This document shows positions 1-55,594 of a stretch of 55,594 nucleotides of DNA, one piece after another. The DNA comes from Deltaproteobacteria bacterium (GTDB lineage Bacteria; Bdellovibrionota_C; UBA2361; SZUA-149; JADLFC01), in the NCBI GenBank assembly GCA_020845775.1, contig JADLFC010000017.1, positions 1 to 55,594 of the forward strand. Reading direction: 5' to 3'. Numbering within the stretch: the stretch's first letter is position 1; each line of letters starts with the position of its first letter. The translations under genes and the position numbers were made by a program. The notes beneath the pieces are model-generated. The model did no database searches and was not told the DNA's origin. It saw nothing but the letters and a program-made list of their open reading frames with translations.

Positions 1-357
1 GTTTACTATGAGCAGTCAAAAGCACTTCATGGAGCGGACGTAGTGATGTCGCTTCGCATGAAAGAGGAATACCTTCACGAGGCGTTTATTCCCACCAAAG
101 AGGAATATGCCAGGCGCTATTCTGTGAAAACCGAATTATTGGATAAATACGCGCCAAATGCCATAGTTCTAGCACCTGGGCCATTTATAAGAGGTGTGGA
201 AATTGAGTCCAAGGTTCTAGATAGCACGCGATCTAGAGTAAATCAGCAAGTTGCTAATGGCGTGGCTGTGAGAATGGCTGTGCTGTTTTTGCTTTGTCAA
301 AGGCAAAAGACTGCTGAAGTTTCTCGCGGCGAAGAGGAGTTTAGATATAATGCCTAA
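1..357 (+). CDS. pyrB: Aspartate carbamoyltransferase catalytic subunit, C-terminal fragment (5' end lies outside the window)
   Basis: Frame 1 is open from base 1. Translation ...ALHGADVVMSLRMKEE...IVLAPGPFIRGVEIESKVLDSTRSRVNQQVANGVAVRMAVL matches the conserved ATCase C-terminus (HPxP-xxRG-EI, QQ-xNG-xxRMA). It overlaps the pyrC start by 8 nt. Confidence 0.8.
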   Translation, partial: VYYEQSKALHGADVVMSLRMKEEYLHEAFIPTKEEYARRYSVKTELLDKYAPNAIVLAPGPFIRGVEIESKVLDSTRSRVNQQVANGVAVRMAVLFLLCQRQKTAEVSRGEEEFRYNA

Positions 358-1669
358 TGCTATGACGAAAAAGACTATTATTAAGGGCGGAAGAGTTATA
401 GATCCTAAAAACGGACTGGATGGCGAGTTCGATATTTTGCTGGAAGACGGTAAAATTATTGGGCTGGAGAGGCCGGGAGTTTTAGGTGGCATTGGTGCTG
501 TAGAAAATCTCGTAGATGCTAGCGGCTTAATCGTCGTTCCGGGTTTGATAGATATTCACGTGCATTTGCGCGAGCCTGGGTACGAGTGGAAAGAGACTAT
601 AGAGAGCGGCACGCATGCTGCTGTTTGCGGCGGCTTTAGCGCAGTGTGTTGTATGCCGAACACTTCTCCTGTCTGCGATAGGGCGCAAATTGTCGCGTTT
701 ATTTTGGAAAAAGCGCGAAATGCAGGTTTCTCGCGCGTGTATCCAATCGGTGCAATTACGCAAGAGCAAAAGGGTGAAAGCTTGGCTCCTATGCTGGAGC
801 TACGGGAAGCCGGTTCAGTGGCATTTTCAGACGATGGGCGTCCCGTATCTAGTCCAGCCGTAATGCGCAAAGCTTTGGAGTATAGCTTGATGTGTGATGC
901 TGTCCTCGCTTGTCATGAGGAGGAGCGAAGTTTATCGGAGGGCTTTGCAATGAACGAGTCGGCCATAAGCCTTAAACTCGGCTTGCCTGGAATGCCCACG
1001 GCCGCAGAGGACATCATGATTGCTAGGGATATTGAGCTAGCACGGCTTACGGGTGCTCGGGTGCATTTTTGCCACGTCAGCACTGCTAGGGCGGTCACTC
1101 TTATCGAGCGGGCAAAAAATGACGGTGTGAGAGTCTCCGCCGAAGTGTCGCCTCACCACTTTTCGCTTACTGAGGAGAGTGTGGCGAATTTTGATACTGC
1201 CTATAAAATGAGTCCGCCGCTTAGAAGTGCTGAAGATGTTGCCGCATTGCTAGATGGACTAAGTAGGGGGGTAATCGATTGCATAGCAAGCGACCATGCT
1301 CCGCATGAAAGGGATTCTAAAAATGTAGAGTTTGCAAAAGCTTCCATGGGCATAATTGGATTGCAGACGACACTTCCGCTAACACTTAAAAAAGTTAAAG
1401 AGGGAAAGCTGACTTTAGCTCGCGCCATCGAGGCTTTGACGAGCGCACCCGCGGCCTGCTTGGGGTTACCTGGCGGGAGTCTCAAGGTTGGCTCGGATGC
1501 TGATGTCACGATTGTTGATCTCGATAAGGAAGTTGTTTTTGACCAATCTATAAATCGCTCTAAGTGCAGTAACTCGCCATTTTTAAATTGTCTTTTGCGC
1601 GGAGTACCGGTGAAGACTTTTGTGGGAGGGCGAGAGGTGTTTTCGTTTGAGAAGGAGTTTAAGAAGTAA
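350..1669 (+). CDS. pyrC: Dihydroorotase
   Basis: 439 aa. Motifs DIHVHLREPG, MPNTSPV and ASDHAPH are typical of the amidohydrolase-type dihydroorotase. The gene lies between pyrB and carA. Confidence 0.9.
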   Translation: MPNAMTKKTIIKGGRVIDPKNGLDGEFDILLEDGKIIGLERPGVLGGIGAVENLVDASGLIVVPGLIDIHVHLREPGYEWKETIESGTHAAVCGGFSAVCCMPNTSPVCDRAQIVAFILEKARNAGFSRVYPIGAITQEQKGESLAPMLELREAGSVAFSDDGRPVSSPAVMRKALEYSLMCDAVLACHEEERSLSEGFAMNESAISLKLGLPGMPTAAEDIMIARDIELARLTGARVHFCHVSTARAVTLIERAKNDGVRVSAEVSPHHFSLTEESVANFDTAYKMSPPLRSAEDVAALLDGLSRGVIDCIASDHAPHERDSKNVEFAKASMGIIGLQTTLPLTLKKVKEGKLTLARAIEALTSAPAACLGLPGGSLKVGSDADVTIVDLDKEVVFDQSINRSKCSNSPFLNCLLRGVPVKTFVGGREVFSFEKEFKK

Positions 1670-1674
1670 GAACT

Positions 1675-2823
1675 ATGCGAGATAAAGTAAGTTCAAGTGT
1701 TCCGGCGCATTTGGCCCTAGCCGATGGAACTGTGTTTAAGGGTAGAGCTATAGGACAGATTGGCGAGGCTACGGGAGAAGTAGTGTTTAACACCTCCATG
1801 TATGGCTATCAGGAAATAATTACGGATCCCTCATATGTAAATCAAATGGTCACATTTACTTATCCTCATATTGGGAATGTGGGAGTAAATGCCGAAGATG
1901 TTGAGTCGGCCAGGGTGCAGGTAGCTGGAATTATAGTCCATGAGCTTTCAGCTTGCTACTCGAATTTTAGGGCTCAGGGTTCGCTTGAAGAATATCTAAA
2001 AGCTAACGGCGTAGTGGGGATTGCTGGGATAGATACGCGTTCTCTCGTGCTGCACATTCGCAATGTTGGAGCGCAGATGGGAGTAATAGCTAGCGGTGAA
2101 CACAATCCCGATGAGCTAGTAGATCGCGCTCGCGCGCTTCCAAGTCTAGAGGGACTCAATTTGGCTGAGCGCGTAAGTGCCTCGGCTGCCTATGATTGGA
2201 CTCAAGGTACTTGGGTTCTCGGTAGAGGATATAAGCAGCATACTACTAGTGAGCTAAGTAAGCGTCCCTTGGTAGTAGTTTTGGATTACGGGGTAAAGTA
2301 CAATATTCTTAGGCTGCTCATAGATAGTGGTTTTCGCGTTCGCGTTTTGCCTGTAGATTCGTTGGCGAAGGACGTTCTAGCTCTCTCACCGGATGGAGTT
2401 TTTTTGTCGAATGGCCCAGGCGATCCGGCGGCCGTGGTTGCGGCCATAGAGTGCGTTAGGGAACTTCTCGGCAAGAAGCCGATTTTTGGCATATGTTTGG
2501 GGCATCAGATTTTGGGGCTTGCTCTTGGGTTAAAGACTTATAAGCTAAAATTTGGCCACCGCGGTGGCAATCATCCGGTGCGCAATAAGATAACCGGTTT
2601 AGTGGAGATTACTTCGCAAAACCACGGATTTGCTTGCGTTCCGGACGACAAGCTGGCTTCAGTGAAGGTAAGCCACGTCAACTTAAACGACCAAACGGTC
2701 GAAGGCTTGAGTGTTGCCGATGCCCGTGCTTTTTCGGTTCAATATCACCCCGAAGCCTCGCCCGGACCGCGCGATTCGCGTTATTTGTTTGCTCAGTTTA
2801 GAAAAATGGTAGAGGTATTTTAA
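1675..2823 (+). CDS. carA: Carbamoyl-phosphate synthase small (glutaminase) subunit
   Basis: 382 aa. Carries the GATase catalytic motif [10 protein letters not shown] plus a CPSase small-chain N-domain. It sits immediately upstream of carB. Confidence 0.95.
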
Positions 2824-2824
2824 A

Positions 2825-5800
2825 ATGCCAAAGCGCACAGATATTACTTCAATTCTCATCATTGGTTCTGGGCCTATAGTAATAGGGCAAGCTTGCGAGT
2901 TTGACTATTCTGGCACTCAGGCCGTTAAAGCTTTAAAGGAAGAGGGTTATAGGGTCATACTCGTAAATTCCAACCCCGCTACAATAATGACTGATCCAAA
3001 CTTGGCTGACAGGACTTATATAGAGCCAATAACCCGCGAATTTGTTTCCCAAATAATACGCAAAGAGCGTCCCGATGCTTTGCTTCCCACTATTGGAGGG
3101 CAGACTGCACTAAATGTTACGTTGGAGCTCGAAGAATCGGGAATATTCGAGGAGTGCGGAGTAAAGCTCATTGGGGCTAGTGCGGAAGCTATTAAGACGG
3201 CTGAGGATCGAGAGCGTTTTAAGGAGGCTGTTACGCGTTGTGGCTTAAGTAGCGCAAAGAGTTTTATTTGCCGCGATTTAGAAACTGCCAGGCGCGCGGC
3301 GGCAGAACTCGGCTACCCGTTAATCATTAGACCCTCGCGCACCTTGGGAGGAGCGGGTAGTGGAACTGTTTTTTGCGAGGAGGAGTTAGAAGAGAAACTG
3401 CGTTTGGGCTTTAGCTTGAGTCCTATTGGAGAACTCTTACTGGAGGAGTCGCTCATTGGCTGGAAGGAGATGGAGCTAGAGATCATGCGCGATTGTGCTG
3501 GAAATGCCGTGGTAATTTGCGGCATCGAAAATATCGATCCCATGGGAGTTCATACGGGAGACTCGATTACCGTGGCACCTATACAGACCCTTACCGATAA
3601 GGAGTACCAGCAGCTTAGAGATGGTGCTATCCGCCTGATGAATGAAATTGGAGTAGATACAGGCGGTTCTAATGTTCAATTTGCGATGTGTCCACGAACG
3701 GGGCGAGCAATAGTGATAGAGCTAAATCCGCGAGTCTCGCGCAGTTCGGCCTTGGCATCTAAGGCGACTGGTTTTCCCATAGCAAAGATTGCGGCGAAAC
3801 TGGCTGTGGGTTACACGCTCGACGAGTTGCCAAATGACATTACCGAAAAGACCCCGGCTTGTTTTGAGCCGAGCATAGATTACGTGGTCGTTAAAATTCC
3901 GCGCTTTGATTTTGAGAAATTTAAGACGACAAATCCCATTCTTGGCACGCAGATGAAGTCAGTGGGCGAGGTGATGGCCATTGGGCGAATTTTTCCAGAA
4001 GCCCTACAAAAAGCCTGTCGATCGCTAGAGGTCGGCAGAACAGGGCTTTTAGGGGGTGAGGAAAGCGCGGAAGGGGATTTAGAAGTTTTGCTAGCAAAAA
4101 TTGAAACGCTTAATCCTCGGCGCATATTTCAAATTGCGCGAGCTATGGAGCTCGGTGCGTCGCTAGAGGAATTAGCCAGAAAGTCGAACTACGATATGTG
4201 GTTTCTTTTCGAGATGCAGCGAATTGTGAAGGCTGAAAAAAGCCTGCTTGAGTTAGGTGAGAATGCGCTAAGTAGTAGAGAAGTGTTGCGCGAGCTAAAG
4301 CGCCTTGGGACAAGTGACAGGAGAATTGCAAAATTGTGTGGGGTTTCGGAGATCGATGTTGCTAGTCGCCGACGAGAGCTTAGTCTGCGGCCCGTTTTTA
4401 AGACAGTCGACACGTGCGCGGCCGAATTTGCATCGCATACGCCGTATCTATATTCTACGTATGATAGCACGGAGGAGGGAGAGGTATCCTCGGCCAAGAA
4501 GGTGGTCATATTGGGTGGTGGACCCAATAGAATTGGGCAGGGTATAGAGTTTGACTACTGCTGTGTACATGCCGCCATGGCGCTAAGGGGCATAAATATC
4601 GAGACGATAATGTTGAATTGCAATCCGGAAACCGTTTCTACCGATTACGATACTTCTGACAGACTGTATTTCGAGCCCTTGGAGTTAGAGGATGTAATGG
4701 AGGTGGTGCATAGAGAGAGGCCGTGGGGAGTAATCGTTCAGTACGGCGGCCAAACGCCACTAAGGCTAGCAAATGCCTTGAAGGATTGCGGAGTCCCAAT
4801 TATTGGCACTAGTCCAGAGGCTATAGAGCTTACGGAGGACAGGGAGAAATTTAAGCGGATTCTTGCCGAGCTAAATTTGTTGCAGGCAGAGAATAGGACG
4901 GTTAGCAGGCCGGATCAGGCCTGTCAGGCAGCTAAGGAAATCGGGTATCCAATAGTTGTAAGGCCAAGCTTTGTTTTGGGCGGGCGCGCAATGGCTATCG
5001 TATATACGGAGGACGAGCTTAAGACTTATATTGAGGAGAGTGTAATGGTGTCTAATGAGAGGCCGGTGTTAATAGACCGCTTTTTAGATAACGCCATTGA
5101 AATTGACGTCGATGCCGTTTGTGACGGGAAGCTGGTAGTAATTGCAGGAATTATGGAGCATGTGGAACGGGCTGGTATACATTCTGGAGATAGTTCATTC
5201 ATGCTGCCCGCCCAAACGCTTACGGATTCGGTGCTAGCTGAAGTGGAGCGAGCCTCGAAAATCCTCGCCCGGGCGTGTGGTGTAGTGGGCTTGATGAATG
5301 TGCAGTTTGCAGTATGCGGTGGCAAGGATGTATACGTAATTGAGGTTAACCCCAGAGCATCTAGGAGTGTGCCATTTGTCTCAAAGGTCACGGGCATTCC
5401 ATGGGCAAAGGTAGCTGCGAGAGTTATGGCGGGGGAAACTTTGCGGCAGTTACATGACAGTGCCGAGTATGGAGATATTCTTCGCTTTGAAAATTATGCC
5501 TTAGCTATTAGCGATCTAAATTATGTAGCGGTAAAGGAATCGGTGTTTCCATTCATTAAATTTCATGGAGTCGATGCCCTGTTGGGGCCAGAAATGCGCT
5601 CTACTGGTGAGGTGATGGGGATTGATAGGACTTTTGCAGGTGGTTTTTATAGGGCGCAGGTGGCTGCTGGCGCTACGCTTCCATTGAAAGGAACTGTGTT
5701 TTTAAGTTTAAGGGATGAAGATAAGGACGAGTCTTTAGATTATACGCGAAAGCTAAAGAGTATGGGCTTTAAGCTAGTCGCGACTAGTGGGACCGCGCAG

Positions 5801-6088
5801 TTTCTCCGCAAACACGATATAGAGGTAGAATCCATCAATAAAGTTCGCGAGGGTTCGCCACATATCGTAGATGCTCTTCTTGCGGGGGAGGTAGACTTGG
5901 TCATCAATACGCCGGAAGGAAGTGGGCCACTGCTCGATTCTCGCACGATACGCACTACCGCGTCTGATCTTAGATTGCCGCTCTTTACGACAGTGGCGGC
6001 GGCTCGTGCGGCAGTGGAGGCAATCGAGCAGATGAGTCTCGGAGATAGACTAGATGTGCTCTCTCTGCAGAGATATCTGGCGCAATGA
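2825..6088 (+). CDS. carB: Carbamoyl-phosphate synthase large subunit
   Basis: 1087 aa. Two ATP-grasp halves are recognisable ([22 protein letters not shown] and [22 protein letters not shown]), followed by a C-terminal MGS-like domain. Confidence 0.97.
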
Positions 6089-6119
6089 GTTGAGTAGTGG
6101 ATTAGATGGAGTAAGGCTA

Positions 6120-6602
6120 ATGAGTGAACGAACGCCCATGACCCTTAAGGGGCATAAAGTGTTAAGCGAGGAATTGCAGAGACTAAAATATGTCGAGAGA
6201 CCTAAGGCGTCTAAAGCCATTGAGGTAGCTCGGGAGCACGGCGACTTATCCGAAAATGCCGAGTACGATGCGGCAAAGCAGGCGCAAGGGCTTTTGGAGG
6301 CAAAAATTCGCGATTTGGAGTCCAAGCTAGGTACGGCGCAAGTAGTCGATGTTTCTACGCTTTCAGGAGATAGGGTGGTTTTCGGCGCAACTGTAAAGAT
6401 TTGTTGCTTGGACGATGACGAGCGGCGTGAGATTTACATCGTAGGCGAGGACGAAGCGAATGCTGCGTTAGGGTTTTTATCTTACAAATCACCTCTCGCG
6501 CGGGCTCTTATTGGAAAGCAAGAGGGCGATGTCGTGCAAGTTAAATTGCCCTCTGGGGAGAAAGATTACGAAATTTTAGCGGTTAGCTTTGCAGAAAAAT
6601 AG
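6120..6602 (+). CDS. greA: Transcription elongation factor GreA
   Basis: Contains GDLSENAEYDAAKQAQ, the GreA coiled-coil signature, followed by a C-terminal FKBP-like domain. I chose the internal ATG at 6120 (MSERTPMTLKG...) because the longer ORF from 6054 would overlap the carB end. Confidence 0.88.
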   Translation: MSERTPMTLKGHKVLSEELQRLKYVERPKASKAIEVAREHGDLSENAEYDAAKQAQGLLEAKIRDLESKLGTAQVVDVSTLSGDRVVFGATVKICCLDDDERREIYIVGEDEANAALGFLSYKSPLARALIGKQEGDVVQVKLPSGEKDYEILAVSFAEK

Positions 6603-6616
6603 TTGGGGCTAGTGTT

Positions 6617-8164
6617 TTGGCTGGCGTAGCTAAATATATTCTGGCTTTGGATCAAGGGACTACGTCTTCGCGCTCCATTTTGTACGATTTAAGTGGTTGT
6701 GAACTTGCGGTAGCTAACAAGCCTATATCGGTGAACTTCCCCAGCGACGGATGGGTCGAGCAGGAGGCATGCGAGATCTGGGAGGCACAGCTTGCTACGA
6801 TGAGAGAGGTGTGTAGCGGAGTAGAGCCTGCAAGCATTGCAGCTATTGGAATTGCGAACCAGCGCGAGACTTTAATTTGCTGGGATCCATTAGACGGCAA
6901 GGTGTTGGCGCCTGCCATTGTTTGGCAATGTAGGCGTTCGTCTGAAATTTGCTCTCGGCTTCGCAGGGCTGGCCTGCAAGACGAGATTGGAAGCATTTCG
7001 GGCTTGGTATTAGATCCCTATTTTTCCGCGAGCAAGATTCTTTGGCTTCAAGAAAATGTCGATGGATTAAGAGAAAGGATGCAGCTTGGCCGAGCTGTTT
7101 TTGGAACGGTTGATAGCTGGCTCGTGTACAATTTGACTAAAAGTAAGACCTCGGCTCCGGCATTGGTTACTGAATCCTCGAATGCCTCTCGCACCATGCT
7201 TTTTTCGCTCAAAAAGACTGATTGGGATGACAAGCTTTTAGAAATATTTTCGCTTTATAGGCATAACTTGCCACGGATTGTTGCTTCTTTTGGCATATTT
7301 GGAAGGACTTCCATACTCGGTGGTGGAAGTGAAATCCCCATTTGTGGGGTTTTAGGCGATCAGCAAGCGTCGTTGCTTGGACATGGGTGCATAGCGTCGG
7401 GTAGCGGAAAGTGCACGTTCGGCACTGGTGCCTTTATGCTGGTTAATACTGGCAGAGAGATCGTCACTTCTAATGAGGGTTTGCTAAGCTCGGTTGCCTG
7501 GCAGATGCGAGGTGAAGTGGGTAGAGCTGCTGTCGAAAAGGGGGATTGCTCTTATGTAGTGGAGGGCAGCGTATTTATGGCCGGTGCGCTCATCGGGTGG
7601 CTAAGAGACGGCATTGGGCTCATTAGTAGTTCGGCTGAGAGCGAGTTAAAGGCCTCGCAAGTAAACGACAGTTCTGGTGTAGTTGTAGTGCCGGCCTTTG
7701 TTGGATTAGGGGCGCCTTATTGGGACGATAGTGCGCGCGGAATAATTGTTGGGCTTAATAGGAATGTGACTGCTAACCACATCGTTCGTGCATGCCTAGA
7801 GGGCGTTGCTCACCAGGTGGCTGATTTACTTGAGTGCAGCGGTTTAAGTGAGCTACGCGAGCTAAATATAGACGGTGGCATGAGCGCTAACGAAGTGTTT
7901 TGTCAGATTTTAGCGGATATATCTCAAAGAGAGGTAGTTGTTTCATCTAGCGCAGAGCTAACGGCTTTAGGTGCCGCGCGGGCTGCTGCCTTTGGAGCTG
8001 GAGAATTTAATTCTTTGGAGCACGCAGTGGAGAGCATGCTAGCGAGCGGCAGCGGTTCTGCAAAGCCATTAAGGAGATTTGCGGCAAGAAAAGCGGAATC
8101 CCAAGTGGCAGTCGCGCGCAGACGTTGGAAGTCTGCGGTTGAGCGGTCGAGAGATTGGAGTTAG
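6617..8164 (+). CDS. glpK: Glycerol kinase (FGGY family)
   Basis: N-terminal ALDQGTTSSR is the glycerol-kinase signature; the gene has an FGGY N-domain and C-domain length. The start is a TTG. Confidence 0.85.
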   Translation: MAGVAKYILALDQGTTSSRSILYDLSGCELAVANKPISVNFPSDGWVEQEACEIWEAQLATMREVCSGVEPASIAAIGIANQRETLICWDPLDGKVLAPAIVWQCRRSSEICSRLRRAGLQDEIGSISGLVLDPYFSASKILWLQENVDGLRERMQLGRAVFGTVDSWLVYNLTKSKTSAPALVTESSNASRTMLFSLKKTDWDDKLLEIFSLYRHNLPRIVASFGIFGRTSILGGGSEIPICGVLGDQQASLLGHGCIASGSGKCTFGTGAFMLVNTGREIVTSNEGLLSSVAWQMRGEVGRAAVEKGDCSYVVEGSVFMAGALIGWLRDGIGLISSSAESELKASQVNDSSGVVVVPAFVGLGAPYWDDSARGIIVGLNRNVTANHIVRACLEGVAHQVADLLECSGLSELRELNIDGGMSANEVFCQILADISQREVVVSSSAELTALGAARAAAFGAGEFNSLEHAVESMLASGSGSAKPLRRFAARKAESQVAVARRRWKSAVERSRDWS

Positions 8165-9546
8165 TCGTGAGCTCGATTTATAGAACCATAAATCCAATTA
8201 CGGGCGAGTTAGTTAGAGAGTTTGCGTTTTGCTCCGGTCATGAGGTCGAGGCTGCGCTAAATGCAGCGTGCGAGGCTTTCTTGCTGCTGCGCCGGGCAAG
8301 CTTTTCGGAGCGAGCTCAGTTATTTTTGGAATTAGCAAGGCGCCTTGAGATGGAGGCAAATACTTGTGCTCGCCTAATGGCTATAGAGATGGGTAAACCC
8401 ATTGCTCAAGGCGAGGCGGAGGTAAGAAAGTGTGCCGCTACTTGCCGCTATTTTGCAGAGCACGGCGAGGCCTTGTTGGCTGGGGAGGAGGTAGTTAGGC
8501 TTGACGGGAATATGGCGCAAGTTAGGTTTGAGCCGCTTGGCCCAGTATTAGCTATCATGCCGTGGAATTATCCGTTTTGGCAGGTGTTTCGCTGTGCGGT
8601 TCCTGCGATAATGGCCGGCAACGTGGTTTTGTTAAAGCATGCTCCCAATACTCCTCAGTGCGCCCTAGCAATTGAGGGGTTGTTTGATTCTAGTGGTTTT
8701 TCAAGAGGCACTTTTCGTTCGCTCTTTCTTAGCAATGAGCAGGTGGAAAAGGTTATATCCGATAGGCGTTTGGCAGGGGTTTCTTTTACTGGGAGCGTAG
8801 AGACTGGAAAACTTGTCGGTAGCATTGCTGCTCGCAATTTGAAGAAGATAGTGTTAGAGCTTGGCGGAAGTGATCCGTTTATAGTGCTTAAAGATGCTGA
8901 TATTGCGGCTGCTGCTAGTGCTGGTGCGCGGTCTCGCTGTGCGAATGCCGGTCAGCTGTGTTGTGCAGCAAAGCGATTTATCGTAGATGCAGGTATTTTT
9001 AGACCTTTTGTTGATCACTTTTTGCAGGAAATGGAGTCCCAAGTGCTCGGCGATCCGCTGGATCCAGAAGTTACCATGGGTCCTTTAGCGCGAGCGGATT
9101 TAAAATCTCAGTTGCAGCGCCAAGTAGAAAGGCTTGTCAATTTAGGGGCCACGGTGATTTCAAAAGAGGGTCTTTCACTGCCACCTAAAGGCTTTTTCTT
9201 TGCACCTCTAGTGCTCAGTTCGGCGTCCACGCAACTATCGCTTTTTCAAGAAGAACTTTTTGGGCCAGTAGCGCACATAGTTTCCTTTGAGGAGGAAAAC
9301 GAAGCTATTTCCATTGCAAATGACACTAACTTTGGTTTGGCAGCAAGTATTTGGACTAAGGACGTAGAGCACGGAAAAGCTTTGGCTCGTCTAGTCGATG
9401 CTGGCAACATAGTAATCAACGGAATAATCCACTCCGACCCCAGCACGCCCTTCGGGGGAGTTAAGGATTCTGGTTTTGGGCGGGAGTTGGGAAGAGAGGG
9501 GATGCGGGAGTTTGTAAATATCAAGGCGGTTTGGGTGGATCGTTAG
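8155..9546 (+). CDS. NAD(P)-dependent aldehyde dehydrogenase (succinate-semialdehyde dehydrogenase-like)
   Basis: 463 aa. Motifs INPITGE, ELGGSDPFIV and the catalytic Cys region GQLCCAAKR place it in the ALDH superfamily. It overlaps the glpK stop by 10 nt, which suggests an operon. Confidence 0.85.
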   Translation: MELVVSSIYRTINPITGELVREFAFCSGHEVEAALNAACEAFLLLRRASFSERAQLFLELARRLEMEANTCARLMAIEMGKPIAQGEAEVRKCAATCRYFAEHGEALLAGEEVVRLDGNMAQVRFEPLGPVLAIMPWNYPFWQVFRCAVPAIMAGNVVLLKHAPNTPQCALAIEGLFDSSGFSRGTFRSLFLSNEQVEKVISDRRLAGVSFTGSVETGKLVGSIAARNLKKIVLELGGSDPFIVLKDADIAAAASAGARSRCANAGQLCCAAKRFIVDAGIFRPFVDHFLQEMESQVLGDPLDPEVTMGPLARADLKSQLQRQVERLVNLGATVISKEGLSLPPKGFFFAPLVLSSASTQLSLFQEELFGPVAHIVSFEEENEAISIANDTNFGLAASIWTKDVEHGKALARLVDAGNIVINGIIHSDPSTPFGGVKDSGFGRELGREGMREFVNIKAVWVDR

Positions 9547-9620
9547 GGCTTTCTTTAAAAAAAACTTTGGTCGAGTAAACACGGTGTGAAACTCCCCGGG
9601 TTTATTCGACCGTGTCGTCG

Positions 9621-9653
9621 TCGTAAACTGGCAGGCGCCCTCGGAGCCTGCCA
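9621..9653. terminator. GC-rich hairpin (ctggcaggc-N9-gcctgccag) in the convergent gap between the ALDH gene and the LTXXQ gene; possible bidirectional terminator
   Basis: A perfect 9-bp inverted repeat is visible. The flanking T-runs are weak on both strands. Confidence 0.35.
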
Positions 9654-9674
9654 GTTGGCAACTATGTTTTTAAG

Positions 9675-10067
9675 CTATGCCTTGTCGCAGCTACCACCGC
9701 CGCAGTTATGCCCGCATGGCATCCCTTTATCGCCTTTCCAGTTCTTTCTCATTTCCTCGAATTGAGTTTTTTGCTTGTCGTTTAGAACTGATTGAACCTT
9801 CTTAACCTTCTCGTCGTGTTTTGCTTGCCGGCAATCCCTTCTCTCGGAAAACTTATTTAGGGAATTGCATCGCTTGTTATCTTTTTTCATTTGCGAAAAA
9901 ATTTCGGCAATTTGGTTAGCCTGGTCATCCGTGAGCTCGAGCTTGGCCTGAAGCCGCTCTATTTTCTGGTCGACCCACTTGCCATTTCGCTCAGCCAGCA
10001 CAGGCGTGCTGAGAACCATTACCGCGCATACGGCAAAAACTGATTTTGCTATGTAGCTTCTCTTCAT
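9675..10067 (-). CDS. Periplasmic LTXXQ-motif protein (Spy/CpxP/ZraP family) with a Cys/Gly-rich C-terminal tail
   Basis: A signal peptide (MKRSYIAKSVFAVCAVMVLSTPVLA) is followed by two LTxxQ-like helices (LELTDDQANQI and VLNDKQKTQFEEM). The C-terminus reads PCGHNCGGGSCDKA. A GGGAGA Shine-Dalgarno sits 5 nt before the ATG. Confidence 0.7.
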   Translation of the reverse strand: MKRSYIAKSVFAVCAVMVLSTPVLAERNGKWVDQKIERLQAKLELTDDQANQIAEIFSQMKKDNKRCNSLNKFSERRDCRQAKHDEKVKKVQSVLNDKQKTQFEEMRKNWKGDKGMPCGHNCGGGSCDKA

Positions 10068-10175
10068 TTGTATTTCTCCCAGTTAACAATAATTACACTG
10101 CATGACGTTAGACGAATGACATTCAACAATAATAATTAAATAGCTTTTTTTCATGTGCCCTTGCAATTCAAGGCC

Positions 10176-10300
10176 ATACCGTTTCCAAGAAGTAAGTTAA
10201 ATATTTTACTTTTTGGAAACGGTATTTGTTGTTTATTGGCAAGTGCTTACGCACTTGCTGTTTATACCATTTAAAAAAATCTTTTTTGTAAATGGCATAT
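10176..10300 (+). repeat. Dispersed structured repeat, copy A (three stem-loops)
   Basis: The copy reads ataccgtttccaagaagtaagttaaatattttactttttggaaacgg...ggcaagtgcttacgcacttgc...ccatttaaaaaaatcttttttgtaaatggcatat. It is about 90% identical to the copy at 17367-17490 and to the reverse-complement copy at 36496-36621. Confidence 0.9.
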
Positions 10301-10401
10301 GGCAAATTGACGTTCATTTTTTTTCTCAAGACCCAGCGTAGGTCCAAAACGATAATAAATACGGGGACTTAGTCACTTCGAGACATTGCTTGCCTTTATG
10401 G

Positions 10402-10430
10402 TTGAAGCCTTTTAGCTAAACTGCTATAAT
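10402..10430 (+). promoter_or_regulatory. Sigma-70-type promoter candidate for the rimP-nusA-infB operon
   Basis: -35 TTGAAG at 10402-10407, a 17-bp spacer, and a consensus -10 TATAAT at 10425-10430. This predicts a leader of about 200 nt before rimP. Confidence 0.5.
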
Positions 10431-10642
10431 CAAAAAGTTTTTTCGAGCGTGTTAATTTTTCTCCAGTTTTCCCGGCGCCAAGGCGCAAGTTCTCTTAGCA
10501 AGTAGGCTGCATTATAGCTGTTTTATCTGCGCTCGGGTGGTTCTAACTTCACTACATGTGGACTTGTTTGAACTCGCTGATGTGGGTGGCGCGGCGTTCT
10601 CGGGAGTAGTGTTTTTTGACTGTTGGGATGAGTTGATAGTTT

Positions 10643-11188
10643 ATGGCGTTTGTCGATGTCAATAGCGAACTTTGGCGCGAGCTCGCTTCTCTCGCGGAAG
10701 ATGATGGCGTTACGCTTTATGACGCTGCCTTGCAGGGCAATAGTAGTGTGATTATCTACGTATGCAAGAGCGGTGGCGATGGAAAGATCGCAGGCGGCGT
10801 TAGCAGCGGAGATTGCTCAAAGTTATGCAAGAGATTGATTACTTTTTTTGCTGTAGAGGCTAGTAGGTTTGGGTTGAGCGAGGAGATGCGCATAGAAGTG
10901 TCGTCTTCAGGCATTAATCGCAATTTGCGCTTACAGCGTCATTTTATGGGCGCCGTGGGAGAAAGAGTTCGCCTAACACTTTACGGGGCGGAAACTAGTG
11001 ATGACGGCAAAAAGGTGGCTAACCGAGGAGCTAGAACTATTCGCGGAACATTGAAGGCCGCGGATGAGCTAAACATTACCGTAGAAGAGGAAGGAAAGGA
11101 CGCAACAGGGGCTGTCGTCCCATATGCGAGCATTAAGAGCGCAAGAATAGATTTTAATTTTGAGAATTGTAACGGGTTGAGGAAATAA
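10643..11188 (+). CDS. rimP: Ribosome maturation factor RimP
   Basis: 181 aa located immediately 5' of nusA. The N-domain (LYDAAL...VIIYV) and length fit RimP/DUF150. Confidence 0.8.
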   Translation: MAFVDVNSELWRELASLAEDDGVTLYDAALQGNSSVIIYVCKSGGDGKIAGGVSSGDCSKLCKRLITFFAVEASRFGLSEEMRIEVSSSGINRNLRLQRHFMGAVGERVRLTLYGAETSDDGKKVANRGARTIRGTLKAADELNITVEEEGKDATGAVVPYASIKSARIDFNFENCNGLRK

Positions 11189-11194
11189 TTGCGT

Positions 11195-12676
11195 ATGGCT
11201 ATAAAGTTTGATCTAGAACAGATCGTAAATCAGGTTGGTCGAGACAAGGGCATTAGCACTAGCGTGCTAGTATCGGCCTTGGAGTCTGCGGTGCTTAGTG
11301 CGGCAAAGAAGCATTTTGGCCACAATCTGAATCTAGAGGCTAGCTATAATTCCGATCTGGGAGAAATCGAGGTTCTAGAGTTCAAGACGGTGGTGGAGAA
11401 AGTTGACAATCCGCTTACTCAGATGAGCTGGGAAGACGCTAGGCGCGATTACGATCCCGATTGCGAGTTAGGTGACGAGATCGGCTGCAAAATCGATTCC
11501 TCAGAATTAGGCCGAATAGCGGCGCAGACGGCCAAACAGGTCATCTTTCAAAAACTTCGCGATGCCGAACGCGATGTCATCTATAGCGAGTACCGCGACC
11601 GCAAGGGCGAGATAGTAAACGGCATTGTGCAGAGATTTGAGCGCGGAAATATTATTGTTAACCTCGGCAAGACCGATGCCCTGTTGCCGGCGCGTGAGCA
11701 GATTCAGCGCGAAAGATATCGACAGGGCGATCGCATCCGTGCAATGATTCTCGACATCGCTCCGGTAAGTCGCGGACCGCAAATCGTCCTTACTCGAAGC
11801 CATCCGGAGTTTATGCGAAAGCTGTTTGAAATTGAGGTTCCCGAAATATCCGAGGGCATTGTGGAGATTAAGAGCGTTGCCCGCGAACCAGGAGAGCGCG
11901 CGAAAATCGCCGTATATTCTAACGATACAAATGTGGATCCAGTCGGGGCTTGTGTTGGGATAAAGGGCTCCAGGGTGCAGGCAGTGGTGTCTGAGTTAAG
12001 AGGTGAACGCATCGACATCGTTACCTGGACACCGGATGCTCCGAGTTTTGTCGCTAGAGGGCTTTCACCTGCGGAAGTTGTGCGCGTTATCGTCGACGAG
12101 GAGGAGCACGCGATGGAGGTCGTTGTAGCAGACGATCAGCTGTCGTTAGCAATAGGACGCCAGGGACAAAACGTTAAGCTGGCCTCAAAGCTAACGGGCT
12201 GGAGGATTGATGTGCGCAGCGAGTCAGTTGCCGAGGAAGAGTCGAAGCGAGCACGAGAGGCGCTTCAATCGATTCCCGCAATTGGTTTTGGCGAAGCAGA
12301 GCTTTTGTATCAACAGGGATATCGAACTATTCAGGAGGTGAGCAATGCGTCTGTGGAAGATCTCACCTCCATCGAGGGAATTGACGAGCTAAGAGCCAGA
12401 GACATCATCGGAGGAGCGGCTAGATTGCTGGATGAGGAAAAGGTTAACGGCAGCGGCCCTAAGTCTACTGACGAGTCGGTTGCTACGGATATAGATCAGC
12501 TGGTATTGCCGGAGGGATTCCGAGAGGTGCTAGTTAAAAACAACTTTGTGACAATTCAGAGCCTTGCTTCCATAAGTCCACAGGACTTATCTCGCGCTAC
12601 TGGCTTGCAGGAAGATCAGGCGGCAGTAGTCTGTAAGGCGACGGAGTCGTTTTTGAAATTTCAACAGAGGGTGTAG
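11195..12676 (+). CDS. nusA: Transcription termination/antitermination factor NusA
   Basis: NusA N-domain, S1 domain, two KH domains and two C-terminal acidic HhH repeats are present. The length of about 493 aa matches proteobacterial NusA. Confidence 0.95.
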   Translation: MAIKFDLEQIVNQVGRDKGISTSVLVSALESAVLSAAKKHFGHNLNLEASYNSDLGEIEVLEFKTVVEKVDNPLTQMSWEDARRDYDPDCELGDEIGCKIDSSELGRIAAQTAKQVIFQKLRDAERDVIYSEYRDRKGEIVNGIVQRFERGNIIVNLGKTDALLPAREQIQRERYRQGDRIRAMILDIAPVSRGPQIVLTRSHPEFMRKLFEIEVPEISEGIVEIKSVAREPGERAKIAVYSNDTNVDPVGACVGIKGSRVQAVVSELRGERIDIVTWTPDAPSFVARGLSPAEVVRVIVDEEEHAMEVVVADDQLSLAIGRQGQNVKLASKLTGWRIDVRSESVAEEESKRAREALQSIPAIGFGEAELLYQQGYRTIQEVSNASVEDLTSIEGIDELRARDIIGGAARLLDEEKVNGSGPKSTDESVATDIDQLVLPEGFREVLVKNNFVTIQSLASISPQDLSRATGLQEDQAAVVCKATESFLKFQQRV

Positions 12677-12705
12677 GTCGAGAGCTAAGGGGGCGTAGGT
12701 CGAGA

Positions 12706-13161
12706 GTGAGGGCAAAGCCCCAGCGCACATGTGTAGTATGCAGAAAGCGCGGCGCAAAGGAGGAGTTGTGGCGTTTCGCGTTTCGCAGAGAGTGTTTGCG
12801 CAGCGAGTCAGCAGGTTTGCGCTGCGAAAGCAGCGGCTTAAACACTGATTTGCTAAAAACTGCTAAACTAGACAGAGTTGGAAAATGTTTAGGGCGTGGG
12901 GCTTATTGTCATAAGAAGGCCGAATGCTTGTTTAGTCCCCGAGCGGCTAGTTCTGTAATTTCTTCTCTGTTGCGCGGAAGCGGCAGGGAAGTCAGTGAAG
13001 ATGCGAAGAAAACTGGTAACCGCGCTTTGTTTAAGAGGCTAAAAGGTGCCCATTTAAGTATTAGGAATCTGTTAGAGGGCGATGGGGATAACGAGGATTT
13101 GTTGATGGGATGTGAGAAGAAAGCATTTCGCCTGGGTTCGGTAAAGAGCGACGGCAGGTAA
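12706..13161 (+). CDS. YlxR/DUF448-family protein (nusA-infB intergenic RNA-binding protein)
   Basis: PQRTCVVCRKR is the YlxR signature. It occupies the conserved position between nusA and infB and has a GTG start. Confidence 0.7.
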   Translation: MRAKPQRTCVVCRKRGAKEELWRFAFRRECLRSESAGLRCESSGLNTDLLKTAKLDRVGKCLGRGAYCHKKAECLFSPRAASSVISSLLRGSGREVSEDAKKTGNRALFKRLKGAHLSIRNLLEGDGDNEDLLMGCEKKAFRLGSVKSDGR

Positions 13162-13181
13162 GGATATTGAGCAATTGAGTT

Positions 13182-16025
13182 ATGTCGAATATTAGAGTTT
13201 ACGAATTAGCCAAAGAGCTAGGGTTGGAAAATAAGGCTGTTATCGAGTTATGTGCGCAGCTAGGTATCGGCGGCAAGAGTTCTCATTCCAACTCGTTAAG
13301 CGACGATGAAGCAGATCGCGTGCGCCGTTCGGTAATTCGCGAGGCCGTGAGTAGCAGTGCCGAGGACACGGTGCGAGACGTCAAGATGAAAAATGGCTCA
13401 GGCATTGAACGTCGCATGGGCAATGTCATTAGGCGCAGAAAAAAAAGCGAGGACGAGGCTCCAGAGGGTGCGAGGTTAGACTTGGCTATTTCGAGCAGTC
13501 GTGTGGATGACTTGCGAGGTGACCTGCCGAATTATTTGGATGAGCGACGAACGCGCGAGGAGGCATTGGCCCAAGCAAACGCGCTTTTTGAACGGTCTAG
13601 CGATAATGAGCAGGAGGAAGAAGAGGTTGAGCAGCCGATTGAAGAAAAAAAATGGTCGCTCAGGTCGCCAAACCTAACTGAGATTAGCAGCCCAGAGGTT
13701 ACTGGCGCAGCTCAGCAGGCGTTGGTTCCTGAGGATGCTCAATCTCGAGAACAGCATGCAGTTCTAAATAATGGAGCTAGCAGCGAGGAATTAGGTGACT
13801 CGGAGGTAGGGGCGATAGGTATTTTCCAGGAGCAAGAACCTGCGACAGTAGATGGTGCTGAGATTAGTGGTGAGGAAGATCCACTGGATGAAGTTAGGCG
13901 TCGGCACGATGTTAGGGCGTTAAAAGTTCTTGGAAAAATCGCCCTGCCAGAAAAGGCGCCTGCTGAGAAGAAACCGGCTGTAAAAAAAGTAAAAATTGTT
14001 GAGGAATTAGAGGAGGAGGTATCGCCGTCTGCGCACAAGCCTGGAAAGCATACGCGTAAATGGGCCGATGGAGGTGCAAAGCTGGATCGCGGCGGCCTTA
14101 AACCAAAGAAACAAGTTCTAAAGAAGGACGAACTACTGGATTACGAGACGGATCGCGACGTATGGCGAAAAGGTCGAGATAGAAAACCTAAAAAGGGAAG
14201 GGCGGATGTATTGGTTCAAAAGGCCGAGGTTCGCGAGTCTGGTCCAACGAGGGCCTCTAAATTGGTGGTTAAGATCGATTCGGAAATTTCCGTTGGCGAG
14301 CTCGCAAAAAACATGGGAGCAAAGGTCGGCGATGTTATTACTAAGCTAATGAGCTTGGGCGTAATGGCCGGCGTAAATCAATTGATCGATTTCGATACCG
14401 CTACTGTCGTGGCGAGCGAATTTGGGTTTACTACAGCCAATACCGGCCATGATGAAGAGGAGTTTTTGTCTGAGCTTAAAAAGGCCGATGAAAGTGCGCT
14501 TCTGGTAACTCGGCCACCGGTTGTTACCGTCATGGGCCACGTAGATCACGGTAAGACTTCCTTGCTCGATGCTATTCGCAAGACTTCCGTTAGCGAGCGG
14601 GAAGCTGGAGGAATTACTCAGCACATAGGGGCGTACAATGTGCGCGCTCCCAATGGTCAATTCGTGACTTTTATCGACACTCCGGGGCACGAGGCTTTTA
14701 CGGCTATGCGCGGTCGCGGTGCTAAGGTTACTGACGTCGTGGTGCTCGTAGTTGCTGCCGATGACGGCGTAATGCCTCAAACTATTGAAGCGATTAATCA
14801 CGCGCGCGCAGCTGAAGTTCCAATAGTTGTGGCTGTTAATAAGATAGACAAGGAAGGTGCCAATATCGATTTCGTCAAGAGACAGCTTGCCGATCAGGGT
14901 TTAATTCCAGAGGATTGGGGAGGACAGGTGATGTTTGTCCCGGTATCGGCGCGCACGCGACAGGGTATCGATGAGTTACTAGAGGGCATTTTGTTGCAGT
15001 CAGAGATGCTCGAGCTTAAGGCAAACCCAGATAGAGCAGGCTACGGCGTCGTCATTGAATCGATGTTAGATAGAGGACGCGGCGCGGTCATTACAGTTTT
15101 GGTGAAAAATGGGACGTTAAGGGAAGGCGATGTGTTTTTAGTAGGGGCTACTACTGGTAAAATAAAAGCCTTATGGTCGCATGATGGCGTTAGGGTTAAG
15201 GAGGTGGGCCCAGGCTTTCCGGTCGAAGTGTTAGGAGTTTCGGACACCCCAGAAGCGGGAGATGAGATTTTCGTCATGGCGGATGAGGCGCAAGCGCGGC
15301 AGGTGGCGGAGCACAGGGCGCTACGCAAGCGCAATAAAGAGCTGGCGCAGAAGGGGGCTGTTCGCGGCGCAATGAGCCTGGAGACGTTTTCGGAAATGAT
15401 GAAGCAGGGAGCTGTGCATGAGTTGCCAGTTATCGTAAAGGCCGATACCCAAGGCTCAGTTGAGGCGCTTAAGGAATCGCTTGGCAACCTGCAAAGAAAC
15501 GATGTGCAGGTAAAGGTCATACATGCGGGGGTCGGTGGTATTAACGAAAGCGATATACAGCTCGCTCATTCTTCGCGTGCTGTGGTTGTCGGCTTTAACG
15601 TGCGCTTTGAATCCGGGGCTAGCGACATGGCTGATAAGTATGGAGTTGACGTGCGCTTCTTTAGAGTTATTTACGAGTTATTAGACTCTCTTACGAGTGC
15701 AATGCTTGGGCTTTTGGCGCCGACCTACAAGGAAAAGTCGCTCGGTCGAGCTGAGGTAAGGACTACTTTTAAGGTTCCAAGACTTGGCACCATTGCAGGG
15801 TCTTACGTCTTAAACGGCATTATCGAGAGGGGTGCAAATGTGCGTTTGATTAGAGATAGTCGGGTGGTGTTTGAGGGAAAAATGGCGAGCCTTAGGAGAT
15901 TTAAGGACGATGTCAAAGAGGTGGGTAGTGGGTATGAATGTGGAATTGGAATTGATGGCTACTCGGATATCAAGGATGGGGATATTATCGAAGTATATAA
16001 ACTCGAAGAAGTAAGGCCAACTTAG
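13182..16025 (+). CDS. infB: Translation initiation factor IF-2
   Basis: 947 aa. GTPase motifs [19 protein letters not shown] and NKID are present, together with the IF-2 N-terminal domain and C-terminal beta-barrels. Confidence 0.97.
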
Positions 16026-16033
16026 GTTCATAG

Positions 16034-16402
16034 ATGTATAAGAAAGAGAGAAAGACCGAGAGAGTGCACGCCTTTTTAGCCGAGGAGATAAGAAGGCTTG
16101 GCGATCCCTGTTTGGGTTTTATTAGTATTACGGGAATAAAGCTGTCGCCAGACGGAAGAGTTGCGCGCATTTACTGGAGCTATTTTGGCGCAATTGGGAA
16201 CTCTGCTAATGAGTCGGCTTTTTTGAATCGCGAGGAAATTGCGGCAGTTGACGCAGCCTTAAAAAAAGCTACAAAATTTTTGCGTCGGCGAATCGGTGAA
16301 GAGCTCGAACTTAGATACGTGCCAGAGTTGATTTTTGAGTATGACAGTTCCGTAGAAACCGGAGCGCGTATAGATATGTTGCTCGAAAAGGCGGGTTTGT
16401 GA
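16034..16402 (+). CDS. rbfA: Ribosome-binding factor A
   Basis: 122 aa with the RbfA KH-like fold sequence (RVHAFLAEEIRR...VARIYWS). It lies directly after infB. Confidence 0.9.
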   Translation: MYKKERKTERVHAFLAEEIRRLGDPCLGFISITGIKLSPDGRVARIYWSYFGAIGNSANESAFLNREEIAAVDAALKKATKFLRRRIGEELELRYVPELIFEYDSSVETGARIDMLLEKAGL

Positions 16403-17391
16403 GTTTGAACAAAGAGCAATTAGCAGATATTGCGAGGCGCTTAGGTGCTTGTAAAAAAGTGCTGGTGAGCACTCATATTTCTCCCGATTCAGATGCAATT
16501 GGTTCGAGCTTTGCTCTCGCATTGGCCTTGCGTTTGCTTGGCATAGAGGTGGTAGTTTACCTCTTCGATGTCTTTCCAGAACGGATGGAGCCTTTTAGAT
16601 CTGGGGTCTCTCCAATTCATTCGATTCCAGAGAAAGAATTCGACGCCTTTGTGGGTTTGGATGCTGCAACGGCTAATCGCTTTGGGGACGATTTTGAGCT
16701 CTTGCTCAAAAGAGCAAGCCTCACGTTTAACTTGGATCATCATGTTTCAAATTCCAATTGGGCCGAGATTAATTACGTCGACTGCGAAGCAGCGGCTAGT
16801 GCGCAAATTGTTTTTTCTCTAATTAAAGAGCTTGGCGTAAGTGTAGATACTGAAATGGCGAATCTCTTGTATGCTGGTCTAGCCGACGATACTGGGAGTT
16901 TTAGGTATTCAAACGTCAATGAGAAGGTTTTTATGTGCGCTGCTGAGATCGTTAGATGTGGGGCGCAGCCTGAGCGCGTTTCAAATTGGCTGTATTATTC
17001 CGTTCCAGCTAGAGTGATGCAACTAAGAGCCTTAGCTATGGAAGTGACGAACATTATTCTCGATGGCCAGGTTGGCATGGTTGTCGTTACGAAGGAGATG
17101 CTCGATAGGTGCGGTGCCACTGCTCAGGATTCGGAAGGCATCATCGATGACGTGAGAGCTCTGCGCGGAACCATAGGAGCTGTTTTTATGCGCGAAACCG
17201 ATGATGGCTGGAAGCTAAGTTTAAGGTCCAAGGCTAGTTGCCTTAACGTACAGGACATTGCAGCAGTTTTTGGCGGTGGCGGACACTACGCAGCAGCGGG
17301 ATGCAGGATGCGCGGCAGTAGAGAGGATGTTGAAAGGAAAATTGTCGCCGAGCTCGAAAAGCATCTATGCCGTTTCCAGAAAGTGACTTAA
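16399..17391 (+). CDS. nrnA: DHH/DHHA1 phosphoesterase (NrnA-like nanoRNase/pAp phosphatase)
   Basis: DHH motifs (HISPDSDAIGS, DHH...) and a DHHA1 GGGH motif are present. It overlaps rbfA by 4 nt. Its last 7 codons, CRFQKVT*, lie inside repeat copy B. Confidence 0.85.
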   Translation: MSLNKEQLADIARRLGACKKVLVSTHISPDSDAIGSSFALALALRLLGIEVVVYLFDVFPERMEPFRSGVSPIHSIPEKEFDAFVGLDAATANRFGDDFELLLKRASLTFNLDHHVSNSNWAEINYVDCEAAASAQIVFSLIKELGVSVDTEMANLLYAGLADDTGSFRYSNVNEKVFMCAAEIVRCGAQPERVSNWLYYSVPARVMQLRALAMEVTNIILDGQVGMVVVTKEMLDRCGATAQDSEGIIDDVRALRGTIGAVFMRETDDGWKLSLRSKASCLNVQDIAAVFGGGGHYAAAGCRMRGSREDVERKIVAELEKHLCRFQKVT

Positions 17392-17490
17392 ATATTTTAC
17401 TTTTTGGAAACGGCATTTGTTGTTTATTGGCAAGCGCTTACACACTTGCTGTTTATGACATTTACAAAAATCCTTTTTGGAAATGTCATA
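17367..17490 (+). repeat. Dispersed structured repeat, copy B
   Basis: Reads atgccgtttccagaaagtgacttaaatattttactttttggaaacggcatttgttgtttattggcaagcgcttacacacttgctgtttatgacatttacaaaaatcctttttggaaatgtcata. It overlaps the nrnA stop codon. Confidence 0.9.
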
Positions 17491-17538
17491 AATAACCTTC
17501 AGCGAGGCCCCTAGGATTTATTAATATTTTTTACTTTC

Positions 17539-18486
17539 GTGTCGCAAGTAGTTCCTCAAAGTGGTGCGTTACTCGTAGATAAACCAGAAGGTCTTACGTC
17601 GTCTGCTGTGGTTCAGAAAATCAAAGCGCGCTTTGGCTTCAAGCGGCTTGGCCACGCCGGCACATTGGATCCTATTGCTACTGGCCTGCTCGTAGTCTTG
17701 TTTGGCAAAGCTACTCGCCTGCAATCGCTTCTGCTTGAAGGGAAAAAGAGTTATGAAGGTGTCTTTTTGCTAGGGAGAGCTACCGATACAGATGATATTA
17801 GTGGCAACACAATTAGTGAGGATTGCGAATTAGAACCTCTTCGCACAGCTTGCGCGAGAGATAGAGGTATCGAGCGCGAGCTCGAGAGAGCATTTGTTGG
17901 GGAGATTCTCCAGGTTCCACCAGAGTACTCGGCTATAAAAATCGCTGGCCAGAGAAGCTACAAGTTAGCGCGTCAAGGCGAAAAGGTGGTTCTTTCCGGA
18001 CGCACAGTTACTATTCATGCCATGTCGCTAGAATTTATTGACGCACCATATGAACTCGCTTACAGGATGACTGTGTCTAAGGGCACGTATGTTAGGGCTG
18101 TTGCGCGAGATATTGGCAAGTATTTGGGAGTTCCAGCGTGCGTTAAGAGCATTAGAAGAGTTGCGTCGTGCAACTTCTTAGTTAGCGAGGCTGTAACTTT
18201 GGAGAGATTGCTCGAAGCGCCATTAATACCGAACTGGTTTCTGGATATGGAGCGATTGGTAGAGCATCTTCCACGAATTACTTTTGAGGAAAGGGATTCT
18301 CAGCTTCTAAAAATGGGAAATCAAAACCCGCTTAGGACAACTCCTGCTATAGAGTCGGCAGCTGCAATCGCTTCAGGGAATGCTGAGGTAGCAGCTCTTT
18401 TTGATAACTTTAACCACTTCTTTGGCTTAGCTCGCAAGGTAGGGGCTAAGGACGGCCAAAGGTGGGAGCTTTCTTTGATCGTCTAA
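17539..18486 (+). CDS. truB: tRNA pseudouridine(55) synthase
   Basis: LVDKPEGLTSSAVV...GHAGTLDP contains the catalytic Asp motif. The start is a GTG. Confidence 0.92.
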   Translation: MSQVVPQSGALLVDKPEGLTSSAVVQKIKARFGFKRLGHAGTLDPIATGLLVVLFGKATRLQSLLLEGKKSYEGVFLLGRATDTDDISGNTISEDCELEPLRTACARDRGIERELERAFVGEILQVPPEYSAIKIAGQRSYKLARQGEKVVLSGRTVTIHAMSLEFIDAPYELAYRMTVSKGTYVRAVARDIGKYLGVPACVKSIRRVASCNFLVSEAVTLERLLEAPLIPNWFLDMERLVEHLPRITFEERDSQLLKMGNQNPLRTTPAIESAAAIASGNAEVAALFDNFNHFFGLARKVGAKDGQRWELSLIV

Positions 18487-18596
18487 GGTCTTATTTTTGC
18501 TACATTTTTCTTCTAGCTCAAGAAAACCTGGCATGGGTCGATATATTAGACTTGCAGGCAGTCGGTATAACTCTCAACAAGTAGGACTATACATGT

Positions 18597-20042
18597 ATGG
18601 CAATCCCAAACGTTAAACCTCTAGACAGGGAAAGGACATTTGCAATCGAGGAGCTGTTCTTTTCAACTACTGATGCCAAGGGAATTATTCGCTATGGCAA
18701 TAAAGTGTTTTCGAGAGTTGCTGGTTACGAGCTTGAAAAACTGATTGGAGAGCCTCACAACATCATACGGCATCCAGATATGCCGAGAGCGGTGTTTCAG
18801 TTATTGTGGGACACTATTCAGGCAGATAGACCAATAGTTGCCTATGTAAAGAACATGGCTAAAGATGGAAGCTATTACTGGGTGTTAGCAAGCGTTCTTC
18901 CGTGCAAGGGTGGATATTTGTCGATTCGCATCAAACCATCTAGTCCAATATTCGATGTCGTTAAGGCCGTATATGCTGATGTCCTCGCGACTGAAAGGGC
19001 CGTAGAGGCTGACGGTGAGCCGAATGCGCTCAAGCGTGGAATTCAGGCTGGATTGGCGCGAACACTCGAGTTGCTAAAATCCAAGGGATTTAATAGCTAC
19101 GACGAATTTATGTGGGCTATTTTTTCCACAGAAATGCTGTCTAGACGTCAGGCTATAGAAGCAAATGATAAACCCGATAAGAAGGCTTCAACCAGCTTCT
19201 CAAATGGAGCTAAAAGGAGCGATACTCCAGCGATTGACGCTAATCACAAGCTTCGTGGTTTGTTAGAAACGTGTAAAAGCCTAGATAATCACCTAAACAC
19301 CCTTTTTGGCAACGTAGGTAATTTTGAAAATCTAAACAAGCAACTGTTGCATAAATCCACCTTTATCCTAAAACTTGCCGAATCGCTAAGGCGTTTCTCA
19401 CTCAATGCCGTTGTAGAGGCTTGTCGCCTACAGGACACAGGTGCGGCGCTTACGGTAGTAGCTGAGACCATGGGTCGAAGTTCTAACGAAGGCTCAGCTG
19501 CCGTAAAGCAGTTAACGACTAGCATCGCCTCCCTAAGCAGTTCTTTGGGAGAATTGACCTTTGATCTAATCGTTCCAAAGCTTCAAGTGGAGATGATTTG
19601 TGTGTTTGTTAAGGAGCTATTGGACGAACATACTGCTGCCACAGAGCAGTCGTCGCAGAGTGAAAAAAACGATTGCGCCATAAGGGAGCATATAGAGCTT
19701 CTGGTGGATACATTGTTAGTAAGACTTAAAAAGATATCTCCGCTTCTCAACATGTTAAATAGCGACCTAAACGCTATGAATCAGCAGATTGCGGACTTGC
19801 AGAGGTTTGTGAAGGCTCTTCGCTTTATACAGTTTTCGGGAACTGTCGAAGCTGCCCGCTGCGAAGATGCGAAGTCATTTGCCCTAATATTTGACGAGGC
19901 GTTAAAGCAAATAGATGAGGCCCATAACGAATTAGCGAAATTTGCCGAGATAGTCTCGACGAATTTGCAGCAAACAAAAACGTTTGAGGCAGTAAACCGC
20001 AACATCAATTCTGAAAGCGAAGGTCTTCAGACCTTAATTTAA
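18597..20042 (+). CDS. Soluble PAS-domain protein with a diverged methyl-accepting-chemotaxis-like signalling domain
   Basis: An N-terminal PAS domain (NIIRHPDMPRAVFQLLWDTI...AYVKNMAKDGSYYWV) is followed by a C-terminal coiled-coil carrying two degenerate MCP-like segments (NAVVEACRLQDTGAALTVVAETMGR and FSGTVEAARCEDAKSFALIFDE). There is no transmembrane segment or HAMP domain. Confidence 0.55.
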   Translation: MAIPNVKPLDRERTFAIEELFFSTTDAKGIIRYGNKVFSRVAGYELEKLIGEPHNIIRHPDMPRAVFQLLWDTIQADRPIVAYVKNMAKDGSYYWVLASVLPCKGGYLSIRIKPSSPIFDVVKAVYADVLATERAVEADGEPNALKRGIQAGLARTLELLKSKGFNSYDEFMWAIFSTEMLSRRQAIEANDKPDKKASTSFSNGAKRSDTPAIDANHKLRGLLETCKSLDNHLNTLFGNVGNFENLNKQLLHKSTFILKLAESLRRFSLNAVVEACRLQDTGAALTVVAETMGRSSNEGSAAVKQLTTSIASLSSSLGELTFDLIVPKLQVEMICVFVKELLDEHTAATEQSSQSEKNDCAIREHIELLVDTLLVRLKKISPLLNMLNSDLNAMNQQIADLQRFVKALRFIQFSGTVEAARCEDAKSFALIFDEALKQIDEAHNELAKFAEIVSTNLQQTKTFEAVNRNINSESEGLQTLI

Positions 20043-20058
20043 GCGTCATGGCGTCTCT

Positions 20059-29063: not shown

Positions 29064-30251
29064 ATGCAGGACGAGCAGTGGATTGCTAACATTCTTGAGG
29101 ATCTTCGAGGGAGAGATTTGGGGCGAAAACTGCGTTTGATGCCTCAGAGCGGAGCTTGGATAGATGTAAATGGCAGGAGGCTAATAAACTTAGCACAAAA
29201 TGACTATCTCAATTTAGCCCATAGGCCCTCGGTAATTGAAGCGGCTAGGCGCGCGCTATCTGAGACGAACTCTACGAGCTCGAGTGCTTCGCGCCTAGTA
29301 ACGGGAACACTTAGGTGGCATAGCGAACTAGAGGAGCGGCTGGCGGCTTTTTTGGGTTATCCCCGAGCAATCGTCTACGGAAGCGGCTATTTGGCTAATC
29401 TGGGCGTTATAACTGCGCTTGTCCACAGAAACGATGTCGTGGTTGCCGACAAACACGTTCACGCGTCGCTCATCGATGGAATCTCGCTAAGTGGCGCAAA
29501 ACTCCTGCGCTTTCTGCATAACGATATTAGTCATCTCGCGCGGGTTTTAGTAAAGGCTAGGGATATAGCAGGTAGCGGCGGGAAGGTGCTTTTGGTTACA
29601 GAGTCAGTTTTTAGTATGGACGGAGATGTCGCACCTTTGGTCGAGATGTCTCGGTTGGCCGAAAAATTCGGTGCGATATTTGTCGTCGATGAAGCTCACG
29701 CCATCGGCGTTTTTGGGGAGAATGGGCGCGGTCTCGTTAACCAGCTGGAGCTTCAGGGAAAAGTAGATATATGCACCGGTAGCTTCTGCAAATCACTTGG
29801 CAGTTATGGTGGTTTCGTCGCTGGCTCGCGGTTGGTGGCAGAGCTGCTAATAAACGTTTCTCGGCCTTTTATCTTTAATACTAGCCTGCCACCAGCCGTA
29901 GTCGCTGCTAGCAGCGAGGCAATTTCAGTGCTGGAGAGGGAGCCGCATTTAGGTGCTGAGCTTTTGGCAATTGCCGACTCGTTTAGAGGTGTTCTGCATG
30001 ATGGCGGCTTAGACACTGGCAGTTCTTGCAGCCAGATAGTTCCGCTTATCGTTGGTGAGAACTGCGCCGCGATGTCACTTTCGCGTATTTTGGAGGATGA
30101 AGGCGTTTTTGCGGTTGCGATTAGAGAACCTACAGTGCCGAGGGGCACGGCGAGGCTTCGCTTTTCGCTGTCTCTTGCCTATCATCAGCAGAAGATTAGC
30201 GCGGTGGCCGATGTCGTTCTTAAATGCGCAAGACGCGCTAATATCACATGA
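29064..30251 (+). CDS. bioF: 8-amino-7-oxononanoate synthase
   Basis: Class-II aminotransferase. The PLP-lysine region is GSFCKSLGSYGGFVAG...FSMDGDVAPL, and bioH and bioC lie downstream. I picked the internal ATG at 29064, which has an AAGG Shine-Dalgarno-like sequence 7 nt upstream. The longer ORF from 28962 is also possible. Confidence 0.85.
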   Translation: MQDEQWIANILEDLRGRDLGRKLRLMPQSGAWIDVNGRRLINLAQNDYLNLAHRPSVIEAARRALSETNSTSSSASRLVTGTLRWHSELEERLAAFLGYPRAIVYGSGYLANLGVITALVHRNDVVVADKHVHASLIDGISLSGAKLLRFLHNDISHLARVLVKARDIAGSGGKVLLVTESVFSMDGDVAPLVEMSRLAEKFGAIFVVDEAHAIGVFGENGRGLVNQLELQGKVDICTGSFCKSLGSYGGFVAGSRLVAELLINVSRPFIFNTSLPPAVVAASSEAISVLEREPHLGAELLAIADSFRGVLHDGGLDTGSSCSQIVPLIVGENCAAMSLSRILEDEGVFAVAIREPTVPRGTARLRFSLSLAYHQQKISAVADVVLKCARRANIT

Positions 30252-30997
30252 GTGCCTCGTTGGTATTTTTAAGTGGTTGGGCGCATAGCGCCGAGGTGTT
30301 TAGGCCGCTTCTTGAGAAACTGGGTGGCGTAAAGTCATCGCTTTTAGTCTCGCCTTCGCAATTACTTGTGGCTTGCCAGAGTGATAAGAGAAGAGAGGAG
30401 AGAAAGGATATAGGGCTTTACGCTCAGTCGCTTTTAGCGTTAATAGAAAGCCTGCCACCACCTCGGATATTTATTGGTTGGTCCATGGGTGGCATGATAG
30501 GCTTAGAAGCTTTAAGTGGCAGCAATATCGCCGAAAAACTAATTCTGCTTAGTTCTGCGTGCAGATTTACCTCTGATAAAGATTATCCATATGGCAGTAG
30601 TTTGGGCGCACTGCGACTCATGAAACAGCGTTTTTTGCGAGAGGATAAGCCCGCACTGCGGGATTTTTTTTCTCTAGTTAGCTACCCTGGACTATTAACT
30701 GAGGAGGAAACCGAATTCATGGTGATGAATGCCACTAGAGAGGGCAAGGAGAGTTTAATTGGTGGCCTCGAGTATTTGGAAAATGTCGATTTGCGAGACA
30801 AGATTCCTGGCGTTAGAGTCCCTACTTTGCTCTTACACGGTCGCTGCGACAAAGTTATTCCGTGTGAAGCATCTCATTATCTTGCGGCTAAGTTAAAGGA
30901 CAGTAGCTTGGTTATCATCGAGGAGGCTGGGCACGACTTAGTTAGTAGTCACCTAAGGGCGGTAAGTGAGTGCATATCGGAGTTTGTTGATTCTTGA
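30248..30997 (+). CDS. bioH: Pimeloyl-ACP methyl ester carboxylesterase (alpha/beta hydrolase)
   Basis: The nucleophile elbow IGWSMGG is present. The gene sits between bioF and bioC with 4-nt overlaps on both sides. Confidence 0.75.
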   Translation: MSASLVFLSGWAHSAEVFRPLLEKLGGVKSSLLVSPSQLLVACQSDKRREERKDIGLYAQSLLALIESLPPPRIFIGWSMGGMIGLEALSGSNIAEKLILLSSACRFTSDKDYPYGSSLGALRLMKQRFLREDKPALRDFFSLVSYPGLLTEEETEFMVMNATREGKESLIGGLEYLENVDLRDKIPGVRVPTLLLHGRCDKVIPCEASHYLAAKLKDSSLVIIEEAGHDLVSSHLRAVSECISEFVDS

Positions 30998-31803
30998 AGA
31001 CTGATGACTTTTCTGTAAAAAAACAGTTTTCACGCGCAGCCAATACGTATAACGATAGCGCGGCTTTGCAGTTGCGGATCTGCGTGGAGCTTTTAGAGAT
31101 GTTTAGGGTGCAGCGCGCGCCGGAAACGATACTCGAGCTTGGAAGCGGAACGGGCTTGCTAACGCGGCTTTTAAGACAGGCGTTCCCATTTGCGCTCATT
31201 CACGCGCTAGATATTTCGGAGAAAATGCTTGAAGTGGCGCGGTCTGAGCTAAACGACGATCGAAACATTGAGTGGCTCTGCTGTGATGCGCGCTATTTCA
31301 CTTCCTTAAGTCGCTACGATCTAATTGTAAGTGCATCGGCTATTCACTGGATGAGTCCTTTGGCGGAGTTGTTTGGAAATTTGCAAAAACTCCTAGCCAA
31401 GGGGGGTGTTTTTTTGTTTTCATTGATGACTAGTGGGACTCTTGCCGAACTTAGAACAGTTCGAGAACGAGTTGCTCCGGACAAAATGCCGGTGGGGAAA
31501 ATCCCTAGTTTTCAAACTGTTTGCGACGCTCTAGTGGCTAAAGGATTGGATATAGCTTCTTGTAGGCAAGTTTCGTACAAGGAGTATTATAGAAACGCGC
31601 AGGCCTTCGTCGATAGTTTGAGAAATTTAGGCGTTAATTCGGGCGAATTCTCTCGTTCGGTTAAGCCGCTATCAAAGAATGAAGTAGTGGACATTATTGA
31701 GCTTTACCAGCAAATGTATATAGAGAAGGATGGAACGGTAGGTGCTAGTTTTGAGGTAGGATATTTCGAGGCTTATTTAAAGACAAAAGCGCCCAATAAA
31801 TAA
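30994..31803 (+). CDS. bioC: Malonyl-ACP O-methyltransferase
   Basis: N-terminal KKQFSRAANTYNDSAALQ matches the BioC signature. A SAM-binding ILELGSGTG motif is present. Confidence 0.8.
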   Translation: MKTDDFSVKKQFSRAANTYNDSAALQLRICVELLEMFRVQRAPETILELGSGTGLLTRLLRQAFPFALIHALDISEKMLEVARSELNDDRNIEWLCCDARYFTSLSRYDLIVSASAIHWMSPLAELFGNLQKLLAKGGVFLFSLMTSGTLAELRTVRERVAPDKMPVGKIPSFQTVCDALVAKGLDIASCRQVSYKEYYRNAQAFVDSLRNLGVNSGEFSRSVKPLSKNEVVDIIELYQQMYIEKDGTVGASFEVGYFEAYLKTKAPNK

Positions 31804-31864
31804 TAAGCCCGGATGTAAACAACTGATGTTAACTTTGCATAACTACTATGCGTAATTACGGTCG

Positions 31865-31893
31865 TTGCTCCTATAGACGTCGCCGTGTATAAT
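31865..31893 (+). promoter_or_regulatory. Promoter candidate for the bPH_2 gene
   Basis: -35 TTGCTC, a 17-bp spacer, and a consensus -10 TATAAT preceded by TG. A GGAG Shine-Dalgarno lies 8 nt before the ATG at 31928. Confidence 0.4.
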
Positions 31894-31927
31894 ACGTGTT
31901 ATTTTATATACTTAATGGAGATTATCT

Positions 31928-32593
31928 ATGCAGCAGGGGCATAGCGATAAGCCGTCTCACGTTACGGATTATTTGGATTTAAAGAAGGAATTCCCCATGA
32001 GCACTTTATGGGCTGGTAGGGGTGCTAGTCTTCTCTTTCTTTTTTTCCTAATTTCGGTTGGCGTTGCTTGGGTGGTAAGCGAGTATTACGTTGCCTACAT
32101 TCAGGACGATCTTTGGCGCGAGAGGGCTGAGGGAGTGCTAATCGGCGTGATGGCGCTTCTGTTAGCCGCAAGTGTCATTCGCTTTATTTTCTTACAACTG
32201 GAAGCCAGGTTTTACGACTACCACGTAAGAGGCGGCAATTTGTATATTTCTAAGGGCATTATTATCAAGGAACGCGGTTCATTTCCATTGTCGCGCATCA
32301 CGGACATCTATCTGCGAAGAGGTGTTGGTGACCTAATATTTGGCCTGGCAACTTTACACGTATCAACTCCCACTAGCAGTTCGGGGCATTTTGCCTATAT
32401 TAAAGGCTTGCGAATGCACGATGCCATGGCACTTCAAACGAAGCTAGAGGAATTAGTAAAGGAGCAAGACAACAGTTTAGCTAACATGAGCGAGCTCATG
32501 GGCGAACTTGTGAGCGTTAACGAAGGTGTGCACAATGGCAATAAGGTGGTTCACATGAATGCACAGAACGCTAAGGTTTCTAACACTCGTTAA
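31928..32593 (+). CDS. YdbS/YdbT-like bacterial PH-domain (bPH_2, DUF304) membrane protein
   Basis: Two transmembrane helices are followed by the bPH_2 core YDYHVRGGNLYISKGIIIKERGSFPLSRITDIYLRRGVGDLIFGLATLHV. Confidence 0.7.
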   Translation: MQQGHSDKPSHVTDYLDLKKEFPMSTLWAGRGASLLFLFFLISVGVAWVVSEYYVAYIQDDLWRERAEGVLIGVMALLLAASVIRFIFLQLEARFYDYHVRGGNLYISKGIIIKERGSFPLSRITDIYLRRGVGDLIFGLATLHVSTPTSSSGHFAYIKGLRMHDAMALQTKLEELVKEQDNSLANMSELMGELVSVNEGVHNGNKVVHMNAQNAKVSNTR

Positions 32594-32645
32594 GATTTAG
32601 CAGCAATTAGCAAGTGGCCGTCATGGGCGCGATTTCAACACACTC

Positions 32646-33440
32646 CTAGTGCTCGTTTGGTTCAAAGATTAGTTTGAGTTTGTTGGCAATATTTGGCGAA
32701 AGCTTTTTAGCTGCATAGATAAACAAACCGCTCAGTGCATAGCCGGTAGATATGCCAACAATTATCAAGCGGCTGTGGTACCAGGTAAGCGCAACCAGTA
32801 TTGCCAGGATTACGAGATTTCTCATGCTACCAGCATCTATGAGCTTTATCTTCTTAACGCTAGGGTAAGTTAACGTGCTTACCATAAGAACGGCTATAAT
32901 AACGCAATATATCAAGAGCAGCATGACTCCGTAGTAGCTTGTAACTGGCTGCGGATTCCAATAGACGAGAGATGCAAGAGCGGCAGCGCCTGCCGGTATA
33001 GGCAGTCCCACAAAGTAATTCCTAGACCGAGTATCGATGTTAAACCTAGCTAAACGCGTCGCTCCCGCCACCATATATGCAAAGACCACCAAGACGCCAA
33101 ATTCATCGGCAATTTGGCTAAACGCCCAAGAGTAAATAAGTATGGCGGGCGCAACTCCGAAGGCTACTAAATCACTTAACGAATCGAACTCCCGGCCAAA
33201 GGCGCTAGTAGCATTAAGTCTACGCGCGACGCGCCCGTCCAGGCCATCGACGACAAAACTTAGAGCTATGCAGCGTATTGAGTAATCGAAATTGCCCTTA
33301 ACCGCTTGAAGAATTGCGAGGAAACCACAAAAACTCCCGATTACAGTGATTAAACTAGGGATTAGAAACATCTTCTCCTGAATCTTGTTTCTAACCAAGC
33401 GTGGTTTCTTAAATGCTAGCTTTGATTGTAGTGTGGTCAT
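32646..33440 (-). CDS. pssA: CDP-diacylglycerol--serine O-phosphatidyltransferase (CDP-alcohol phosphatidyltransferase family)
   Basis: The CDP-OH transferase motif DGLDGRVARRLNATSAFGREFDSLSDLVAFG (D-G-x2-A-R...G-x3-D-x3-D) and a multi-transmembrane topology. Confidence 0.8.
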   Translation of the reverse strand: MTTLQSKLAFKKPRLVRNKIQEKMFLIPSLITVIGSFCGFLAILQAVKGNFDYSIRCIALSFVVDGLDGRVARRLNATSAFGREFDSLSDLVAFGVAPAILIYSWAFSQIADEFGVLVVFAYMVAGATRLARFNIDTRSRNYFVGLPIPAGAAALASLVYWNPQPVTSYYGVMLLLIYCVIIAVLMVSTLTYPSVKKIKLIDAGSMRNLVILAILVALTWYHSRLIIVGISTGYALSGLFIYAAKKLSPNIANKLKLIFEPNEH

Positions 33441-33703
33441 GTTTAGTTAATAAATAAACCGTTAGCCAGAAAACTGCTATCTCACGACAGATGAAATTCT
33501 TCTGATTTTAGTCTATTTACGCGAGCGATGTCCATTGAACGCACGGAAGTTGATTCATGTTTATATCAAATCCATGTATATTAGCTTGGTAAATTTTTTA
33601 GAAGGCTAGAGTTTTTATGAAGTTACGTGTATAATTAGGCGCATTAATGGAAGCATAGGTATCTTGATTATTTATTAATTTAGAGTAAGTTACTGTATAT
33701 TTT

Positions 33704-33964
33704 ATGGCACGAATTACTGTTGAGGATTGTTTAGAGCAGGAGCCGAATCGTTTTAACTTGGTAAGGTTGGCGGCGGTCAGGGCTAAACAGTTACTAAGTG
33801 GGAGCGGAGCGGTGGTAGATTCAACAAGCAATCGAGAAATTGTTACCGCACTTAGAGAGATTGCCGATGGCAAGGTCAAGTTTCGCAATAAGCCCAGAAC
33901 TGTCTGGGATGAGGTGCCTAGTTCTAGCGATGAAAGGATGTCGCCAGTTAGCGGCAATGCTTGA
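33704..33964 (+). CDS. rpoZ: DNA-directed RNA polymerase subunit omega
   Basis: [30 protein letters not shown] is a canonical RpoZ N-terminus. spoT follows. Confidence 0.9.
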
Positions 33965-34068
33965 TATTTATTAGCCTGAAATCATTTGCTTTACTGTCCT
34001 TCTCACCTCACCGCGCGCTTGAGTGTGTGCGGGGAGGGTTGTTTTCCTAGACGTTTAAGAGGCGTACC

Positions 34069-36276
34069 ATGAGGTTGCAGGAGATCATCGTTGCGATCCA
34101 GAGCTATCAAGATGCGCCCGACATAGAAAGCGTGCGCCGCGCCTATTCTTACGTTCTCCATCACCATAAGGGGCAGACTCGCGTGTCTGGTGAACCCTAT
34201 GTAACTCATGTCACGGAGGTTGCTTTTCTCGCTGCCAAGCTCAAGCTCGATACATCTTCTATTGTTGCGGCACTTCTTCACGATACGGTGGAGGACACTG
34301 ACGTTACGTTGGAGGATTTACAGAAAGAGTTCGGCGAAGATGCTGCTACCTTGGTTGACGGAGTAACTAAACTTAGCAAAATTAATTTTAGCTCCAAGGA
34401 GGAGCAGCAGGCGGAAAATTTTCGCAAAATGCTAATCGCCATGGCGCGTGACATTCGCGTGCTCCTCGTAAAGCTTTGCGATCGCCTACACAATATGCGC
34501 ACTCTTGGTTATCTCTCTGAATCGCGGCGCAGAAGAATCGCTCAGGAAACTTTAGATATCTATGCTCCGCTTGCTCATCGCCTTGGTATTCACTGGATGA
34601 AGTCCGAACTCGAGGATCTGTCGTTTCGCCACTTAAAGCCCGAAATTTACGACAACATCAAGCGGGCCGTTAACAAGAACAAGAGAGAGCGAGAGCGCTA
34701 CATCGACGAAGTGGTTAGGCTCATTTCGCGCGAACTCGAGCAAAACAATATTGCGGCGGACGTGTCTGGTAGGCCTAAGCACTTTTATTCGATTTACCAA
34801 AAGATGCAGTCGCAGGAGCTAAACTTTGATGATATTTTCGATCTCACCGCTTTTCGCATAATCGTTAATACGCAGATGGAGTGTTACGCAGCCCTTGGTG
34901 TGGTTCATGCCGCCTGGCGCCCGATTCCTGGGCGTTTTAAGGATTACATAGCCATGCCCAAGCCGAATAATTACAGGTCGCTTCACACAACCGTTATTGG
35001 TCCGCGTGCCCAAAGGATTGAAATCCAGATTCGCACTCAGGAGATGCACGACATTGCCGAAAAAGGCATAGCTGCTCACTGGGTGTACAAGAAAGAAGGC
35101 TCGAGCACCAAGGCCTCTCCTCAGCACTGGGGACAATTCCCTTGGCTAAGAGACTTACTTGAATCCGGGAAGGCACTGCGGGATCCAGTGGAATTTATGT
35201 CAACCGTCAAGGACGATCTATTTCCAGAGGAGGTTTTTGTTTTCACTCCAAAAGGGGATGTGGTTGGTCTAGCTAAAGACTCCACTCCAATTGACTTCGC
35301 ATATCACATTCATTCGGAAGTGGGGAACCATTGCGCTGGTGCTCGCGTTAATGGGCAGCAAGTAGCGTTATCCCATCGCTTACAAAATGGCGACACCGTG
35401 GAAATAATTACGTCTAGTCGACAAATTCCCAACAAGGATTGGCTAAATGTCGTAGCAACCTCAAAAGCGAAGCAACGCATCCGGGCTTGGAGGAGGACGG
35501 AGGAGCGCGAATGTTCTATCGCGGTTGGAAAAGAGCTCTTAAGTAAGGATTTGGCTAAACTTAAGATGAACTTAAACAAGCTACTCAAAAGCGGCGAGCT
35601 GGCTAGAGTGGCGCACGAACTTAGCTTTGCGGACGAAGATGGACTGTTAGCTGAGATTGGCTACGGCAAACTCCCTGTCAATGGGGTTTTGAGAAAATTA
35701 TTGCCAGAAGATACGGATCTCGAGGCTAAATTAGCTCAGGATGAGACAACCCTTCAGAGGATTTTTAATCGCGCTGCTAAGGCATTCAAAGATCGCGGTG
35801 GGATAAAGGTTAGCGGCATGGAGGATGTCGTCTTTAAGTTTGCTCGTTGTTGCGAGCCGTTGCCGGGGGATCCGCTAATTGGATATGTGACACGCGGTCG
35901 AGGGGTAACGATTCACACGAGGCATTGTTCGCAGGCTATGGGATTTGACCCTCAGCGGCTTATAAATGTTTCATGGGACAGTGCCAAGGGCGTTACTCAG
36001 CGGCAGGTTCGCATTACCGTTATAGCGAGAGATCAGGTGGGCATTTTGGCCCAAATGAGCCAATCCATTGCCGCTACTGGCGCAAATATAGTGACGGCAC
36101 AGACTACCGTTACGCCGGACAAAAAGGCTATTAGCGTGTTTGACATAACCGTCGACGGGGCTTCCCAAGTGGATGCTATAACTAGAGCTTTAGAAAAGAT
36201 TGATGCGGTTATGAAGGTAGAGCGGCGACGGTTTGCCGATACGGCTGGTGGCGACTTTGACCAAAGTCGCTCGTAG
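34069..36276 (+). CDS. spoT: Bifunctional (p)ppGpp synthetase/hydrolase (RelA/SpoT family)
   Basis: HD hydrolase domain (HDTVEDT), RelA/SpoT synthetase domain, TGS domain and C-terminal ACT domain are present; 735 aa. It is downstream of rpoZ. Confidence 0.95.
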   Translation: MRLQEIIVAIQSYQDAPDIESVRRAYSYVLHHHKGQTRVSGEPYVTHVTEVAFLAAKLKLDTSSIVAALLHDTVEDTDVTLEDLQKEFGEDAATLVDGVTKLSKINFSSKEEQQAENFRKMLIAMARDIRVLLVKLCDRLHNMRTLGYLSESRRRRIAQETLDIYAPLAHRLGIHWMKSELEDLSFRHLKPEIYDNIKRAVNKNKRERERYIDEVVRLISRELEQNNIAADVSGRPKHFYSIYQKMQSQELNFDDIFDLTAFRIIVNTQMECYAALGVVHAAWRPIPGRFKDYIAMPKPNNYRSLHTTVIGPRAQRIEIQIRTQEMHDIAEKGIAAHWVYKKEGSSTKASPQHWGQFPWLRDLLESGKALRDPVEFMSTVKDDLFPEEVFVFTPKGDVVGLAKDSTPIDFAYHIHSEVGNHCAGARVNGQQVALSHRLQNGDTVEIITSSRQIPNKDWLNVVATSKAKQRIRAWRRTEERECSIAVGKELLSKDLAKLKMNLNKLLKSGELARVAHELSFADEDGLLAEIGYGKLPVNGVLRKLLPEDTDLEAKLAQDETTLQRIFNRAAKAFKDRGGIKVSGMEDVVFKFARCCEPLPGDPLIGYVTRGRGVTIHTRHCSQAMGFDPQRLINVSWDSAKGVTQRQVRITVIARDQVGILAQMSQSIAATGANIVTAQTTVTPDKKAISVFDITVDGASQVDAITRALEKIDAVMKVERRRFADTAGGDFDQSRS

Positions 36277-36495
36277 CGATATGTTATTAAAATACTGAGA
36301 CGCCTTGGGGTGATTTAGGGCATATTAGTTTTTTTGAAGCAAATAACAGTAGACTTCTGATATGTTTCTAAGCAAATAGGTAATAACTGTTATTTATTGT
36401 CTACAATTAACTTACTGTTTACTTTCAATAAAGTCGGAAGAATTCTCGTGGTTTATAGAATGATGCCGTGGTCTATCAGATTAGTTAGAGGTGTT

Positions 36496-36621
36496 TATAC
36501 CATTTACAAAAAGGATTTTTGTAAATGGTATAAACAGCAAGTGCGTAAGCACTTGCCAATAAACAACAAATACCGTTTCCAAAAAGTAAAATATTCAACT
36601 TACTTTTTGGAAACGGTATAT
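36496..36621 (-). repeat. Dispersed structured repeat, copy C (reverse orientation)
   Basis: Reads tataccatttacaaaaaggatttttgtaaatggtataaacagcaagtgcgtaagcacttgccaataaacaacaaataccgtttccaaaaagtaaaatattcaacttactttttggaaacggtatat. The stems are perfect: 13 bp, 8 bp and 17 bp. Confidence 0.9.
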
Positions 36622-36642
36622 TTAGGGGCGTTTTTTATAGTT

Positions 36643-37233
36643 GTGGCATTTTTTGGCAGTCTTCCAGGGCTTGCACTTGCGGATATGGCATGGATTGACG
36701 AGGCTACCGATTGCGACGATTTTCGGCTTCGCGTGCGGGTTTATACCGAGATTGCGTCTGGACTTAAGGATCTTTCGCGAACGCGACTACAAGATGTTAA
36801 TCGGATTTTTAATTTGGCCTGTAGCGAGCAATTTCGCTCCTGCGATTTTAGGTTTTGCTCTGCAAGCGCCGCATCCGAGGATAAGAGAGAACAAGCGAAT
36901 AGCAGCGTGATTACTTCTCCTAGCTTCGCAACGAGCGCGACGAGTGCTCTACCGAAGGTAGAGCCAATTGAAGCTTCAAAGAAGCTCGATACCGGAATGT
37001 CAGATAGCCCAGAGGTCATTAAGGATAAGTTATCAGACAGGAAGAATTTTTTTGTAGAACTTGACGGGCCAATTAGCCATTCCGCCAACATTGAATGGCG
37101 ACCATTTACTATCGATCATGGAGCCATAGACCGCCGCTTATTAACTGACCGCATTATGGCGCTTCAAGTTAGGACGAGGTTCTTGCCTTTTTGGTACATT
37201 AGAAACTCCCTGTTTCGCCTAAGTTTTTTTTAG
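36643..37233 (+). CDS. Hypothetical secreted protein
   Basis: The ORF is open from 36397, but its first 75 codons are read through repeat copy C. A plausible start is the GTG at 36643 (VAFFGSLPGLALA...) or the ATG at 36685. There is no recognisable domain. The C-terminus is aromatic (FLPFWYIRNSLFRLSFF). Confidence 0.35.
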   Translation: MAFFGSLPGLALADMAWIDEATDCDDFRLRVRVYTEIASGLKDLSRTRLQDVNRIFNLACSEQFRSCDFRFCSASAASEDKREQANSSVITSPSFATSATSALPKVEPIEASKKLDTGMSDSPEVIKDKLSDRKNFFVELDGPISHSANIEWRPFTIDHGAIDRRLLTDRIMALQVRTRFLPFWYIRNSLFRLSFF

Positions 37234-38325
37234 CTCCGCGCAAGAAGAAGCATATAGCCTACGAAAAACCTTTTTAAGAAGGCTAGTAAGCATTAATAGA
37301 ACAAGTACATAGCCAGCTAGCTGGTCTAAAGCTTGAGAGCCTTCGTGAACGTGTGTCTGAGTAGCTACTGAGCCACTGTATGGCTCCAGAATGACATTAG
37401 CCAGCGAGCCTATAGCAAGAGTGACTACCGCGATCGCCCCGAGATAAATGCCTAAAGCTCTATTCCCCAACTCTTCTTTGAGAACGAGAATGCTGGCGAT
37501 ATTGGTAGCAGGCCCAGCCAACAAGAAGACCAGGACTGCGCCAGGACTTAGGCCTTTTGCGAGCATAGCTGCCCCGACGGGAGTGGAGGCACTTGCGCAT
37601 ACGTATAGCGGCAGCGCCACGATAAACATTAATAGCATAGAGGTAAAGGGAGAAAGTCCTAGCAACTCTATGCTATTAGCAGGAACTGCAACTGCAATTA
37701 TTCCTGCAATAAAGTATCCAGTAAGCATGCTAAGCGCGATGTCGTCAATTACCGTTACGTAGCCAAAGTGAAGTATTGAGACGAGTTTCTCGAAAGCTAT
37801 TTTTAGGAACGGCGATTCTGAAGCTCGCGTTTTAGCCAAAGACGCCTTGCAGCAGACCGCTGCGCCAGACTCTTCCGTTAAACTACTGACACCTTGCGGC
37901 GCGGCTTCCTCAGGAGCGGCAAAGGTGTCAATGAGCGCACCAGCGGTAAGTGCTGATACAAAGGCCGCAACGGCTCTGGCAATCGCAATAAAAGGCCCAA
38001 GCAGCGCGTGGCTCAAAAAAAAGGAATCTATGCCAATTTCTGGCGTGCTAATCATGAAACTAGCCACTGCTCCGCGACTAGCCCCAGTCCTTCTAAGAGA
38101 AACCGCAACCGGGACTACGCCACACGAACAGAGCGGCAGTGGCATCCCTATAAGAGACGCCTTAATTACCGATTTTAGGCCGGGCTCCCGCAAATGTTGC
38201 CTTATAAAATCGGCTGGAAAGAAAACTTTTATCACGCCGGCCAAAAATAGCCCCACTAGCAACCAAGCCGCGCTATCTGTCGCCATTTTCCAGCTCGAAT
38301 TAAACCACTGTAATAAAACGTCCAT
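37219..38325 (-). CDS. COG0701/UPF0718-type permease with a CSCG motif
   Basis: A multi-transmembrane protein with LPLCSCGVVP in the loop after TM2. It is co-directional with an upstream Rrf2 regulator. Confidence 0.7.
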   Translation of the reverse strand: MDVLLQWFNSSWKMATDSAAWLLVGLFLAGVIKVFFPADFIRQHLREPGLKSVIKASLIGMPLPLCSCGVVPVAVSLRRTGASRGAVASFMISTPEIGIDSFFLSHALLGPFIAIARAVAAFVSALTAGALIDTFAAPEEAAPQGVSSLTEESGAAVCCKASLAKTRASESPFLKIAFEKLVSILHFGYVTVIDDIALSMLTGYFIAGIIAVAVPANSIELLGLSPFTSMLLMFIVALPLYVCASASTPVGAAMLAKGLSPGAVLVFLLAGPATNIASILVLKEELGNRALGIYLGAIAVVTLAIGSLANVILEPYSGSVATQTHVHEGSQALDQLAGYVLVLLMLTSLLKKVFRRLYASSCAELKKT

Positions 38326-38365
38326 TGTTTATTTTCTCAACAACAGCTTATTGTTTACCGAAGGC

Positions 38366-38845
38366 CTATTCACAACATGACAGTACCTTAAGAGATGTCG
38401 AGGAGTCTGATTTATCTAGCAATTTGTCCAATGTGTAATTTTTCAAGAAGGCATTTAGGTGTTCCTTGAGATCGTTCCATACTGGCCTTAGCCAGCAACT
38501 AGAATGAGGAGCGCAACGCAACTTAGGATCCAGTGGTTTAGTGCTGCAAATTAGTTCAAATGTCTCCCCCTCAACGGCAAGCAGTATGTCATAGAGAGTG
38601 ATTTCACTTGGGCTACGGGCTAGCTTGTAACCACCGTGCGGGCCACGAGTGCTTGTAACCACATTGCCTCGGCGCAGGCGATGAAGTATCTGTTGAGCGT
38701 ATTGCAGAGCTATGTCTTGATTCTCAGCGATTTCAGTAGCAGTTACGCAAACATCTTGGGCCGCTACCAAGGGGCGCTCCTGATTGCGTTTAGCTAGGTA
38801 TAGAGAAAGCAAAACTCCATACTCTCCCCACTGTGTAATTCGCAT
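38366..38845 (-). CDS. Rrf2-family (IscR/NsrR-like) transcriptional regulator
   Basis: MRITQWGEYGVLLSLYLA...TSTRGPHGGYKLARSPSEITLYDILLAVEG matches the Rrf2 winged helix-turn-helix. Cys residues spaced C-x9-C-x5-C could ligate an Fe-S cluster. Confidence 0.8.
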   Translation of the reverse strand: MRITQWGEYGVLLSLYLAKRNQERPLVAAQDVCVTATEIAENQDIALQYAQQILHRLRRGNVVTSTRGPHGGYKLARSPSEITLYDILLAVEGETFELICSTKPLDPKLRCAPHSSCWLRPVWNDLKEHLNAFLKNYTLDKLLDKSDSSTSLKVLSCCE

Positions 38846-38937
38846 ATTTCAAATCTCGCTCGCAAGTGCCTGCCTCTAGAGAGAGAGTATATGCGACAAA
38901 TTCCTGTGGCTCAACAGCTAGGTGGATCTGGCGATGG

Positions 38938-38993
38938 GGTTATACCATTTACAAAAAGTAAAATATTTAACTTACTTTTTGGAAACGGTATAT
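38938..38993 (-). repeat. Dispersed structured repeat, copy D (internally deleted)
   Basis: gttataccatttacaaaaagtaaaatatttaacttactttttggaaacggtatat is copy C with an internal deletion of about 68 bp that falls between two short aaaaag direct repeats. Confidence 0.8.
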
Positions 38994-39002
38994 ACTAACG
39001 AG

Positions 39003-39428
39003 CTATGCTTTTATGAAAAGAATATACGTCCATGGAAGAATGGCACCAAACACATATACAGCACTTATTGCTCCCAGTGCCCTTTTTACCCAAGGCACTT
39101 TCGCAGTGATGAGGGTCAAGGTTACAACTACAACGATGGCTAATATCTTTGCATATGCGAGAGCCGATACTGTTCCGACCTCGTCCATGAGAGAGCGAAG
39201 CAGTGGGTTTCCCTCAATACTCGATCCAAAGCGAGCTACACCCATGCCCGTTAAAATTGCATCGAGTGCCTGAAGAACGACAAGAAAGGATCCTAGCGCT
39301 AATACGTCGCGCGAAGGAATGAACGACGAAGCCGTCATTGGCAGCGCCGCACATGAAGCACGTCCTACTTTAGATGAAACAGAGTAAAAGCAACAATCAT
39401 CCTGAGTTTTGTACGCTAATTCGCTCAT
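39003..39428 (-). CDS. DUF5658-like small membrane protein
   Basis: LVVLQALDAILTGMGVARFGSSIEGNPLLRSLM resembles the DUF5658 EGNPL motif. Two transmembrane helices are present. The N-terminal 30 aa (MSELAYKTQDDCCF...) may not be translated; an alternative start is MTASSF. Confidence 0.5.
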   Translation of the reverse strand: MSELAYKTQDDCCFYSVSSKVGRASCAALPMTASSFIPSRDVLALGSFLVVLQALDAILTGMGVARFGSSIEGNPLLRSLMDEVGTVSALAYAKILAIVVVVTLTLITAKVPWVKRALGAISAVYVFGAILPWTYILFIKA

Positions 39429-39556
39429 GAATATATATCAACCTATTATATTCATGTGCTTCTAAATAAGAGCTAAGTAGCTAATTTATAACGATATTTA
39501 TTCTCCGCTAATAGATGAGTCATTCTACGGATTTTCTTTTCCTTAACGCCCTTGGC

Positions 39557-41314
39557 TTAAGCCTTGCCCTTTGATTTCCCCATTTGATAGCTCTCAATCG
39601 TTATTGCACCCTTATCAATGGTAGTAGAGCCGAGCATTACTCCCATTTTTCTGATTTGCTCGATTGCATCAGGGGTAAGGTACTCTCTAGCCTTTTGCTG
39701 ATCGTCTGGCGGTGCGAACATCAACAACATCTGACCCATATTTTCTAAAGTAGTTCCAAAGCGATCGAAGCTCATGTACCAGTTAAACAATGTGTCCCGT
39801 TCGGAAAGAATCGATTTTTCCATGCCAGACGCCATTGACGCAAATACCTCTCCCTTTCCATTTATTCCTTTTAAAAGCGCCCTGAGTTGATTATCAGTTG
39901 AAGAGGCGATGACGAAATTCTTGTGACGTGTAAGGAACATCCCAAAGCCTAATGGACTCATCATACTTTTTACCTTCACGCCATCAATTTCATTTTCCTG
40001 CCACTGCAAACCCTGGGCGCCGCCTTGTGTTCCCATATATGACGTCACTATTTGCGAAATCTGCTGCTCGGATTGTTCCGCCGCATTCGATTCGAGCACG
40101 ATGAGTAGATCTGGAACTGGCAACATCGAACCGCCACTGCTAGGTGAGTTGACTACCAAACCAACGCGCTGAACGGCATCGAGCACCTTGAGCTGGTCCT
40201 GCACCGGCGCTGGGGCGTTAGCAGCTAAGAGTGCCTTAGCTCTTAGAAGCGTTTGGCCGTCCAAGCTTATAAACAGCAGTGGATCTGCTGGAAGCACTTC
40301 CAACATGCTTTTTGCGTTTGAGCTTCCAAAGATCTCAAAAACTTTCTTTTGGTTCTCGTCTCGGGGATTAAATAGAAGCTTCACAATCGCGCTTGGAATA
40401 TCTGCCATAGCGGAGGACAATGAAATCGCTTCTATTGGTGACTTAGAAACAGAGGCAATTAAATCGGACTTATTTTCGGCCTTAGCGATGTGCTCAACGA
40501 TTTTCGTAAGGTCGATGTACCCAAAGCCGTAACGGCTTTCGCTACTAGGAAAGTCCTGCGTAGCGCGTTTAAAATTCTCCGAATTTACAAACTGCGGAAC
40601 TCCTTGCTTCGCAGTCAGTACTTGTTGAATCACTGTCTCGCTAAATGAGAACACGCCCGTGCCGTTGTTCCACGCGACGAAAATCATTGGCGGCACTTTA
40701 GCCGCCGCTTTACATGCATCGACATCGTCGCATAAGTCATAACTCGAAAAACTAAAACCCTTAGCCCCGGAGATCGACTCATCCTTGACCTCAATACCAG
40801 CCTTTTTGATCTCATCTCTTATAACCGCCAGTCTATTCGGCAATTCGTCTTTTTTGCTGCTTCGCAACAACAATCCAATACTCGTCAATGGTTCGCTTGC
40901 CTGCTGTGGCAGCGTAGCGAAAAGCGCTACCTCGCCAACGAAGTCTTCAATTACTTGAGGTTGCTCGCTCAGATTACATGATCCCTCTAAAATCTGAGCC
41001 ACTTTTTTCGGAAAGCCCTCGCTAGTCAAGATGTCCTTAGCTGAAAACTTGTTTTGCCGAGGGGACCATGGAGAAGCCAGTAATCGCTTGTACGCCGCAT
41101 GCGACAAATCGGCAGATACAAAACAATATGCATCAGAAGGAATAGACTTTACGAGCGAATCGCTGTTTGTGAGCTCAGCCGCAACGTCGGTCGCCTGTGC
41201 TTTTTTTGCAACGACCGAAGTCTCCTTCTTCTTGGAACATGAAGCGGTAAATAAAAATACAGATGTTAGTAAGATAAGCGCAACTCTCGATAGTGAATTG
41301 CAAAACAGTTTCAT
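39557..41314 (-). CDS. Large putative lipoprotein of unknown function
   Basis: Start chosen at MKLFCNSLSRVALILLTSVFLFTASC, a signal peptide with a lipobox-like TASC sequence. The rest of the protein has no recognisable domain. The track ORF extends to 41377. Confidence 0.55.
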   Translation of the reverse strand: MKLFCNSLSRVALILLTSVFLFTASCSKKKETSVVAKKAQATDVAAELTNSDSLVKSIPSDAYCFVSADLSHAAYKRLLASPWSPRQNKFSAKDILTSEGFPKKVAQILEGSCNLSEQPQVIEDFVGEVALFATLPQQASEPLTSIGLLLRSSKKDELPNRLAVIRDEIKKAGIEVKDESISGAKGFSFSSYDLCDDVDACKAAAKVPPMIFVAWNNGTGVFSFSETVIQQVLTAKQGVPQFVNSENFKRATQDFPSSESRYGFGYIDLTKIVEHIAKAENKSDLIASVSKSPIEAISLSSAMADIPSAIVKLLFNPRDENQKKVFEIFGSSNAKSMLEVLPADPLLFISLDGQTLLRAKALLAANAPAPVQDQLKVLDAVQRVGLVVNSPSSGGSMLPVPDLLIVLESNAAEQSEQQISQIVTSYMGTQGGAQGLQWQENEIDGVKVKSMMSPLGFGMFLTRHKNFVIASSTDNQLRALLKGINGKGEVFASMASGMEKSILSERDTLFNWYMSFDRFGTTLENMGQMLLMFAPPDDQQKAREYLTPDAIEQIRKMGVMLGSTTIDKGAITIESYQMGKSKGKA

Positions 41315-41533
41315 AGACTCTTTAGACTCCAAAATAGTAAGGAATAATGCCTTAGGATGATTTCCAATACCTGGCACGCCTGCGCTGCCCTGATAAGTTC
41401 GATTAGCTCTGCTTATACTGTTTTCGTTGGCTTTTGCCCAGAGGATAATATCAACACGCCCCGACTAGTAAATAGGCAAGGGGTGTTTTTGCAGTTTTTT
41501 TTGTGGCAGCGAAGACGCTAGTAGCGACTATAT

Positions 41534-42706
41534 CTAACTGTCGCGGTCCATCTGTAGCGAAAGGCCGGCGGCCATTCCTTCGCCCTCGGTGGAATCGCCG
41601 CCCTTACTTCCGCTAAAGGCCGATGCCGGTTCGTTCAGCGAACCGTCTTCGGCTAGCTTTATTTTTAGGCGCAGGTTGTTGGTGCTGTCGGCGTTTCTAA
41701 GCGCCTCCTCCAAGGAAATGCGACCTTCCTGGTAAAGACTGAGCAAGTGCTGGTCAAACGTCTGCATTCCCACAGTAGTGCTAATTTCCATTGCCTCTTT
41801 TAGTTCTGCAATCTTGCCTCGGTAGATTAAATCCTTAACACGAGGACTGCCTAACAGTATCTCGACACAGGCAGCCCTGTTGCCCTCGACCGTGCGCACT
41901 AAGCGCTGAGAAATAATCCCGCGAAGATTTAGGCTTAACTGAAGATAGATCTGCTGATGCCGCTCCGGCGGAAAAAAGTTCATTATGCGTTCCATCGCCT
42001 GGTTTGCGTTATTCGAATGAAGCGTTGCAAGACACAAATGTCCAGTCTCAGAAAACGCAATGGCCGCTTCCATCGTATCCGAATCCCTAATCTCACCAAT
42101 GAGGATTACGTCAGGTGCCTGCCTGAGCGCATTCTTTAAGGCACTAAAATAATTGTCCGTGTCCATGCCAATCTCGCGCTGATTTACAATCGACTTCTTA
42201 TGCGCGTGCACAAACTCAATGGGATCCTCTATTGTAATAATATGACCAGCCTGGTTTGAGTTTCTGTGGTCAATCATTCCCGCAAGAGTCGTAGACTTTC
42301 CGCAGCCAGTAGAGCCAACGACCAACACCAAACCGCGCTTACTCATTGCAACTTCTTTGATAACGGCTGGCAAACCAAGATCGTCTAAGTTTGGAATCTT
42401 AGACTTAATCTGTCGAATTACCATGCCAATACAACCACGCTGGCGAAAAATGTTTACGCGATAGCGCCCTAAACTGGAATAGTAGAGAGCTAAATTCTGC
42501 TCGTTTGTGGCCTCAAAATCCTTCTGTTGCTTTTCGGTCATTACACTCATGGCGAGCATCTCCGTCTCCTCGCGCTCAAGAGCGCGCGAACCAGCCGGTC
42601 GCACAACGCCGTTAACGCGATAACACGGCGGGCTGTCAACCGTTACATAAAGGTCTGAAGCATCGTGTTCATTCATTACTGTTAAAAGCTTTCTAATATC
42701 TAACAT
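41534..42706 (-). CDS. pilU: Type IV pilus retraction ATPase PilU (PilT paralog)
   Basis: The Walker A VGSTGCGKSTT and the PilT-family His-box/Asp-box are present; 390 aa. It lies directly downstream of pilT. Confidence 0.85.
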   Translation of the reverse strand: MLDIRKLLTVMNEHDASDLYVTVDSPPCYRVNGVVRPAGSRALEREETEMLAMSVMTEKQQKDFEATNEQNLALYYSSLGRYRVNIFRQRGCIGMVIRQIKSKIPNLDDLGLPAVIKEVAMSKRGLVLVVGSTGCGKSTTLAGMIDHRNSNQAGHIITIEDPIEFVHAHKKSIVNQREIGMDTDNYFSALKNALRQAPDVILIGEIRDSDTMEAAIAFSETGHLCLATLHSNNANQAMERIMNFFPPERHQQIYLQLSLNLRGIISQRLVRTVEGNRAACVEILLGSPRVKDLIYRGKIAELKEAMEISTTVGMQTFDQHLLSLYQEGRISLEEALRNADSTNNLRLKIKLAEDGSLNEPASAFSGSKGGDSTEGEGMAAGLSLQMDRDS

Positions 42707-42785
42707 ATTGTTTGCCTTCCCGTAGTTCGCAACAGCGCTTTACCACAAGCCATTCCAGGCTCATTCGTTCGGCGACAAGCGGTTC

Positions 42786-43832
42786 TTATTGCTCAGTACC
42801 AAAGAGATTCGGATTCCCAGATTTCTCGATGGCCGTCTCCTTCGTAATCAGATGAGCATCGGCTAACTCCACTAATGCCATTTCCATCGTCCGCATGCCC
42901 ACATTCTGCCCAGTCTGCAGCATACTCGGCAGTTGGTGAATCTTGTTTTCCCGTATGAGGTTTCTAACACCCGTCGTCCCTACCAGTATCTCCAGTGCCG
43001 CAATTCGCCCGCCACCGACCTTCTTGCAAAGCGTTTGAGTTATTATTGCTTGTACCGACTCGCTTAGCATTGCTCGCACCTGACCCTGTTGGTCAGCGCT
43101 AAACACATCGATAATGCGATCTACTGTCTTAGGTGCACTTGAAGTATGTAGTGTCCCGAACACCAAATGACCTGTCTCTGCGGCGGTAAGCGCCAATTGA
43201 ATAGTCTCCAAATCTCGCATTTCGCCAACGAGAATGATATCTGGATCCTCTCGCAAAGCGGCTCGCAACGCCGCCGCAAACGAGCCCGTGTGTGGCCCAA
43301 CCTCACGCTGGTTAACCAAGCAGCGCTTCGAGGGATGCACAAACTCAATCGGATCCTCGACGGTAAGAATGTGGCCTTCCAGCTCATTGTTTATTAGATC
43401 GACCATTGCTGCCAAGGTGGTGGATTTTCCAGAGCCGGTTGGGCCAGTAACTAGTACTAAACCCTTTTCCTTTCGCGTTAGCTGCGCCAAAATTGACGGC
43501 AAGCCCAACTGCTCGAGGCTCATTATTGCAGTAGGAATAGTCCTAAACACGGCGCCCATCCCACGCCGCTGCCTAAAAACATTGACGCGAAACCGCGCTC
43601 CCTCACCAAGCTCAATTGAAAAATCAATGTCATTGTACTCCTCGAACACTTTTCGCTGAGAGTCACCCATTATGTCGTAAAGCATCGCATGCGTCTGCTC
43701 CGGACTAAGCACTGGCAACTTTACTTTTTTCATGTCGCCATGTACGCGAATAATAGGCGGCTCGCCGGCACTAATGTGTAGATCCGAACCACCCTGCTGA
43801 TACGTAAATGTTAGTAACTGAGCTATATCCAT
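42786..43832 (-). CDS. pilT: Type IV pilus twitching-motility ATPase PilT
   Basis: 348 aa with the Walker A VTGPTGSGKSTT. The PilT signature AIRNLIREGKxHQxxS is approximated by VRNLIRENKIHQLPS. Confidence 0.9.
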   Translation of the reverse strand: MDIAQLLTFTYQQGGSDLHISAGEPPIIRVHGDMKKVKLPVLSPEQTHAMLYDIMGDSQRKVFEEYNDIDFSIELGEGARFRVNVFRQRRGMGAVFRTIPTAIMSLEQLGLPSILAQLTRKEKGLVLVTGPTGSGKSTTLAAMVDLINNELEGHILTVEDPIEFVHPSKRCLVNQREVGPHTGSFAAALRAALREDPDIILVGEMRDLETIQLALTAAETGHLVFGTLHTSSAPKTVDRIIDVFSADQQGQVRAMLSESVQAIITQTLCKKVGGGRIAALEILVGTTGVRNLIRENKIHQLPSMLQTGQNVGMRTMEMALVELADAHLITKETAIEKSGNPNLFGTEQ

Positions 43833-43875
43833 ATGCTAGAGTATCTATGGGCTAAAAATTAGTTTCGTACGCCTT

Positions 43876-43915
43876 GAATCTGCTACCTACAGCCAAGAGC
43901 AGATTCGTACAAGTA
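43876..43915 (-). terminator. Hairpin downstream of the flp pilin gene (gaatctgct-N13-agcagattc, extended by cgtac arms)
   Basis: A 9-bp perfect inverted repeat is visible. A second, smaller hairpin, tgcgc-gtca-gcgca, lies at about 44071-44084. T-runs are weak, so it could be an attenuator between flp and pilT. Confidence 0.3.
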
Positions 43916-44116
43916 TTGAAATCGAATGTTTCTCGCCAAAGCTTGACCCTTAAGCGCTAGGAAAAGAAATTGTGATGGGATTTATTAAAAACCGTTCTTC
44001 CGATTTACACTCAACAGACCTGTTAAATTAGGCCTTTAAGTAGCAAAACCCGCGTAAAAACAACAACTTATAAAGTTCTTGCGCTGACGCGCACGAAATT
44101 ACTCATTAAAACAATA

Positions 44117-44284
44117 TCAATCCGTGTCTATCGCCTCTTTGAGCTCTGGATTGCTTAACAGCTTAGAGGCCTCGCCGCCAACCGCCGCAACGCCTATAAC
44201 ACAGGCGAGCATTATGAGCGATGCGACTAAAAGATACTCTAACAACGTAGCGCCTTTTTCGTTATGGAAATATTTAAACATCAT
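44117..44284 (-). CDS. flp: Flp/Fap-family type IVb pilin (prepilin)
   Basis: Hand translation of the minus strand gives MMFKYFHNEKG|ATLLEYLLVASLIMLACVIGVAAVGGEASKLLSNPELKEAIDTD*. It has the Flp motif G/ATxxEY, with E at +5 and Y at +6 after the cleavage Gly, and a hydrophobic helix. At 55 aa it falls below the 60-aa cutoff of the ORF track. Confidence 0.8.
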   Translation of the reverse strand: MMFKYFHNEKGATLLEYLLVASLIMLACVIGVAAVGGEASKLLSNPELKEAIDTD

Positions 44285-44514
44285 GCCGTTAATGATAGAT
44301 TTAATTAATGTATTTAGCTTAGCATAATGATTAATCTTTTTGAATGGACAAAATTAACACTTACAACATAGTTGCAACATTGCTGGCATTTGCCGCAAAA
44401 ATCGATTAGTTGAATGCTCCGATTGTAGATTTTTATTACAACCCGCATCGGGTTCGCGCATAATATTAATTTGGGGTTCTTAGTAGGGAATTTGCGATTT
44501 AAATACTAACGTTT

Positions 44515-47500
44515 ATGAATTCATTGGCAAGCGACACAGAAGATCGAAGAGAGCCTTACCATGCTGTTATTCACGGTAAGAGCAACTTCTCAACAAGGCC
44601 AACGAGAATTTCGGGTTTTTGGGGCAGCACTGTTGCCGCTTACGAGATTTCCAAGCTCGCCCGTAAGCAAAAGCGAACCTTTTCGATCGTCGTGGTCGTT
44701 CCCGACTCACGTGCGGCGGAGGAGATAGAGCGAGATCTGCACTTTTTTTTAGATGAGGCGCAGGCTAAGGATCAAACCAGCACTCCTGCGATTACTATCT
44801 CCAAATTCCTAAACTGGGAGGTTCTGCCGTTTGACGAATTATCTCCAGCCCGAGACATAAGCGCTGAGCGCTTGTTTTCCTTAAAGACCCTCGCCATGAA
44901 TCAATGCTCAATAGTTGTCGCTACTGCGCCAGCTCTGATGCAGAGAATTCTCCTCCCACGAGATTTAATGACGAGTATAAGGAAAATATCTCTCAACATG
45001 GAACTATCGAGAGATAAATTCATTGCCAGCCTCGATAGCCTTTCTTACGTTCGAACTACTTTAGTGGAGGAAGTCGGACAAATGGCTGTGCGCGGAGCCG
45101 TAGTGGATTTCTTTCCGCCAGGCATAAATCTGCCGATAAGAGTTGAGCTGTTCGCAGATATAATTGGATCAATTCGCACTTTTAATCCTGCCACTCAGCG
45201 AAGCGTCACTTCGTTAGCGGAGTTTGAAATCATGCCGGTAGGTGAATGCGTGCATCTTGCCGATTCCTCTCAACGCGTCCAATTTGCAATAGATAAGATT
45301 AAGGAGCGCGCAGACGACCTTGCAATTCCAACTAACCAGATCGAGGGCTTGATAGATGCGCTTAAAGGCAATGCCGATTATCCAGGCCTCGAACACCTGT
45401 TCTGCCTAATTTCAGAAAGCTCAGGAACGTTTCTTGACTACGTTTCGGAAAGTTCCTTGCTCGTAGCATACGACGAAATTGCCATCGCACAGGCTTTGGA
45501 TTCCTTTGAGGCATTAGTAGAAGAGCGAAGCCTCTTGGCTGAGAAGGAAGGGAGGCTTTTTTGCCAAACATCCTCTGCGTTCCAAACGGCAGAGCATACG
45601 CTAAGACAGCTACGCAAGAGGGGAAATTTCTTCTTTGACACTGTCGATATGCTTTCCTTCGACGATTCGCTTAGAGACGCCGCCAATGAGTCGCACGCAG
45701 AGTCTCCTAGCCTGGAGAAAGTGCGTGTTTACTCGAATTCAGAGATAACTAAGAAACTCTGGTCTTCCACCGACCAGGTTCAACCTTTTAAGGAACTCTC
45801 GAGGGAGATAAAGGCACGCATAGACGAGGGAGTAGCCGTCGCTTTAGTAACTAGCCAGGCATCGCGAGTTCAGCGCATTGTCGAGCTACTAACTAATTAC
45901 GAAATATCTTGTGAAAGGTTTAAAGGCTCATTTGCGAACTGGAGAAGTAGAGTAGAGAGCAGTAGCGGACGAGATCGCAAGGTAGTTAGTATTCTGGAAG
46001 GTGTGTGTGGTTCGGGATTGCGCGCGCTCGATGATGCTTTGATGTTTATTTTGGACACGGAAATTTTTAGAGACATGGCCGTGCGCCAGACGCGCTTTGC
46101 AGCACAAAACATTAAGCGCTTTCTTGGCACTAAGTCGCAATTAAGCGAGAACGATTTCGTGGTTCACGTCGATCATGGCATCGCCATCTATCGGGGCCTA
46201 AAGGCCATGACAGTGGAAGGCGAGATAAACGATTATCTCCACCTAGAGTACGCCGAAGGGGCCAAGCTCTATGTTCCAATGGACAACATAGCTAAGGTAC
46301 AAAAGTATATCAGTGCCGGAGGAGGCGCGGAACCGCAGCTAACTAAACTCGGTTCTACTGCCTGGGAAAAGGCTAAGACAAAAGTTCGGCAAAATGTTCA
46401 AGTCTTGGCGGGCGAACTCATTAAGATTTATGCCGAAAGACAGGTAGCCAAAGGACTATCGTTTGGGGAGCCGGATGAAGAGGACGAGCGCTTTGCCGAT
46501 TCCTTTGCATTTACTGAGACGCCCGATCAGATGTCGGCCATTGACGATGTATTGAGAGACATGGCGTCTGATAAGCCCATGGATCGCCTAGTATGTGGCG
46601 ATGTCGGCTACGGCAAGACTGAGGTTGCCGTGCGCGCAGCATTTAAGGCCGTCATGTCGGGTAAACAGGTCGCCATTTTGGTTCCGACGACGGTTTTGGC
46701 GGATCAACATTTCGCTACCTTTAGTGAGCGCTTTGCAGGATACCCAATTCGCCTAAAATGTTTGAGCCGTTTTTGTTCGCCTATTGCAAATCGCCAAACC
46801 GTTTTGGAGCTTGCTAGTGGCAGCCTAGATGTAGTAATCGGCACACACCGCCTTTTGCAGCGAGATGTGCATTTTAAAGATCTGGGATTGTTGATTATCG
46901 ATGAAGAGCACCGCTTTGGAGTGGCACATAAGGAGAGGTTTAAGCGATTTAAGCGCGAAATAGATGTCTTGACATTGAGCGCTACGCCTATCCCAAGAAC
47001 TCTCAACATGTCGCTATCTGGTATACGGGATTTAAGCGTAATCGAAACACCACCAAGCGATCGGCAAGTAATTAGAACGTACATTGCGCCGTATAGCGAT
47101 GGCGTAGTGCGCGAGGCGATAATGCGCGAGATAGGACGCAGCGGGCAGGTGTTTTACATTCACAATCGAGTCAGCAATATCGCTGCTATTGCAGCCGAGC
47201 TTGGCAAACTGGTTCCAGAGGCCAAGATAGAATTTGCCCATGGACAGATGCACGAAAAGGAGCTAGAGGTTATTATGCATCGATTCGTAAGTCGCGAGAT
47301 CGATGTGCTGGTTTCAACTACGATTGTCGAGTCTGGCTTAGATATTCCAAACGCCAACACCATCATCATTCGAGGAGCAGAAAAATTCGGCTTGGCTGAG
47401 CTTTATCAGCTTAGAGGTCGGGTAGGAAGGAGCTCGCGCCGCGCCTATGCCTACCTACTAGTGCAAGATTTAAAGAACATTGCCGGGGATGCAAAGCGGC

Positions 47501-48174
47501 GCCTACAAGTGCTTCAATCGTTAGACGACCTAGGTGTGGGCTTTCGATTAGCGCTTCAGGATATGGAAATTCGCGGCGCAGGAAATCTTTTGGGAAAGGA
47601 TCAGTCAGGACAAGTAAGCCAAGTTGGCTTTGAGTTATATTCTCGGATTTTGAAGGAAGTTGTGGATAACATGCAGGAGAGTGCTGTAGAAACCACCAAT
47701 CTCACAAAAGATGTTCCCATAGTGGAACCAGAGGTTCATATTGGTTTTCCCGTTCATATACCGGAGTGGTATATTCCGGATGTTGCCGAGAGGTTAGTAT
47801 TGTACCAGCGATTAGTAGATTTGCGAGACGAGGCGCGAGCTGGCGAGTTAAGAGAAGAGATCGAGGACAGATTTGGCAGGCTTCCAGAAGAAGTCGCTTT
47901 GCTGCTCGAGCTAATGACTTTTCGCAGTTTGCTAAAACAAGCTCGAATTGTGTCGGCTAGTTTTAGAAATTCTCAGCTAGTGTTAGCATTTCACCCGCGC
48001 GTTTCTCTGGATGGCAAAACAGTTATCGAAGCTATTCAGACCGCAAGGGGTCGCCTAAAGATTAGCCCAGATATGGTATTAAAAGCTGATATTGGAGTAC
48101 AGAAACTGGAGTCACCCGCCGAGTTGCTAGGTCACACAAAGGCAATATTAAAACAGCTTGGCGTGCAAGTGTAA
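44515..48174 (+). CDS. mfd: Transcription-repair coupling factor Mfd
   Basis: 1219 aa. UvrB-homology N-terminal modules, a RecG-like SF2 helicase core (CGDVGYGKTEVA, DEEHRFG) and a TRG motif are present. Confidence 0.95.
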   Translation: MNSLASDTEDRREPYHAVIHGKSNFSTRPTRISGFWGSTVAAYEISKLARKQKRTFSIVVVVPDSRAAEEIERDLHFFLDEAQAKDQTSTPAITISKFLNWEVLPFDELSPARDISAERLFSLKTLAMNQCSIVVATAPALMQRILLPRDLMTSIRKISLNMELSRDKFIASLDSLSYVRTTLVEEVGQMAVRGAVVDFFPPGINLPIRVELFADIIGSIRTFNPATQRSVTSLAEFEIMPVGECVHLADSSQRVQFAIDKIKERADDLAIPTNQIEGLIDALKGNADYPGLEHLFCLISESSGTFLDYVSESSLLVAYDEIAIAQALDSFEALVEERSLLAEKEGRLFCQTSSAFQTAEHTLRQLRKRGNFFFDTVDMLSFDDSLRDAANESHAESPSLEKVRVYSNSEITKKLWSSTDQVQPFKELSREIKARIDEGVAVALVTSQASRVQRIVELLTNYEISCERFKGSFANWRSRVESSSGRDRKVVSILEGVCGSGLRALDDALMFILDTEIFRDMAVRQTRFAAQNIKRFLGTKSQLSENDFVVHVDHGIAIYRGLKAMTVEGEINDYLHLEYAEGAKLYVPMDNIAKVQKYISAGGGAEPQLTKLGSTAWEKAKTKVRQNVQVLAGELIKIYAERQVAKGLSFGEPDEEDERFADSFAFTETPDQMSAIDDVLRDMASDKPMDRLVCGDVGYGKTEVAVRAAFKAVMSGKQVAILVPTTVLADQHFATFSERFAGYPIRLKCLSRFCSPIANRQTVLELASGSLDVVIGTHRLLQRDVHFKDLGLLIIDEEHRFGVAHKERFKRFKREIDVLTLSATPIPRTLNMSLSGIRDLSVIETPPSDRQVIRTYIAPYSDGVVREAIMREIGRSGQVFYIHNRVSNIAAIAAELGKLVPEAKIEFAHGQMHEKELEVIMHRFVSREIDVLVSTTIVESGLDIPNANTIIIRGAEKFGLAELYQLRGRVGRSSRRAYAYLLVQDLKNIAGDAKRRLQVLQSLDDLGVGFRLALQDMEIRGAGNLLGKDQSGQVSQVGFELYSRILKEVVDNMQESAVETTNLTKDVPIVEPEVHIGFPVHIPEWYIPDVAERLVLYQRLVDLRDEARAGELREEIEDRFGRLPEEVALLLELMTFRSLLKQARIVSASFRNSQLVLAFHPRVSLDGKTVIEAIQTARGRLKISPDMVLKADIGVQKLESPAELLGHTKAILKQLGVQV

Positions 48175-48199
48175 ATTCTTCGCAAAAAAAGGTCGCTAT

Positions 48200-49162
48200 A
48201 TGAGTCATATGAATATACTTAAGTCGGCGTTAATGTTTGTCACCATAGGGGTCTTTTTTTTGCTATTTTCGCCGGCCTCTTTTGCGCAATCCGCTGCTAG
48301 GACAGACGGCAACATCATTAATGAGGTAGTGGCCGACATCGATGGAGAACCGTTGACAGTTAAAGATTTAGAGCAATACGCAGCCCTTCAGGGACAAGAT
48401 TTACCGCCAGACATTTTTGGCGGGGACACAAAAATTATGCAGCTCGTCAAGGATATGGTGCTAAGCAAACTAATCGAACGCGAAGCTAAGGAAAGTGGGA
48501 TAGAGGTGAGTTCCGAGGAGATAGCCTCATATATTGAGGAGATTCGGCGACAGAACGGAGTCGACATAGATGGTTTCCGGAAGTTATTGGAGAGTCGTGG
48601 CCTTTCGGAACAAGACTACAAAAGGGTGGTTGCAGGCGATATTTTGCGTGCCAAGGTTATTAGCGCCAAAGTGCGTGCAAAAGTTCAAATAGTCGACGAG
48701 GACGTCAAGCGATATATAGAGAAAAACCCACAAAGGATTCCGCCGGCAGGAATGGTTAGAGTAGAGCAGATATTTTTTCCAATCGATATTTCTGCGAACG
48801 AAAAGGCTTTGGCCGAGACACTATCGGAGTTGCGAAAAAGAATCATCGGCGGCCTGGAATTCTCACAGGCTGGTGGCGCGAATTATAGTGACCTGGGATA
48901 TATGAATTTAGCGGATCTATCAACTGAGTTGAGGCAGGCGGCGGTGGGGCTTGAAGACGGTGGCGTAAGTAATGTAATAATCGCAGGTCAGGGGGTTTAT
49001 TTGTTGCGCGTTTCGGGATCTACGCGCGGAGAGAACGGGGTAGCTCCGGGCATGGAAAAACAGATTCGAGACGAGCTCTACCAAGCTGCGCTTAAGGAAG
49101 GGCTAGAAAAATTCCTTACTGAGCAACTACCAACAAAATATGAGGTCGAGATAAAGCTATAG
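48200..49162 (+). CDS. SurA-like periplasmic chaperone/peptidyl-prolyl isomerase
   Basis: A signal peptide (MSHMNILKSALMFVTIGVFFLLFSPASFAQS) is followed by a SurA N-terminal chaperone domain and a parvulin-like segment. The track ORF begins at 48158 and overlaps the mfd stop. Confidence 0.7.
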   Translation: MSHMNILKSALMFVTIGVFFLLFSPASFAQSAARTDGNIINEVVADIDGEPLTVKDLEQYAALQGQDLPPDIFGGDTKIMQLVKDMVLSKLIEREAKESGIEVSSEEIASYIEEIRRQNGVDIDGFRKLLESRGLSEQDYKRVVAGDILRAKVISAKVRAKVQIVDEDVKRYIEKNPQRIPPAGMVRVEQIFFPIDISANEKALAETLSELRKRIIGGLEFSQAGGANYSDLGYMNLADLSTELRQAAVGLEDGGVSNVIIAGQGVYLLRVSGSTRGENGVAPGMEKQIRDELYQAALKEGLEKFLTEQLPTKYEVEIKL

Positions 49163-49191
49163 ACATTACTACTATATGTTTCTCGACTATC

Positions 49192-49219
49192 TAATTACTG
49201 TAATTAATTTGTGTTTTTT
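49192..49219 (+). terminator. Weak AT-rich hairpin plus T-run after the surA-like gene
   Basis: taattactgtaatta is followed by atttgtgttttttctg. The stem is short, and it may only attenuate transcription. Confidence 0.25.
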
Positions 49220-49247
49220 CTGTTATTCGAACTAGGGAGAAAGACAA

Positions 49248-50633
49248 TTGGTCGCAAAAGAAAAAATTTATAGAGAGTATGACATTAGAGGCGTGGTAGG
49301 CGAAGATTTTGATGCCAATTTTGCCTACGAGCTTGGCCGCGCATTTGCGGAGCTAATGCGCCAGCGCCTTGGCGATGGAGTTTACGAAGTTGCTGTTGGC
49401 CGAGATTGTCGCTTAAGCGGAGAAGAATTAGGGACTCGCCTAATAGAAGGATTGTGCGATGCGGGAATGGATGTAGTGTTTACCGGTATGGGACCGACCC
49501 CGCAGTTGTACTATTCAGTTTTTGCTCTTGGTACAAAGGCAGGCATACAAATCACTGGCAGTCATAATCCGGCAGACCAGAATGGTTTTAAAATGATGAT
49601 TGGTGAGTTAACGCTTAGTGGGGCCGACATACAATTGCTAAAAAAGCTCGTAAACACTAGGCGTGCCAATTCGTATAACGGCCCCGGTGGCGGCTGCCGC
49701 GAGTTAGACATGACGTCAACTTACGTAAGTGAACTAATCGAGCGCTCAAAGCCGCATATGGGGCAAAGGAAGCTAAGAGTTGTTGTTGATGCTGGAAATG
49801 GGGTAGGTGGACTTTGTGGCCCGGATGTTTTGAGGGGCTTGGGTTGCGAAGTAATTGAGCTGTACACCGAGGCTGACGGTAGCTTCCCCAATCATCATCC
49901 AGACCCGACGGTGTTAGAAAATATCGCTGAAATGCGCGAGCGCGTCGTCTCCGAGAGGGCGGATTTGGGGATAGCCTGGGATGGCGATGCTGATCGAATT
50001 GGGGTGGTTGATGAAAACGGGGCTGTGATCTACGGCGACATGCTGTTAATTCTCTACGGGAGACAACTTCTCAAGGAGGTAAAAAAGCCCATTATCATTG
50101 CTGATGTTAAGTGTTCGGAAGTGCTGTTTTCTACTCTTCGCAATGAAGGAGCCGAAGCAGTTATGTGGAAAACTGGCCATAGCTTAATAAAGGGCAAGTT
50201 GCGAGAATTAAATGCCCATTTAGCAGGCGAAATGAGTGGTCATGTTTTCTTTAAGCACCGCTATTATGGCTTCGACGATGCGATTCATGCTTCGGCAAGA
50301 TTAGTAGAGATTTTAAGCAATAGCGACAAGTCACTAGGGACGTTATTAGGCGACATTCCGCATATGGTAAGCACGCCCGAAATTCGCGTAGACTGTATTG
50401 AGGAACAGAAGTTTAAGATTGTCGACATTATGAAGTCGGCCTTTTCCGAATACACTGTAAACACGCTCGATGGGGTTCGAGTAACGTTTCCCAGCGGCTG
50501 GGGTTTGGTCAGGGCGTCTAACACCCAACCGGTGCTAGTAATGAGATTTGAGGCGGACAGTGCAGAGCATTTGGACGAATACAGAAAGATAGTGGAGTCT
50601 AGGCTCGAACAAGCAGTTAAAGAACTTGGCTAA
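49248..50633 (+). CDS. Phosphomannomutase/phosphoglucomutase (alpha-D-phosphohexomutase)
   Basis: Active-site TGSHNPADQNGFK and the metal-binding loop DGDADR are present. The start is a TTG with a GGGAGA Shine-Dalgarno 8 nt upstream. Confidence 0.88.
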   Translation: MVAKEKIYREYDIRGVVGEDFDANFAYELGRAFAELMRQRLGDGVYEVAVGRDCRLSGEELGTRLIEGLCDAGMDVVFTGMGPTPQLYYSVFALGTKAGIQITGSHNPADQNGFKMMIGELTLSGADIQLLKKLVNTRRANSYNGPGGGCRELDMTSTYVSELIERSKPHMGQRKLRVVVDAGNGVGGLCGPDVLRGLGCEVIELYTEADGSFPNHHPDPTVLENIAEMRERVVSERADLGIAWDGDADRIGVVDENGAVIYGDMLLILYGRQLLKEVKKPIIIADVKCSEVLFSTLRNEGAEAVMWKTGHSLIKGKLRELNAHLAGEMSGHVFFKHRYYGFDDAIHASARLVEILSNSDKSLGTLLGDIPHMVSTPEIRVDCIEEQKFKIVDIMKSAFSEYTVNTLDGVRVTFPSGWGLVRASNTQPVLVMRFEADSAEHLDEYRKIVESRLEQAVKELG

Positions 50634-50652
50634 GCGTCCGCGAATTCGCCTT

Positions 50653-53292
50653 ATGCGTGATGAGATATGCATCATCGAGGCCAATGAAAACAATTTGGCG
50701 CGCATTAACTGTTTTTTTTCGCGAAATGCCCTTAACGTGGTTACTGGGCCGTCTGGCTCTGGCAAGACGTCATTAGTATTTGACGTATTATGCCGAGAAG
50801 CGCAGTGGCGTTTTTTTGAGAGTTCTCTAAGCCGCTCAAAAAATATTGCCGTTAGTTTAAAGCGTCCGGACGTCAAATCCATCAGCGGTCTTTCATTTGT
50901 ATCTGGGATCAGTTTCCGCGATCTTCCGTCGCCGTTTGCTACGTTGTCTACGCTTACTCGCATCTATGAGTACTTGCGCTTAATTTTCTATTACTGCGGC
51001 GCTCCACATTGCCTAAATTGCGGTGCGAAACTTTCCTGCCATTCGCGCCGCGATATGTGTCGTTTCGCGCTGACAATGGCCAAGGATTCGGCGATTGCCG
51101 TAATTGTACGCTTTAAAAAAGTTTCGCGGGAGCAGTTTAGGGAAAAATGCAAGGATTTTGGATCCAAGGGATTCTCGCGCATTCGATTGGGAAAGAAGTT
51201 TTTTCACATCGACGATGCGTTACGCCTAAAGATTAATGAGCCACAGCTAACATTTTCGCTAGTAATAGATGTAATTCCACAGTGTGCTGACAATCGCAGT
51301 GAGGCTCGAATTATCGAGGCACTCGAGACGGCGCTTAGTGTCGGAGGCGGCGAGGCATTTATCGCCGAGATGCGCGACAGTGGGGAAAAAAGACATCTCT
51401 CGGAGTTGCTGAGATGTAAGGATTGCGAACTCGTACAGAGGCGAATAGAGTTGGCAGCGTTTTCGTACCACAACCCTCATTGCGCCTGCGATACCTGCCG
51501 TGGAAGCGGATTTCGCAGCAGGCATCGCGGTCGACATGGCGCGGCGGAGGAAAAACACTGTCCAGATTGTGGAGGTGCCCGAGTGGGTGTGGAGGCTCGG
51601 CACTATCGCCTATTAGACAGATCTTTCGCACAAGTGGTCGGCGATTCAGTGGACAGCCTCTTAATATTTGCTAAACAGGCAGAGTCTCAGCTTGGCGCTC
51701 AGGAGCACTTTAAACGCACTGGCGATTCTTCTTCTCCTAACGGCGAACGAATGCCTTTTCGTGAAAGCTTCGATGTGTTACGTGCCGCAGCTAAAGAACT
51801 TATTGCACGAGCTAGCAATCTAAGCGAATTGGGACTTGGATATCTTGAATTAAACAGGCCAATAAGCAGTTTGTCTAAAGGAGAGTTACAGCGAGCACAG
51901 CTTGCTCGGGTGTTAAACAATGGCATGAGTGGAATCGTCTATGCGCTGGATGAGCCAACGTTGGGTTTACATCCAAAAGATACAACAAATGTAGTGCGCG
52001 TATTGGAGCGAATCATTAGTCTCGGCAATACAGCTATTGTTATCGAGCACGACTTTTCTTTTGTTGCTCATGCAAGCCACGTACTTTCATTGGGGCCTGG
52101 CGGAGGGACGAATGGTGGAAGAGTGGTTTTTTCTGGCAATGCAAGGGATTATCTGAGCTTTTGCGCCGATAATGAGAGGTCGACTCCTAAGCATGAGGCG
52201 CAGGCGAGAATAGAAGATACGTCGCGCGTAGTGGATAATCTTACATCTGTGGAGAATCCGCCGTGCTTAAGTATCAAAGGTGCTAAGAAAAATAATTTAA
52301 AAAACCTCGATTGCGTTGTTCCTCTAAACCGTCTCGCAGTAATTTGCGGTGTTTCGGGTTCGGGGAAAACTAGCTTAATCGCCGAAACTATTGCGCCAGC
52401 TATAAAAGAGGCTTTGAGGGTAAAGAAGGGTGCTCAAGGTTTAAAACTGATAGCGATTGACTGGAGCAAGTGGCAACTTGAAAGTATTTCGGGCTTTGAG
52501 GGCATAAGCAGGGTGGTTGACTCATGGCGAGCTGCTAGGAAAGACAATCGGCGATCCGTTGTCGCTACTGCAATCGGTGTGATGCTTCCTCTAAGAGGCA
52601 TGTTTGCTCGGACAGTCGGCGCCAAGATGCGAGGTTTTAGCAATAGGCATTTTTCTTTTAACTTGATTGAAGGCGCCTGCATGCGCTGCAAGGGAATTGG
52701 GGTCGAAAAAAGCTTAGCTGAGTCTGGCAACATACTAGAGGCAGTCTGCGAGGATTGCCGTGGAAGGCGCTACCGCCCGGAACTAGAGGAGATTCGTTAT
52801 CGCAATCTGTCTATCCAGGAGGTTTTAGACCTAAACATTGAGCAGGCATTTGCCGTTTTTCAGAAGATTGAGCAGATTGGGCATCCGCTTTCACAGGCCA
52901 TTGAGGTGGGCTTGGGCTATTTAAAGCTGTCCGAGCCTACCGCCTCTCTATCTTTTGGCGAGTACAATCGATTAATGCTAGCAAGAGACATACTGTCTCG
53001 ATCCCTGAGAGGACGAAACAGCCCAGCACTCTATATCTTCGATGAGCCGTCGGAGGGCCTACATAGAGACGAAATTTCGCTTCTCATTAAACTTTTTAGG
53101 CGCTTAGTAAATGCTGGTAATACTGTACTACTAATTGAGCACAATACGCACATAATTAGTGAGGCGGATTTTATTCTGGAACTGGGGCCAGGCGCCGGAC
53201 GGTCTGGAGGAGAAATAATAGCCTCGGGCTCCAAGAAAGAGGTAATGGAGAGCCATCATTCCCTAATAAGGCAGTATTTAAAGAATAACTAG
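50653..53292 (+). CDS. Divergent UvrA-like ABC ATPase (UvrA paralog)
   Basis: N-terminus MRDEICIIEANENNLARINCFFSRNALNVVTGPSGSGKTSL aligns with the UvrA N-terminus and first Walker A. A second Walker A is CGVSGSGKTSL. Walker B and H motifs read ALDEPTLGLH/IEHD and IFDEPSEGLH/IEHN. Both signature motifs are degenerate: LSKGELQRAQLA and LSFGEYNRLMLA in place of LSGGEAQR. Zn-finger-like Cys clusters are retained. Confidence 0.75.
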   Translation: MRDEICIIEANENNLARINCFFSRNALNVVTGPSGSGKTSLVFDVLCREAQWRFFESSLSRSKNIAVSLKRPDVKSISGLSFVSGISFRDLPSPFATLSTLTRIYEYLRLIFYYCGAPHCLNCGAKLSCHSRRDMCRFALTMAKDSAIAVIVRFKKVSREQFREKCKDFGSKGFSRIRLGKKFFHIDDALRLKINEPQLTFSLVIDVIPQCADNRSEARIIEALETALSVGGGEAFIAEMRDSGEKRHLSELLRCKDCELVQRRIELAAFSYHNPHCACDTCRGSGFRSRHRGRHGAAEEKHCPDCGGARVGVEARHYRLLDRSFAQVVGDSVDSLLIFAKQAESQLGAQEHFKRTGDSSSPNGERMPFRESFDVLRAAAKELIARASNLSELGLGYLELNRPISSLSKGELQRAQLARVLNNGMSGIVYALDEPTLGLHPKDTTNVVRVLERIISLGNTAIVIEHDFSFVAHASHVLSLGPGGGTNGGRVVFSGNARDYLSFCADNERSTPKHEAQARIEDTSRVVDNLTSVENPPCLSIKGAKKNNLKNLDCVVPLNRLAVICGVSGSGKTSLIAETIAPAIKEALRVKKGAQGLKLIAIDWSKWQLESISGFEGISRVVDSWRAARKDNRRSVVATAIGVMLPLRGMFARTVGAKMRGFSNRHFSFNLIEGACMRCKGIGVEKSLAESGNILEAVCEDCRGRRYRPELEEIRYRNLSIQEVLDLNIEQAFAVFQKIEQIGHPLSQAIEVGLGYLKLSEPTASLSFGEYNRLMLARDILSRSLRGRNSPALYIFDEPSEGLHRDEISLLIKLFRRLVNAGNTVLLIEHNTHIISEADFILELGPGAGRSGGEIIASGSKKEVMESHHSLIRQYLKNN

Positions 53293-53419
53293 GAAATAAG
53301 CTAGTATTAGCGTAACTATTATTGAAAAACCGCTAATAACTATTAGTGTAAGATGATAGATTTTAGGCTTCGGTAAGTTGTTTTGTAGTAACATTCGCGC
53401 CAAATTGGCTTTTTTAAGG

Positions 53420-53435
53420 TGGCACAATTATTGCA
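53420..53435 (+). promoter_or_regulatory. Sigma-54 (RpoN) promoter upstream of the tad pseudopilin genes
   Basis: TGGCAC-aatta-TTGCA at 53420-53435 matches the -24/-12 consensus TGGCAC-N5-TTGCA exactly, with GG-to-GC spacing of 12 nt. It lies about 200 nt upstream of tadE. Confidence 0.6.
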
Positions 53436-53636
53436 GTTTTTTGTTCGAGAGTGATTACGGCGTGCAATTTTTCATAGGCGGTTACTTCTGTGCACATTCT
53501 GTTCGACGAGATGCAGAGACGGCAGGTTTTTTTGCGCTGAACTGCCTAACAGGAGGCGCTTGTTCTCTCGCGCTTGTTCACTTGCTTGAATTGGATACTG
53601 CTGCGTGATATTTTAGGATTTGGGGGGTTTTTTGCT

Positions 53637-54113
53637 ATGCCTTTAATGAGGTGTAATCTAGGAGATAATAGAGGTATCTCACTAGTAGAGCTTTCAATTA
53701 TTCTTCCAATGTTGATGCTGCTTTTAGGCGGCATAGTGGATGTCGGTCTAACGCTTAGGACTTATCAGGTCGTCTCGGAAGCTGCTAGACAGGCGGCTCG
53801 AGTTGGTAGTGGCGTTAGCTGTGCTGACGCTCCCGGCGTGGCTGTGGACACTGCTACTAATTTCCTTACGAATGCTGGTTATAAAGTTCAGGAAGTAAAA
53901 GGAGATGAGACTATTAACCACTGGATTATCGCTGCCGTTCAGGCGCAACACCAAGAGGGTTTGGGAACGGCGGCATTCGATGAGTGCATGTTAAGGGTAT
54001 CGATCGACCAAAACACTCCGTCCTGCGTCATCTGTTTGGGCGAGACTTTTCTTGGGCTTCGCGCTAACGCGGAGAGCACATTTGCCATGGAGCCAGGATG
54101 CAAATGTCCGTAG
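53637..54113 (+). CDS. tadE: TadE-like Flp pilus assembly protein (pseudopilin)
   Basis: MPLMRCNLGDNRGISLVELSIILPMLMLLLGGIVDVGLTL is a TadE N-terminal motif. Start chosen at the internal ATG at 53637; the track ORF begins at 53574. Confidence 0.75.
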   Translation: MPLMRCNLGDNRGISLVELSIILPMLMLLLGGIVDVGLTLRTYQVVSEAARQAARVGSGVSCADAPGVAVDTATNFLTNAGYKVQEVKGDETINHWIIAAVQAQHQEGLGTAAFDECMLRVSIDQNTPSCVICLGETFLGLRANAESTFAMEPGCKCP

Positions 54114-54616
54114 ATGCTCAATCGATCTCATCGTTACTACAAACCTTTAGACAGCAGAAGGGAGCTACGATGCTAGAGTTCAGCCTTTCGTGTCTAGTTT
54201 TAATTGGAATTGTGGGCGCCGTTTTCGACGTAGGCATTGGTTTTCGCAACTACGTATTGATGACTCATACCACAAATGAGGCTGTTCGCGAATTTGCAGC
54301 GCGAGCGGGTGGGCTGCTCTTACCTCCGGCATGTGAAGATTTAGTAAGCAATAAGGCATCGCCAAAATGTAACGAGTTGGGCGCATGTTTGGCGCTTAGT
54401 GCGAAAAATGCACTCGAAAAGGAGATGGGTATTAGCGGTGACTATGAATTTTTAGCAACAGTTGGAAGTAAGGGAAGGGAGTTCGTATCACTTGAGGGGA
54501 GATGGCCGCTAGACTGTTTCTTTTGCTTATTGCTGCCAGATAACAAAAATTTCACTGTAAGAACTAGAAGTAGCTCCTTAATCGAAAATATGAATTTTCG
54601 CTGTGCAAATGAATAG
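54098..54616 (+). CDS. tadF: TadE/TadF-like Flp pilus assembly protein (pseudopilin)
   Basis: RQQKGATMLEFSLSCLVLIGIVGAVFDVGIGF is a TadE-family N-terminus. It overlaps tadE by 16 nt. Confidence 0.7.
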   Translation: MQMSVDAQSISSLLQTFRQQKGATMLEFSLSCLVLIGIVGAVFDVGIGFRNYVLMTHTTNEAVREFAARAGGLLLPPACEDLVSNKASPKCNELGACLALSAKNALEKEMGISGDYEFLATVGSKGREFVSLEGRWPLDCFFCLLLPDNKNFTVRTRSSSLIENMNFRCANE

Positions 54617-54648
54617 TAGTTGGTTTGGAATGAGGCTTTTTGGTTGAT

Positions 54649-55594
54649 ATGGGTTTAGGCAATTTTTTTAATTCTAACGACAGGCGGACTCGTGCTTTTG
54701 ACGAGCGTGGCTCAGTGATAGTCTTTGTCGCACTGCTAATTGGAGTAATGGTTGGCGTGGTCGGTTTGGTAGTGGATCATTCTAGGCATGCCGTAACTGC
54801 TCTTCACCTTAAGACTGTTGCTGATGCTGCCTCGCTTGCGGCATCGCGCAAACTGGATGGAACCCATGACGGCTGGCGACAGGCCAAACGTGCGGCCGTA
54901 GCAGTATTGAGGCAAAGTAAGATTTACGGAGTGGGGAATATTAGCTTCGAGTCTGCAAGTTTTAATGATGGCGTTGATGACCCATATGAGGATAGTGCCA
55001 ATTACAAAGCCACCAAGATGCGCGTTGGCGATGTTGCACTAACTATTGAGCGAGGTGCATGGTGGTATGAAGTGGATGAACACAAAGACGATGCCGGCCA
55101 ACAGAAGTTTTTTTCATTTGAGGGCTTGAAGGAAGTAAATGATTTTCCACCTTATGCTTTAGCGAATGCCGCTCAAGTTAGCCTAGAGCTTGCTGAAATG
55201 GATTTAACTTTTGCGAAAGTTTTTGGGCAGTCAAAGATTGGCACTACGGCGAGAGTAAGTACTGCAATTTCCGATAACGAGGTTCAGGAAGTTTGCGTAC
55301 TGCCAATTGCAATAAAGGATTGCATGCTGCGCATGGCCCCAGGCGCAAAAGACGATGGCTTCATGTACGATGAGTTTCACGCCGAGAAGCAATGTTCCAG
55401 AGAGGTAGCTACAAAAGTGGGAATGCAAGAGATGCCGCAGTTAGAGGAGGGGGCTCGATTGGCTGAATCCTATGTCTTGCGCACAGTTCCAGAAAGCTCT
55501 TCCGCTGGTAAGCTTCCCGAGCGAGATAACAAAATGGTTAACATCGAGGCAGTATTTGGGCTTCCAACGACTAACTTTCAAAGCTCGAAGGCCA
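54649..55594 (+). CDS. tadG: TadG-like Flp pilus assembly protein, N-terminal part (runs off the window end)
   Basis: Hand translation gives MGLGNFFNSNDRRTRAFDERGSVIVFVALLIGVMVGVVGLVVDHSRHAVTALHLKTVADAASLAASRKL..., a TadG N-terminal motif. There is no stop codon before the window end. Confidence 0.65.
   Translation, partial: MGLGNFFNSNDRRTRAFDERGSVIVFVALLIGVMVGVVGLVVDHSRHAVTALHLKTVADAASLAASRKLDGTHDGWRQAKRAAVAVLRQSKIYGVGNISFESASFNDGVDDPYEDSANYKATKMRVGDVALTIERGAWWYEVDEHKDDAGQQKFFSFEGLKEVNDFPPYALANAAQVSLELAEMDLTFAKVFGQSKIGTTARVSTAISDNEVQEVCVLPIAIKDCMLRMAPGAKDDGFMYDEFHAEKQCSREVATKVGMQEMPQLEEGARLAESYVLRTVPESSSAGKLPERDNKMVNIEAVFGLPTTNFQSSKA

Follow-up and report, generated by a model that had tools for sequence, protein, structure and literature searches.

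A small repeat that folds into hairpins recurs four times in a 55,594-nt stretch of DNA (hereafter the window) from an uncultured Bdellovibrionota-like bacterium, which carries the NCBI label "Deltaproteobacteria bacterium" and locus tags of the IT291_ series. The question raised by this locus is whether the copies are mobile DNA, structures kept by the host or the outcome of a local duplication. The reading favoured here, at a probability of roughly 0.6, is that they are mobile DNA elements of a non-autonomous, MITE/REPIN-like family. The family itself is previously undescribed, while elements of this general kind are common and well known, and no new type of system is involved.

All four copies listed in the first-pass annotation are present where it had placed them, beside the neighbouring genes that it had named. 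Three of them (A, B and C) are full length, with 124 nt each. Copy A (10176-10299, + strand) is found where an LTXXQ-family gene (9675-10067, - strand) and rimP (10643, + strand) diverge, and its hairpins 1, 2 and 3 occupy positions 10176-10225, 10239-10258 and 10264-10298. Copy B (17367-17490, + strand), the most divergent of the copies, has the conserved end of nrnA (17366) on one side and truB (17539) on the other, with hairpins at 17367-17416, 17430-17449 and 17455-17489. Copy C (36496-36621, - strand), used as the reference copy, has all three stems perfect (hairpins at 36619-36570, 36556-36537 and 36531-36497) and is located between spoT (end at 36276, + strand) and a gene for a hypothetical protein, P0001, the annotated N-terminus of which is translated from the element. 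Copy D (38942-38993, - strand) is an internally deleted form of 52 nt with a single hairpin, which starts 10 nt 3' of the stop codon of a DUF5658 gene (39003) and upstream of an Rrf2 gene (38845). Over alignments of 124-127 nt the pairwise identity is 96% for A-C, 90% for B-C and 89% for A-B, close to the figure of about 90% given previously. In a scan of the window, the stem-1 17-mer was matched 8 times against 0.26 expected, the stem-2 sequence 5 times against 0.01 and the stem-3 sequence 4 times against 0, all of them within copies of the element.

The ends of the copies are sharp and identical, the flanks are unrelated across four different contexts, and both orientations are represented. 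These observations bear on one explanation, namely that an intergenic piece was duplicated a few times over a distance of about 29 kb, with neither mobility nor function. Such a segmental duplication would account for the clustering: all four window copies sit at 10.2-39.0 kb, a profile search of the window returned no copy beyond A-D, and the other 27 kb, as well as about 5 kb gained by walking along Logan contigs beyond the window, are free of copies. Against the mobile-element reading count the small number of known copies, five on two contigs, and the possibility of local spread for the four that lie within 29 kb of one another. However, no flanking DNA has been co-duplicated with the precisely bounded copies, both orientations occur, the internal architecture is an elaborate one built on a fourfold motif, the compensated substitutions described below are non-random, and the fifth copy resides on a different contig, in an unrelated gene. 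On balance, local duplication is very improbable.

The fifth copy was located by searching the six-frame peptides of the element as protein queries, and the only matches were the window's own open reading frame (ORF) and P0002, encoded by the same MAG on a contig other than that of the window. In P0002 a TMEM260-like domain is cut at position 73 of 179, and the protein reads through the entire element in a stop-free frame up to the end of the contig, which coincides with the element. Two of the six frames of the element are stop-free, and under a model of TA insertion the increment of 123 nt would correspond to 41 codons. When a strain with an uninterrupted gene (an empty site) was sought with the N-terminus of P0002, the search gave no close variant. 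At least two gene models are corrupted by the element: the start of IT291_01080 is read from copy C, and the TMEM260-like ORF, which is partial, continues into the fifth copy.

A further overlap with coding sequence is provided by copy B, which supplies the last seven nrnA codons (CRFQKVT) and the stop codon (17368-17391) and falls within the infB-rbfA-nrnA-truB operon. The earlier statement that all copies adjoin operon boundaries is contradicted both by this position and by the interruption of the TMEM260-like ORF. In the two nearest available relatives, whose NrnA identity is about 50%, the nrnA-truB junction lacks the element and consists of a 3-nt gap or a 4-nt overlap. When positions 17368-17490 (123 nt) are removed in silico, NrnA ends in ...EKHLNNLQRGP*, a tail of normal length, and the stop codon comes to lie 24 nt before truB, so that a compact junction is regained. 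Copy B has probably rewritten the 3' end of nrnA and split a normally compact operon with a strong hairpin.

The copies are also carried by six independent SRA assemblies (SRR11294019/22/33, SRR30202054/55 and SRR30756388), on which grounds an assembly artefact was rejected. Logan contigs break inside them: those from three runs at 10244, within copy A, those from three runs within copy C and those from six runs within copy D, as expected for a multi-copy repeat. The element has a practical value in accounting for contig breaks in assemblies of the source organism. The check for polymorphism between strains that had been suggested earlier yielded no empty site, all six samples carrying A-D wherever these could be seen, and this lack of an empty site in close strains is a further point against the mobile-element reading. 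The orthologous copy B in SRR11294019 differs at two sites. An excess of strain divergence in copy B was considered and dismissed, 2 differences in 124 nt being not significantly above the 5 in 883 nt of non-coding DNA.

From a structural perspective, the core of the element (about 121 nt) is organized around one motif of about 18 nt that occurs four times, two copies forming the left-end hairpin and two the right-end hairpin, with a short GC-rich hairpin in the middle. In copy C the first motif copy, M1 (36600-36621, - strand; about 18-21 nt, TATACCGTTTCCAAAAAGTAA), is closed into hairpin 1 by the inverted M2, while M3 and M4 (TATACCATTTACAAAAA) are the two arms of hairpin 3; by itself the motif is non-palindromic. 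The element contains no coding gene and is AT-rich, with about one third G+C as counted on copy C, against 44-51% GC for the contig. As previously described, each full copy folds into three hairpins, and this was reproduced for RNA and single-stranded DNA (ssDNA) on either strand (z from -8.8 to -14.8); stem 1 of copy C, reported as perfect over 17 bp, is in fact perfect over 20 bp. The predicted fold consists of three local hairpins with no end-to-end stem, which departs from the textbook MITE fold and in this respect weighs against a mobile element.

The terminal inverted repeats, whose existence had been denied, are formed by M1 and M4: the ends of the element (TATACCGTTTCC...GGAAACGGTATA) carry TATACCGTTTCCAAAAAG and CTTTTTGTAAATGGTATA, matching at 16 of 18 positions in copy C, with TATACCATTTACAAAAAG as the right end. 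The relationship between the two ends is also visible in copy D, which comprises the left arm of hairpin 1, loop 1 and the right arm of hairpin 3 and in effect has the two ends of the element paired with each other. Judged by its sequence, copy D is the product of a deletion that had the direct repeats CTTTTTGgAAAcGGTAT and CTTTTTGtAAAtGGTAT as its endpoints. Furthermore, TA or AT flanks are present at every copy (exactly TA...TA in B, C and D, CA...TA in A), and no copy has a flanking direct repeat longer than TA. Insertion may have duplicated a TA target; as TA is identical to its reverse complement, such a duplication is inseparable from palindromic ends, a point that limits its weight for the mobile-element reading and equally prevents the assertion that target-site duplications are absent. 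Since terminal inverted repeats exist and a target duplication is possible, the conclusion of the first-pass annotation that the element is not a classical MITE does not follow.

That annotation had preferred a REP/BIME-type or small-structured-RNA family, of which the dispersed, hairpin-forming small repeats are borne out. The corresponding explanation, in essence the one it favoured, is that of a cis-acting structure selected by the host in the style of REP/BIME or SPRITE, serving in the mRNA as a terminator or a 3'-end stabiliser, or else as a site for DNA or protein binding. Folding is very stable whichever strand is considered, and in copies A and C hairpin 1 followed by TTTGTTGTTT is terminator-like; moreover, D lies just past a stop codon and B at a gene end. 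Nevertheless, the terminator-like feature concerns one of the three hairpins in one orientation only, copy orientation relative to the neighbouring genes is inconsistent, and so is the direction faced by the terminator-like side, which in A lies in a divergent promoter region and in C is antisense to spoT and the downstream gene. In copy D the T-run has been lost, and copy B would terminate transcription within an otherwise compact operon. A role as promoter was likewise rejected, the full copies having no sigma-70-like site above the shuffled expectation, and neither a promoter motif nor an IHF site was detected in the element.

Selection by the host on such a structure would explain the compensatory changes. 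The C:G to A:T change noticed earlier in stem 3 of copy B is real, and two further compensated pairs bring the total in this copy to three (P about 2e-4 to 1e-3), with the same motif position altered in all four motif copies. However, the stem-1 changes of B pair only in the + RNA and its stem-2 changes only in the - RNA, so that no single RNA strand retains all stems; two mismatches in copy A are uncompensated, and in a strain variant of B the G:C of the window copy is replaced by an A.C mismatch. With changes that are strand-specific and mismatches that are left uncompensated, selection by the host on an RNA structure is not supported. The compensated changes more probably would reflect the element's own need for intact end hairpins in a lineage that was still transposing, or a templated correction of quasi-palindromes, and would not indicate a host function. 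One copy, moreover, lies inside an ORF, and at gathering thresholds no Rfam family was matched anywhere in the window, the E-value mode giving only generic, miRNA-like hairpin matches far below threshold. Altogether, a host-selected structure appears unlikely.

The same compensated changes, concerted across both hairpins of copy B, can be read in terms of mobility as ssDNA. Under this explanation an HUH/Y1 tyrosine transposase (an IS200/IS605-type TnpA or a RAYT) would read the two terminal hairpins; the "inverted repeats" would then result only from the resemblance between two palindromes, and no target duplication would be made. The presence of one hairpin per end, derived from the same motif and stable as ssDNA at both ends, agrees with this possibility, as does the absence of an unambiguous target duplication. 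A parallel is offered by REPINs, in which compensatory changes are common and for which a RAYT has been proposed as mobiliser (PMC3116915; PMC6006769). On the other hand, no conserved tetra- or pentanucleotide target is found 5' of the left end beyond the stem's own TA(T/C)A, the basic motif is non-palindromic, no single long hairpin of the REPIN type is formed, and some copies lie in or overlap ORFs, unlike classical REPs; the window, in addition, contains neither RAYT nor TnpA. This mode of transposition is considered an improbable one for the family.

Searches of other sequence collections yielded no relative of the element. A scan of a genome collection with the 17-mer TTACTTTTTGKAAAYGG gave at least 120 single chance matches, with no real copy among the matches listed, and a scan of JGI metagenomes with a 21-mer gave one match, by chance, in a coding region. 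No match to the element was obtained in IMG/VR, nor by blastn against plasmids and phages. A search for tRNA and tmRNA found none, and a tRNA-derived origin was therefore ruled out. The earlier remark that no transposase is present agrees with the present results, as none is encoded in the element and a transposase domain was detected in none of the window's long ORFs.

Under the favoured reading of a non-autonomous mobile element, a transposase gene at another place in the genome would supply the enzyme that recognises the motif or the hairpin ends, and each insertion, at TA or in AT-rich DNA, would add 123 nt. Copies would settle in intergenic DNA, at gene 3' ends as in nrnA and, in one or more cases, within an ORF, and would later decay through point mutation or through deletion between internal direct repeats, as in copy D. 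Any effect on the host would be incidental, consisting of strong hairpins in mRNA and, in one orientation, of a terminator-like hairpin with a T-run. A bolder proposal is that of a new class of hairpin-ended elements moved as ssDNA in Bdellovibrionota-like bacteria, in which an HUH/RAYT-type enzyme would read the fourfold 18-nt motif, motif and enzyme would co-evolve, and copies would reside in-frame in proteins in the manner of RPEs. Co-evolution of this kind is suggested because the same base change is found in 4/4 motif copies of B, and, were the proposal true, a stop-free insertion of 123 nt would let the element reside in-frame, as RPEs do; as a whole it is quite doubtful. What is gained is one more family of small palindromic repeats, from a lineage that has been sampled poorly, and greater interest would arise only if copies proved numerous, if they had a mobiliser of their own (RAYT-like) or if they often resided in-frame in proteins.

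Among the known systems, SPRITEs are dispersed small repeats containing a terminator-like hairpin followed by a T-run (PMC10969869), and the element resembles them in these features, although two of its three hairpins are not terminator-like, its orientation to genes is inconsistent and copy D lacks the T-run. With the RAYT-mobilised REPINs and REP/BIMEs it shares repeat units that are short, palindromic and paired in inverse orientation, compensatory changes that keep the hairpins, as is common in mobile REPIN hairpins (PMC3116915), and the lack of an internal transposase, and copy D resembles REP singlets. The REPIN unit, however, is a short imperfect palindrome, two inverted units of which form one long hairpin (PMC3116915), whereas the 18-nt unit is here non-palindromic and the hairpins are three and local; REPINs and REP/BIMEs are GC-rich and the element AT-rich; and REPs, REPINs and BIMEs are strictly extragenic, whereas B overlaps the 3' end of nrnA and the fifth copy lies in the TMEM260-like ORF. 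Palindrome-associated elements derived from IS200/IS605 have subterminal hairpins at both ends and insert 3' of a conserved target of 4-5 nt, which is not duplicated; the present element has a hairpin at either end, and its left flanks share only (T/C)AT(A/G), which belongs to the stem. RPEs (Rickettsia palindromic elements) are palindromic, about 100-150 bp long and able to sit inside protein-coding genes (PMC10969869), their in-frame insertion leaving the host protein continuous, and one copy here likewise occupies an open frame; this intragenic case is a single one and ends at a contig end, most copies being intergenic, and there is no sequence relationship.

A further comparison concerns the TA-target MITEs, such as the Correia element of Neisseria and the cyanobacterial MITEs derived from IS630/Tc1. 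A TA target duplication is made by the Correia element. The present element differs from these MITEs in that it has no sequence similarity in any collection searched, each of its ends is a hairpin of its own where a MITE usually forms one end-to-end stem, and IHF-site or promoter motifs were not detected. Prokaryotic MITEs are defined by a size below 500 bp, AT-richness, lack of a transposase gene, terminal inverted repeats and a flanking target duplication, and internally deleted derivatives like copy D are known in other MITE families (PMC10969869). The element, with its size of 124 nt, its AT-richness, its lack of a transposase gene and its terminal inverted repeats, agrees with this description, and it shares with the TA-target MITEs a length of about 100-200 bp without an ORF, terminal inverted repeats of about 18-26 bp, TA-flanked ends, stable transcript folds, internally deleted variants and insertions upstream, downstream and occasionally inside genes.

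The element is present in the window as three full-length copies, A (10176-10299, forward strand), B (17367-17490, forward strand) and C (36496-36619/21, reverse strand), recovered by repeat search as matches of 124-127 nt, and as a 52-nt relative, copy D (38942-38993, reverse strand). Matches to the stem sequences as well as the repeat search bear out these four positions, which had been given in the first-pass annotation, and an nhmmer profile built from A, B and C detected no further copy of greater divergence in the 55.6 kb. The full copies are 96% (A-C), 89% (A-B) and 90% (B-C) identical. Each is predicted to fold into the three hairpins previously described, as RNA or as single-stranded DNA and on both strands (z -8.8 to -14.8), and the three stem sequences are confined to element copies within the window (8, 5 and 4 occurrences against 0.26, 0.01 and 0 expected from shuffled sequence).

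Alignment of the copies and extraction of the hairpin arms revealed one motif of about 18-21 nt present four times per element. M1 (TATACCGTTTCCAAAAAGTAA) and M2, the same motif inverted, make up hairpin 1, while M3 (TATACCATTTACAAAAA) and its inverse M4 make up hairpin 3; between them lies a GC-rich hairpin of 8 bp, GCAAGTGC-TTAC-GCACTTGC. Since the motif is used four times with its outermost copies inverted, the element ends in a terminal inverted repeat matching at 16 of 18 positions, contrary to the earlier statement that such repeats are lacking. Copy D consists of M1, loop 1 and M4, with a predicted fold pairing its left end with its right end, and arose by deletion between two direct repeats, CTTTTTGgAAAcGGTAT and CTTTTTGtAAAtGGTAT. 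TA/AT borders every copy: in B, C and D, TA is followed by T(A/G)CCG...(G/T)(G/C)(T/C)A and again by TA, and A has CA at the left. A 2-bp TA target duplication, indistinguishable from the palindromic ends, is therefore possible, and the absence of obvious target-site duplications fails as an argument against a MITE. Such a duplication would imply a core of 121 nt and an insertion increment of 123 nt, or 41 codons; two of the element's six frames are stop-free.

The neighbouring genes, whose names were confirmed by Pfam, place A between an LTXXQ gene and rimP-nusA-ylxR-infB-rbfA-nrnA, B between this series and truB, C between spoT and a hypothetical gene, and D between a DUF5658 gene and Rrf2-ArsP. 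Not all copies lie next to operon boundaries, as had been proposed, because B is inside an operon: nrnA and truB are separated by 3 nt or share a 4-nt overlap in the two nearest relatives available. The conserved NrnA sequence in the window ends at ...EKHL, precisely at the element edge, and B gives nrnA its last 7 codons, CRFQKVT, and stop (17368-17391). Across the stretch between B and truB (17491-17538), in-silico removal of 123 nt yields the tail ...EKHLNNLQRGP, in which the seven residues NNLQRGP replace CRFQKVT, ending in a stop codon that lies 24 nt upstream of the GTG of truB. The compact junction in relatives, the NrnA end at the element edge and the excision result constitute indirect but coherent evidence that B entered nrnA at its 3' end. 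The nearest named NrnA relatives belong to Bdellovibrionota and Oligoflexia MAGs (at most 48% identity). Downstream of truB the window has a PAS-domain gene (17539-20042 for the pair) where relatives have rpsO-pnp, which marks a synteny break just downstream of B. Further on, a large reprolysin-type metalloprotease ORF (20059-23544, forward strand) contains five DNA repeats of about 41 nt (22129-22859) encoding D-x-D-G-D-G FG-GAP-like units, an ordinary protein-repeat structure unrelated to the element.

Two matches came from a protein search with the element translated in six frames. The first, IT291_01080 (36448-37233, forward strand, 261 aa, no Pfam match), is the window's own ORF, entered at NCBI as a MAG hypothetical protein from Deltaproteobacteria bacterium, and the window is a whole contig of that MAG; as the gene model starts inside copy C, its first 60 or so residues are translated element, and the start is probably mis-called, the real one likely lying downstream of 36621. 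The second match, a partial DUF2723/TMEM260-like protein, comes from an 11.3-kb contig that carries the same NCBI organism label and is taken to belong to the same MAG. The element, translated in an open frame that is stop-free up to the contig end, makes up the last 41 residues of this protein, whose Pfam domain ends at model position 73 of 179, precisely at the element start, so that this fifth copy either sits within the gene or truncates it. An in-frame, RPE-like insertion is possible, the ORF being read only to the contig end.

The organism is present in Logan assemblies of six SRA runs, at 99.2-100% identity to the window, and the copies are real genomic features. Contigs terminate within A (at 10244), within C and within D, breaks that a multi-copy repeat produces, and one 18-kb contig spans B; no strain without a copy was found in these six assemblies. 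The SRR30202054 population (contig L125) is 99.2% identical to window 44097-55594 (91 mismatches in 11.5 kb), and the SRR112940xx populations are closer (99.8-100%). Several strains are thus represented in public data, which could be mined for insertion polymorphism. Of 30 differences from a 17-kb SRR11294019 contig, 8 are packed in 193 nt of nrnA (16539-16731) and 14 fall in 16539-17504; the region next to B may be locally variable or represent a recombination tract. L125 (at 13171) and L126, from another run (at 3920), break off at the identical position after a Tad-like gene, about 2.9 kb past the window's right end. The shared end hints at a further repeat or branch point; its terminal sequence is not that of the element.

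Relative to C, B carries 13 substitutions, six of which form three compensated pairs: A:T to G:C in stem 1, A:T to G:C in stem 3, and the C:G to A:T change in stem 3 that the first-pass annotation had recognized. With 13 substitutions placed at random, the probability of at least three such pairs lies between 2e-4 and 1e-3 according to the transition bias, in a post hoc test based on one diverged copy. Compensation is non-random, but several observations speak against an RNA structure serving the host: single changes in stem 1 of B give G.U only in the plus transcript and those in stem 2 give wobble only in the minus transcript, two stem mismatches in A are without compensation, a G:C pair of the window is A.C in the SRR11294019 variant of B, and the two strain differences inside B show no excess over local non-coding divergence. 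The A-to-G change occurs in B at the identical position of all four motif copies, which favours motif recognition or inter-hairpin exchange over a general pairing requirement. Compensatory changes can also arise without selection, through templated correction of quasi-palindromes. Hairpin 1 followed by TTTGTTGTTT passes a scan for terminator-like sites in A and C, but the copies share no consistent orientation (A occupying a divergent promoter region, B co-directional inside its operon, C antisense to both neighbours) and the T-run is gone from D. No promoter-like site exceeding shuffled expectation was found in the full copies, and any regulatory effect on the host looks incidental.

The element was not found in JGI metagenomes, in IMG/VR or among plasmids or phages, and is without an Rfam match; a genome-collection scan with a pattern too short to be discriminating gave only chance matches among the matches listed. 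This repeat family, with its terminal inverted repeats, hairpins, fourfold motif, deletion derivative, positions within and at the ends of genes and non-random compensation, is best read as a MITE/REPIN-like, non-autonomous transposable element, with a probability of roughly 0.6. The element would be mobile, moved by a transposase either of the DDE type with a TA target or of the HUH type acting on single-stranded DNA, and its hairpins would be kept by element-level selection; none of the long ORFs in the window matches a transposase family. Of the former description (a small structured repeat or one of REP/BIME type), the dispersed structured family is retained, whereas the grounds for excluding a classical MITE fail, as the element has terminal inverted repeats and may have a TA duplication. 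With no match in any collection searched, the family is new. Its kind has long been known: the features compared here are those of MITEs as given in PMC10969869, and REPINs, proposed mobile hairpin elements, are described in PMC3116915 as commonly showing compensatory changes.

Follow-up and report, generated by a model that had tools for sequence, protein, structure and literature searches.

Gene content of the locus

Within the stretch of DNA analysed here (the window, 55.6 kb), flp, which encodes a 55-residue prepilin of the Flp family, lies on the minus strand between the divergently transcribed gene mfd and the co-oriented pair pilT-pilU (Table 1). The reading frame begins with ATG, with no in-frame start codon upstream of it, and translation of the minus strand gives MMFKYFHNEKGATLLEYLLVASLIMLACVIGVAAVGGEASKLLSNPELKEAIDTD. 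The initial annotation had reported this frame and its sequence, both of which our translation reproduced exactly, and had called the gene unlisted; its product, however, already has a public entry from a Deltaproteobacteria MAG, under the name 'hypothetical protein IT291_01115'. A six-frame motif scan of the window returned flp as the sole ORF with an Flp motif. The 67-aa ORF on the opposite strand, described in the initial annotation as spurious, is present as a mechanical shadow frame, and since the -1 frame is likewise open across the flp orthologues of three other lineages, we read it as the usual antisense shadow. No Shine-Dalgarno sequence was found upstream of flp; pilT and mfd are also without an obvious one.

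The distance of 284 bp given earlier for flp and the co-oriented pilT-pilU was confirmed, as was the assignment of both genes to the type IVa ATPases, since their products score above the cut-off of 319.1 bits for the NCBIfam family TIGR01420 ('PilT/PilU family type 4a pilus ATPase'). The pair is made up of canonical members of the type IVa pilT-pilU pair known from organisms such as Pseudomonas aeruginosa, with PilT sharing 60-70% identity with the Pseudomonas and Nitrospira proteins (60-63% with Pseudomonas PilT). Other genes of the window are housekeeping genes, comprising pyrC-carAB, greA, rimP-nusA-infB-rbfA-truB, relA/spoT, a surA-like gene, the phosphoglucomutase gene, uvrA and others. 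Genes for tadV/cpaA, cpaF, tadB/C, rcpA or a secretin were not found in the 55.6-kb window, which covers 44 kb on one side of flp and 11 kb on the other.

Three genes for Tad-type minor pilins lie 9.3-10.4 kb from flp on the opposite strand, in agreement with the earlier placement of tadE, tadF and tadG about 9 kb away. The TadG-like protein, which runs past the end of the window, is 774 aa long and Cys-rich in contig L005, and it is only at the N-terminus that it matches the Tad domain. The cluster has uvrA on one side and a strong hairpin past tadG on the other, and as no further gene follows this hairpin, tadE-tadF-tadG is taken to be a stand-alone three-gene cluster. It is solely from these three proteins that we infer a Tad machine in this genome.

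Table 1. Position and strand of flp, its parts and the neighbouring features in the window.
Feature	Position	Strand	Basis or remark
flp, Flp-family (type IVc/Tad) prepilin, 55 aa	44117..44284	-	ORF, motif, homologues, predicted helices, same-slot orthologues
flp leader, M1-G11	44252-44284	-	
Predicted mature Flp pilin, 44 aa, A12-D55	44120-44251	-	
flp stop	44117-44119	-	
Antisense ORF, 67 aa	44124..44327	+	Mechanical shadow frame, not a gene
flp-pilT spacer, 284 bp	43833..44116	-	Weak hairpin that probably terminates flp; probable site of the promoter or 5' leader of pilT
pilT, type IVa pilus retraction ATPase, 348 aa, GVRNLIRENK motif	42786..43832	-	TIGR01420, 488.5 bits
pilU, PilT paralogue, 390 aa	41534..42706	-	TIGR01420, 448.7 bits
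mfd-flp intergenic region	44285..44514	.	Presumed site of both promoters
mfd, transcription-repair coupling factor, divergent neighbour of flp	44515..48174	+	
tadE-like minor pilin gene, 158 aa from this ATG, NRG/ISLVEL	53637..54113	+	PF07811, 48.1 bits
tadE/tadF-like minor pilin gene, 172 aa, QKG/ATMLEF	54098..54616	+	PF07811, 24.4 bits
tadG-like large minor pilin gene, runs past window end	54649..55594	+	PF13400, 26.9 bits

The flp product is a divergent Flp-family prepilin

Flp/Fap pilins are short prepilins of about 50-80 aa, with a G/XXXXEY motif followed by about 20 hydrophobic residues, and are fully alpha-helical. The flp product displays this anatomy, comprising an 11-residue polar leader that ends in Gly11, the prepilin-peptidase motif G11/ATLLEY17 (Glu at +5 and Tyr at +6) followed by LLVASLIMLACVIGVAAVGG, a hydrophobic segment of about 22 residues and, at the end, a short tail of amphipathic character. 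Its 55 residues fall within the range of short prepilins, and its orthologues measure 53-65 aa. An AlphaFold2 model built with the homologue alignment has helices at residues 3-43 and 46-53 (mean pLDDT of 83.4); a Foldseek search of the PDB with this model gave no match for so short a helix. The protein is like the Flp/Fap major pilins of Tad (type IVc) pili in length, in the G/XXXXEY motif, in the hydrophobic stretch of about 22 residues and in its predicted helices, with a mature length of 44 aa against 45 aa in the solved Tad pilin chains. It differs from them in its C-terminal tail, 'GGEASK..SNPELK', found in full only in the orthologue from contig L088 and in part in that from L173, and in the position of its gene, which is not beside tadV/rcp/tadZABC but between mfd and pilT-pilU.

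In the PF04964 search suggested by the initial annotation, Flp_Fap was the sole Pfam match of the flp product (19.8 bits, E 6.8e-4), falling short of the gathering score of 32.2 bits. The earlier wording, a 'textbook' Flp prepilin, thus fits the motif but not the curated threshold. No significant match was obtained in an NCBIfam search with the same protein, which explains the label 'hypothetical'.

A word-indexed homologue search with the single Flp sequence found only the sequence itself, and an exhaustive phmmer search was needed, which returned 35 proteins at E <= 1e-3 from 1.84e9 cluster representatives. Nearly all are 48-91 aa long; a few longer proteins contain one Flp-like stretch or more. 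In an alignment of 26 of the 35, the residues G11, E16, Y17 and G36 are invariant, and PF04964 is matched individually by 23 of these 26 (best E 1.2e-16). The profile built from the homologues retrieves more than 7000 proteins at E <= 0.001; among the 120 profile matches listed PF04964 is present in nearly all, and the name given by NCBI or JGI is in many cases 'Flp family type IVb pilin'. With the same profile, E 7e-11 is reached for the solved Tad pilins 8u2b and 8u1k (Caulobacter PilA), a link that is transitive, running through the homologue profile where the single sequence falls short. Mature residue 1 of 8u2b and 8u1k (ATAIEYGLI...) aligns to A12 of the flp product, which supports the predicted cleavage site G11/A12.

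The flp product is a genuine but divergent Flp-family prepilin; of the features that could be tested here, all but the curated Pfam threshold support its place in the family. The earlier identification as an Flp-type prepilin accordingly stands, on the motif, the helical model, the profile homology to solved Tad pilins and the conservation in relatives described below.

flp between mfd and pilT-pilU in related genomes

The closest homologue, P0003 (64 aa, 56% identity over 45 aligned residues, E 1.5e-8), is encoded in the same slot on contig L088 (SRR8731049), with uvrA, pgm, a surA-like gene and mfd on one strand and flp, pilT and pilU on the other. When all six-frame ORFs of the 173 loci fetched were scanned with an HMM, the same order came up in L093/L177 (Ga0163148 for L093), where mfd diverges from a 53-aa flp (QRG/ASMVEY) that is followed by pilT and pilU. 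A third case is the 1.5-kb contig L173 (GCA_041156885.1), on which the N-terminus of Mfd is encoded divergently from a 65-aa flp that precedes the N-terminus of PilT. The GC content of the window is 48%, and identities to the window proteins are 56% for Flp, 87% for PilT and 55% for Mfd in L088 (GC 58%), and 34%, 78% and 45%, respectively, in L093 (GC 50%). In L173 (GC 39%), they are 46% for Flp, 72.5% for PilT (N-terminal 160 aa) and about 40% for Mfd (a 146-aa N-terminal fragment), so that the range of 45-55% for Mfd refers to the lineages with a full-length protein only. Flp identity follows Mfd divergence, as vertical inheritance would lead one to expect.

Between mfd and pilT, the Flp reading frame is the sole thing preserved across the lineages, the similarity of the intergenic DNA being at shuffle level. 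The genes that lie outside mfd and pilU in L093 are unlike those of the window, showing that the four-gene block outlasts its flanks. The comparison of synteny in relatives suggested earlier thus bears out a flp-pilT-pilU arrangement that is real and conserved in four lineages.

Other relatives have no flp in this slot. In L008 (CAZDIO01), a Bdellovibrionales MAG that is as close to the window as L088 (PilT 84% and Mfd 51.5% identity), and in L009 (OMIW01), mfd and pilT-pilU are arranged divergently with 245 and 197 bp between them and without flp, while L010 has pilT in another context, also without flp. A tblastn search of the intergenic regions of L008, L009 and L010 for flp remnants gave noise only, and the 54- and 55-aa ORFs directly upstream of pilT in L009 and L010 are not Flp-like. 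The initial annotation had held that absence of the ORF from homologous regions would count against the gene; it is absent from L008, L009 and L010 but present in L088, L093 and L173, and with both states among the relatives flp is not refuted. A regular-expression scan of the first 14 PilT loci, which found no Flp motif upstream of pilT, had suggested that flp is lineage-specific; P0003 in the same slot and the HMM hit in L093 overturned this. Around about 155 other PilT loci, from Nitrospira, Gamma- and Betaproteobacteria and further groups, no Flp ORF was found in flanks of up to 5-8 kb on each side.

These comparisons indicate that flp has stood between mfd and pilT-pilU since before the four Bdellovibrionota-like lineages diverged. 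From the Mfd distances, flp is ancestral to this slot and has been lost at least twice, with pilT-pilU remaining in place. The conserved synteny of mfd with the divergent flp-pilT-pilU appears to be unreported in the literature searched.

Within the species, the contigs L001-L004 share 99.2-99.8% identity with the window. Comparison with L001-L003 showed a single SNP in flp, which is synonymous, and 26 SNPs in the adjoining 230 bp upstream, a hypervariable region against a background of roughly 0.7%. The SNPs within flp are too few for a dN/dS test. The flanking intergenic DNA is randomised between lineages while the Flp frame is kept, which argues that flp is old and under selection; on this comparative evidence flp is a real gene under purifying selection. 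That it is a real gene for an Flp-family prepilin we hold with very high confidence, above that given to the full pilus model presented below.

Spacers and transcription

The genes flp, pilT and pilU are on the same strand in all four lineages, with flp-pilT spacers of 284 bp in the window, 218 bp in L088, 338 bp in L093 and 158 bp in L173. A terminator scan found no consensus terminator in the spacer of the window, yet a hairpin lies about 25-65 nt past the flp stop and is followed by GGUUUUG. Such a hairpin with a U-tract is typically seen where a highly expressed pilin gene precedes genes that are controlled separately. The spacer has no strain SNPs relative to L001-L003, and Rfam, searched at a permissive E-value from 43700 to 44650, gave no match. 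On the other side of flp, the intergenic region shared with mfd contains palindromes at 44323-44342 and 44364-44385. Transcription of flp is most likely from its own promoter.

Alignment and Smith-Waterman comparison of the spacers and upstream regions of the window with those of L088, L093 and L173 revealed no conserved promoter or leader elements, and the scores were within the shuffle range. Several candidate elements were considered and rejected. The apparent sharing of 'GTCAAGCTT' or 'AAAGGTAATG' in the intergenic DNA extends over only 9-11 nt and is not significant. Pairing of RNA was suggested by a 13-nt complementarity of flp (44232-44244) to the region of pilT translation initiation (43834-43846), but this is marginal against shuffles in the window (15 of 300) and absent in the other three lineages, and was attributed to chance. 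A candidate sigma-54 promoter seen by eye upstream of flp (TGCCAG-N5-TTGCA) is without the invariant GG.

A dispersed Tad/Kil-like pilus as the probable setting of flp

The next-closest Flps, P0055, P0149 and P0154 (41-50% identity), are encoded inside Tad loci of Bdellovibrionota-type contigs, in the order PP2C, (FHA), Ser/Thr kinase, TadZ, flp, RcpC/CpaB, CpaF, TadB and TadC. An FHIPEP gene comes after these loci, and in L183-L185 an FHA/YscD gene as well. The flanking of these relatives' Tad loci by FHA, Ser/Thr-kinase and PP2C genes, in genomes other than that of the window, recalls the kil clusters of Myxococcus.

Kil is a Tad-like predation pilus that is rich in FHA proteins and works with a 'needleless' T3SS* (PMC8460266, PMC12075869). 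Its major pilin in Myxococcus xanthus, KilP (mxan_5121), comes from an orphan Flp gene that lies a long way from the kil clusters, and the TadE/F/G-like proteins KilL/M/N form 'Tip' trimers, for which there are four clusters of three genes at separate sites; the tip itself consists of the large KilN, and many disulfide bonds are predicted in the Tip complexes (PMC12075869). Kil-like systems also occur in Bdellovibrionales (PMC8460266). Hallmarks of a Kil-type machine are an FHA-fused ATPase, a short secretin and FHA/kinase genes. The window shares the layout of Kil in that its Flp major pilin gene stands apart from the machinery, none of which is in the window, and, matched to the published description, in its three-gene TadE/F/G-like cluster with a large Cys-rich TadG-like protein. 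The two also neighbour each other in phylogeny, among the predatory 'delta-proteobacteria'. KilP is 97 aa long as against 55 aa for the Flp of the window, the two being likened by gene layout and not by sequence, and pilT adjacency is not reported for KilP, whereas flp of the window is upstream of pilT.

A second system that can be compared, by description, is that of Bdellovibrio bacteriovorus, of the same or a related phylum, which has a partial and scattered Tad set beside type IVa pili. Its hit locus contains the Tad/type IVb genes Bd0108-Bd0121, including the putative Flp-like genes Bd0118/0119 (PMC3818213). These Flp-like genes sit in a Tad cluster, in contrast to flp of the window beside pilT.

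Because an orphan flp is found together with a stand-alone tadEFG cluster, as in Kil, we adopt the model in which flp is probably an orphan gene for the major pilin of a Tad/Kil-like pilus that is encoded at dispersed sites, its TadEFG tip cluster standing alone. The 55-aa precursor would insert in the inner membrane via its hydrophobic helix, and a TadV/CpaA-type aspartic prepilin peptidase would cut the 11-residue leader after Gly11. The resulting 44-residue, all-helical subunit would be polymerised by a Tad/Kil-like machine encoded elsewhere, with a CpaF/TadA ATPase and a TadB/C platform, and the TadE/TadF/TadG minor-pilin complex encoded 9 kb away may prime or tip the filament. The gene has kept its place between mfd and pilT-pilU here and was lost from the slot in at least two other lineages.

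Does flp belong with PilT and PilU?

The initial annotation had taken the adjacency to suggest either cross-talk between the two systems or a pilin that serves a different filament. Its premise, that Tad pili are without PilT-type retraction ATPases, agrees with the published comparison of pilus systems, in which no retraction ATPase is listed for type IVc pili (PMC6920026, Table 1). One rival reading is that flp, pilT and pilU make up a functional unit, whether co-transcribed or co-regulated, or with an Flp (Tad/Kil-like) filament that is retracted by PilT/PilU. Strand and gene order are kept in four lineages that differ in GC content from 39 to 58% and, where it can be measured, share only 45-55% identity in Mfd; in L093 the four-gene block is kept even though the flanks on both sides are rearranged, and its absence from about 155 other PilT loci makes the arrangement clade-specific and not generic. 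As the co-oriented order recurs in four lineages and the spacer is without a consensus terminator, co-transcription or co-regulation is conceivable. In the literature, Tad-type components tied to the type IVa pilus have been postulated, and Tad-type IVa cross-talk speculated upon, for Bdellovibrio (PMC3818213), and Kil pili visibly retract (PMC12075869).

Against such a unit, L008, with a PilT 84% identical to that of the window, and L009 keep mfd and pilT-pilU together without flp. The gene mfd, for which no pilus role is plausible, is the most conserved member of the block and an equally or better conserved neighbour of pilT than flp, and it thus acts as a control for neutral synteny, showing that adjacency at this locus can be neutral. 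The spacers of 158-338 bp have no conserved sequence or structure, and that of the window contains the hairpin and U-tract 3' of flp. PilT itself is a highly conventional type IVa protein, the closest canonical homologues of the window Flp sit in ordinary Tad/Kil-like machinery loci, and elsewhere Tad retraction is explained by, and ascribed to, the bifunctional CpaF (PMC6920026). We consider a functional unit of flp with pilT-pilU rather unlikely. The broader proposition, that a Tad/Kil-type Flp filament is coupled to type IVa motors (co-expressed with PilT/PilU, or retracted or regulated by them) or that Flp is assembled by the type IVa machine, is likewise improbable, and slightly more so; if true, a Tad-type pilin would for the first time have a retraction ATPase of the PilT class dedicated to it. 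A coupling of flp to PilT/PilU is not supported, adjacency alone being behind it, and the cross-talk or separate filament proposed in the initial annotation is not borne out when the flp-less relatives, the unconserved spacers and the mfd control are considered. The adjacency of flp and pilT-pilU is best read as an old and stable gene order rather than as the sign of a shared machine.

It is very unlikely that the flp product is a non-Tad protein, namely a short pilin or pseudopilin that PilD processes for use by the type IVa machinery, or a small membrane protein that regulates PilT/PilU. This reading draws on the adjoining type IVa ATPase genes, on the absence of Tad machinery from the window and on the leader and N-terminus NEKG/ATLLE, which is also type IVa-like; the best matches of the single sequence in a phmmer search of the PDB were moreover to the Geobacter PilA-N 'geopilin', although these were non-significant (E 0.18 and 0.4). 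Type IVa PilA has Phe or Met at +1, Glu at +5, a mature length of more than 100 aa and a globular beta domain. The flp product, by comparison, has the Flp features Ala at +1 and Tyr at +6, and its mature chain of 44 aa, predicted to be all helical and without a globular domain, fits Flp. The homologue profile separates the two families further, with E 7e-11 for the Tad pilins as against only 0.36-0.68 for geopilin, the significant homologues are all PF04964 proteins, and TadE and TadF, whose genes are close by, carry matching G/XXXXE motifs. The residues at +1 and +6, the shortness of the protein and the profile matches all indicate a Tad rather than a type IVa pilin.

Finally, that flp is no gene but an open frame arisen by chance, as its shortness, the absence of a Shine-Dalgarno sequence, the Pfam score under threshold and an antisense ORF of similar length might suggest, is effectively refuted by the comparative data: homologues at E 1.5e-8 and 3.5e-6 among 1.84e9 proteins, same-slot orthologues in three other lineages despite randomised flanking DNA, a processing motif that is invariant in the homologues, and bona fide neighbours, pilT and mfd, that likewise have no obvious Shine-Dalgarno sequence.

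Significance

We thus prefer to read flp as the orphan gene for the major pilin of a Tad/Kil-like pilus whose genes are dispersed. It adds a new and divergent protein to a known family, and the dispersed arrangement is likewise of a known type. Even if the adjacency to pilT-pilU is neutral, flp adds a divergent Flp subfamily that the current Pfam and NCBIfam thresholds miss, for which reason it is annotated as 'hypothetical'. It would also provide, after Myxococcus KilP, a second orphan major pilin that accompanies a stand-alone TadEFG tip cluster, and it would show that MAGs systematically lack proper annotation for the major pilins of dispersed Tad systems.

Part of the definition of Tad (type IVc) pili is the absence of a PilT-type retraction ATPase. 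The conservation of mfd with flp-pilT-pilU is only synteny, in uncultured organisms, but is a reasonable lead, as it concerns a phylum of predators whose Tad/Kil-like pili mediate prey contact and visibly retract. With flp kept upstream of pilT-pilU over deep divergence, the locus offers a concrete case in which to ask whether some Tad-like filaments borrow type IVa motors.

Strain variation around flp

Strain-level variation around flp was assessed by comparing the window with three Logan contigs of the same species (L001–L003), which share an overall identity of ∼99.3% with it. A hypervariable tract is present, with 26 SNPs in the 230-bp intergenic region between mfd and flp and seven in the opening 165 bp of mfd. 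Elsewhere, there is one SNP in flp, none in the flp–pilT spacer and one in pilT. The edge of the tract lies ∼34 bp upstream of the flp ATG, and within it gene callers placed a 54-aa ORF in L001–L003 that does not exist in the window. A fourth same-species contig (L004) is near-identical to the window across the tract. The tract looks either like DNA imported by recombination or like a promoter region that is evolving fast.

The LLEYL-coding part of flp and the segment directly before the pilT start codon form an inverted repeat of 13 nt, complementary at 12 positions. This complementarity is probably due to chance, since it was marginal in a shuffle test (15 of 300 shuffles) and is not conserved in the three other lineages with an flp orthologue between mfd and pilT (L088, L093 and L173).

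The flp orthologue of L093

In L093, GTAACTGGTCA occurs six times in the 581-bp mfd–flp intergenic region, four times in direct and twice in inverted orientation, and the final copy directly abuts the flp ATG. The region also contains two longer direct repeats of 24–28 nt. These repeats may constitute a regulator-binding array; the window and the other lineages lack it. Public gene calls begin this flp orthologue (protein P0148) at Met13, giving a 41-aa product that has lost its leader and processing glycine, while the upstream ATG yields a proper 53-aa prepilin (MNLNCNSQRG/ASMVEY, slash marking the processing site). This start call exemplifies the mis-annotation of short pilins.

Tad-associated genes and other features

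The known-domain match of the TadG-like protein (PF13400) is confined to its first ∼65 residues, with no match for its large C-terminal part in Pfam and NCBIfam searches. This part is a possible adhesin or tip domain and would then resemble KilN, the large tip protein of the Myxococcus Kil system. A hairpin with a perfect 13-bp stem follows the stop codon.

The Bdellovibrionota-type Tad loci of three contigs share the gene order TadZ–flp–RcpC/CpaB–CpaF–TadB–TadC, with PP2C, FHA and Ser/Thr-kinase genes ahead and an FHIPEP (FlhA/SctV-family) gene immediately after; in L183–L185, an FHA/YscD-like gene comes next. From this gene order, a Kil-like Tad system may be physically linked with an export gate like that of T3SS*, the ‘needleless’ T3SS that works with Kil.

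Immediately downstream of pilU in the window are the genes for a 606-aa protein and a DUF5658 protein, a neighbourhood not common to L088 (FolB) or L093 (phosphoribosyltransferase, FlgE).

Coordinates of the features described
Feature	Sequence	Position	Strand	Description
Hypervariable tract	window	44318–44679
Inverted repeat, flp arm	window	44232–44244
Inverted repeat, pilT arm	window	43834–43846
GTAACTGGTCA array	L093	4031–4500
flp orthologue (P0148)	L093	4501–4662
TadG-like	window	54649–55594		cut by the window end
TadG-like	L005 (full protein)	10552–12876		774 aa, Cys-rich
Tad locus	L089	8459–17995
Tad locus	L174	6370–16189
Tad locus	L183	6594–16162
606-aa protein	window	39557–41377	−	sub-threshold DUF3352 match only
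DUF5658 protein	window	39003–39428	−
1161-aa protein	window	20059–23544		reprolysin-like (M12B) metalloprotease domain, bacterial Ig domains, FG-GAP repeats

The 1161-aa protein may be a protease that is secreted or displayed at the cell surface; in a predatory organism, such an enzyme would be of interest.

Follow-up and report, generated by a model that had tools for sequence, protein, structure and literature searches.

The gene on the forward strand at positions 50653-53292 of the window (the whole stretch of DNA analysed here, 55.6 kb) fills the ancestral uvrA slot of its phylum, and, in the small clade to which it belongs, uvrA has diverged at about twice the usual rate and twice that of its neighbours. 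It belongs to a deep-branching Oligoflexia/Bdellovibrionota-like lineage as its resident uvrA, an orthology read from synteny alone, and its divergence points to a repair protein that may be weakened or re-purposed rather than to an extra copy. We give about an even chance to the whole explanation developed below, namely, that this is a hyper-diverged resident UvrA with weakened damage discrimination which is delivered mainly by Mfd.

Translation of the window yields an ORF of 879 aa with no internal stops. An alternative TTG start at 50626 overlaps the stop of the upstream pgm gene, and the alignments of homologs begin at residues 1-5 of the ATG-start form. The protein is a UvrA homolog, as can be judged from its match to PDB 3pih (E=1e-149). 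As the first-pass annotation had it, overall identity to canonical UvrA is low, namely, 31-37% to other UvrAs as compared to a class I average of 54% across phyla. Its TIGR00630 score is 604.5 bits, below the UvrA equivalog threshold of 729.8, and its NF001503 score is 594, the cutoff being 1147; the remaining members of the clade reach about 611-639 bits with TIGR00630, all four thus falling under the NCBI UvrA cutoff. As a point of annotation, the clade proteins P0001 and P0019 are labelled "hypothetical protein" at NCBI. Neither uvrB nor uvrC was found within the window. The gene belongs to a cluster that begins with mfd:

44515-48174, forward strand: mfd (transcription-repair coupling factor), the first gene of the cluster; TIGR00580 at 993.7 bits, above the cutoff of 800
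48158-49162, forward strand: SurA-like peptidyl-prolyl isomerase; PF13624, PF09312, PF13145
49248-50633, forward strand: phosphoglucomutase/phosphomannomutase (PgmG-like), directly upstream of the uvrA-like gene; PF02878/79/80 and PF00408; NF046027 at 502 bits
50653-53292, forward strand: uvrA-like gene (hyper-diverged, no insertion domain); NCBI "hypothetical protein IT291_01135"

The location first reported for the uvrA-like gene, third downstream of mfd after the SurA-like and PGM/PMM genes and 19 nt from pgm, is correct. The SurA-like gene and the 3' end of mfd overlap by 17 nt. Since a scan of the cluster for promoters and terminators gave counts not above shuffled expectation, the operon structure can be read only from the tight spacing. 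Mfd retains its UvrB-homology module (PF17757 at aa 158-242), and the UvrA-contact residues R165, R181 and F185 (E. coli numbering) are retained in Mfd of both the window and locus L086.

The clade has four known members, all metagenomic, i.e. the window and the loci L005 (mfd-x-surA-pgm-uvrA'), L086 (mfd-surA-uvrA') and L002 (pgm-uvrA', at a contig edge). In five Oligoflexia/Bdellovibrionota loci, the product of uvrA has canonical motifs and no insertion domain: L090, L091 and L092 contain mfd, one or two SurA-like genes, pdxA, pgm and then uvrA; L082 contains mfd, two SurA-like ORFs, pgm and then uvrA; and in L088 a cut SurA-like ORF, pdxA and pgm precede uvrA, with the contig stopping short of any mfd position. 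In the clade loci as in these five, uvrA stands downstream of the other visible cluster genes and on their strand. An apparent frameshift in the uvrA of L082 is a masked run of N, not a pseudogene. A SurA-like gene stands between mfd and uvrA in all related loci with a visible upstream region, and pgm adjoins uvrA in the window, L002, L005, L082, L088, L090, L091 and L092. The control set comprised the loci listed by a scan of the genome collection with the clade alignment: among these, mfd is missing from the flanks (up to 10 kb) of 79 of 80 unrelated UvrA loci, L082 being the single exception. More than 120 clusters of the P0064 type, which are 70-88% identical and whose source names read UvrA from Oligoflexia, Bdellovibrionota or Bdellovibrio, all lack PF17755, and canonical UvrAs devoid of the insertion domain pass TIGR00630 at 1226-1292 bits. 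Since the domain is absent from the bona fide UvrAs of the phylum, its absence alone is not a ground for exclusion from UvrA.

Thus, given five loci with the order mfd-surA-(pdxA)-pgm-uvrA or its visible part, linkage to mfd and lack of the domain are both traits of the phylum; in the open-access literature, we found no description of UvrAs without the insertion domain or of mfd-uvrA linkage in Bdellovibrionota. The mfd neighbourhood, originally taken as a sign of specialisation, is then a phylum-level feature that accompanies canonical UvrAs as well, and the initial verdict of a paralog distinct from the housekeeping uvrA finds no support in a context where the slot holds an ordinary uvrA in five loci. 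By the same token, the linkage, which predates the divergence and occurs with canonical UvrAs, is by itself no argument for Mfd dependence.

This context bears on the possibility that a second, canonical uvrA elsewhere in the genome, resulting from duplication or horizontal transfer, performs housekeeping NER, so that the slot copy could drift into a regulatory or accessory role. Such a division of labour deserves attention but appears rather unlikely, inasmuch as the window gene occupies the slot of the ordinary uvrA of the phylum, neither the window nor the flanking regions of L002, L005 and L086 contain a further uvrA, and database searches, which were designed for other ends, returned no candidate from the same assemblies. 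Nevertheless, sustained acceleration combined with the loss of invariant residues is the classic pattern that follows redundancy, the intact UvrA-binding surface of Mfd would serve a canonical second UvrA equally well, and the NCBI annotation of the window protein is only "hypothetical". In-situ replacement of the uvrA of the slot may be an alternative to orthology.

Compared with mfd and pgm of the same cluster, uvrA stands out by its divergence. Identity within the clade is about 33-37% for UvrA, 51-60% for Mfd and 65% for PGM (window versus L005: 34.3%, 59.6% and 64.6%, respectively), whereas canonical pairs from the phylum show 62-74% for UvrA, 62-66% for Mfd and 62-73% for PGM. To the UvrAs of L082, L088 and L090-L092, the window protein is 31-33% identical, far from the 70-88% conservation within that family. 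All four clade members keep only 108 of the 218 near-universal UvrA columns. Of the positions with a conservation of at least 92% across 64 UvrAs of many phyla, some 35 differ in every clade member, among them Gly3 of both signature motifs, the Gln of Q-loop I, the R730 equivalent and the Arg of "GGRCE" at Zn3; three of the four members also differ at the Gln of Q-loop II and at the G502 equivalent. The first-pass annotation had named two observations that together would refute its paralog reading, a sole uvrA in the genome and orthologs with the same motif variants across the lineage; the second half is seen here, in that the three other clade members vary at the same positions. Its description of the protein as specialised and attenuated is still plausible, with about half of the near-universal positions lost, an approximately doubled rate and scores below the curated thresholds.

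These figures make it improbable that the protein is an ordinary housekeeping UvrA of a fast-evolving lineage, with neutral or compensated motif changes and normal global NER and TCR. The lineage is not fast overall, Mfd and PGM diverging normally and UvrA alone showing about half of the expected identity; the changes at some 35 highly conserved positions extend to every member; and the clade members keep diverging from each other, a sign of constraint that stays relaxed rather than of a shift to a new optimum. On the other side stand the ancestral position of the gene, the retention of the Walker A Lys, Walker B Glu, H-loop His, signature Ser and zinc modules, a predicted fold of the class I UvrA type, and the variability of signature position 3 in other UvrA-family proteins and in the ABC superfamily.

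In the NJ tree, the clade is monophyletic and forms the deepest branch, outside all UvrAs, a placement that is probably due to long-branch attraction; subgroup HMM scores give the clade no specific affinity to the Bdellovibrionota-type UvrA. With the sequence signal saturated, it is synteny that carries the orthology. The matches listed by the scan of the genome collection with the clade alignment were solely UvrA relatives of at most 36% identity, and the window's contig was not among them. When 1.84 billion representatives were searched with the profile, the best 150 matches were mostly double-length UvrAs scoring on two copies, and no other single-length protein above about 911 bits was found. 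A profile search of the 90%-identity database yielded no new clade members and, hence, no pair close enough for dN/dS.

[quoted passage not shown]

50746-50772, forward strand: Walker A of ATP-binding domain I (GPSGSGKTS; proximal site), aa 32-40, intact
50908-50949, forward strand: Q-loop I region, ISFRDLPSPFATLS, Gln replaced by F88; Gln in 64 of 64 others, replaced in all four clade members
51871-51906, forward strand: signature motif I, LSKGELQRAQLA (LSKGE; part of the distal site), aa 407-418, Gly3 replaced by Lys
51937-51972, forward strand: Walker B I and D-loop, VYALDEPTLGLH, aa 429-440, Asp-Glu intact
52348-52374, forward strand: Walker A of ATP-binding domain II (GVSGSGKTS; distal site), aa 566-574, intact
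52513-52569, forward strand: Q-loop II region, Gln replaced by R626; 98% of the others have Gln, the clade R/R/S/Q
52948-52983, forward strand: signature motif II, LSFGEYNRLMLA (LSFGE; part of the proximal site), aa 766-777, Gly3 replaced by Phe
53029-53064, forward strand: Walker B II and D-loop, LYIFDEPSEGLH, aa 793-804, Asp-Glu intact

The H-loops lie at aa 463-467 and 827-831, and K38/K572, D433-E434/D797-E798 and H466/H830 are kept in all four clade members. LSGGE, with Gly3 invariant, is found in 64 of the 64 other single-length UvrAs aligned, so that the change to Lys and Phe is not chance variation. Both signatures had been called degenerate, which is correct as regards Gly3 but overstated, the catalytic Ser, the second Gly and the Glu being retained in both; in signature II, the conserved Gln is replaced by Asn. 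Other UvrA-family paralogs carry LSRGE or LSTGE, and the PROSITE ABC signature accepts several residues at position 3. In the "NPRST" stretch after Q-loop I, the conserved R and S are replaced by F95 and A96; downstream of Q-loop II, R634, S635, A638 and T639 are retained. The UvrA architecture that the protein was said to keep is, accordingly, preserved in the Walker A and B motifs, the H-loops and the Cys clusters, but the insertion domain and both Q-loop glutamines are gone.

Outside the ATP sites, the following elements are pertinent:

51052-51369, forward strand: UvrB/Mfd-binding domain (PF17760), 36.5 bits, above the cutoff of 23.3
51487-51570, forward strand: Zn module 2 (CDTC...CPDC), the site of the missing insertion domain of about 110 aa
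51913-51933, forward strand: LNNGMSG, with N422 aligned with E. coli G502; all other aligned UvrAs have Gly, the clade N/S/G/S
52642-52662, forward strand: NRHFSFN, with H666 aligned with the DNA-binding R730 of E. coli; Arg in 22 of 22 others, H/H/E/H in the clade
52678-52758, forward strand: Zn module 3, with Cys4 kept and the hairpin diverged; "EMHFLPDVYV" not conserved

The three Cys4 modules are C120/C123/C255/C258, C279/C282/C303/C306 and C676/C679/C699/C702. All twelve zinc cysteines are kept in three clade members and eight in P0052, which is devoid of the four cysteines of Zn module 2. In this module, the Cys pairs of the window protein are about 20 residues apart, the count set against E. 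coli being 22 versus 127, and PF17755 (the insertion, or DNA-binding, domain) gives no match. R712, R722, R724 and most of the DNA-contact basic residues are retained. Zn module 3 has the lowest relative conservation among the elements (ratio 0.50), the Arg of "GGRCE" is lost directly before it (A675), and pLDDT drops below 50 at aa 690-693. The AF2 model as a whole has a pLDDT of 85.5 and a pTM of 0.81, and its top Foldseek matches are the class I UvrAs 3uwx, 2r6f and 3pih (E ~1e-67 to 1e-69, TM ~0.7-0.8). Of the two domains that a structure prediction had been proposed to reveal, the UvrB-binding domain is present, being confidently modelled (pLDDT about 85-92), and the insertion domain is absent. 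The interface arginine R219, equivalent to E. coli R216, is retained in all four clade members, and E225 is the equivalent of E. coli E222. The relative conservation of the UvrB-binding domain, 0.58, is like that of other non-core domains; it thus provides no positive signal of selection for the Mfd interface, and special conservation of this domain was rejected as support for Mfd dependence.

It is highly unlikely that the gene is a relic, with NER being lost and the product effectively non-functional, or that it has assumed a role outside NER, such as drug resistance or phage defence. Scores under the curated family cutoffs, the many missing invariant residues, the complete loss of Zn-module-2 cysteines in P0052 and the PADLOC matches to mad3 and mad8 could be read in this way; against this, the ORFs are intact (826-879 aa) in four genomes despite 61-67% mutual divergence, the P-loop, Walker B and H-loop residues are all retained, the fold is confidently predicted, the domain pattern is opposite to that of class II UvrA, and the context contains no biosynthetic or defence genes. 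The PADLOC matches reflect general UvrA homology, with E. coli UvrA reaching twice the score (342/124 bits versus 167/73 for the window protein), and a MADS defence system, for which no MADS-like neighbours are seen, was dismissed. Class II UvrAs (D. radiodurans UvrA2, Ecm16, DrrC) are likewise divergent UvrA-family ABC ATPases outside canonical annotation, and their similarity to the window protein is weaker yet clear (2vf7, 7sh1). However, class II proteins have neither the UvrB-binding domain nor Zn module 1 but do have an insertion domain, which they need for DNA binding (PMC10192343), whereas the window protein has the first two and not the third, and it lies outside any biosynthetic cluster; a class II or drug-resistance assignment was, therefore, discarded.

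The resident UvrA can be compared with two further kinds of UvrA. With the Bdellovibrionota/Oligoflexia-type UvrA (P0064 family), it has in common the slot mfd-surA-(pdxA)-pgm-uvrA, a similar length (850-920 aa in that family), two ABC modules, the UvrB-binding domain, three Zn modules and the lack of an insertion domain; it is about 32% identical to these proteins and does not have their canonical Q-loops, LSGGE and Zn3 hairpin. Class I UvrAs (E. coli; PDB 2r6f, 3pih, 3uwx, 3zqj, 9gx*) are its best sequence and structure matches, sharing both NBDs, the UvrB-binding domain, the R216 equivalent, three Zn modules and most DNA-binding basic residues. Unlike them, it has no insertion domain, the Q-loop Gln and signature Gly3 are replaced in both sites, the G502 and R730 equivalents are changed and the Zn3 hairpin has diverged.

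What has been lost or altered is largely linked to discrimination: the proximal-site motifs Q-loop I and signature II, together with the G502 equivalent and the Zn3 hairpin, whose damage-specific contacts are coupled to the proximal site (PMC7835731). Three mutants of E. coli UvrA, d290-400 (without the insertion domain), K37A (proximal site) and G502D, each hurt global NER more than Mfd-dependent TCR, shifting repair toward the latter (PMC3025350, Manelyte et al. 2010). The window protein unites three such features, having no insertion domain and being changed both in proximal-site motifs (Q-loop I and signature II) and at the G502 equivalent, with the UvrB/Mfd interface kept, as in these separation-of-function mutants. 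The mutants, however, are engineered single lesions in a canonical background, whereas here the substitutions are natural and are read from sequence, and the Walker A lysine removed in K37A is present. As far as the residues go, losses that mostly affect damage-discrimination elements, with nucleotide-binding residues and the docking Arg kept, fit weakened sensing, possibly Mfd-dependent. The protein would still bind ATP and DNA and dock UvrB or Mfd, while its ATP-coupled autonomous discrimination between damaged and undamaged DNA would be weakened; it could then act mainly as a loader of UvrB, brought by Mfd to lesions at stalled RNA polymerase, and the resulting repair would be transcription-coupled rather than based on genome-wide scanning. 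The stronger version, in which the clade protein is the sole UvrA, has lost the ability to discriminate damage on its own and loads UvrB only via the co-encoded Mfd, NER being essentially transcription-coupled only, strikes us as doubtful.

UvrA is among the most conserved bacterial repair proteins, and a clade with an intact gene but replaced invariant residues represents a natural experiment on which parts of it are dispensable; among the residues at stake are the glutamines of the Q-loops, the glycines of the signatures and the counterparts of G502 and R730. If no other UvrA accompanies the clade protein, the latter would show a transcription-coupled trend in extreme form; if a canonical copy coexists, this would be ordinary divergence after redundancy. 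The wider context is perhaps more useful: the ordinary UvrA of the phylum lacks the insertion domain and is encoded, in the four loci with a visible upstream region, in a cluster headed by mfd. This raises the testable question of whether some bacteria depend mainly on transcription-coupled delivery of UvrA, which could be addressed in Bdellovibrio, as it is cultivable and genetically tractable.

The UvrA homolog encoded at positions 50653-53292 (+) of the window (IT291_01135, here P0001 or the target) is an uninterrupted reading frame of 879 codons, deposited at NCBI as 'hypothetical protein IT291_01135 [Deltaproteobacteria bacterium]'. When compared with PDB sequences by phmmer, it matches UvrA of T. 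maritima (3pih, E=1e-149) and of B. stearothermophilus (2r6f, 1e-143), and Pfam recognizes the UvrB-interaction domain PF17760 at residues 134-239; on NCBIfam TIGR00630, it scores 604.5 bits, below the cutoff of 729.8. The Walker A, Walker B, H-loop, signature and cysteine motifs were each found where the first-pass annotation had placed them:

Motifs of the target protein
aa 32-40 and 566-574: two Walker A motifs
aa 407-418: signature I, LSKGELQRAQLA
aa 429-440 and 793-804: two Walker B/D-loops
aa 766-777: signature II, LSFGEYNRLMLA
also present: two H-loops and three Cys4 modules

The third signature position is Gly in both motifs of all 64 other single-length UvrAs in an alignment covering many phyla, so that its replacement in the target is real and non-trivial. 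Calling both signatures degenerate, as had been done, is nevertheless too strong, since the catalytic Ser (the residue that engages ATP, PMC12796330), the second Gly and the Glu are all kept. The claim that the UvrA architecture is preserved likewise holds for the Walker, H-loop and Cys modules, but not for the insertion domain. Alignment to solved UvrAs skips target residues 289-374 against some 150-170 template residues, the insertion-domain region comprises 22 residues versus 127 in E. coli UvrA, PF17755 finds no match in the target, and in the AlphaFold model (pLDDT 85.5, pTM 0.81) a short, low-confidence loop is all that lies between the CxxC pairs of Zn module 2; hence this DNA-binding domain is absent. 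In a Foldseek search, the model retrieves the class I UvrAs 3uwx, 2r6f and 3pih first (TM 0.7-0.8), whereas class II UvrA2 and Ecm16 rank below them.

The low family score is not due to the missing domain, since UvrAs that lack it but carry canonical motifs reach 1226-1292 bits on TIGR00630. UvrAs of this architecture with fully canonical motifs are also present in several other lineages, namely in the P0057/P0083 group (843 aa), P0077/P0086/P0094 (Nitrospirae), P0061 (Planctomycetes), P0046, P0118 and P0115; those tested score 1227-1232 bits, above the NCBI UvrA cutoff, and their scatter over the neighbor-joining (NJ) tree suggests repeated loss of the insertion domain.

Three further proteins, namely P0019 (Oligoflexia MAG, GCA_029555385.1), P0056 (ERZ25069810 ctg101119) and P0052 (JGI 3300015615 Ga0183872_11404735), display the target's pattern of motif variation, including the lost Q-loop I Gln and the diverged Zn3 hairpin, and all four miss the TIGR00630 cutoff. 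They form one clade, the deepest branch of the NJ tree, whose members are 35-39% identical to one another and 31-37% identical to the remaining UvrAs, as against a mean of 54% among the non-clade UvrAs. A profile of the clade, run against 1.84 billion cluster representatives, returned no further single-length protein above ~911 bits among the best 150 matches, and nothing between 724 and 1287 bits in a 90%-identity database. Nearly all of these 150 matches are double-length (duplicated) UvrAs (P0121-P0266, 1300-2340 aa), a numerous group that masked single-length matches. We found no paper in the open-access literature that describes this clade.

The genomic setting is decisive for what kind of gene this is. 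In the window, a complete 55.6-kb MAG contig, the target is, as annotated, the third gene downstream of mfd and lies 19 nt past pgm, and the same neighborhood recurs at every clade locus with a visible upstream region:

Gene order at uvrA loci (uvrA' denotes a clade member)
window: mfd, SurA-like gene, pgm, uvrA'
L005: mfd, 576-aa ORF, SurA-like gene, pgm, uvrA'
L086: mfd, SurA-like gene, uvrA'
L002: pgm, uvrA' at the contig edge
L082:59-7821 (uncultured Oligoflexia MAG): mfd, two weak SurA-like ORFs, pgm, uvrA; no pdxA
L088:3-5944: contig cut upstream of surA
L090:1904-12679, L091:2884-12661, L092:1833-12559: mfd, one or two SurA-like genes, pdxA, pgm, uvrA, all on the same strand

The 576-aa ORF (L005:1211-2941), which has no Pfam match, is confined to L005. 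Two T2SSE/PilT-like ATPase genes precede the cluster in the window (41534-43832, -) and two TadE-like genes follow it (53574-54616, +); in L086 (20079-22481), the vicinity of the cluster also contains a Flp pilin gene and two T2SSE genes, so that synteny in the clade partly extends to the surroundings. Elsewhere, the window encodes a 1161-aa protein (20059-23544, +) with a reprolysin-type M12B metalloprotease domain, bacterial Ig-like domains and FG-GAP repeats, and four proteins without a Pfam match at E<=1e-5 (39557-41377, -, 606 aa; 25644-26690, -, 348 aa; 36397-37233, +, 278 aa; 23613-24233, +, 206 aa).

As a control, a genome scan listed 80 generic UvrA loci with flanks of up to 10 kb per side, contig permitting; mfd was absent from the flanks of 79. 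The one locus that has it, L082, encodes a UvrA without the insertion domain but with fully canonical motifs, 51-62% identical to unrelated UvrAs and 31-34% to the clade. (This gene looks frameshifted and split into two ORFs at L082:7201-7211, but the stored record has a masked stretch of N there, and no mutation is involved.) Its closest relative is P0064, an ordinary UvrA whose locus reads SurA-like gene, pdxA, pgm, uvrA; searching with P0064 yielded over 120 clusters that share 70-88% identity, all with PF17760 and none with PF17755, and named by their sources as UvrA of Oligoflexia, Bdellovibrionota or Bdellovibrio sp. Because both the linkage to mfd and the architecture without the insertion domain are common to the ordinary uvrA of the phylum, they are lineage-wide properties. 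Proximity to mfd, taken earlier as a special mark, is thus shared with the canonical genes of L082, L090, L091 and L092. The target sits in the ancestral uvrA slot of the phylum, which speaks against an additional paralog in the vicinity of mfd and recasts it as a diverged positional ortholog; it is best filed as a hyper-diverged, class-I-derived uvrA of the Bdellovibrionota type. For either property in Bdellovibrionota, the open-access literature yielded no paper.

If the target occupies the housekeeping slot, it could be simply the ordinary UvrA of a fast-evolving lineage. Comparison with its neighbors makes this improbable:

Pairwise protein identities
L090/L091/L092 (standard phylum loci): Mfd 62-66%, PGM 69-73%, UvrA 73-74%
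L082-L088 (canonical): PGM 61.6%, UvrA 62.1%
window-L005 (clade): Mfd 59.6%, PGM 64.6%, UvrA 34.3%
window-L086 (clade): Mfd 50.7%, no pgm in L086, UvrA 33.0%

Mfd and PGM diverge at a normal rate, whereas UvrA of the clade has undergone ~2.2-fold more change per site (Poisson correction on pairwise identities), and the distances between its members imply that the acceleration is ongoing within the clade. Alternatively, a canonical uvrA might reside elsewhere in the genome, the target copy having diverged once redundant. We regard this as possible but doubtful: there is no second uvrA in the 55.6-kb window or in the flanks of the clade relatives.

Residues that are nearly universal in UvrA are among those changed in the clade:

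Residues in other UvrAs and in P0001/P0019/P0056/P0052
Q-loop I Gln: Q in 64 of 64; F/P/A/R
Q-loop II Gln: Q in 98%; R/R/S/Q
E. coli G502 equivalent: G; N/S/G/S
E. coli R730 equivalent (DNA binding): R; H/H/E/H
Zn3 'GGRCE' Arg: R; A/A/C/A

The clade signatures read LS[KTAS]GE (I) and LS[FHL]GE (II), and the sequence of the Zn3 hairpin has diverged as well. All four keep both Walker A Lys, both Walker B Asp-Glu pairs, both H-loop His, the equivalents of R216 (UvrB/Mfd interface) and R712, and R or K at positions 722 and 724; of the 218 columns in which other UvrAs are at least 92% conserved, only 108 are intact in every member. Relative conservation is highest in the ATP-binding cores (0.68-0.70), whereas the signature domains, UvrB-binding domain and Zn3 hairpin are most eroded (0.50-0.60). 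P0052 (L086:10001-12481) has K, Q, A and I in place of the four Cys of Zn module 2, all of which are present in the other three members.

That the target is a relic, or serves outside nucleotide excision repair (NER), is very unlikely: the ORF has stayed intact in four genomes that diverged deeply, the residues for catalysis and zinc binding are conserved, class II proteins have the reverse architecture (PMC10192343), and the PADLOC matches are generic, with E. coli UvrA scoring higher. A role in MADS defense was rejected on the same ground: the mad3 (PDLC04135) and mad8 (PDLC04140) models match housekeeping UvrA of E. coli more strongly, at 342 and 124 bits, so that any UvrA triggers them, a source of false defense-system calls.

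What the divergence might do is suggested by published work on UvrA. The proximal ATP site combines ATP-binding domain I with signature domain II, and the distal site ATP-binding domain II with signature domain I (PMC6486640); the insertion domain touches DNA, and the contacts made by the Zn3 hairpin are damage-specific and coupled to the proximal site (PMC7835731; PMC12796330). E. coli UvrA lacking the insertion domain (d290-400), or carrying K37A (proximal site) or G502D, biases repair to the template strand, the insertion domain, proximal ATPase and damage recognition by UvrA being less needed for Mfd-dependent transcription-coupled repair than for global NER (Manelyte et al., PMC3025350). 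The target resembles these mutants in the absent insertion domain, the altered proximal motifs and the changed G502 equivalent; of the catalytic-site elements, those altered most consistently are proximal, namely the Q-loop I region and signature II, which are changed in all four members. The UvrA-contact residues R165, R181 and F185 are kept in Mfd of the window and of L086. The target would then still bind ATP, DNA and UvrB/Mfd, and, as far as its sequence can tell, may be weakened in autonomous damage discrimination and more reliant on delivery by Mfd.

Two observations weaken the case for reliance on Mfd: the UvrB-binding domain does not stand out by its conservation in the clade, and the mfd linkage is older than the divergence of uvrA. 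The PROSITE ABC signature allows several residues at position 3, and LSRGE or LSTGE occur in other UvrA-family proteins. UvrA-related Myxococcota proteins of ~1500 aa labeled 'AAA family ATPase' (P0017, P0018, P0020, P0027-P0036 and others) have three or four signature motifs; their conserved LSRGE and LS[STA]GELQR indicate that a non-Gly residue at this position recurs among non-canonical UvrA-family proteins.

Judged from its sequence, the target may have an attenuated or specialized function. More broadly, since deletion of the insertion domain in E. coli favors Mfd-coupled over global repair, the combination of a UvrA without this domain and an mfd cluster in the phylum may be functionally meaningful.

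Follow-up and report, generated by a model that had tools for sequence, protein, structure and literature searches.

A probable sigma-54 promoter upstream of a stand-alone tadE/tadE-like/tadG operon from an uncultured deltaproteobacterial lineage

Background

Sigma-54 promoters carry a GG and a GC dinucleotide exactly 10 nt apart, within the consensus TGGCAC-N5-TTGCW. The sigma-54 holoenzyme forms a closed complex at these sites and has an absolute need for an upstream-bound enhancer-binding protein that hydrolyses ATP.

The operon DVU3342-3344 of Desulfovibrio vulgaris Hildenborough is among the targets of DVU2114, a sigma-54-dependent response regulator (Rajeev et al. 2011, PMC3333781). Its three products were annotated as carrying a TadE, a TadE and a TadG domain, respectively (PMC3333781, main text and supplement 1). 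The same regulator also targets the Flp pilin operon, given as DORF39640 onward (PMC3333781) and listed as DORF39640-DVU2129 in PMC4641369. Binding of this activator was measured by DAP-chip, a DNA-affinity-purification chip assay (PMC3333781), and Kazakov et al. 2015 (PMC4641369) assigned to DVU3342 a predicted sigma-54 promoter, AATGGAGCATTAATTGCTA, at -113, together with a DVU2114 site at -235. Among type IVa pili, sigma-54/PilR-dependent pilin promoters are known for pilA of Pseudomonas aeruginosa, Geobacter sulfurreducens and Myxococcus xanthus (PMC3333781). For the Kil (Tad-like) pilus of Myxococcus xanthus, TadE/F/G-like minor pilins were shown to form exchangeable tip complexes encoded in stand-alone clusters, with a large TadG-like protein of variable C-terminal domain as the proposed pilus tip (Herrou et al. 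2025, PMC12075869). That paper is silent on regulation, with 0 mentions of sigma factors or of enhancers.

Sigma-54 and its activators have been described as especially prominent in Deltaproteobacteria (PMC3526173; PMC12316311), and ‘Deltaproteobacteria bacterium’ is the NCBI label of the metagenome-assembled contig studied here. The whole stretch of 55,594 nt that was analysed is called the window below. A first-pass annotation of it had proposed a perfect sigma-54 promoter at 53420-53435, upstream of tadE/tadF/tadG, and different regulation of these pseudopilin genes and of a distant flp pilin gene.

Results and discussion

A three-gene Tad minor-pilin operon apart from assembly genes

The operon and the genes preceding it are arranged as follows.

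44515-48174, + strand: mfd, upstream of the motif
Upstream of the motif, + strand: a SurA-like chaperone gene and a phosphoglucosamine-mutase-like gene
50653-53292, + strand: uvrA-like gene, sequence-divergent, directly upstream of the 344-nt gap
53637-54113, + strand: tadE, 158 aa, first gene of the operon
54098-54616, + strand: gene of a second TadE-family minor pilin (tadF position), 172 aa
54651-55594, + strand: 5' part of the gene of a TadG-type large minor pilin, running off the window end

The first protein matched Pfam TadE (PF07811) with 48.1 bits (cut-off 22.9, E = 1.3e-12); its start codon is supported by the gene call in the near-identical Logan contig L001 and by the alignment of homologues. 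Its leader peptide MPLMRCNLGDNRG ends in Gly and is followed by ISLVEL (motif NRG/ISLVEL), with Glu at +5. The second gene overlaps tadE by 16 nt, and its product reached 24.4 bits for the same family (cut-off 22.9); direct reading gave QQKG followed by ATMLEF (QKG/ATMLEF), again with Glu at +5. The TadG-type protein, 774 aa in full as taken from L001, matched Pfam Tad (PF13400) over residues 21-65 with 26.9 bits (cut-off 22.3). Its motif ERG/SVIVFV, also read directly, consists of an N-terminal Gly and a hydrophobic segment. All three proteins are thus above their Pfam cut-offs and carry a prepilin-peptidase-type motif, with Glu at +5 only in the two TadE-type proteins.

Tad assembly genes (TadA/B/C/Z, RcpA/C, TadV) were found nowhere in the 55.6-kb window, and the Tad components of this genome are therefore probably scattered. 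The 879-aa UvrA-like protein encoded directly upstream fell under both NCBIfam UvrA equivalog cut-offs (604 vs 730 bits), and its nearest database homologue, from an Oligoflexia MAG, is 36% identical. Whether a paralogue or a diverged UvrA, it is a sign of a deeply branching lineage.

An exact sigma-54 consensus match in the gap before tadE

Between the uvrA-like gene and tadE lies a gap of 344 nt (53293-53636), which contains the putative promoter.

53420-53435, + strand: sigma-54 promoter core TGGCACaattaTTGCA, also written TGGCACAATTATTGCA, an exact TGGCAC-N5-TTGCA match
53420-53425, + strand: -24 element TGGCAC, with GG at 53421-53422
Between the two elements, + strand: 5-nt spacer AATTA
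53431-53435, + strand: -12 element TTGCA, with GC at 53433-53434
53446-53636, + strand: predicted 5' leader of about 191 nt, inferred from the position of the -12 element

The core matches 11 of the 11 specified consensus bases. It is located on the sense strand in non-coding DNA, and the tadE ATG follows 203 nt downstream of the -12 element. When both strands were scanned, this was the sole exact TGGCAC-N5-TTGCA in the window, compared with 0.03 expected per window from dinucleotide-preserving shuffles; both the exact match and the 344-bp gap had been described correctly in the first-pass annotation. Allowing one mismatch raises the expectation to 0.79 matches per window, at which the pattern ceases to be rare, and therefore only the exact match is informative.

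Strength of the site was scored with a matrix built from 87 D. vulgaris Hildenborough promoters of Kazakov et al. (PMC4641369, supplement 6). In the full 19-nt matrix the site reached 14.0 bits, inside the training range but higher than just 18 of the 87 promoters used for training; a match of this strength turned up somewhere in 134 of 200 random windows. Because this matrix favours a GC-rich spacer, having been derived from a high-GC genome, it was replaced by a spacer-masked core matrix, in which the spacer and the outer flanks are left out (training median 14.9 bits, maximum 19.2 bits). The spacer-masked score of the site was 17.0 bits, the highest -24/-12 score in the window. Sixteen matches reached at least 9.5 bits in this matrix, and the one at 53420-53435 is the sole intergenic match among them; intergenic DNA makes up 7.4% of the window in a gene map built from the list of open reading frames and family scans.

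The runner-up, ATTGGCCTTGCGTTTGCTT at 16521-16539 (+), scored 15.8 bits and is the only other match above 14 bits. It falls within the gene of a DHH-family protein (16399-17391), with truB about 1 kb further downstream, and is probably a chance match.

Sigma-54-type sites recur upstream of related tadE genes

The contig has no close relatives, and more distantly related loci were collected by several routes. Word-based searches gave no match for TadG and only the protein itself for TadE, TadG scans of genome and metagenome contigs returned nothing, and synteny via the uvrA-like neighbour was rejected, the locus of the 36% identical homologue having an unrelated context without tadE. A HMMER search with TadE recovered full-length homologues that share 25-38% identity with the window protein and form a subfamily with four invariant cysteines (C62, C130, C133 and C155, with C130-x2-C133). 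An alignment of the TadG type gave only N-terminal Tad-domain matches in unrelated genomes among the matches listed, and two true orthologous loci in metagenomes. In total 12 loci were compared, nine from the TadE homologues, two from the metagenome scan with the TadG-type alignment and one from a later look-up. The full-length homologues all came from metagenome assemblies, and none from the 185,579-species genome collection among the matches listed.

The tadE/tadE-like/large tadG unit was present in all four loci long enough to contain it (L007, L013, L014 and L036), with tadG products of 743-767 aa and the L014 copy cut by the contig end. Full-length TadG-type homologues measure 743-814 aa and are 27-35% identical. 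The three-gene unit defines a distinct subfamily. Its neighbours are housekeeping genes which differ from those of the window, and the genes upstream are different in every related locus. The TadG-type proteins are rich in cysteine and have no Pfam domain past the N-terminal Tad segment.

We scanned the sense strand up to 400 nt upstream of each tadE (3971 positions in total) with the spacer-masked matrix at a threshold of 11.5 bits. Coordinates of the three-gene unit, where given, and the sites found, with the position of the -12 C relative to the start codon, are listed below.

Window: three-gene unit 53637-55594
L007: three-gene unit 1601-4979; site TGGCATagataATGCT, -43
L013: three-gene unit 8001-11253; site TGGCATaaaatATGCA, -39
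L014: site TGGCATaacaaATGCA, -50
L025: site TGGCATggcgcTTGT, -178
L036: three-gene unit 661-3934; site TGGCATaccgaTTGT, -178

Sites of at least 11.5 bits were thus found in 5 of the 12 loci compared with 0.18 expected (Poisson P ~1e-6), an enrichment of about 28-fold over the background of 10 matches in 220,894 strand positions elsewhere in the loci and the window. The recurring type is TGGCAT-N5-ATGC/TTGT. As L013/L014 and L025/L036 are related pairs, the count of 5 in 12 is partly non-independent; counted by lineage it becomes 4 of 11 (L025 and L036 being close relatives, and L013 and L014 moderately related with 44% TadE identity), which is still far above chance. When the upstream regions of L007, L013 and L014 were aligned, the longest invariant block was TGGCATA, followed by ATGC, and the flanks had diverged. 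Between L025 and L036, three of the five spacer positions differ and both the -24 and the -12 element are intact. No strong site was seen in the remaining 7 of the 12 loci, two of which have just about 110 nt of upstream sequence; L016 and L026 gave weak candidate sites only. A sigma-54-type element before tadE is frequent in this family, not universal.

Because of its position, its rarity and above all its recurrence before related operons, with the D. vulgaris precedent in addition, we read 53420-53435 as a probable functional sigma-54 (RpoN) promoter of the stand-alone tadE/tadE-like/tadG operon, and assign this reading a probability of about 0.75. This part of the first-pass proposal is supported, with position, rarity and the recurrence in 5 of 12 loci against 0.18 expected in its favour; the proposed differential regulation of the pilin fares less well, as discussed with the flp gene below.

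Two further features were observed in the related loci. L025 (324-342) and L036 (615-633) share a weaker second site, TGGCGGaataaTTGCT, with 8.3 bits, 30 nt before the tadE start and near the position of the sole site in L007, L013 and L014, and these two loci may have tandem promoters. In L013 (7905-7925) and L007 (1506-1526), a similar block, GTTACTGGATAAATCGGGTCC and GTAACCGAATAAATCGGAACT, respectively, is situated about 35-40 nt upstream of the -24 element. The L007 block has arms CCGA...TCGG; the block is absent from the window and inconspicuous in the motif search, and could be a protein-binding site.

Read-through, other promoters and chance

The strongest competitor of a sigma-54 promoter is that the operon owes most of its transcription to a missed sigma-70-type promoter or to polymerase reading through from the uvrA-like gene, with a sigma-54 site that is vestigial or provides no more than conditional expression. 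A convincing intrinsic terminator after the uvrA-like gene was not found in 53293-53420, where only a 4-bp hairpin (GCCAaatTGGC) followed by T6 is present, and in L011, one of the loci lacking a strong site, a 24-nt gap before tadE and a co-directional upstream gene make co-transcription possible in this family. However, the genes upstream change from locus to locus while the sigma-54 site recurs, which points to an autonomous unit, and a simple scan of 53100-53800 revealed no sigma-70-like -35/-10 pair although 1.5 were expected by chance. Altogether we regard this explanation as unlikely.

Less probable still is that the motif is a chance occurrence without any role, tadEFG being served by some other promoter, inside or outside the gap, that escaped recognition. 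The chance-level frequency of the one-mismatch pattern, a full D. vulgaris matrix score that is unexceptional for a 55-kb window and the 7 of 12 related loci without a strong site would agree with this. Yet only about 0.0007 exact matches are expected, from the intergenic base composition, in the 4521 strand-specific positions that we defined as promoter-competent (up to 400 nt upstream of any gene start), and the site is the only intergenic one of 16 candidates. Moreover, the roughly 28-fold enrichment before related operons is seen with flanks and spacers that have diverged, which argues against a fortuitous match.

The predicted leader

With the C of the GC element (53434) set as -12, transcription from the sigma-54 promoter is predicted to begin around 53446. 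The resulting leader of about 191 nt agrees with the length of about 190 nt given in the first-pass annotation. The sites at -178 in L025 and L036 likewise imply long leaders, whereas those of L007, L013 and L014 would measure about 30 nt. The fold of the window leader was no more stable than that of shuffled sequences (z = +1.5, no excess structure). In Rfam, no match in the whole window reached the gathering score, and even with E values up to 10 nothing credible appeared in 53200-53750. A riboswitch or known RNA in the leader was rejected, there being no Rfam family and a fold no better than shuffles. Leader lengths of about 180-190 nt, as in the window and in L025 and L036, could reflect an additional level of control that is not yet recognised.

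A 76-codon ORF (53378-53608) overlaps the promoter and was called by the gene caller in L001. It has no Pfam match and begins upstream of the promoter, and was treated as spurious. That the promoter is real but serves mainly to produce the 190-nt leader as a small RNA, or this ORF, rather than tadEFG, is a very unlikely explanation: the leader is unusually long beside those of L007, L013 and L014, the ORF was picked up by a gene caller and several sigma-54-dependent non-coding RNAs occur in D. vulgaris (Kazakov et al., PMC4641369), but an ORF starting upstream of the promoter is not expressible from it, the leader shows neither an Rfam match nor excess structure, and no terminator precedes tadE except a weak 5-bp stem at 53543-53558.

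The promoter and the long leader are flanked by the two copies of a direct repeat (24 nt, 75% identity), ATTTTAGGCTTCGGTAAGTTGTTT at 53360-53383 and ATTTTAGGATTTGGGGGGTTTTTT at 53610-53633, which lie 250 nt apart. This repeat could be due to chance, or be what is left of an insertion or duplication by which the leader became longer than in L007, L013 and L014.

Candidate activator sites and the proposed mechanism

Upstream of the promoter, several repeats are clustered.

53300-53351, no strand assigned: candidate upstream activator region, with repeats at about -100 to -141 from the predicted start
53305-53315: repeat TATTAGCGTAA of the candidate region, 36 nt from TATTAGTGTAA
53341-53351: repeat TATTAGTGTAA of the candidate region
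53333-53346: perfect palindrome CTAATAACTATTAG of the candidate region
53305-53312 and 53331-53338: inverted repeat TATTAGCG / CGCTAATA of the candidate region

Exact TATTAGYGTAA and CTAATA-N2-TATTAG have no further copy in the window, including the region upstream of flp. A search for an activator-site motif shared by the five promoter-bearing loci performed no better than shuffles at widths of 10, 12 and 14, and the IHF consensus WATCAANNNNTTR has no match with up to one mismatch in 53293-53420. Binding of an activator at the TATTAGYGTAA and palindrome repeats is speculative. DVU2114-type sites (TCTA-N7-TAGA) were matched 14 times in the window with up to one mismatch, none of them in 53293-53420. 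Membership in the DVU2114 regulon was rejected because such a site is absent near the promoter, and a different activator is therefore to be expected.

Neither rpoN nor a protein with the Sigma54_activat (AAA+) domain is encoded among the window ORFs of at least 120 aa, and the gene calls in the flanks of L007, L013, L016 and L036 contained no Sigma54_activat protein. Judged from the established mechanism of sigma-54, expression of the operon would depend on RpoN and on an enhancer-binding protein. In the mechanism we propose, RNA polymerase with sigma-54 would bind the GG (53421-22) and GC (53433-34) as a closed complex. An AAA+ enhancer-binding protein, its gene lying in another part of the genome, would attach further upstream, perhaps to the TATTAGYGTAA and CTAATAACTATTAG elements about 100-140 nt before the predicted start. 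This activator would spend ATP to open the promoter, and transcription would begin at about 53446 and produce the leader of about 190 nt. The genes tadE, tadE-like and tadG would then be transcribed as a stand-alone operon for the minor pilins that presumably make up the tip of a Tad/Flp pilus.

The solitary flp gene

A pilin gene is located about 9 kb from the motif on the opposite strand and is not under the control of the promoter at 53420-53435.

44117-44284, - strand: solitary flp pilin gene, 55 aa, with MMFKYFHNEKG followed by ATLLEY (context only)

Its product scored 19.8 bits for Pfam Flp_Fap, below the cut-off of 32.2, and has the G/ATLLEY motif. The gene stands between two genes of type IVa retraction ATPases of the PilT/PilU family (41534-43832, -) and mfd; both secretion ATPases in the window belong to this family.

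As the first-pass annotation had noted, a sigma-54-type site was seen neither upstream of flp nor upstream of mfd, the best core score being 4.1 compared with 17.0 for the site before tadE. The near-match upstream of flp, TGCCAGcaatgTTGCA at 44388-44373 (-), is without GG and scored 0.58 bits in the spacer-masked matrix. A promoter of any type was not identified for flp on its own strand. We consider the further claim that pilin and pseudopilins are regulated differently weak; it is drawn from the lack of a recognisable sigma-54 site before flp. In D. vulgaris the flp and the TadE-TadE-TadG operons answer to one sigma-54 activator.

Comparison with known systems

Like DVU3342-DVU3344, the operon studied here consists of three TadE/TadE/TadG genes apart from a main flp-tad cluster, and it is preceded by a predicted sigma-54 promoter with an AT-rich spacer, as is AATGGAGCATTAATTGCTA, the activator site being located further upstream in D. 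vulgaris. Such a promoter-operon architecture has therefore already been described once. The likeness to the DVU2114 regulon is one of architecture, not of a common regulator. The two systems differ in that the D. vulgaris Flp operon has its own sigma-54 promoter and shares the activator, whereas the flp gene of the window has no such site. Furthermore, the proteins of the window belong to a cysteine-rich subfamily, with no related TadG-type protein in 185,579 species genomes among the matches listed. Activator binding in D. vulgaris is experimental, whereas the promoter of the window is predicted from its sequence.

The type IVa pilA systems are alike in that a -24/-12 promoter controls a pilus structural gene, for pilA with an upstream-bound AAA+ activator. 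These promoters drive the major pilin, whereas the genes downstream of the one described here encode minor pilins of a Tad (type IVc) pilus, and no PilS/PilR pair is encoded near the window promoter. The Kil ‘Tip’ clusters resemble the operon as separate three-gene TadE/TadF/TadG-like clusters away from the assembly machinery; at the protein level, the comparison of KilL/M/N with the window proteins is one of common Pfam families.

If the sigma-54 promoter reading is correct, it opens the regulation of Tad pilus tip proteins to concrete tests in a ‘deltaproteobacterial’ lineage that is uncultured and branches deeply. These proteins would be made there only upon activation of a specific enhancer-binding protein and separately from the pilin. 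Such control would be in line with the recent view of TadE/F/G complexes as functional tips that can be exchanged, and would extend the sole experimentally grounded sigma-54-controlled TadE-TadE-TadG operon (DVU3342-3344) to unrelated organisms. The understanding of how sigma-54 or the Tad pilus works is unchanged by it; its value comes mainly from the connection to tip cassettes and from the comparative support, which concerns a lineage not sampled otherwise. A broader idea, which we put forward tentatively and consider possible though rather doubtful, is that tadE, tadE-like and the large Cys-rich tadG form a self-contained tip cassette, present in several uncultured lineages at varied positions among housekeeping genes and equipped with a sigma-54 promoter of its own, so that a Tad tip or adhesin would be switched by a signal independently of the pilin and the machinery.

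Elsewhere in the window, at 20059-23544 (+), a protein of 1161 aa has a zinc metalloprotease domain of the reprolysin-like (M12B) type, along with FG-GAP and bacterial Ig-like repeats, and looks like a large secreted or surface protease.
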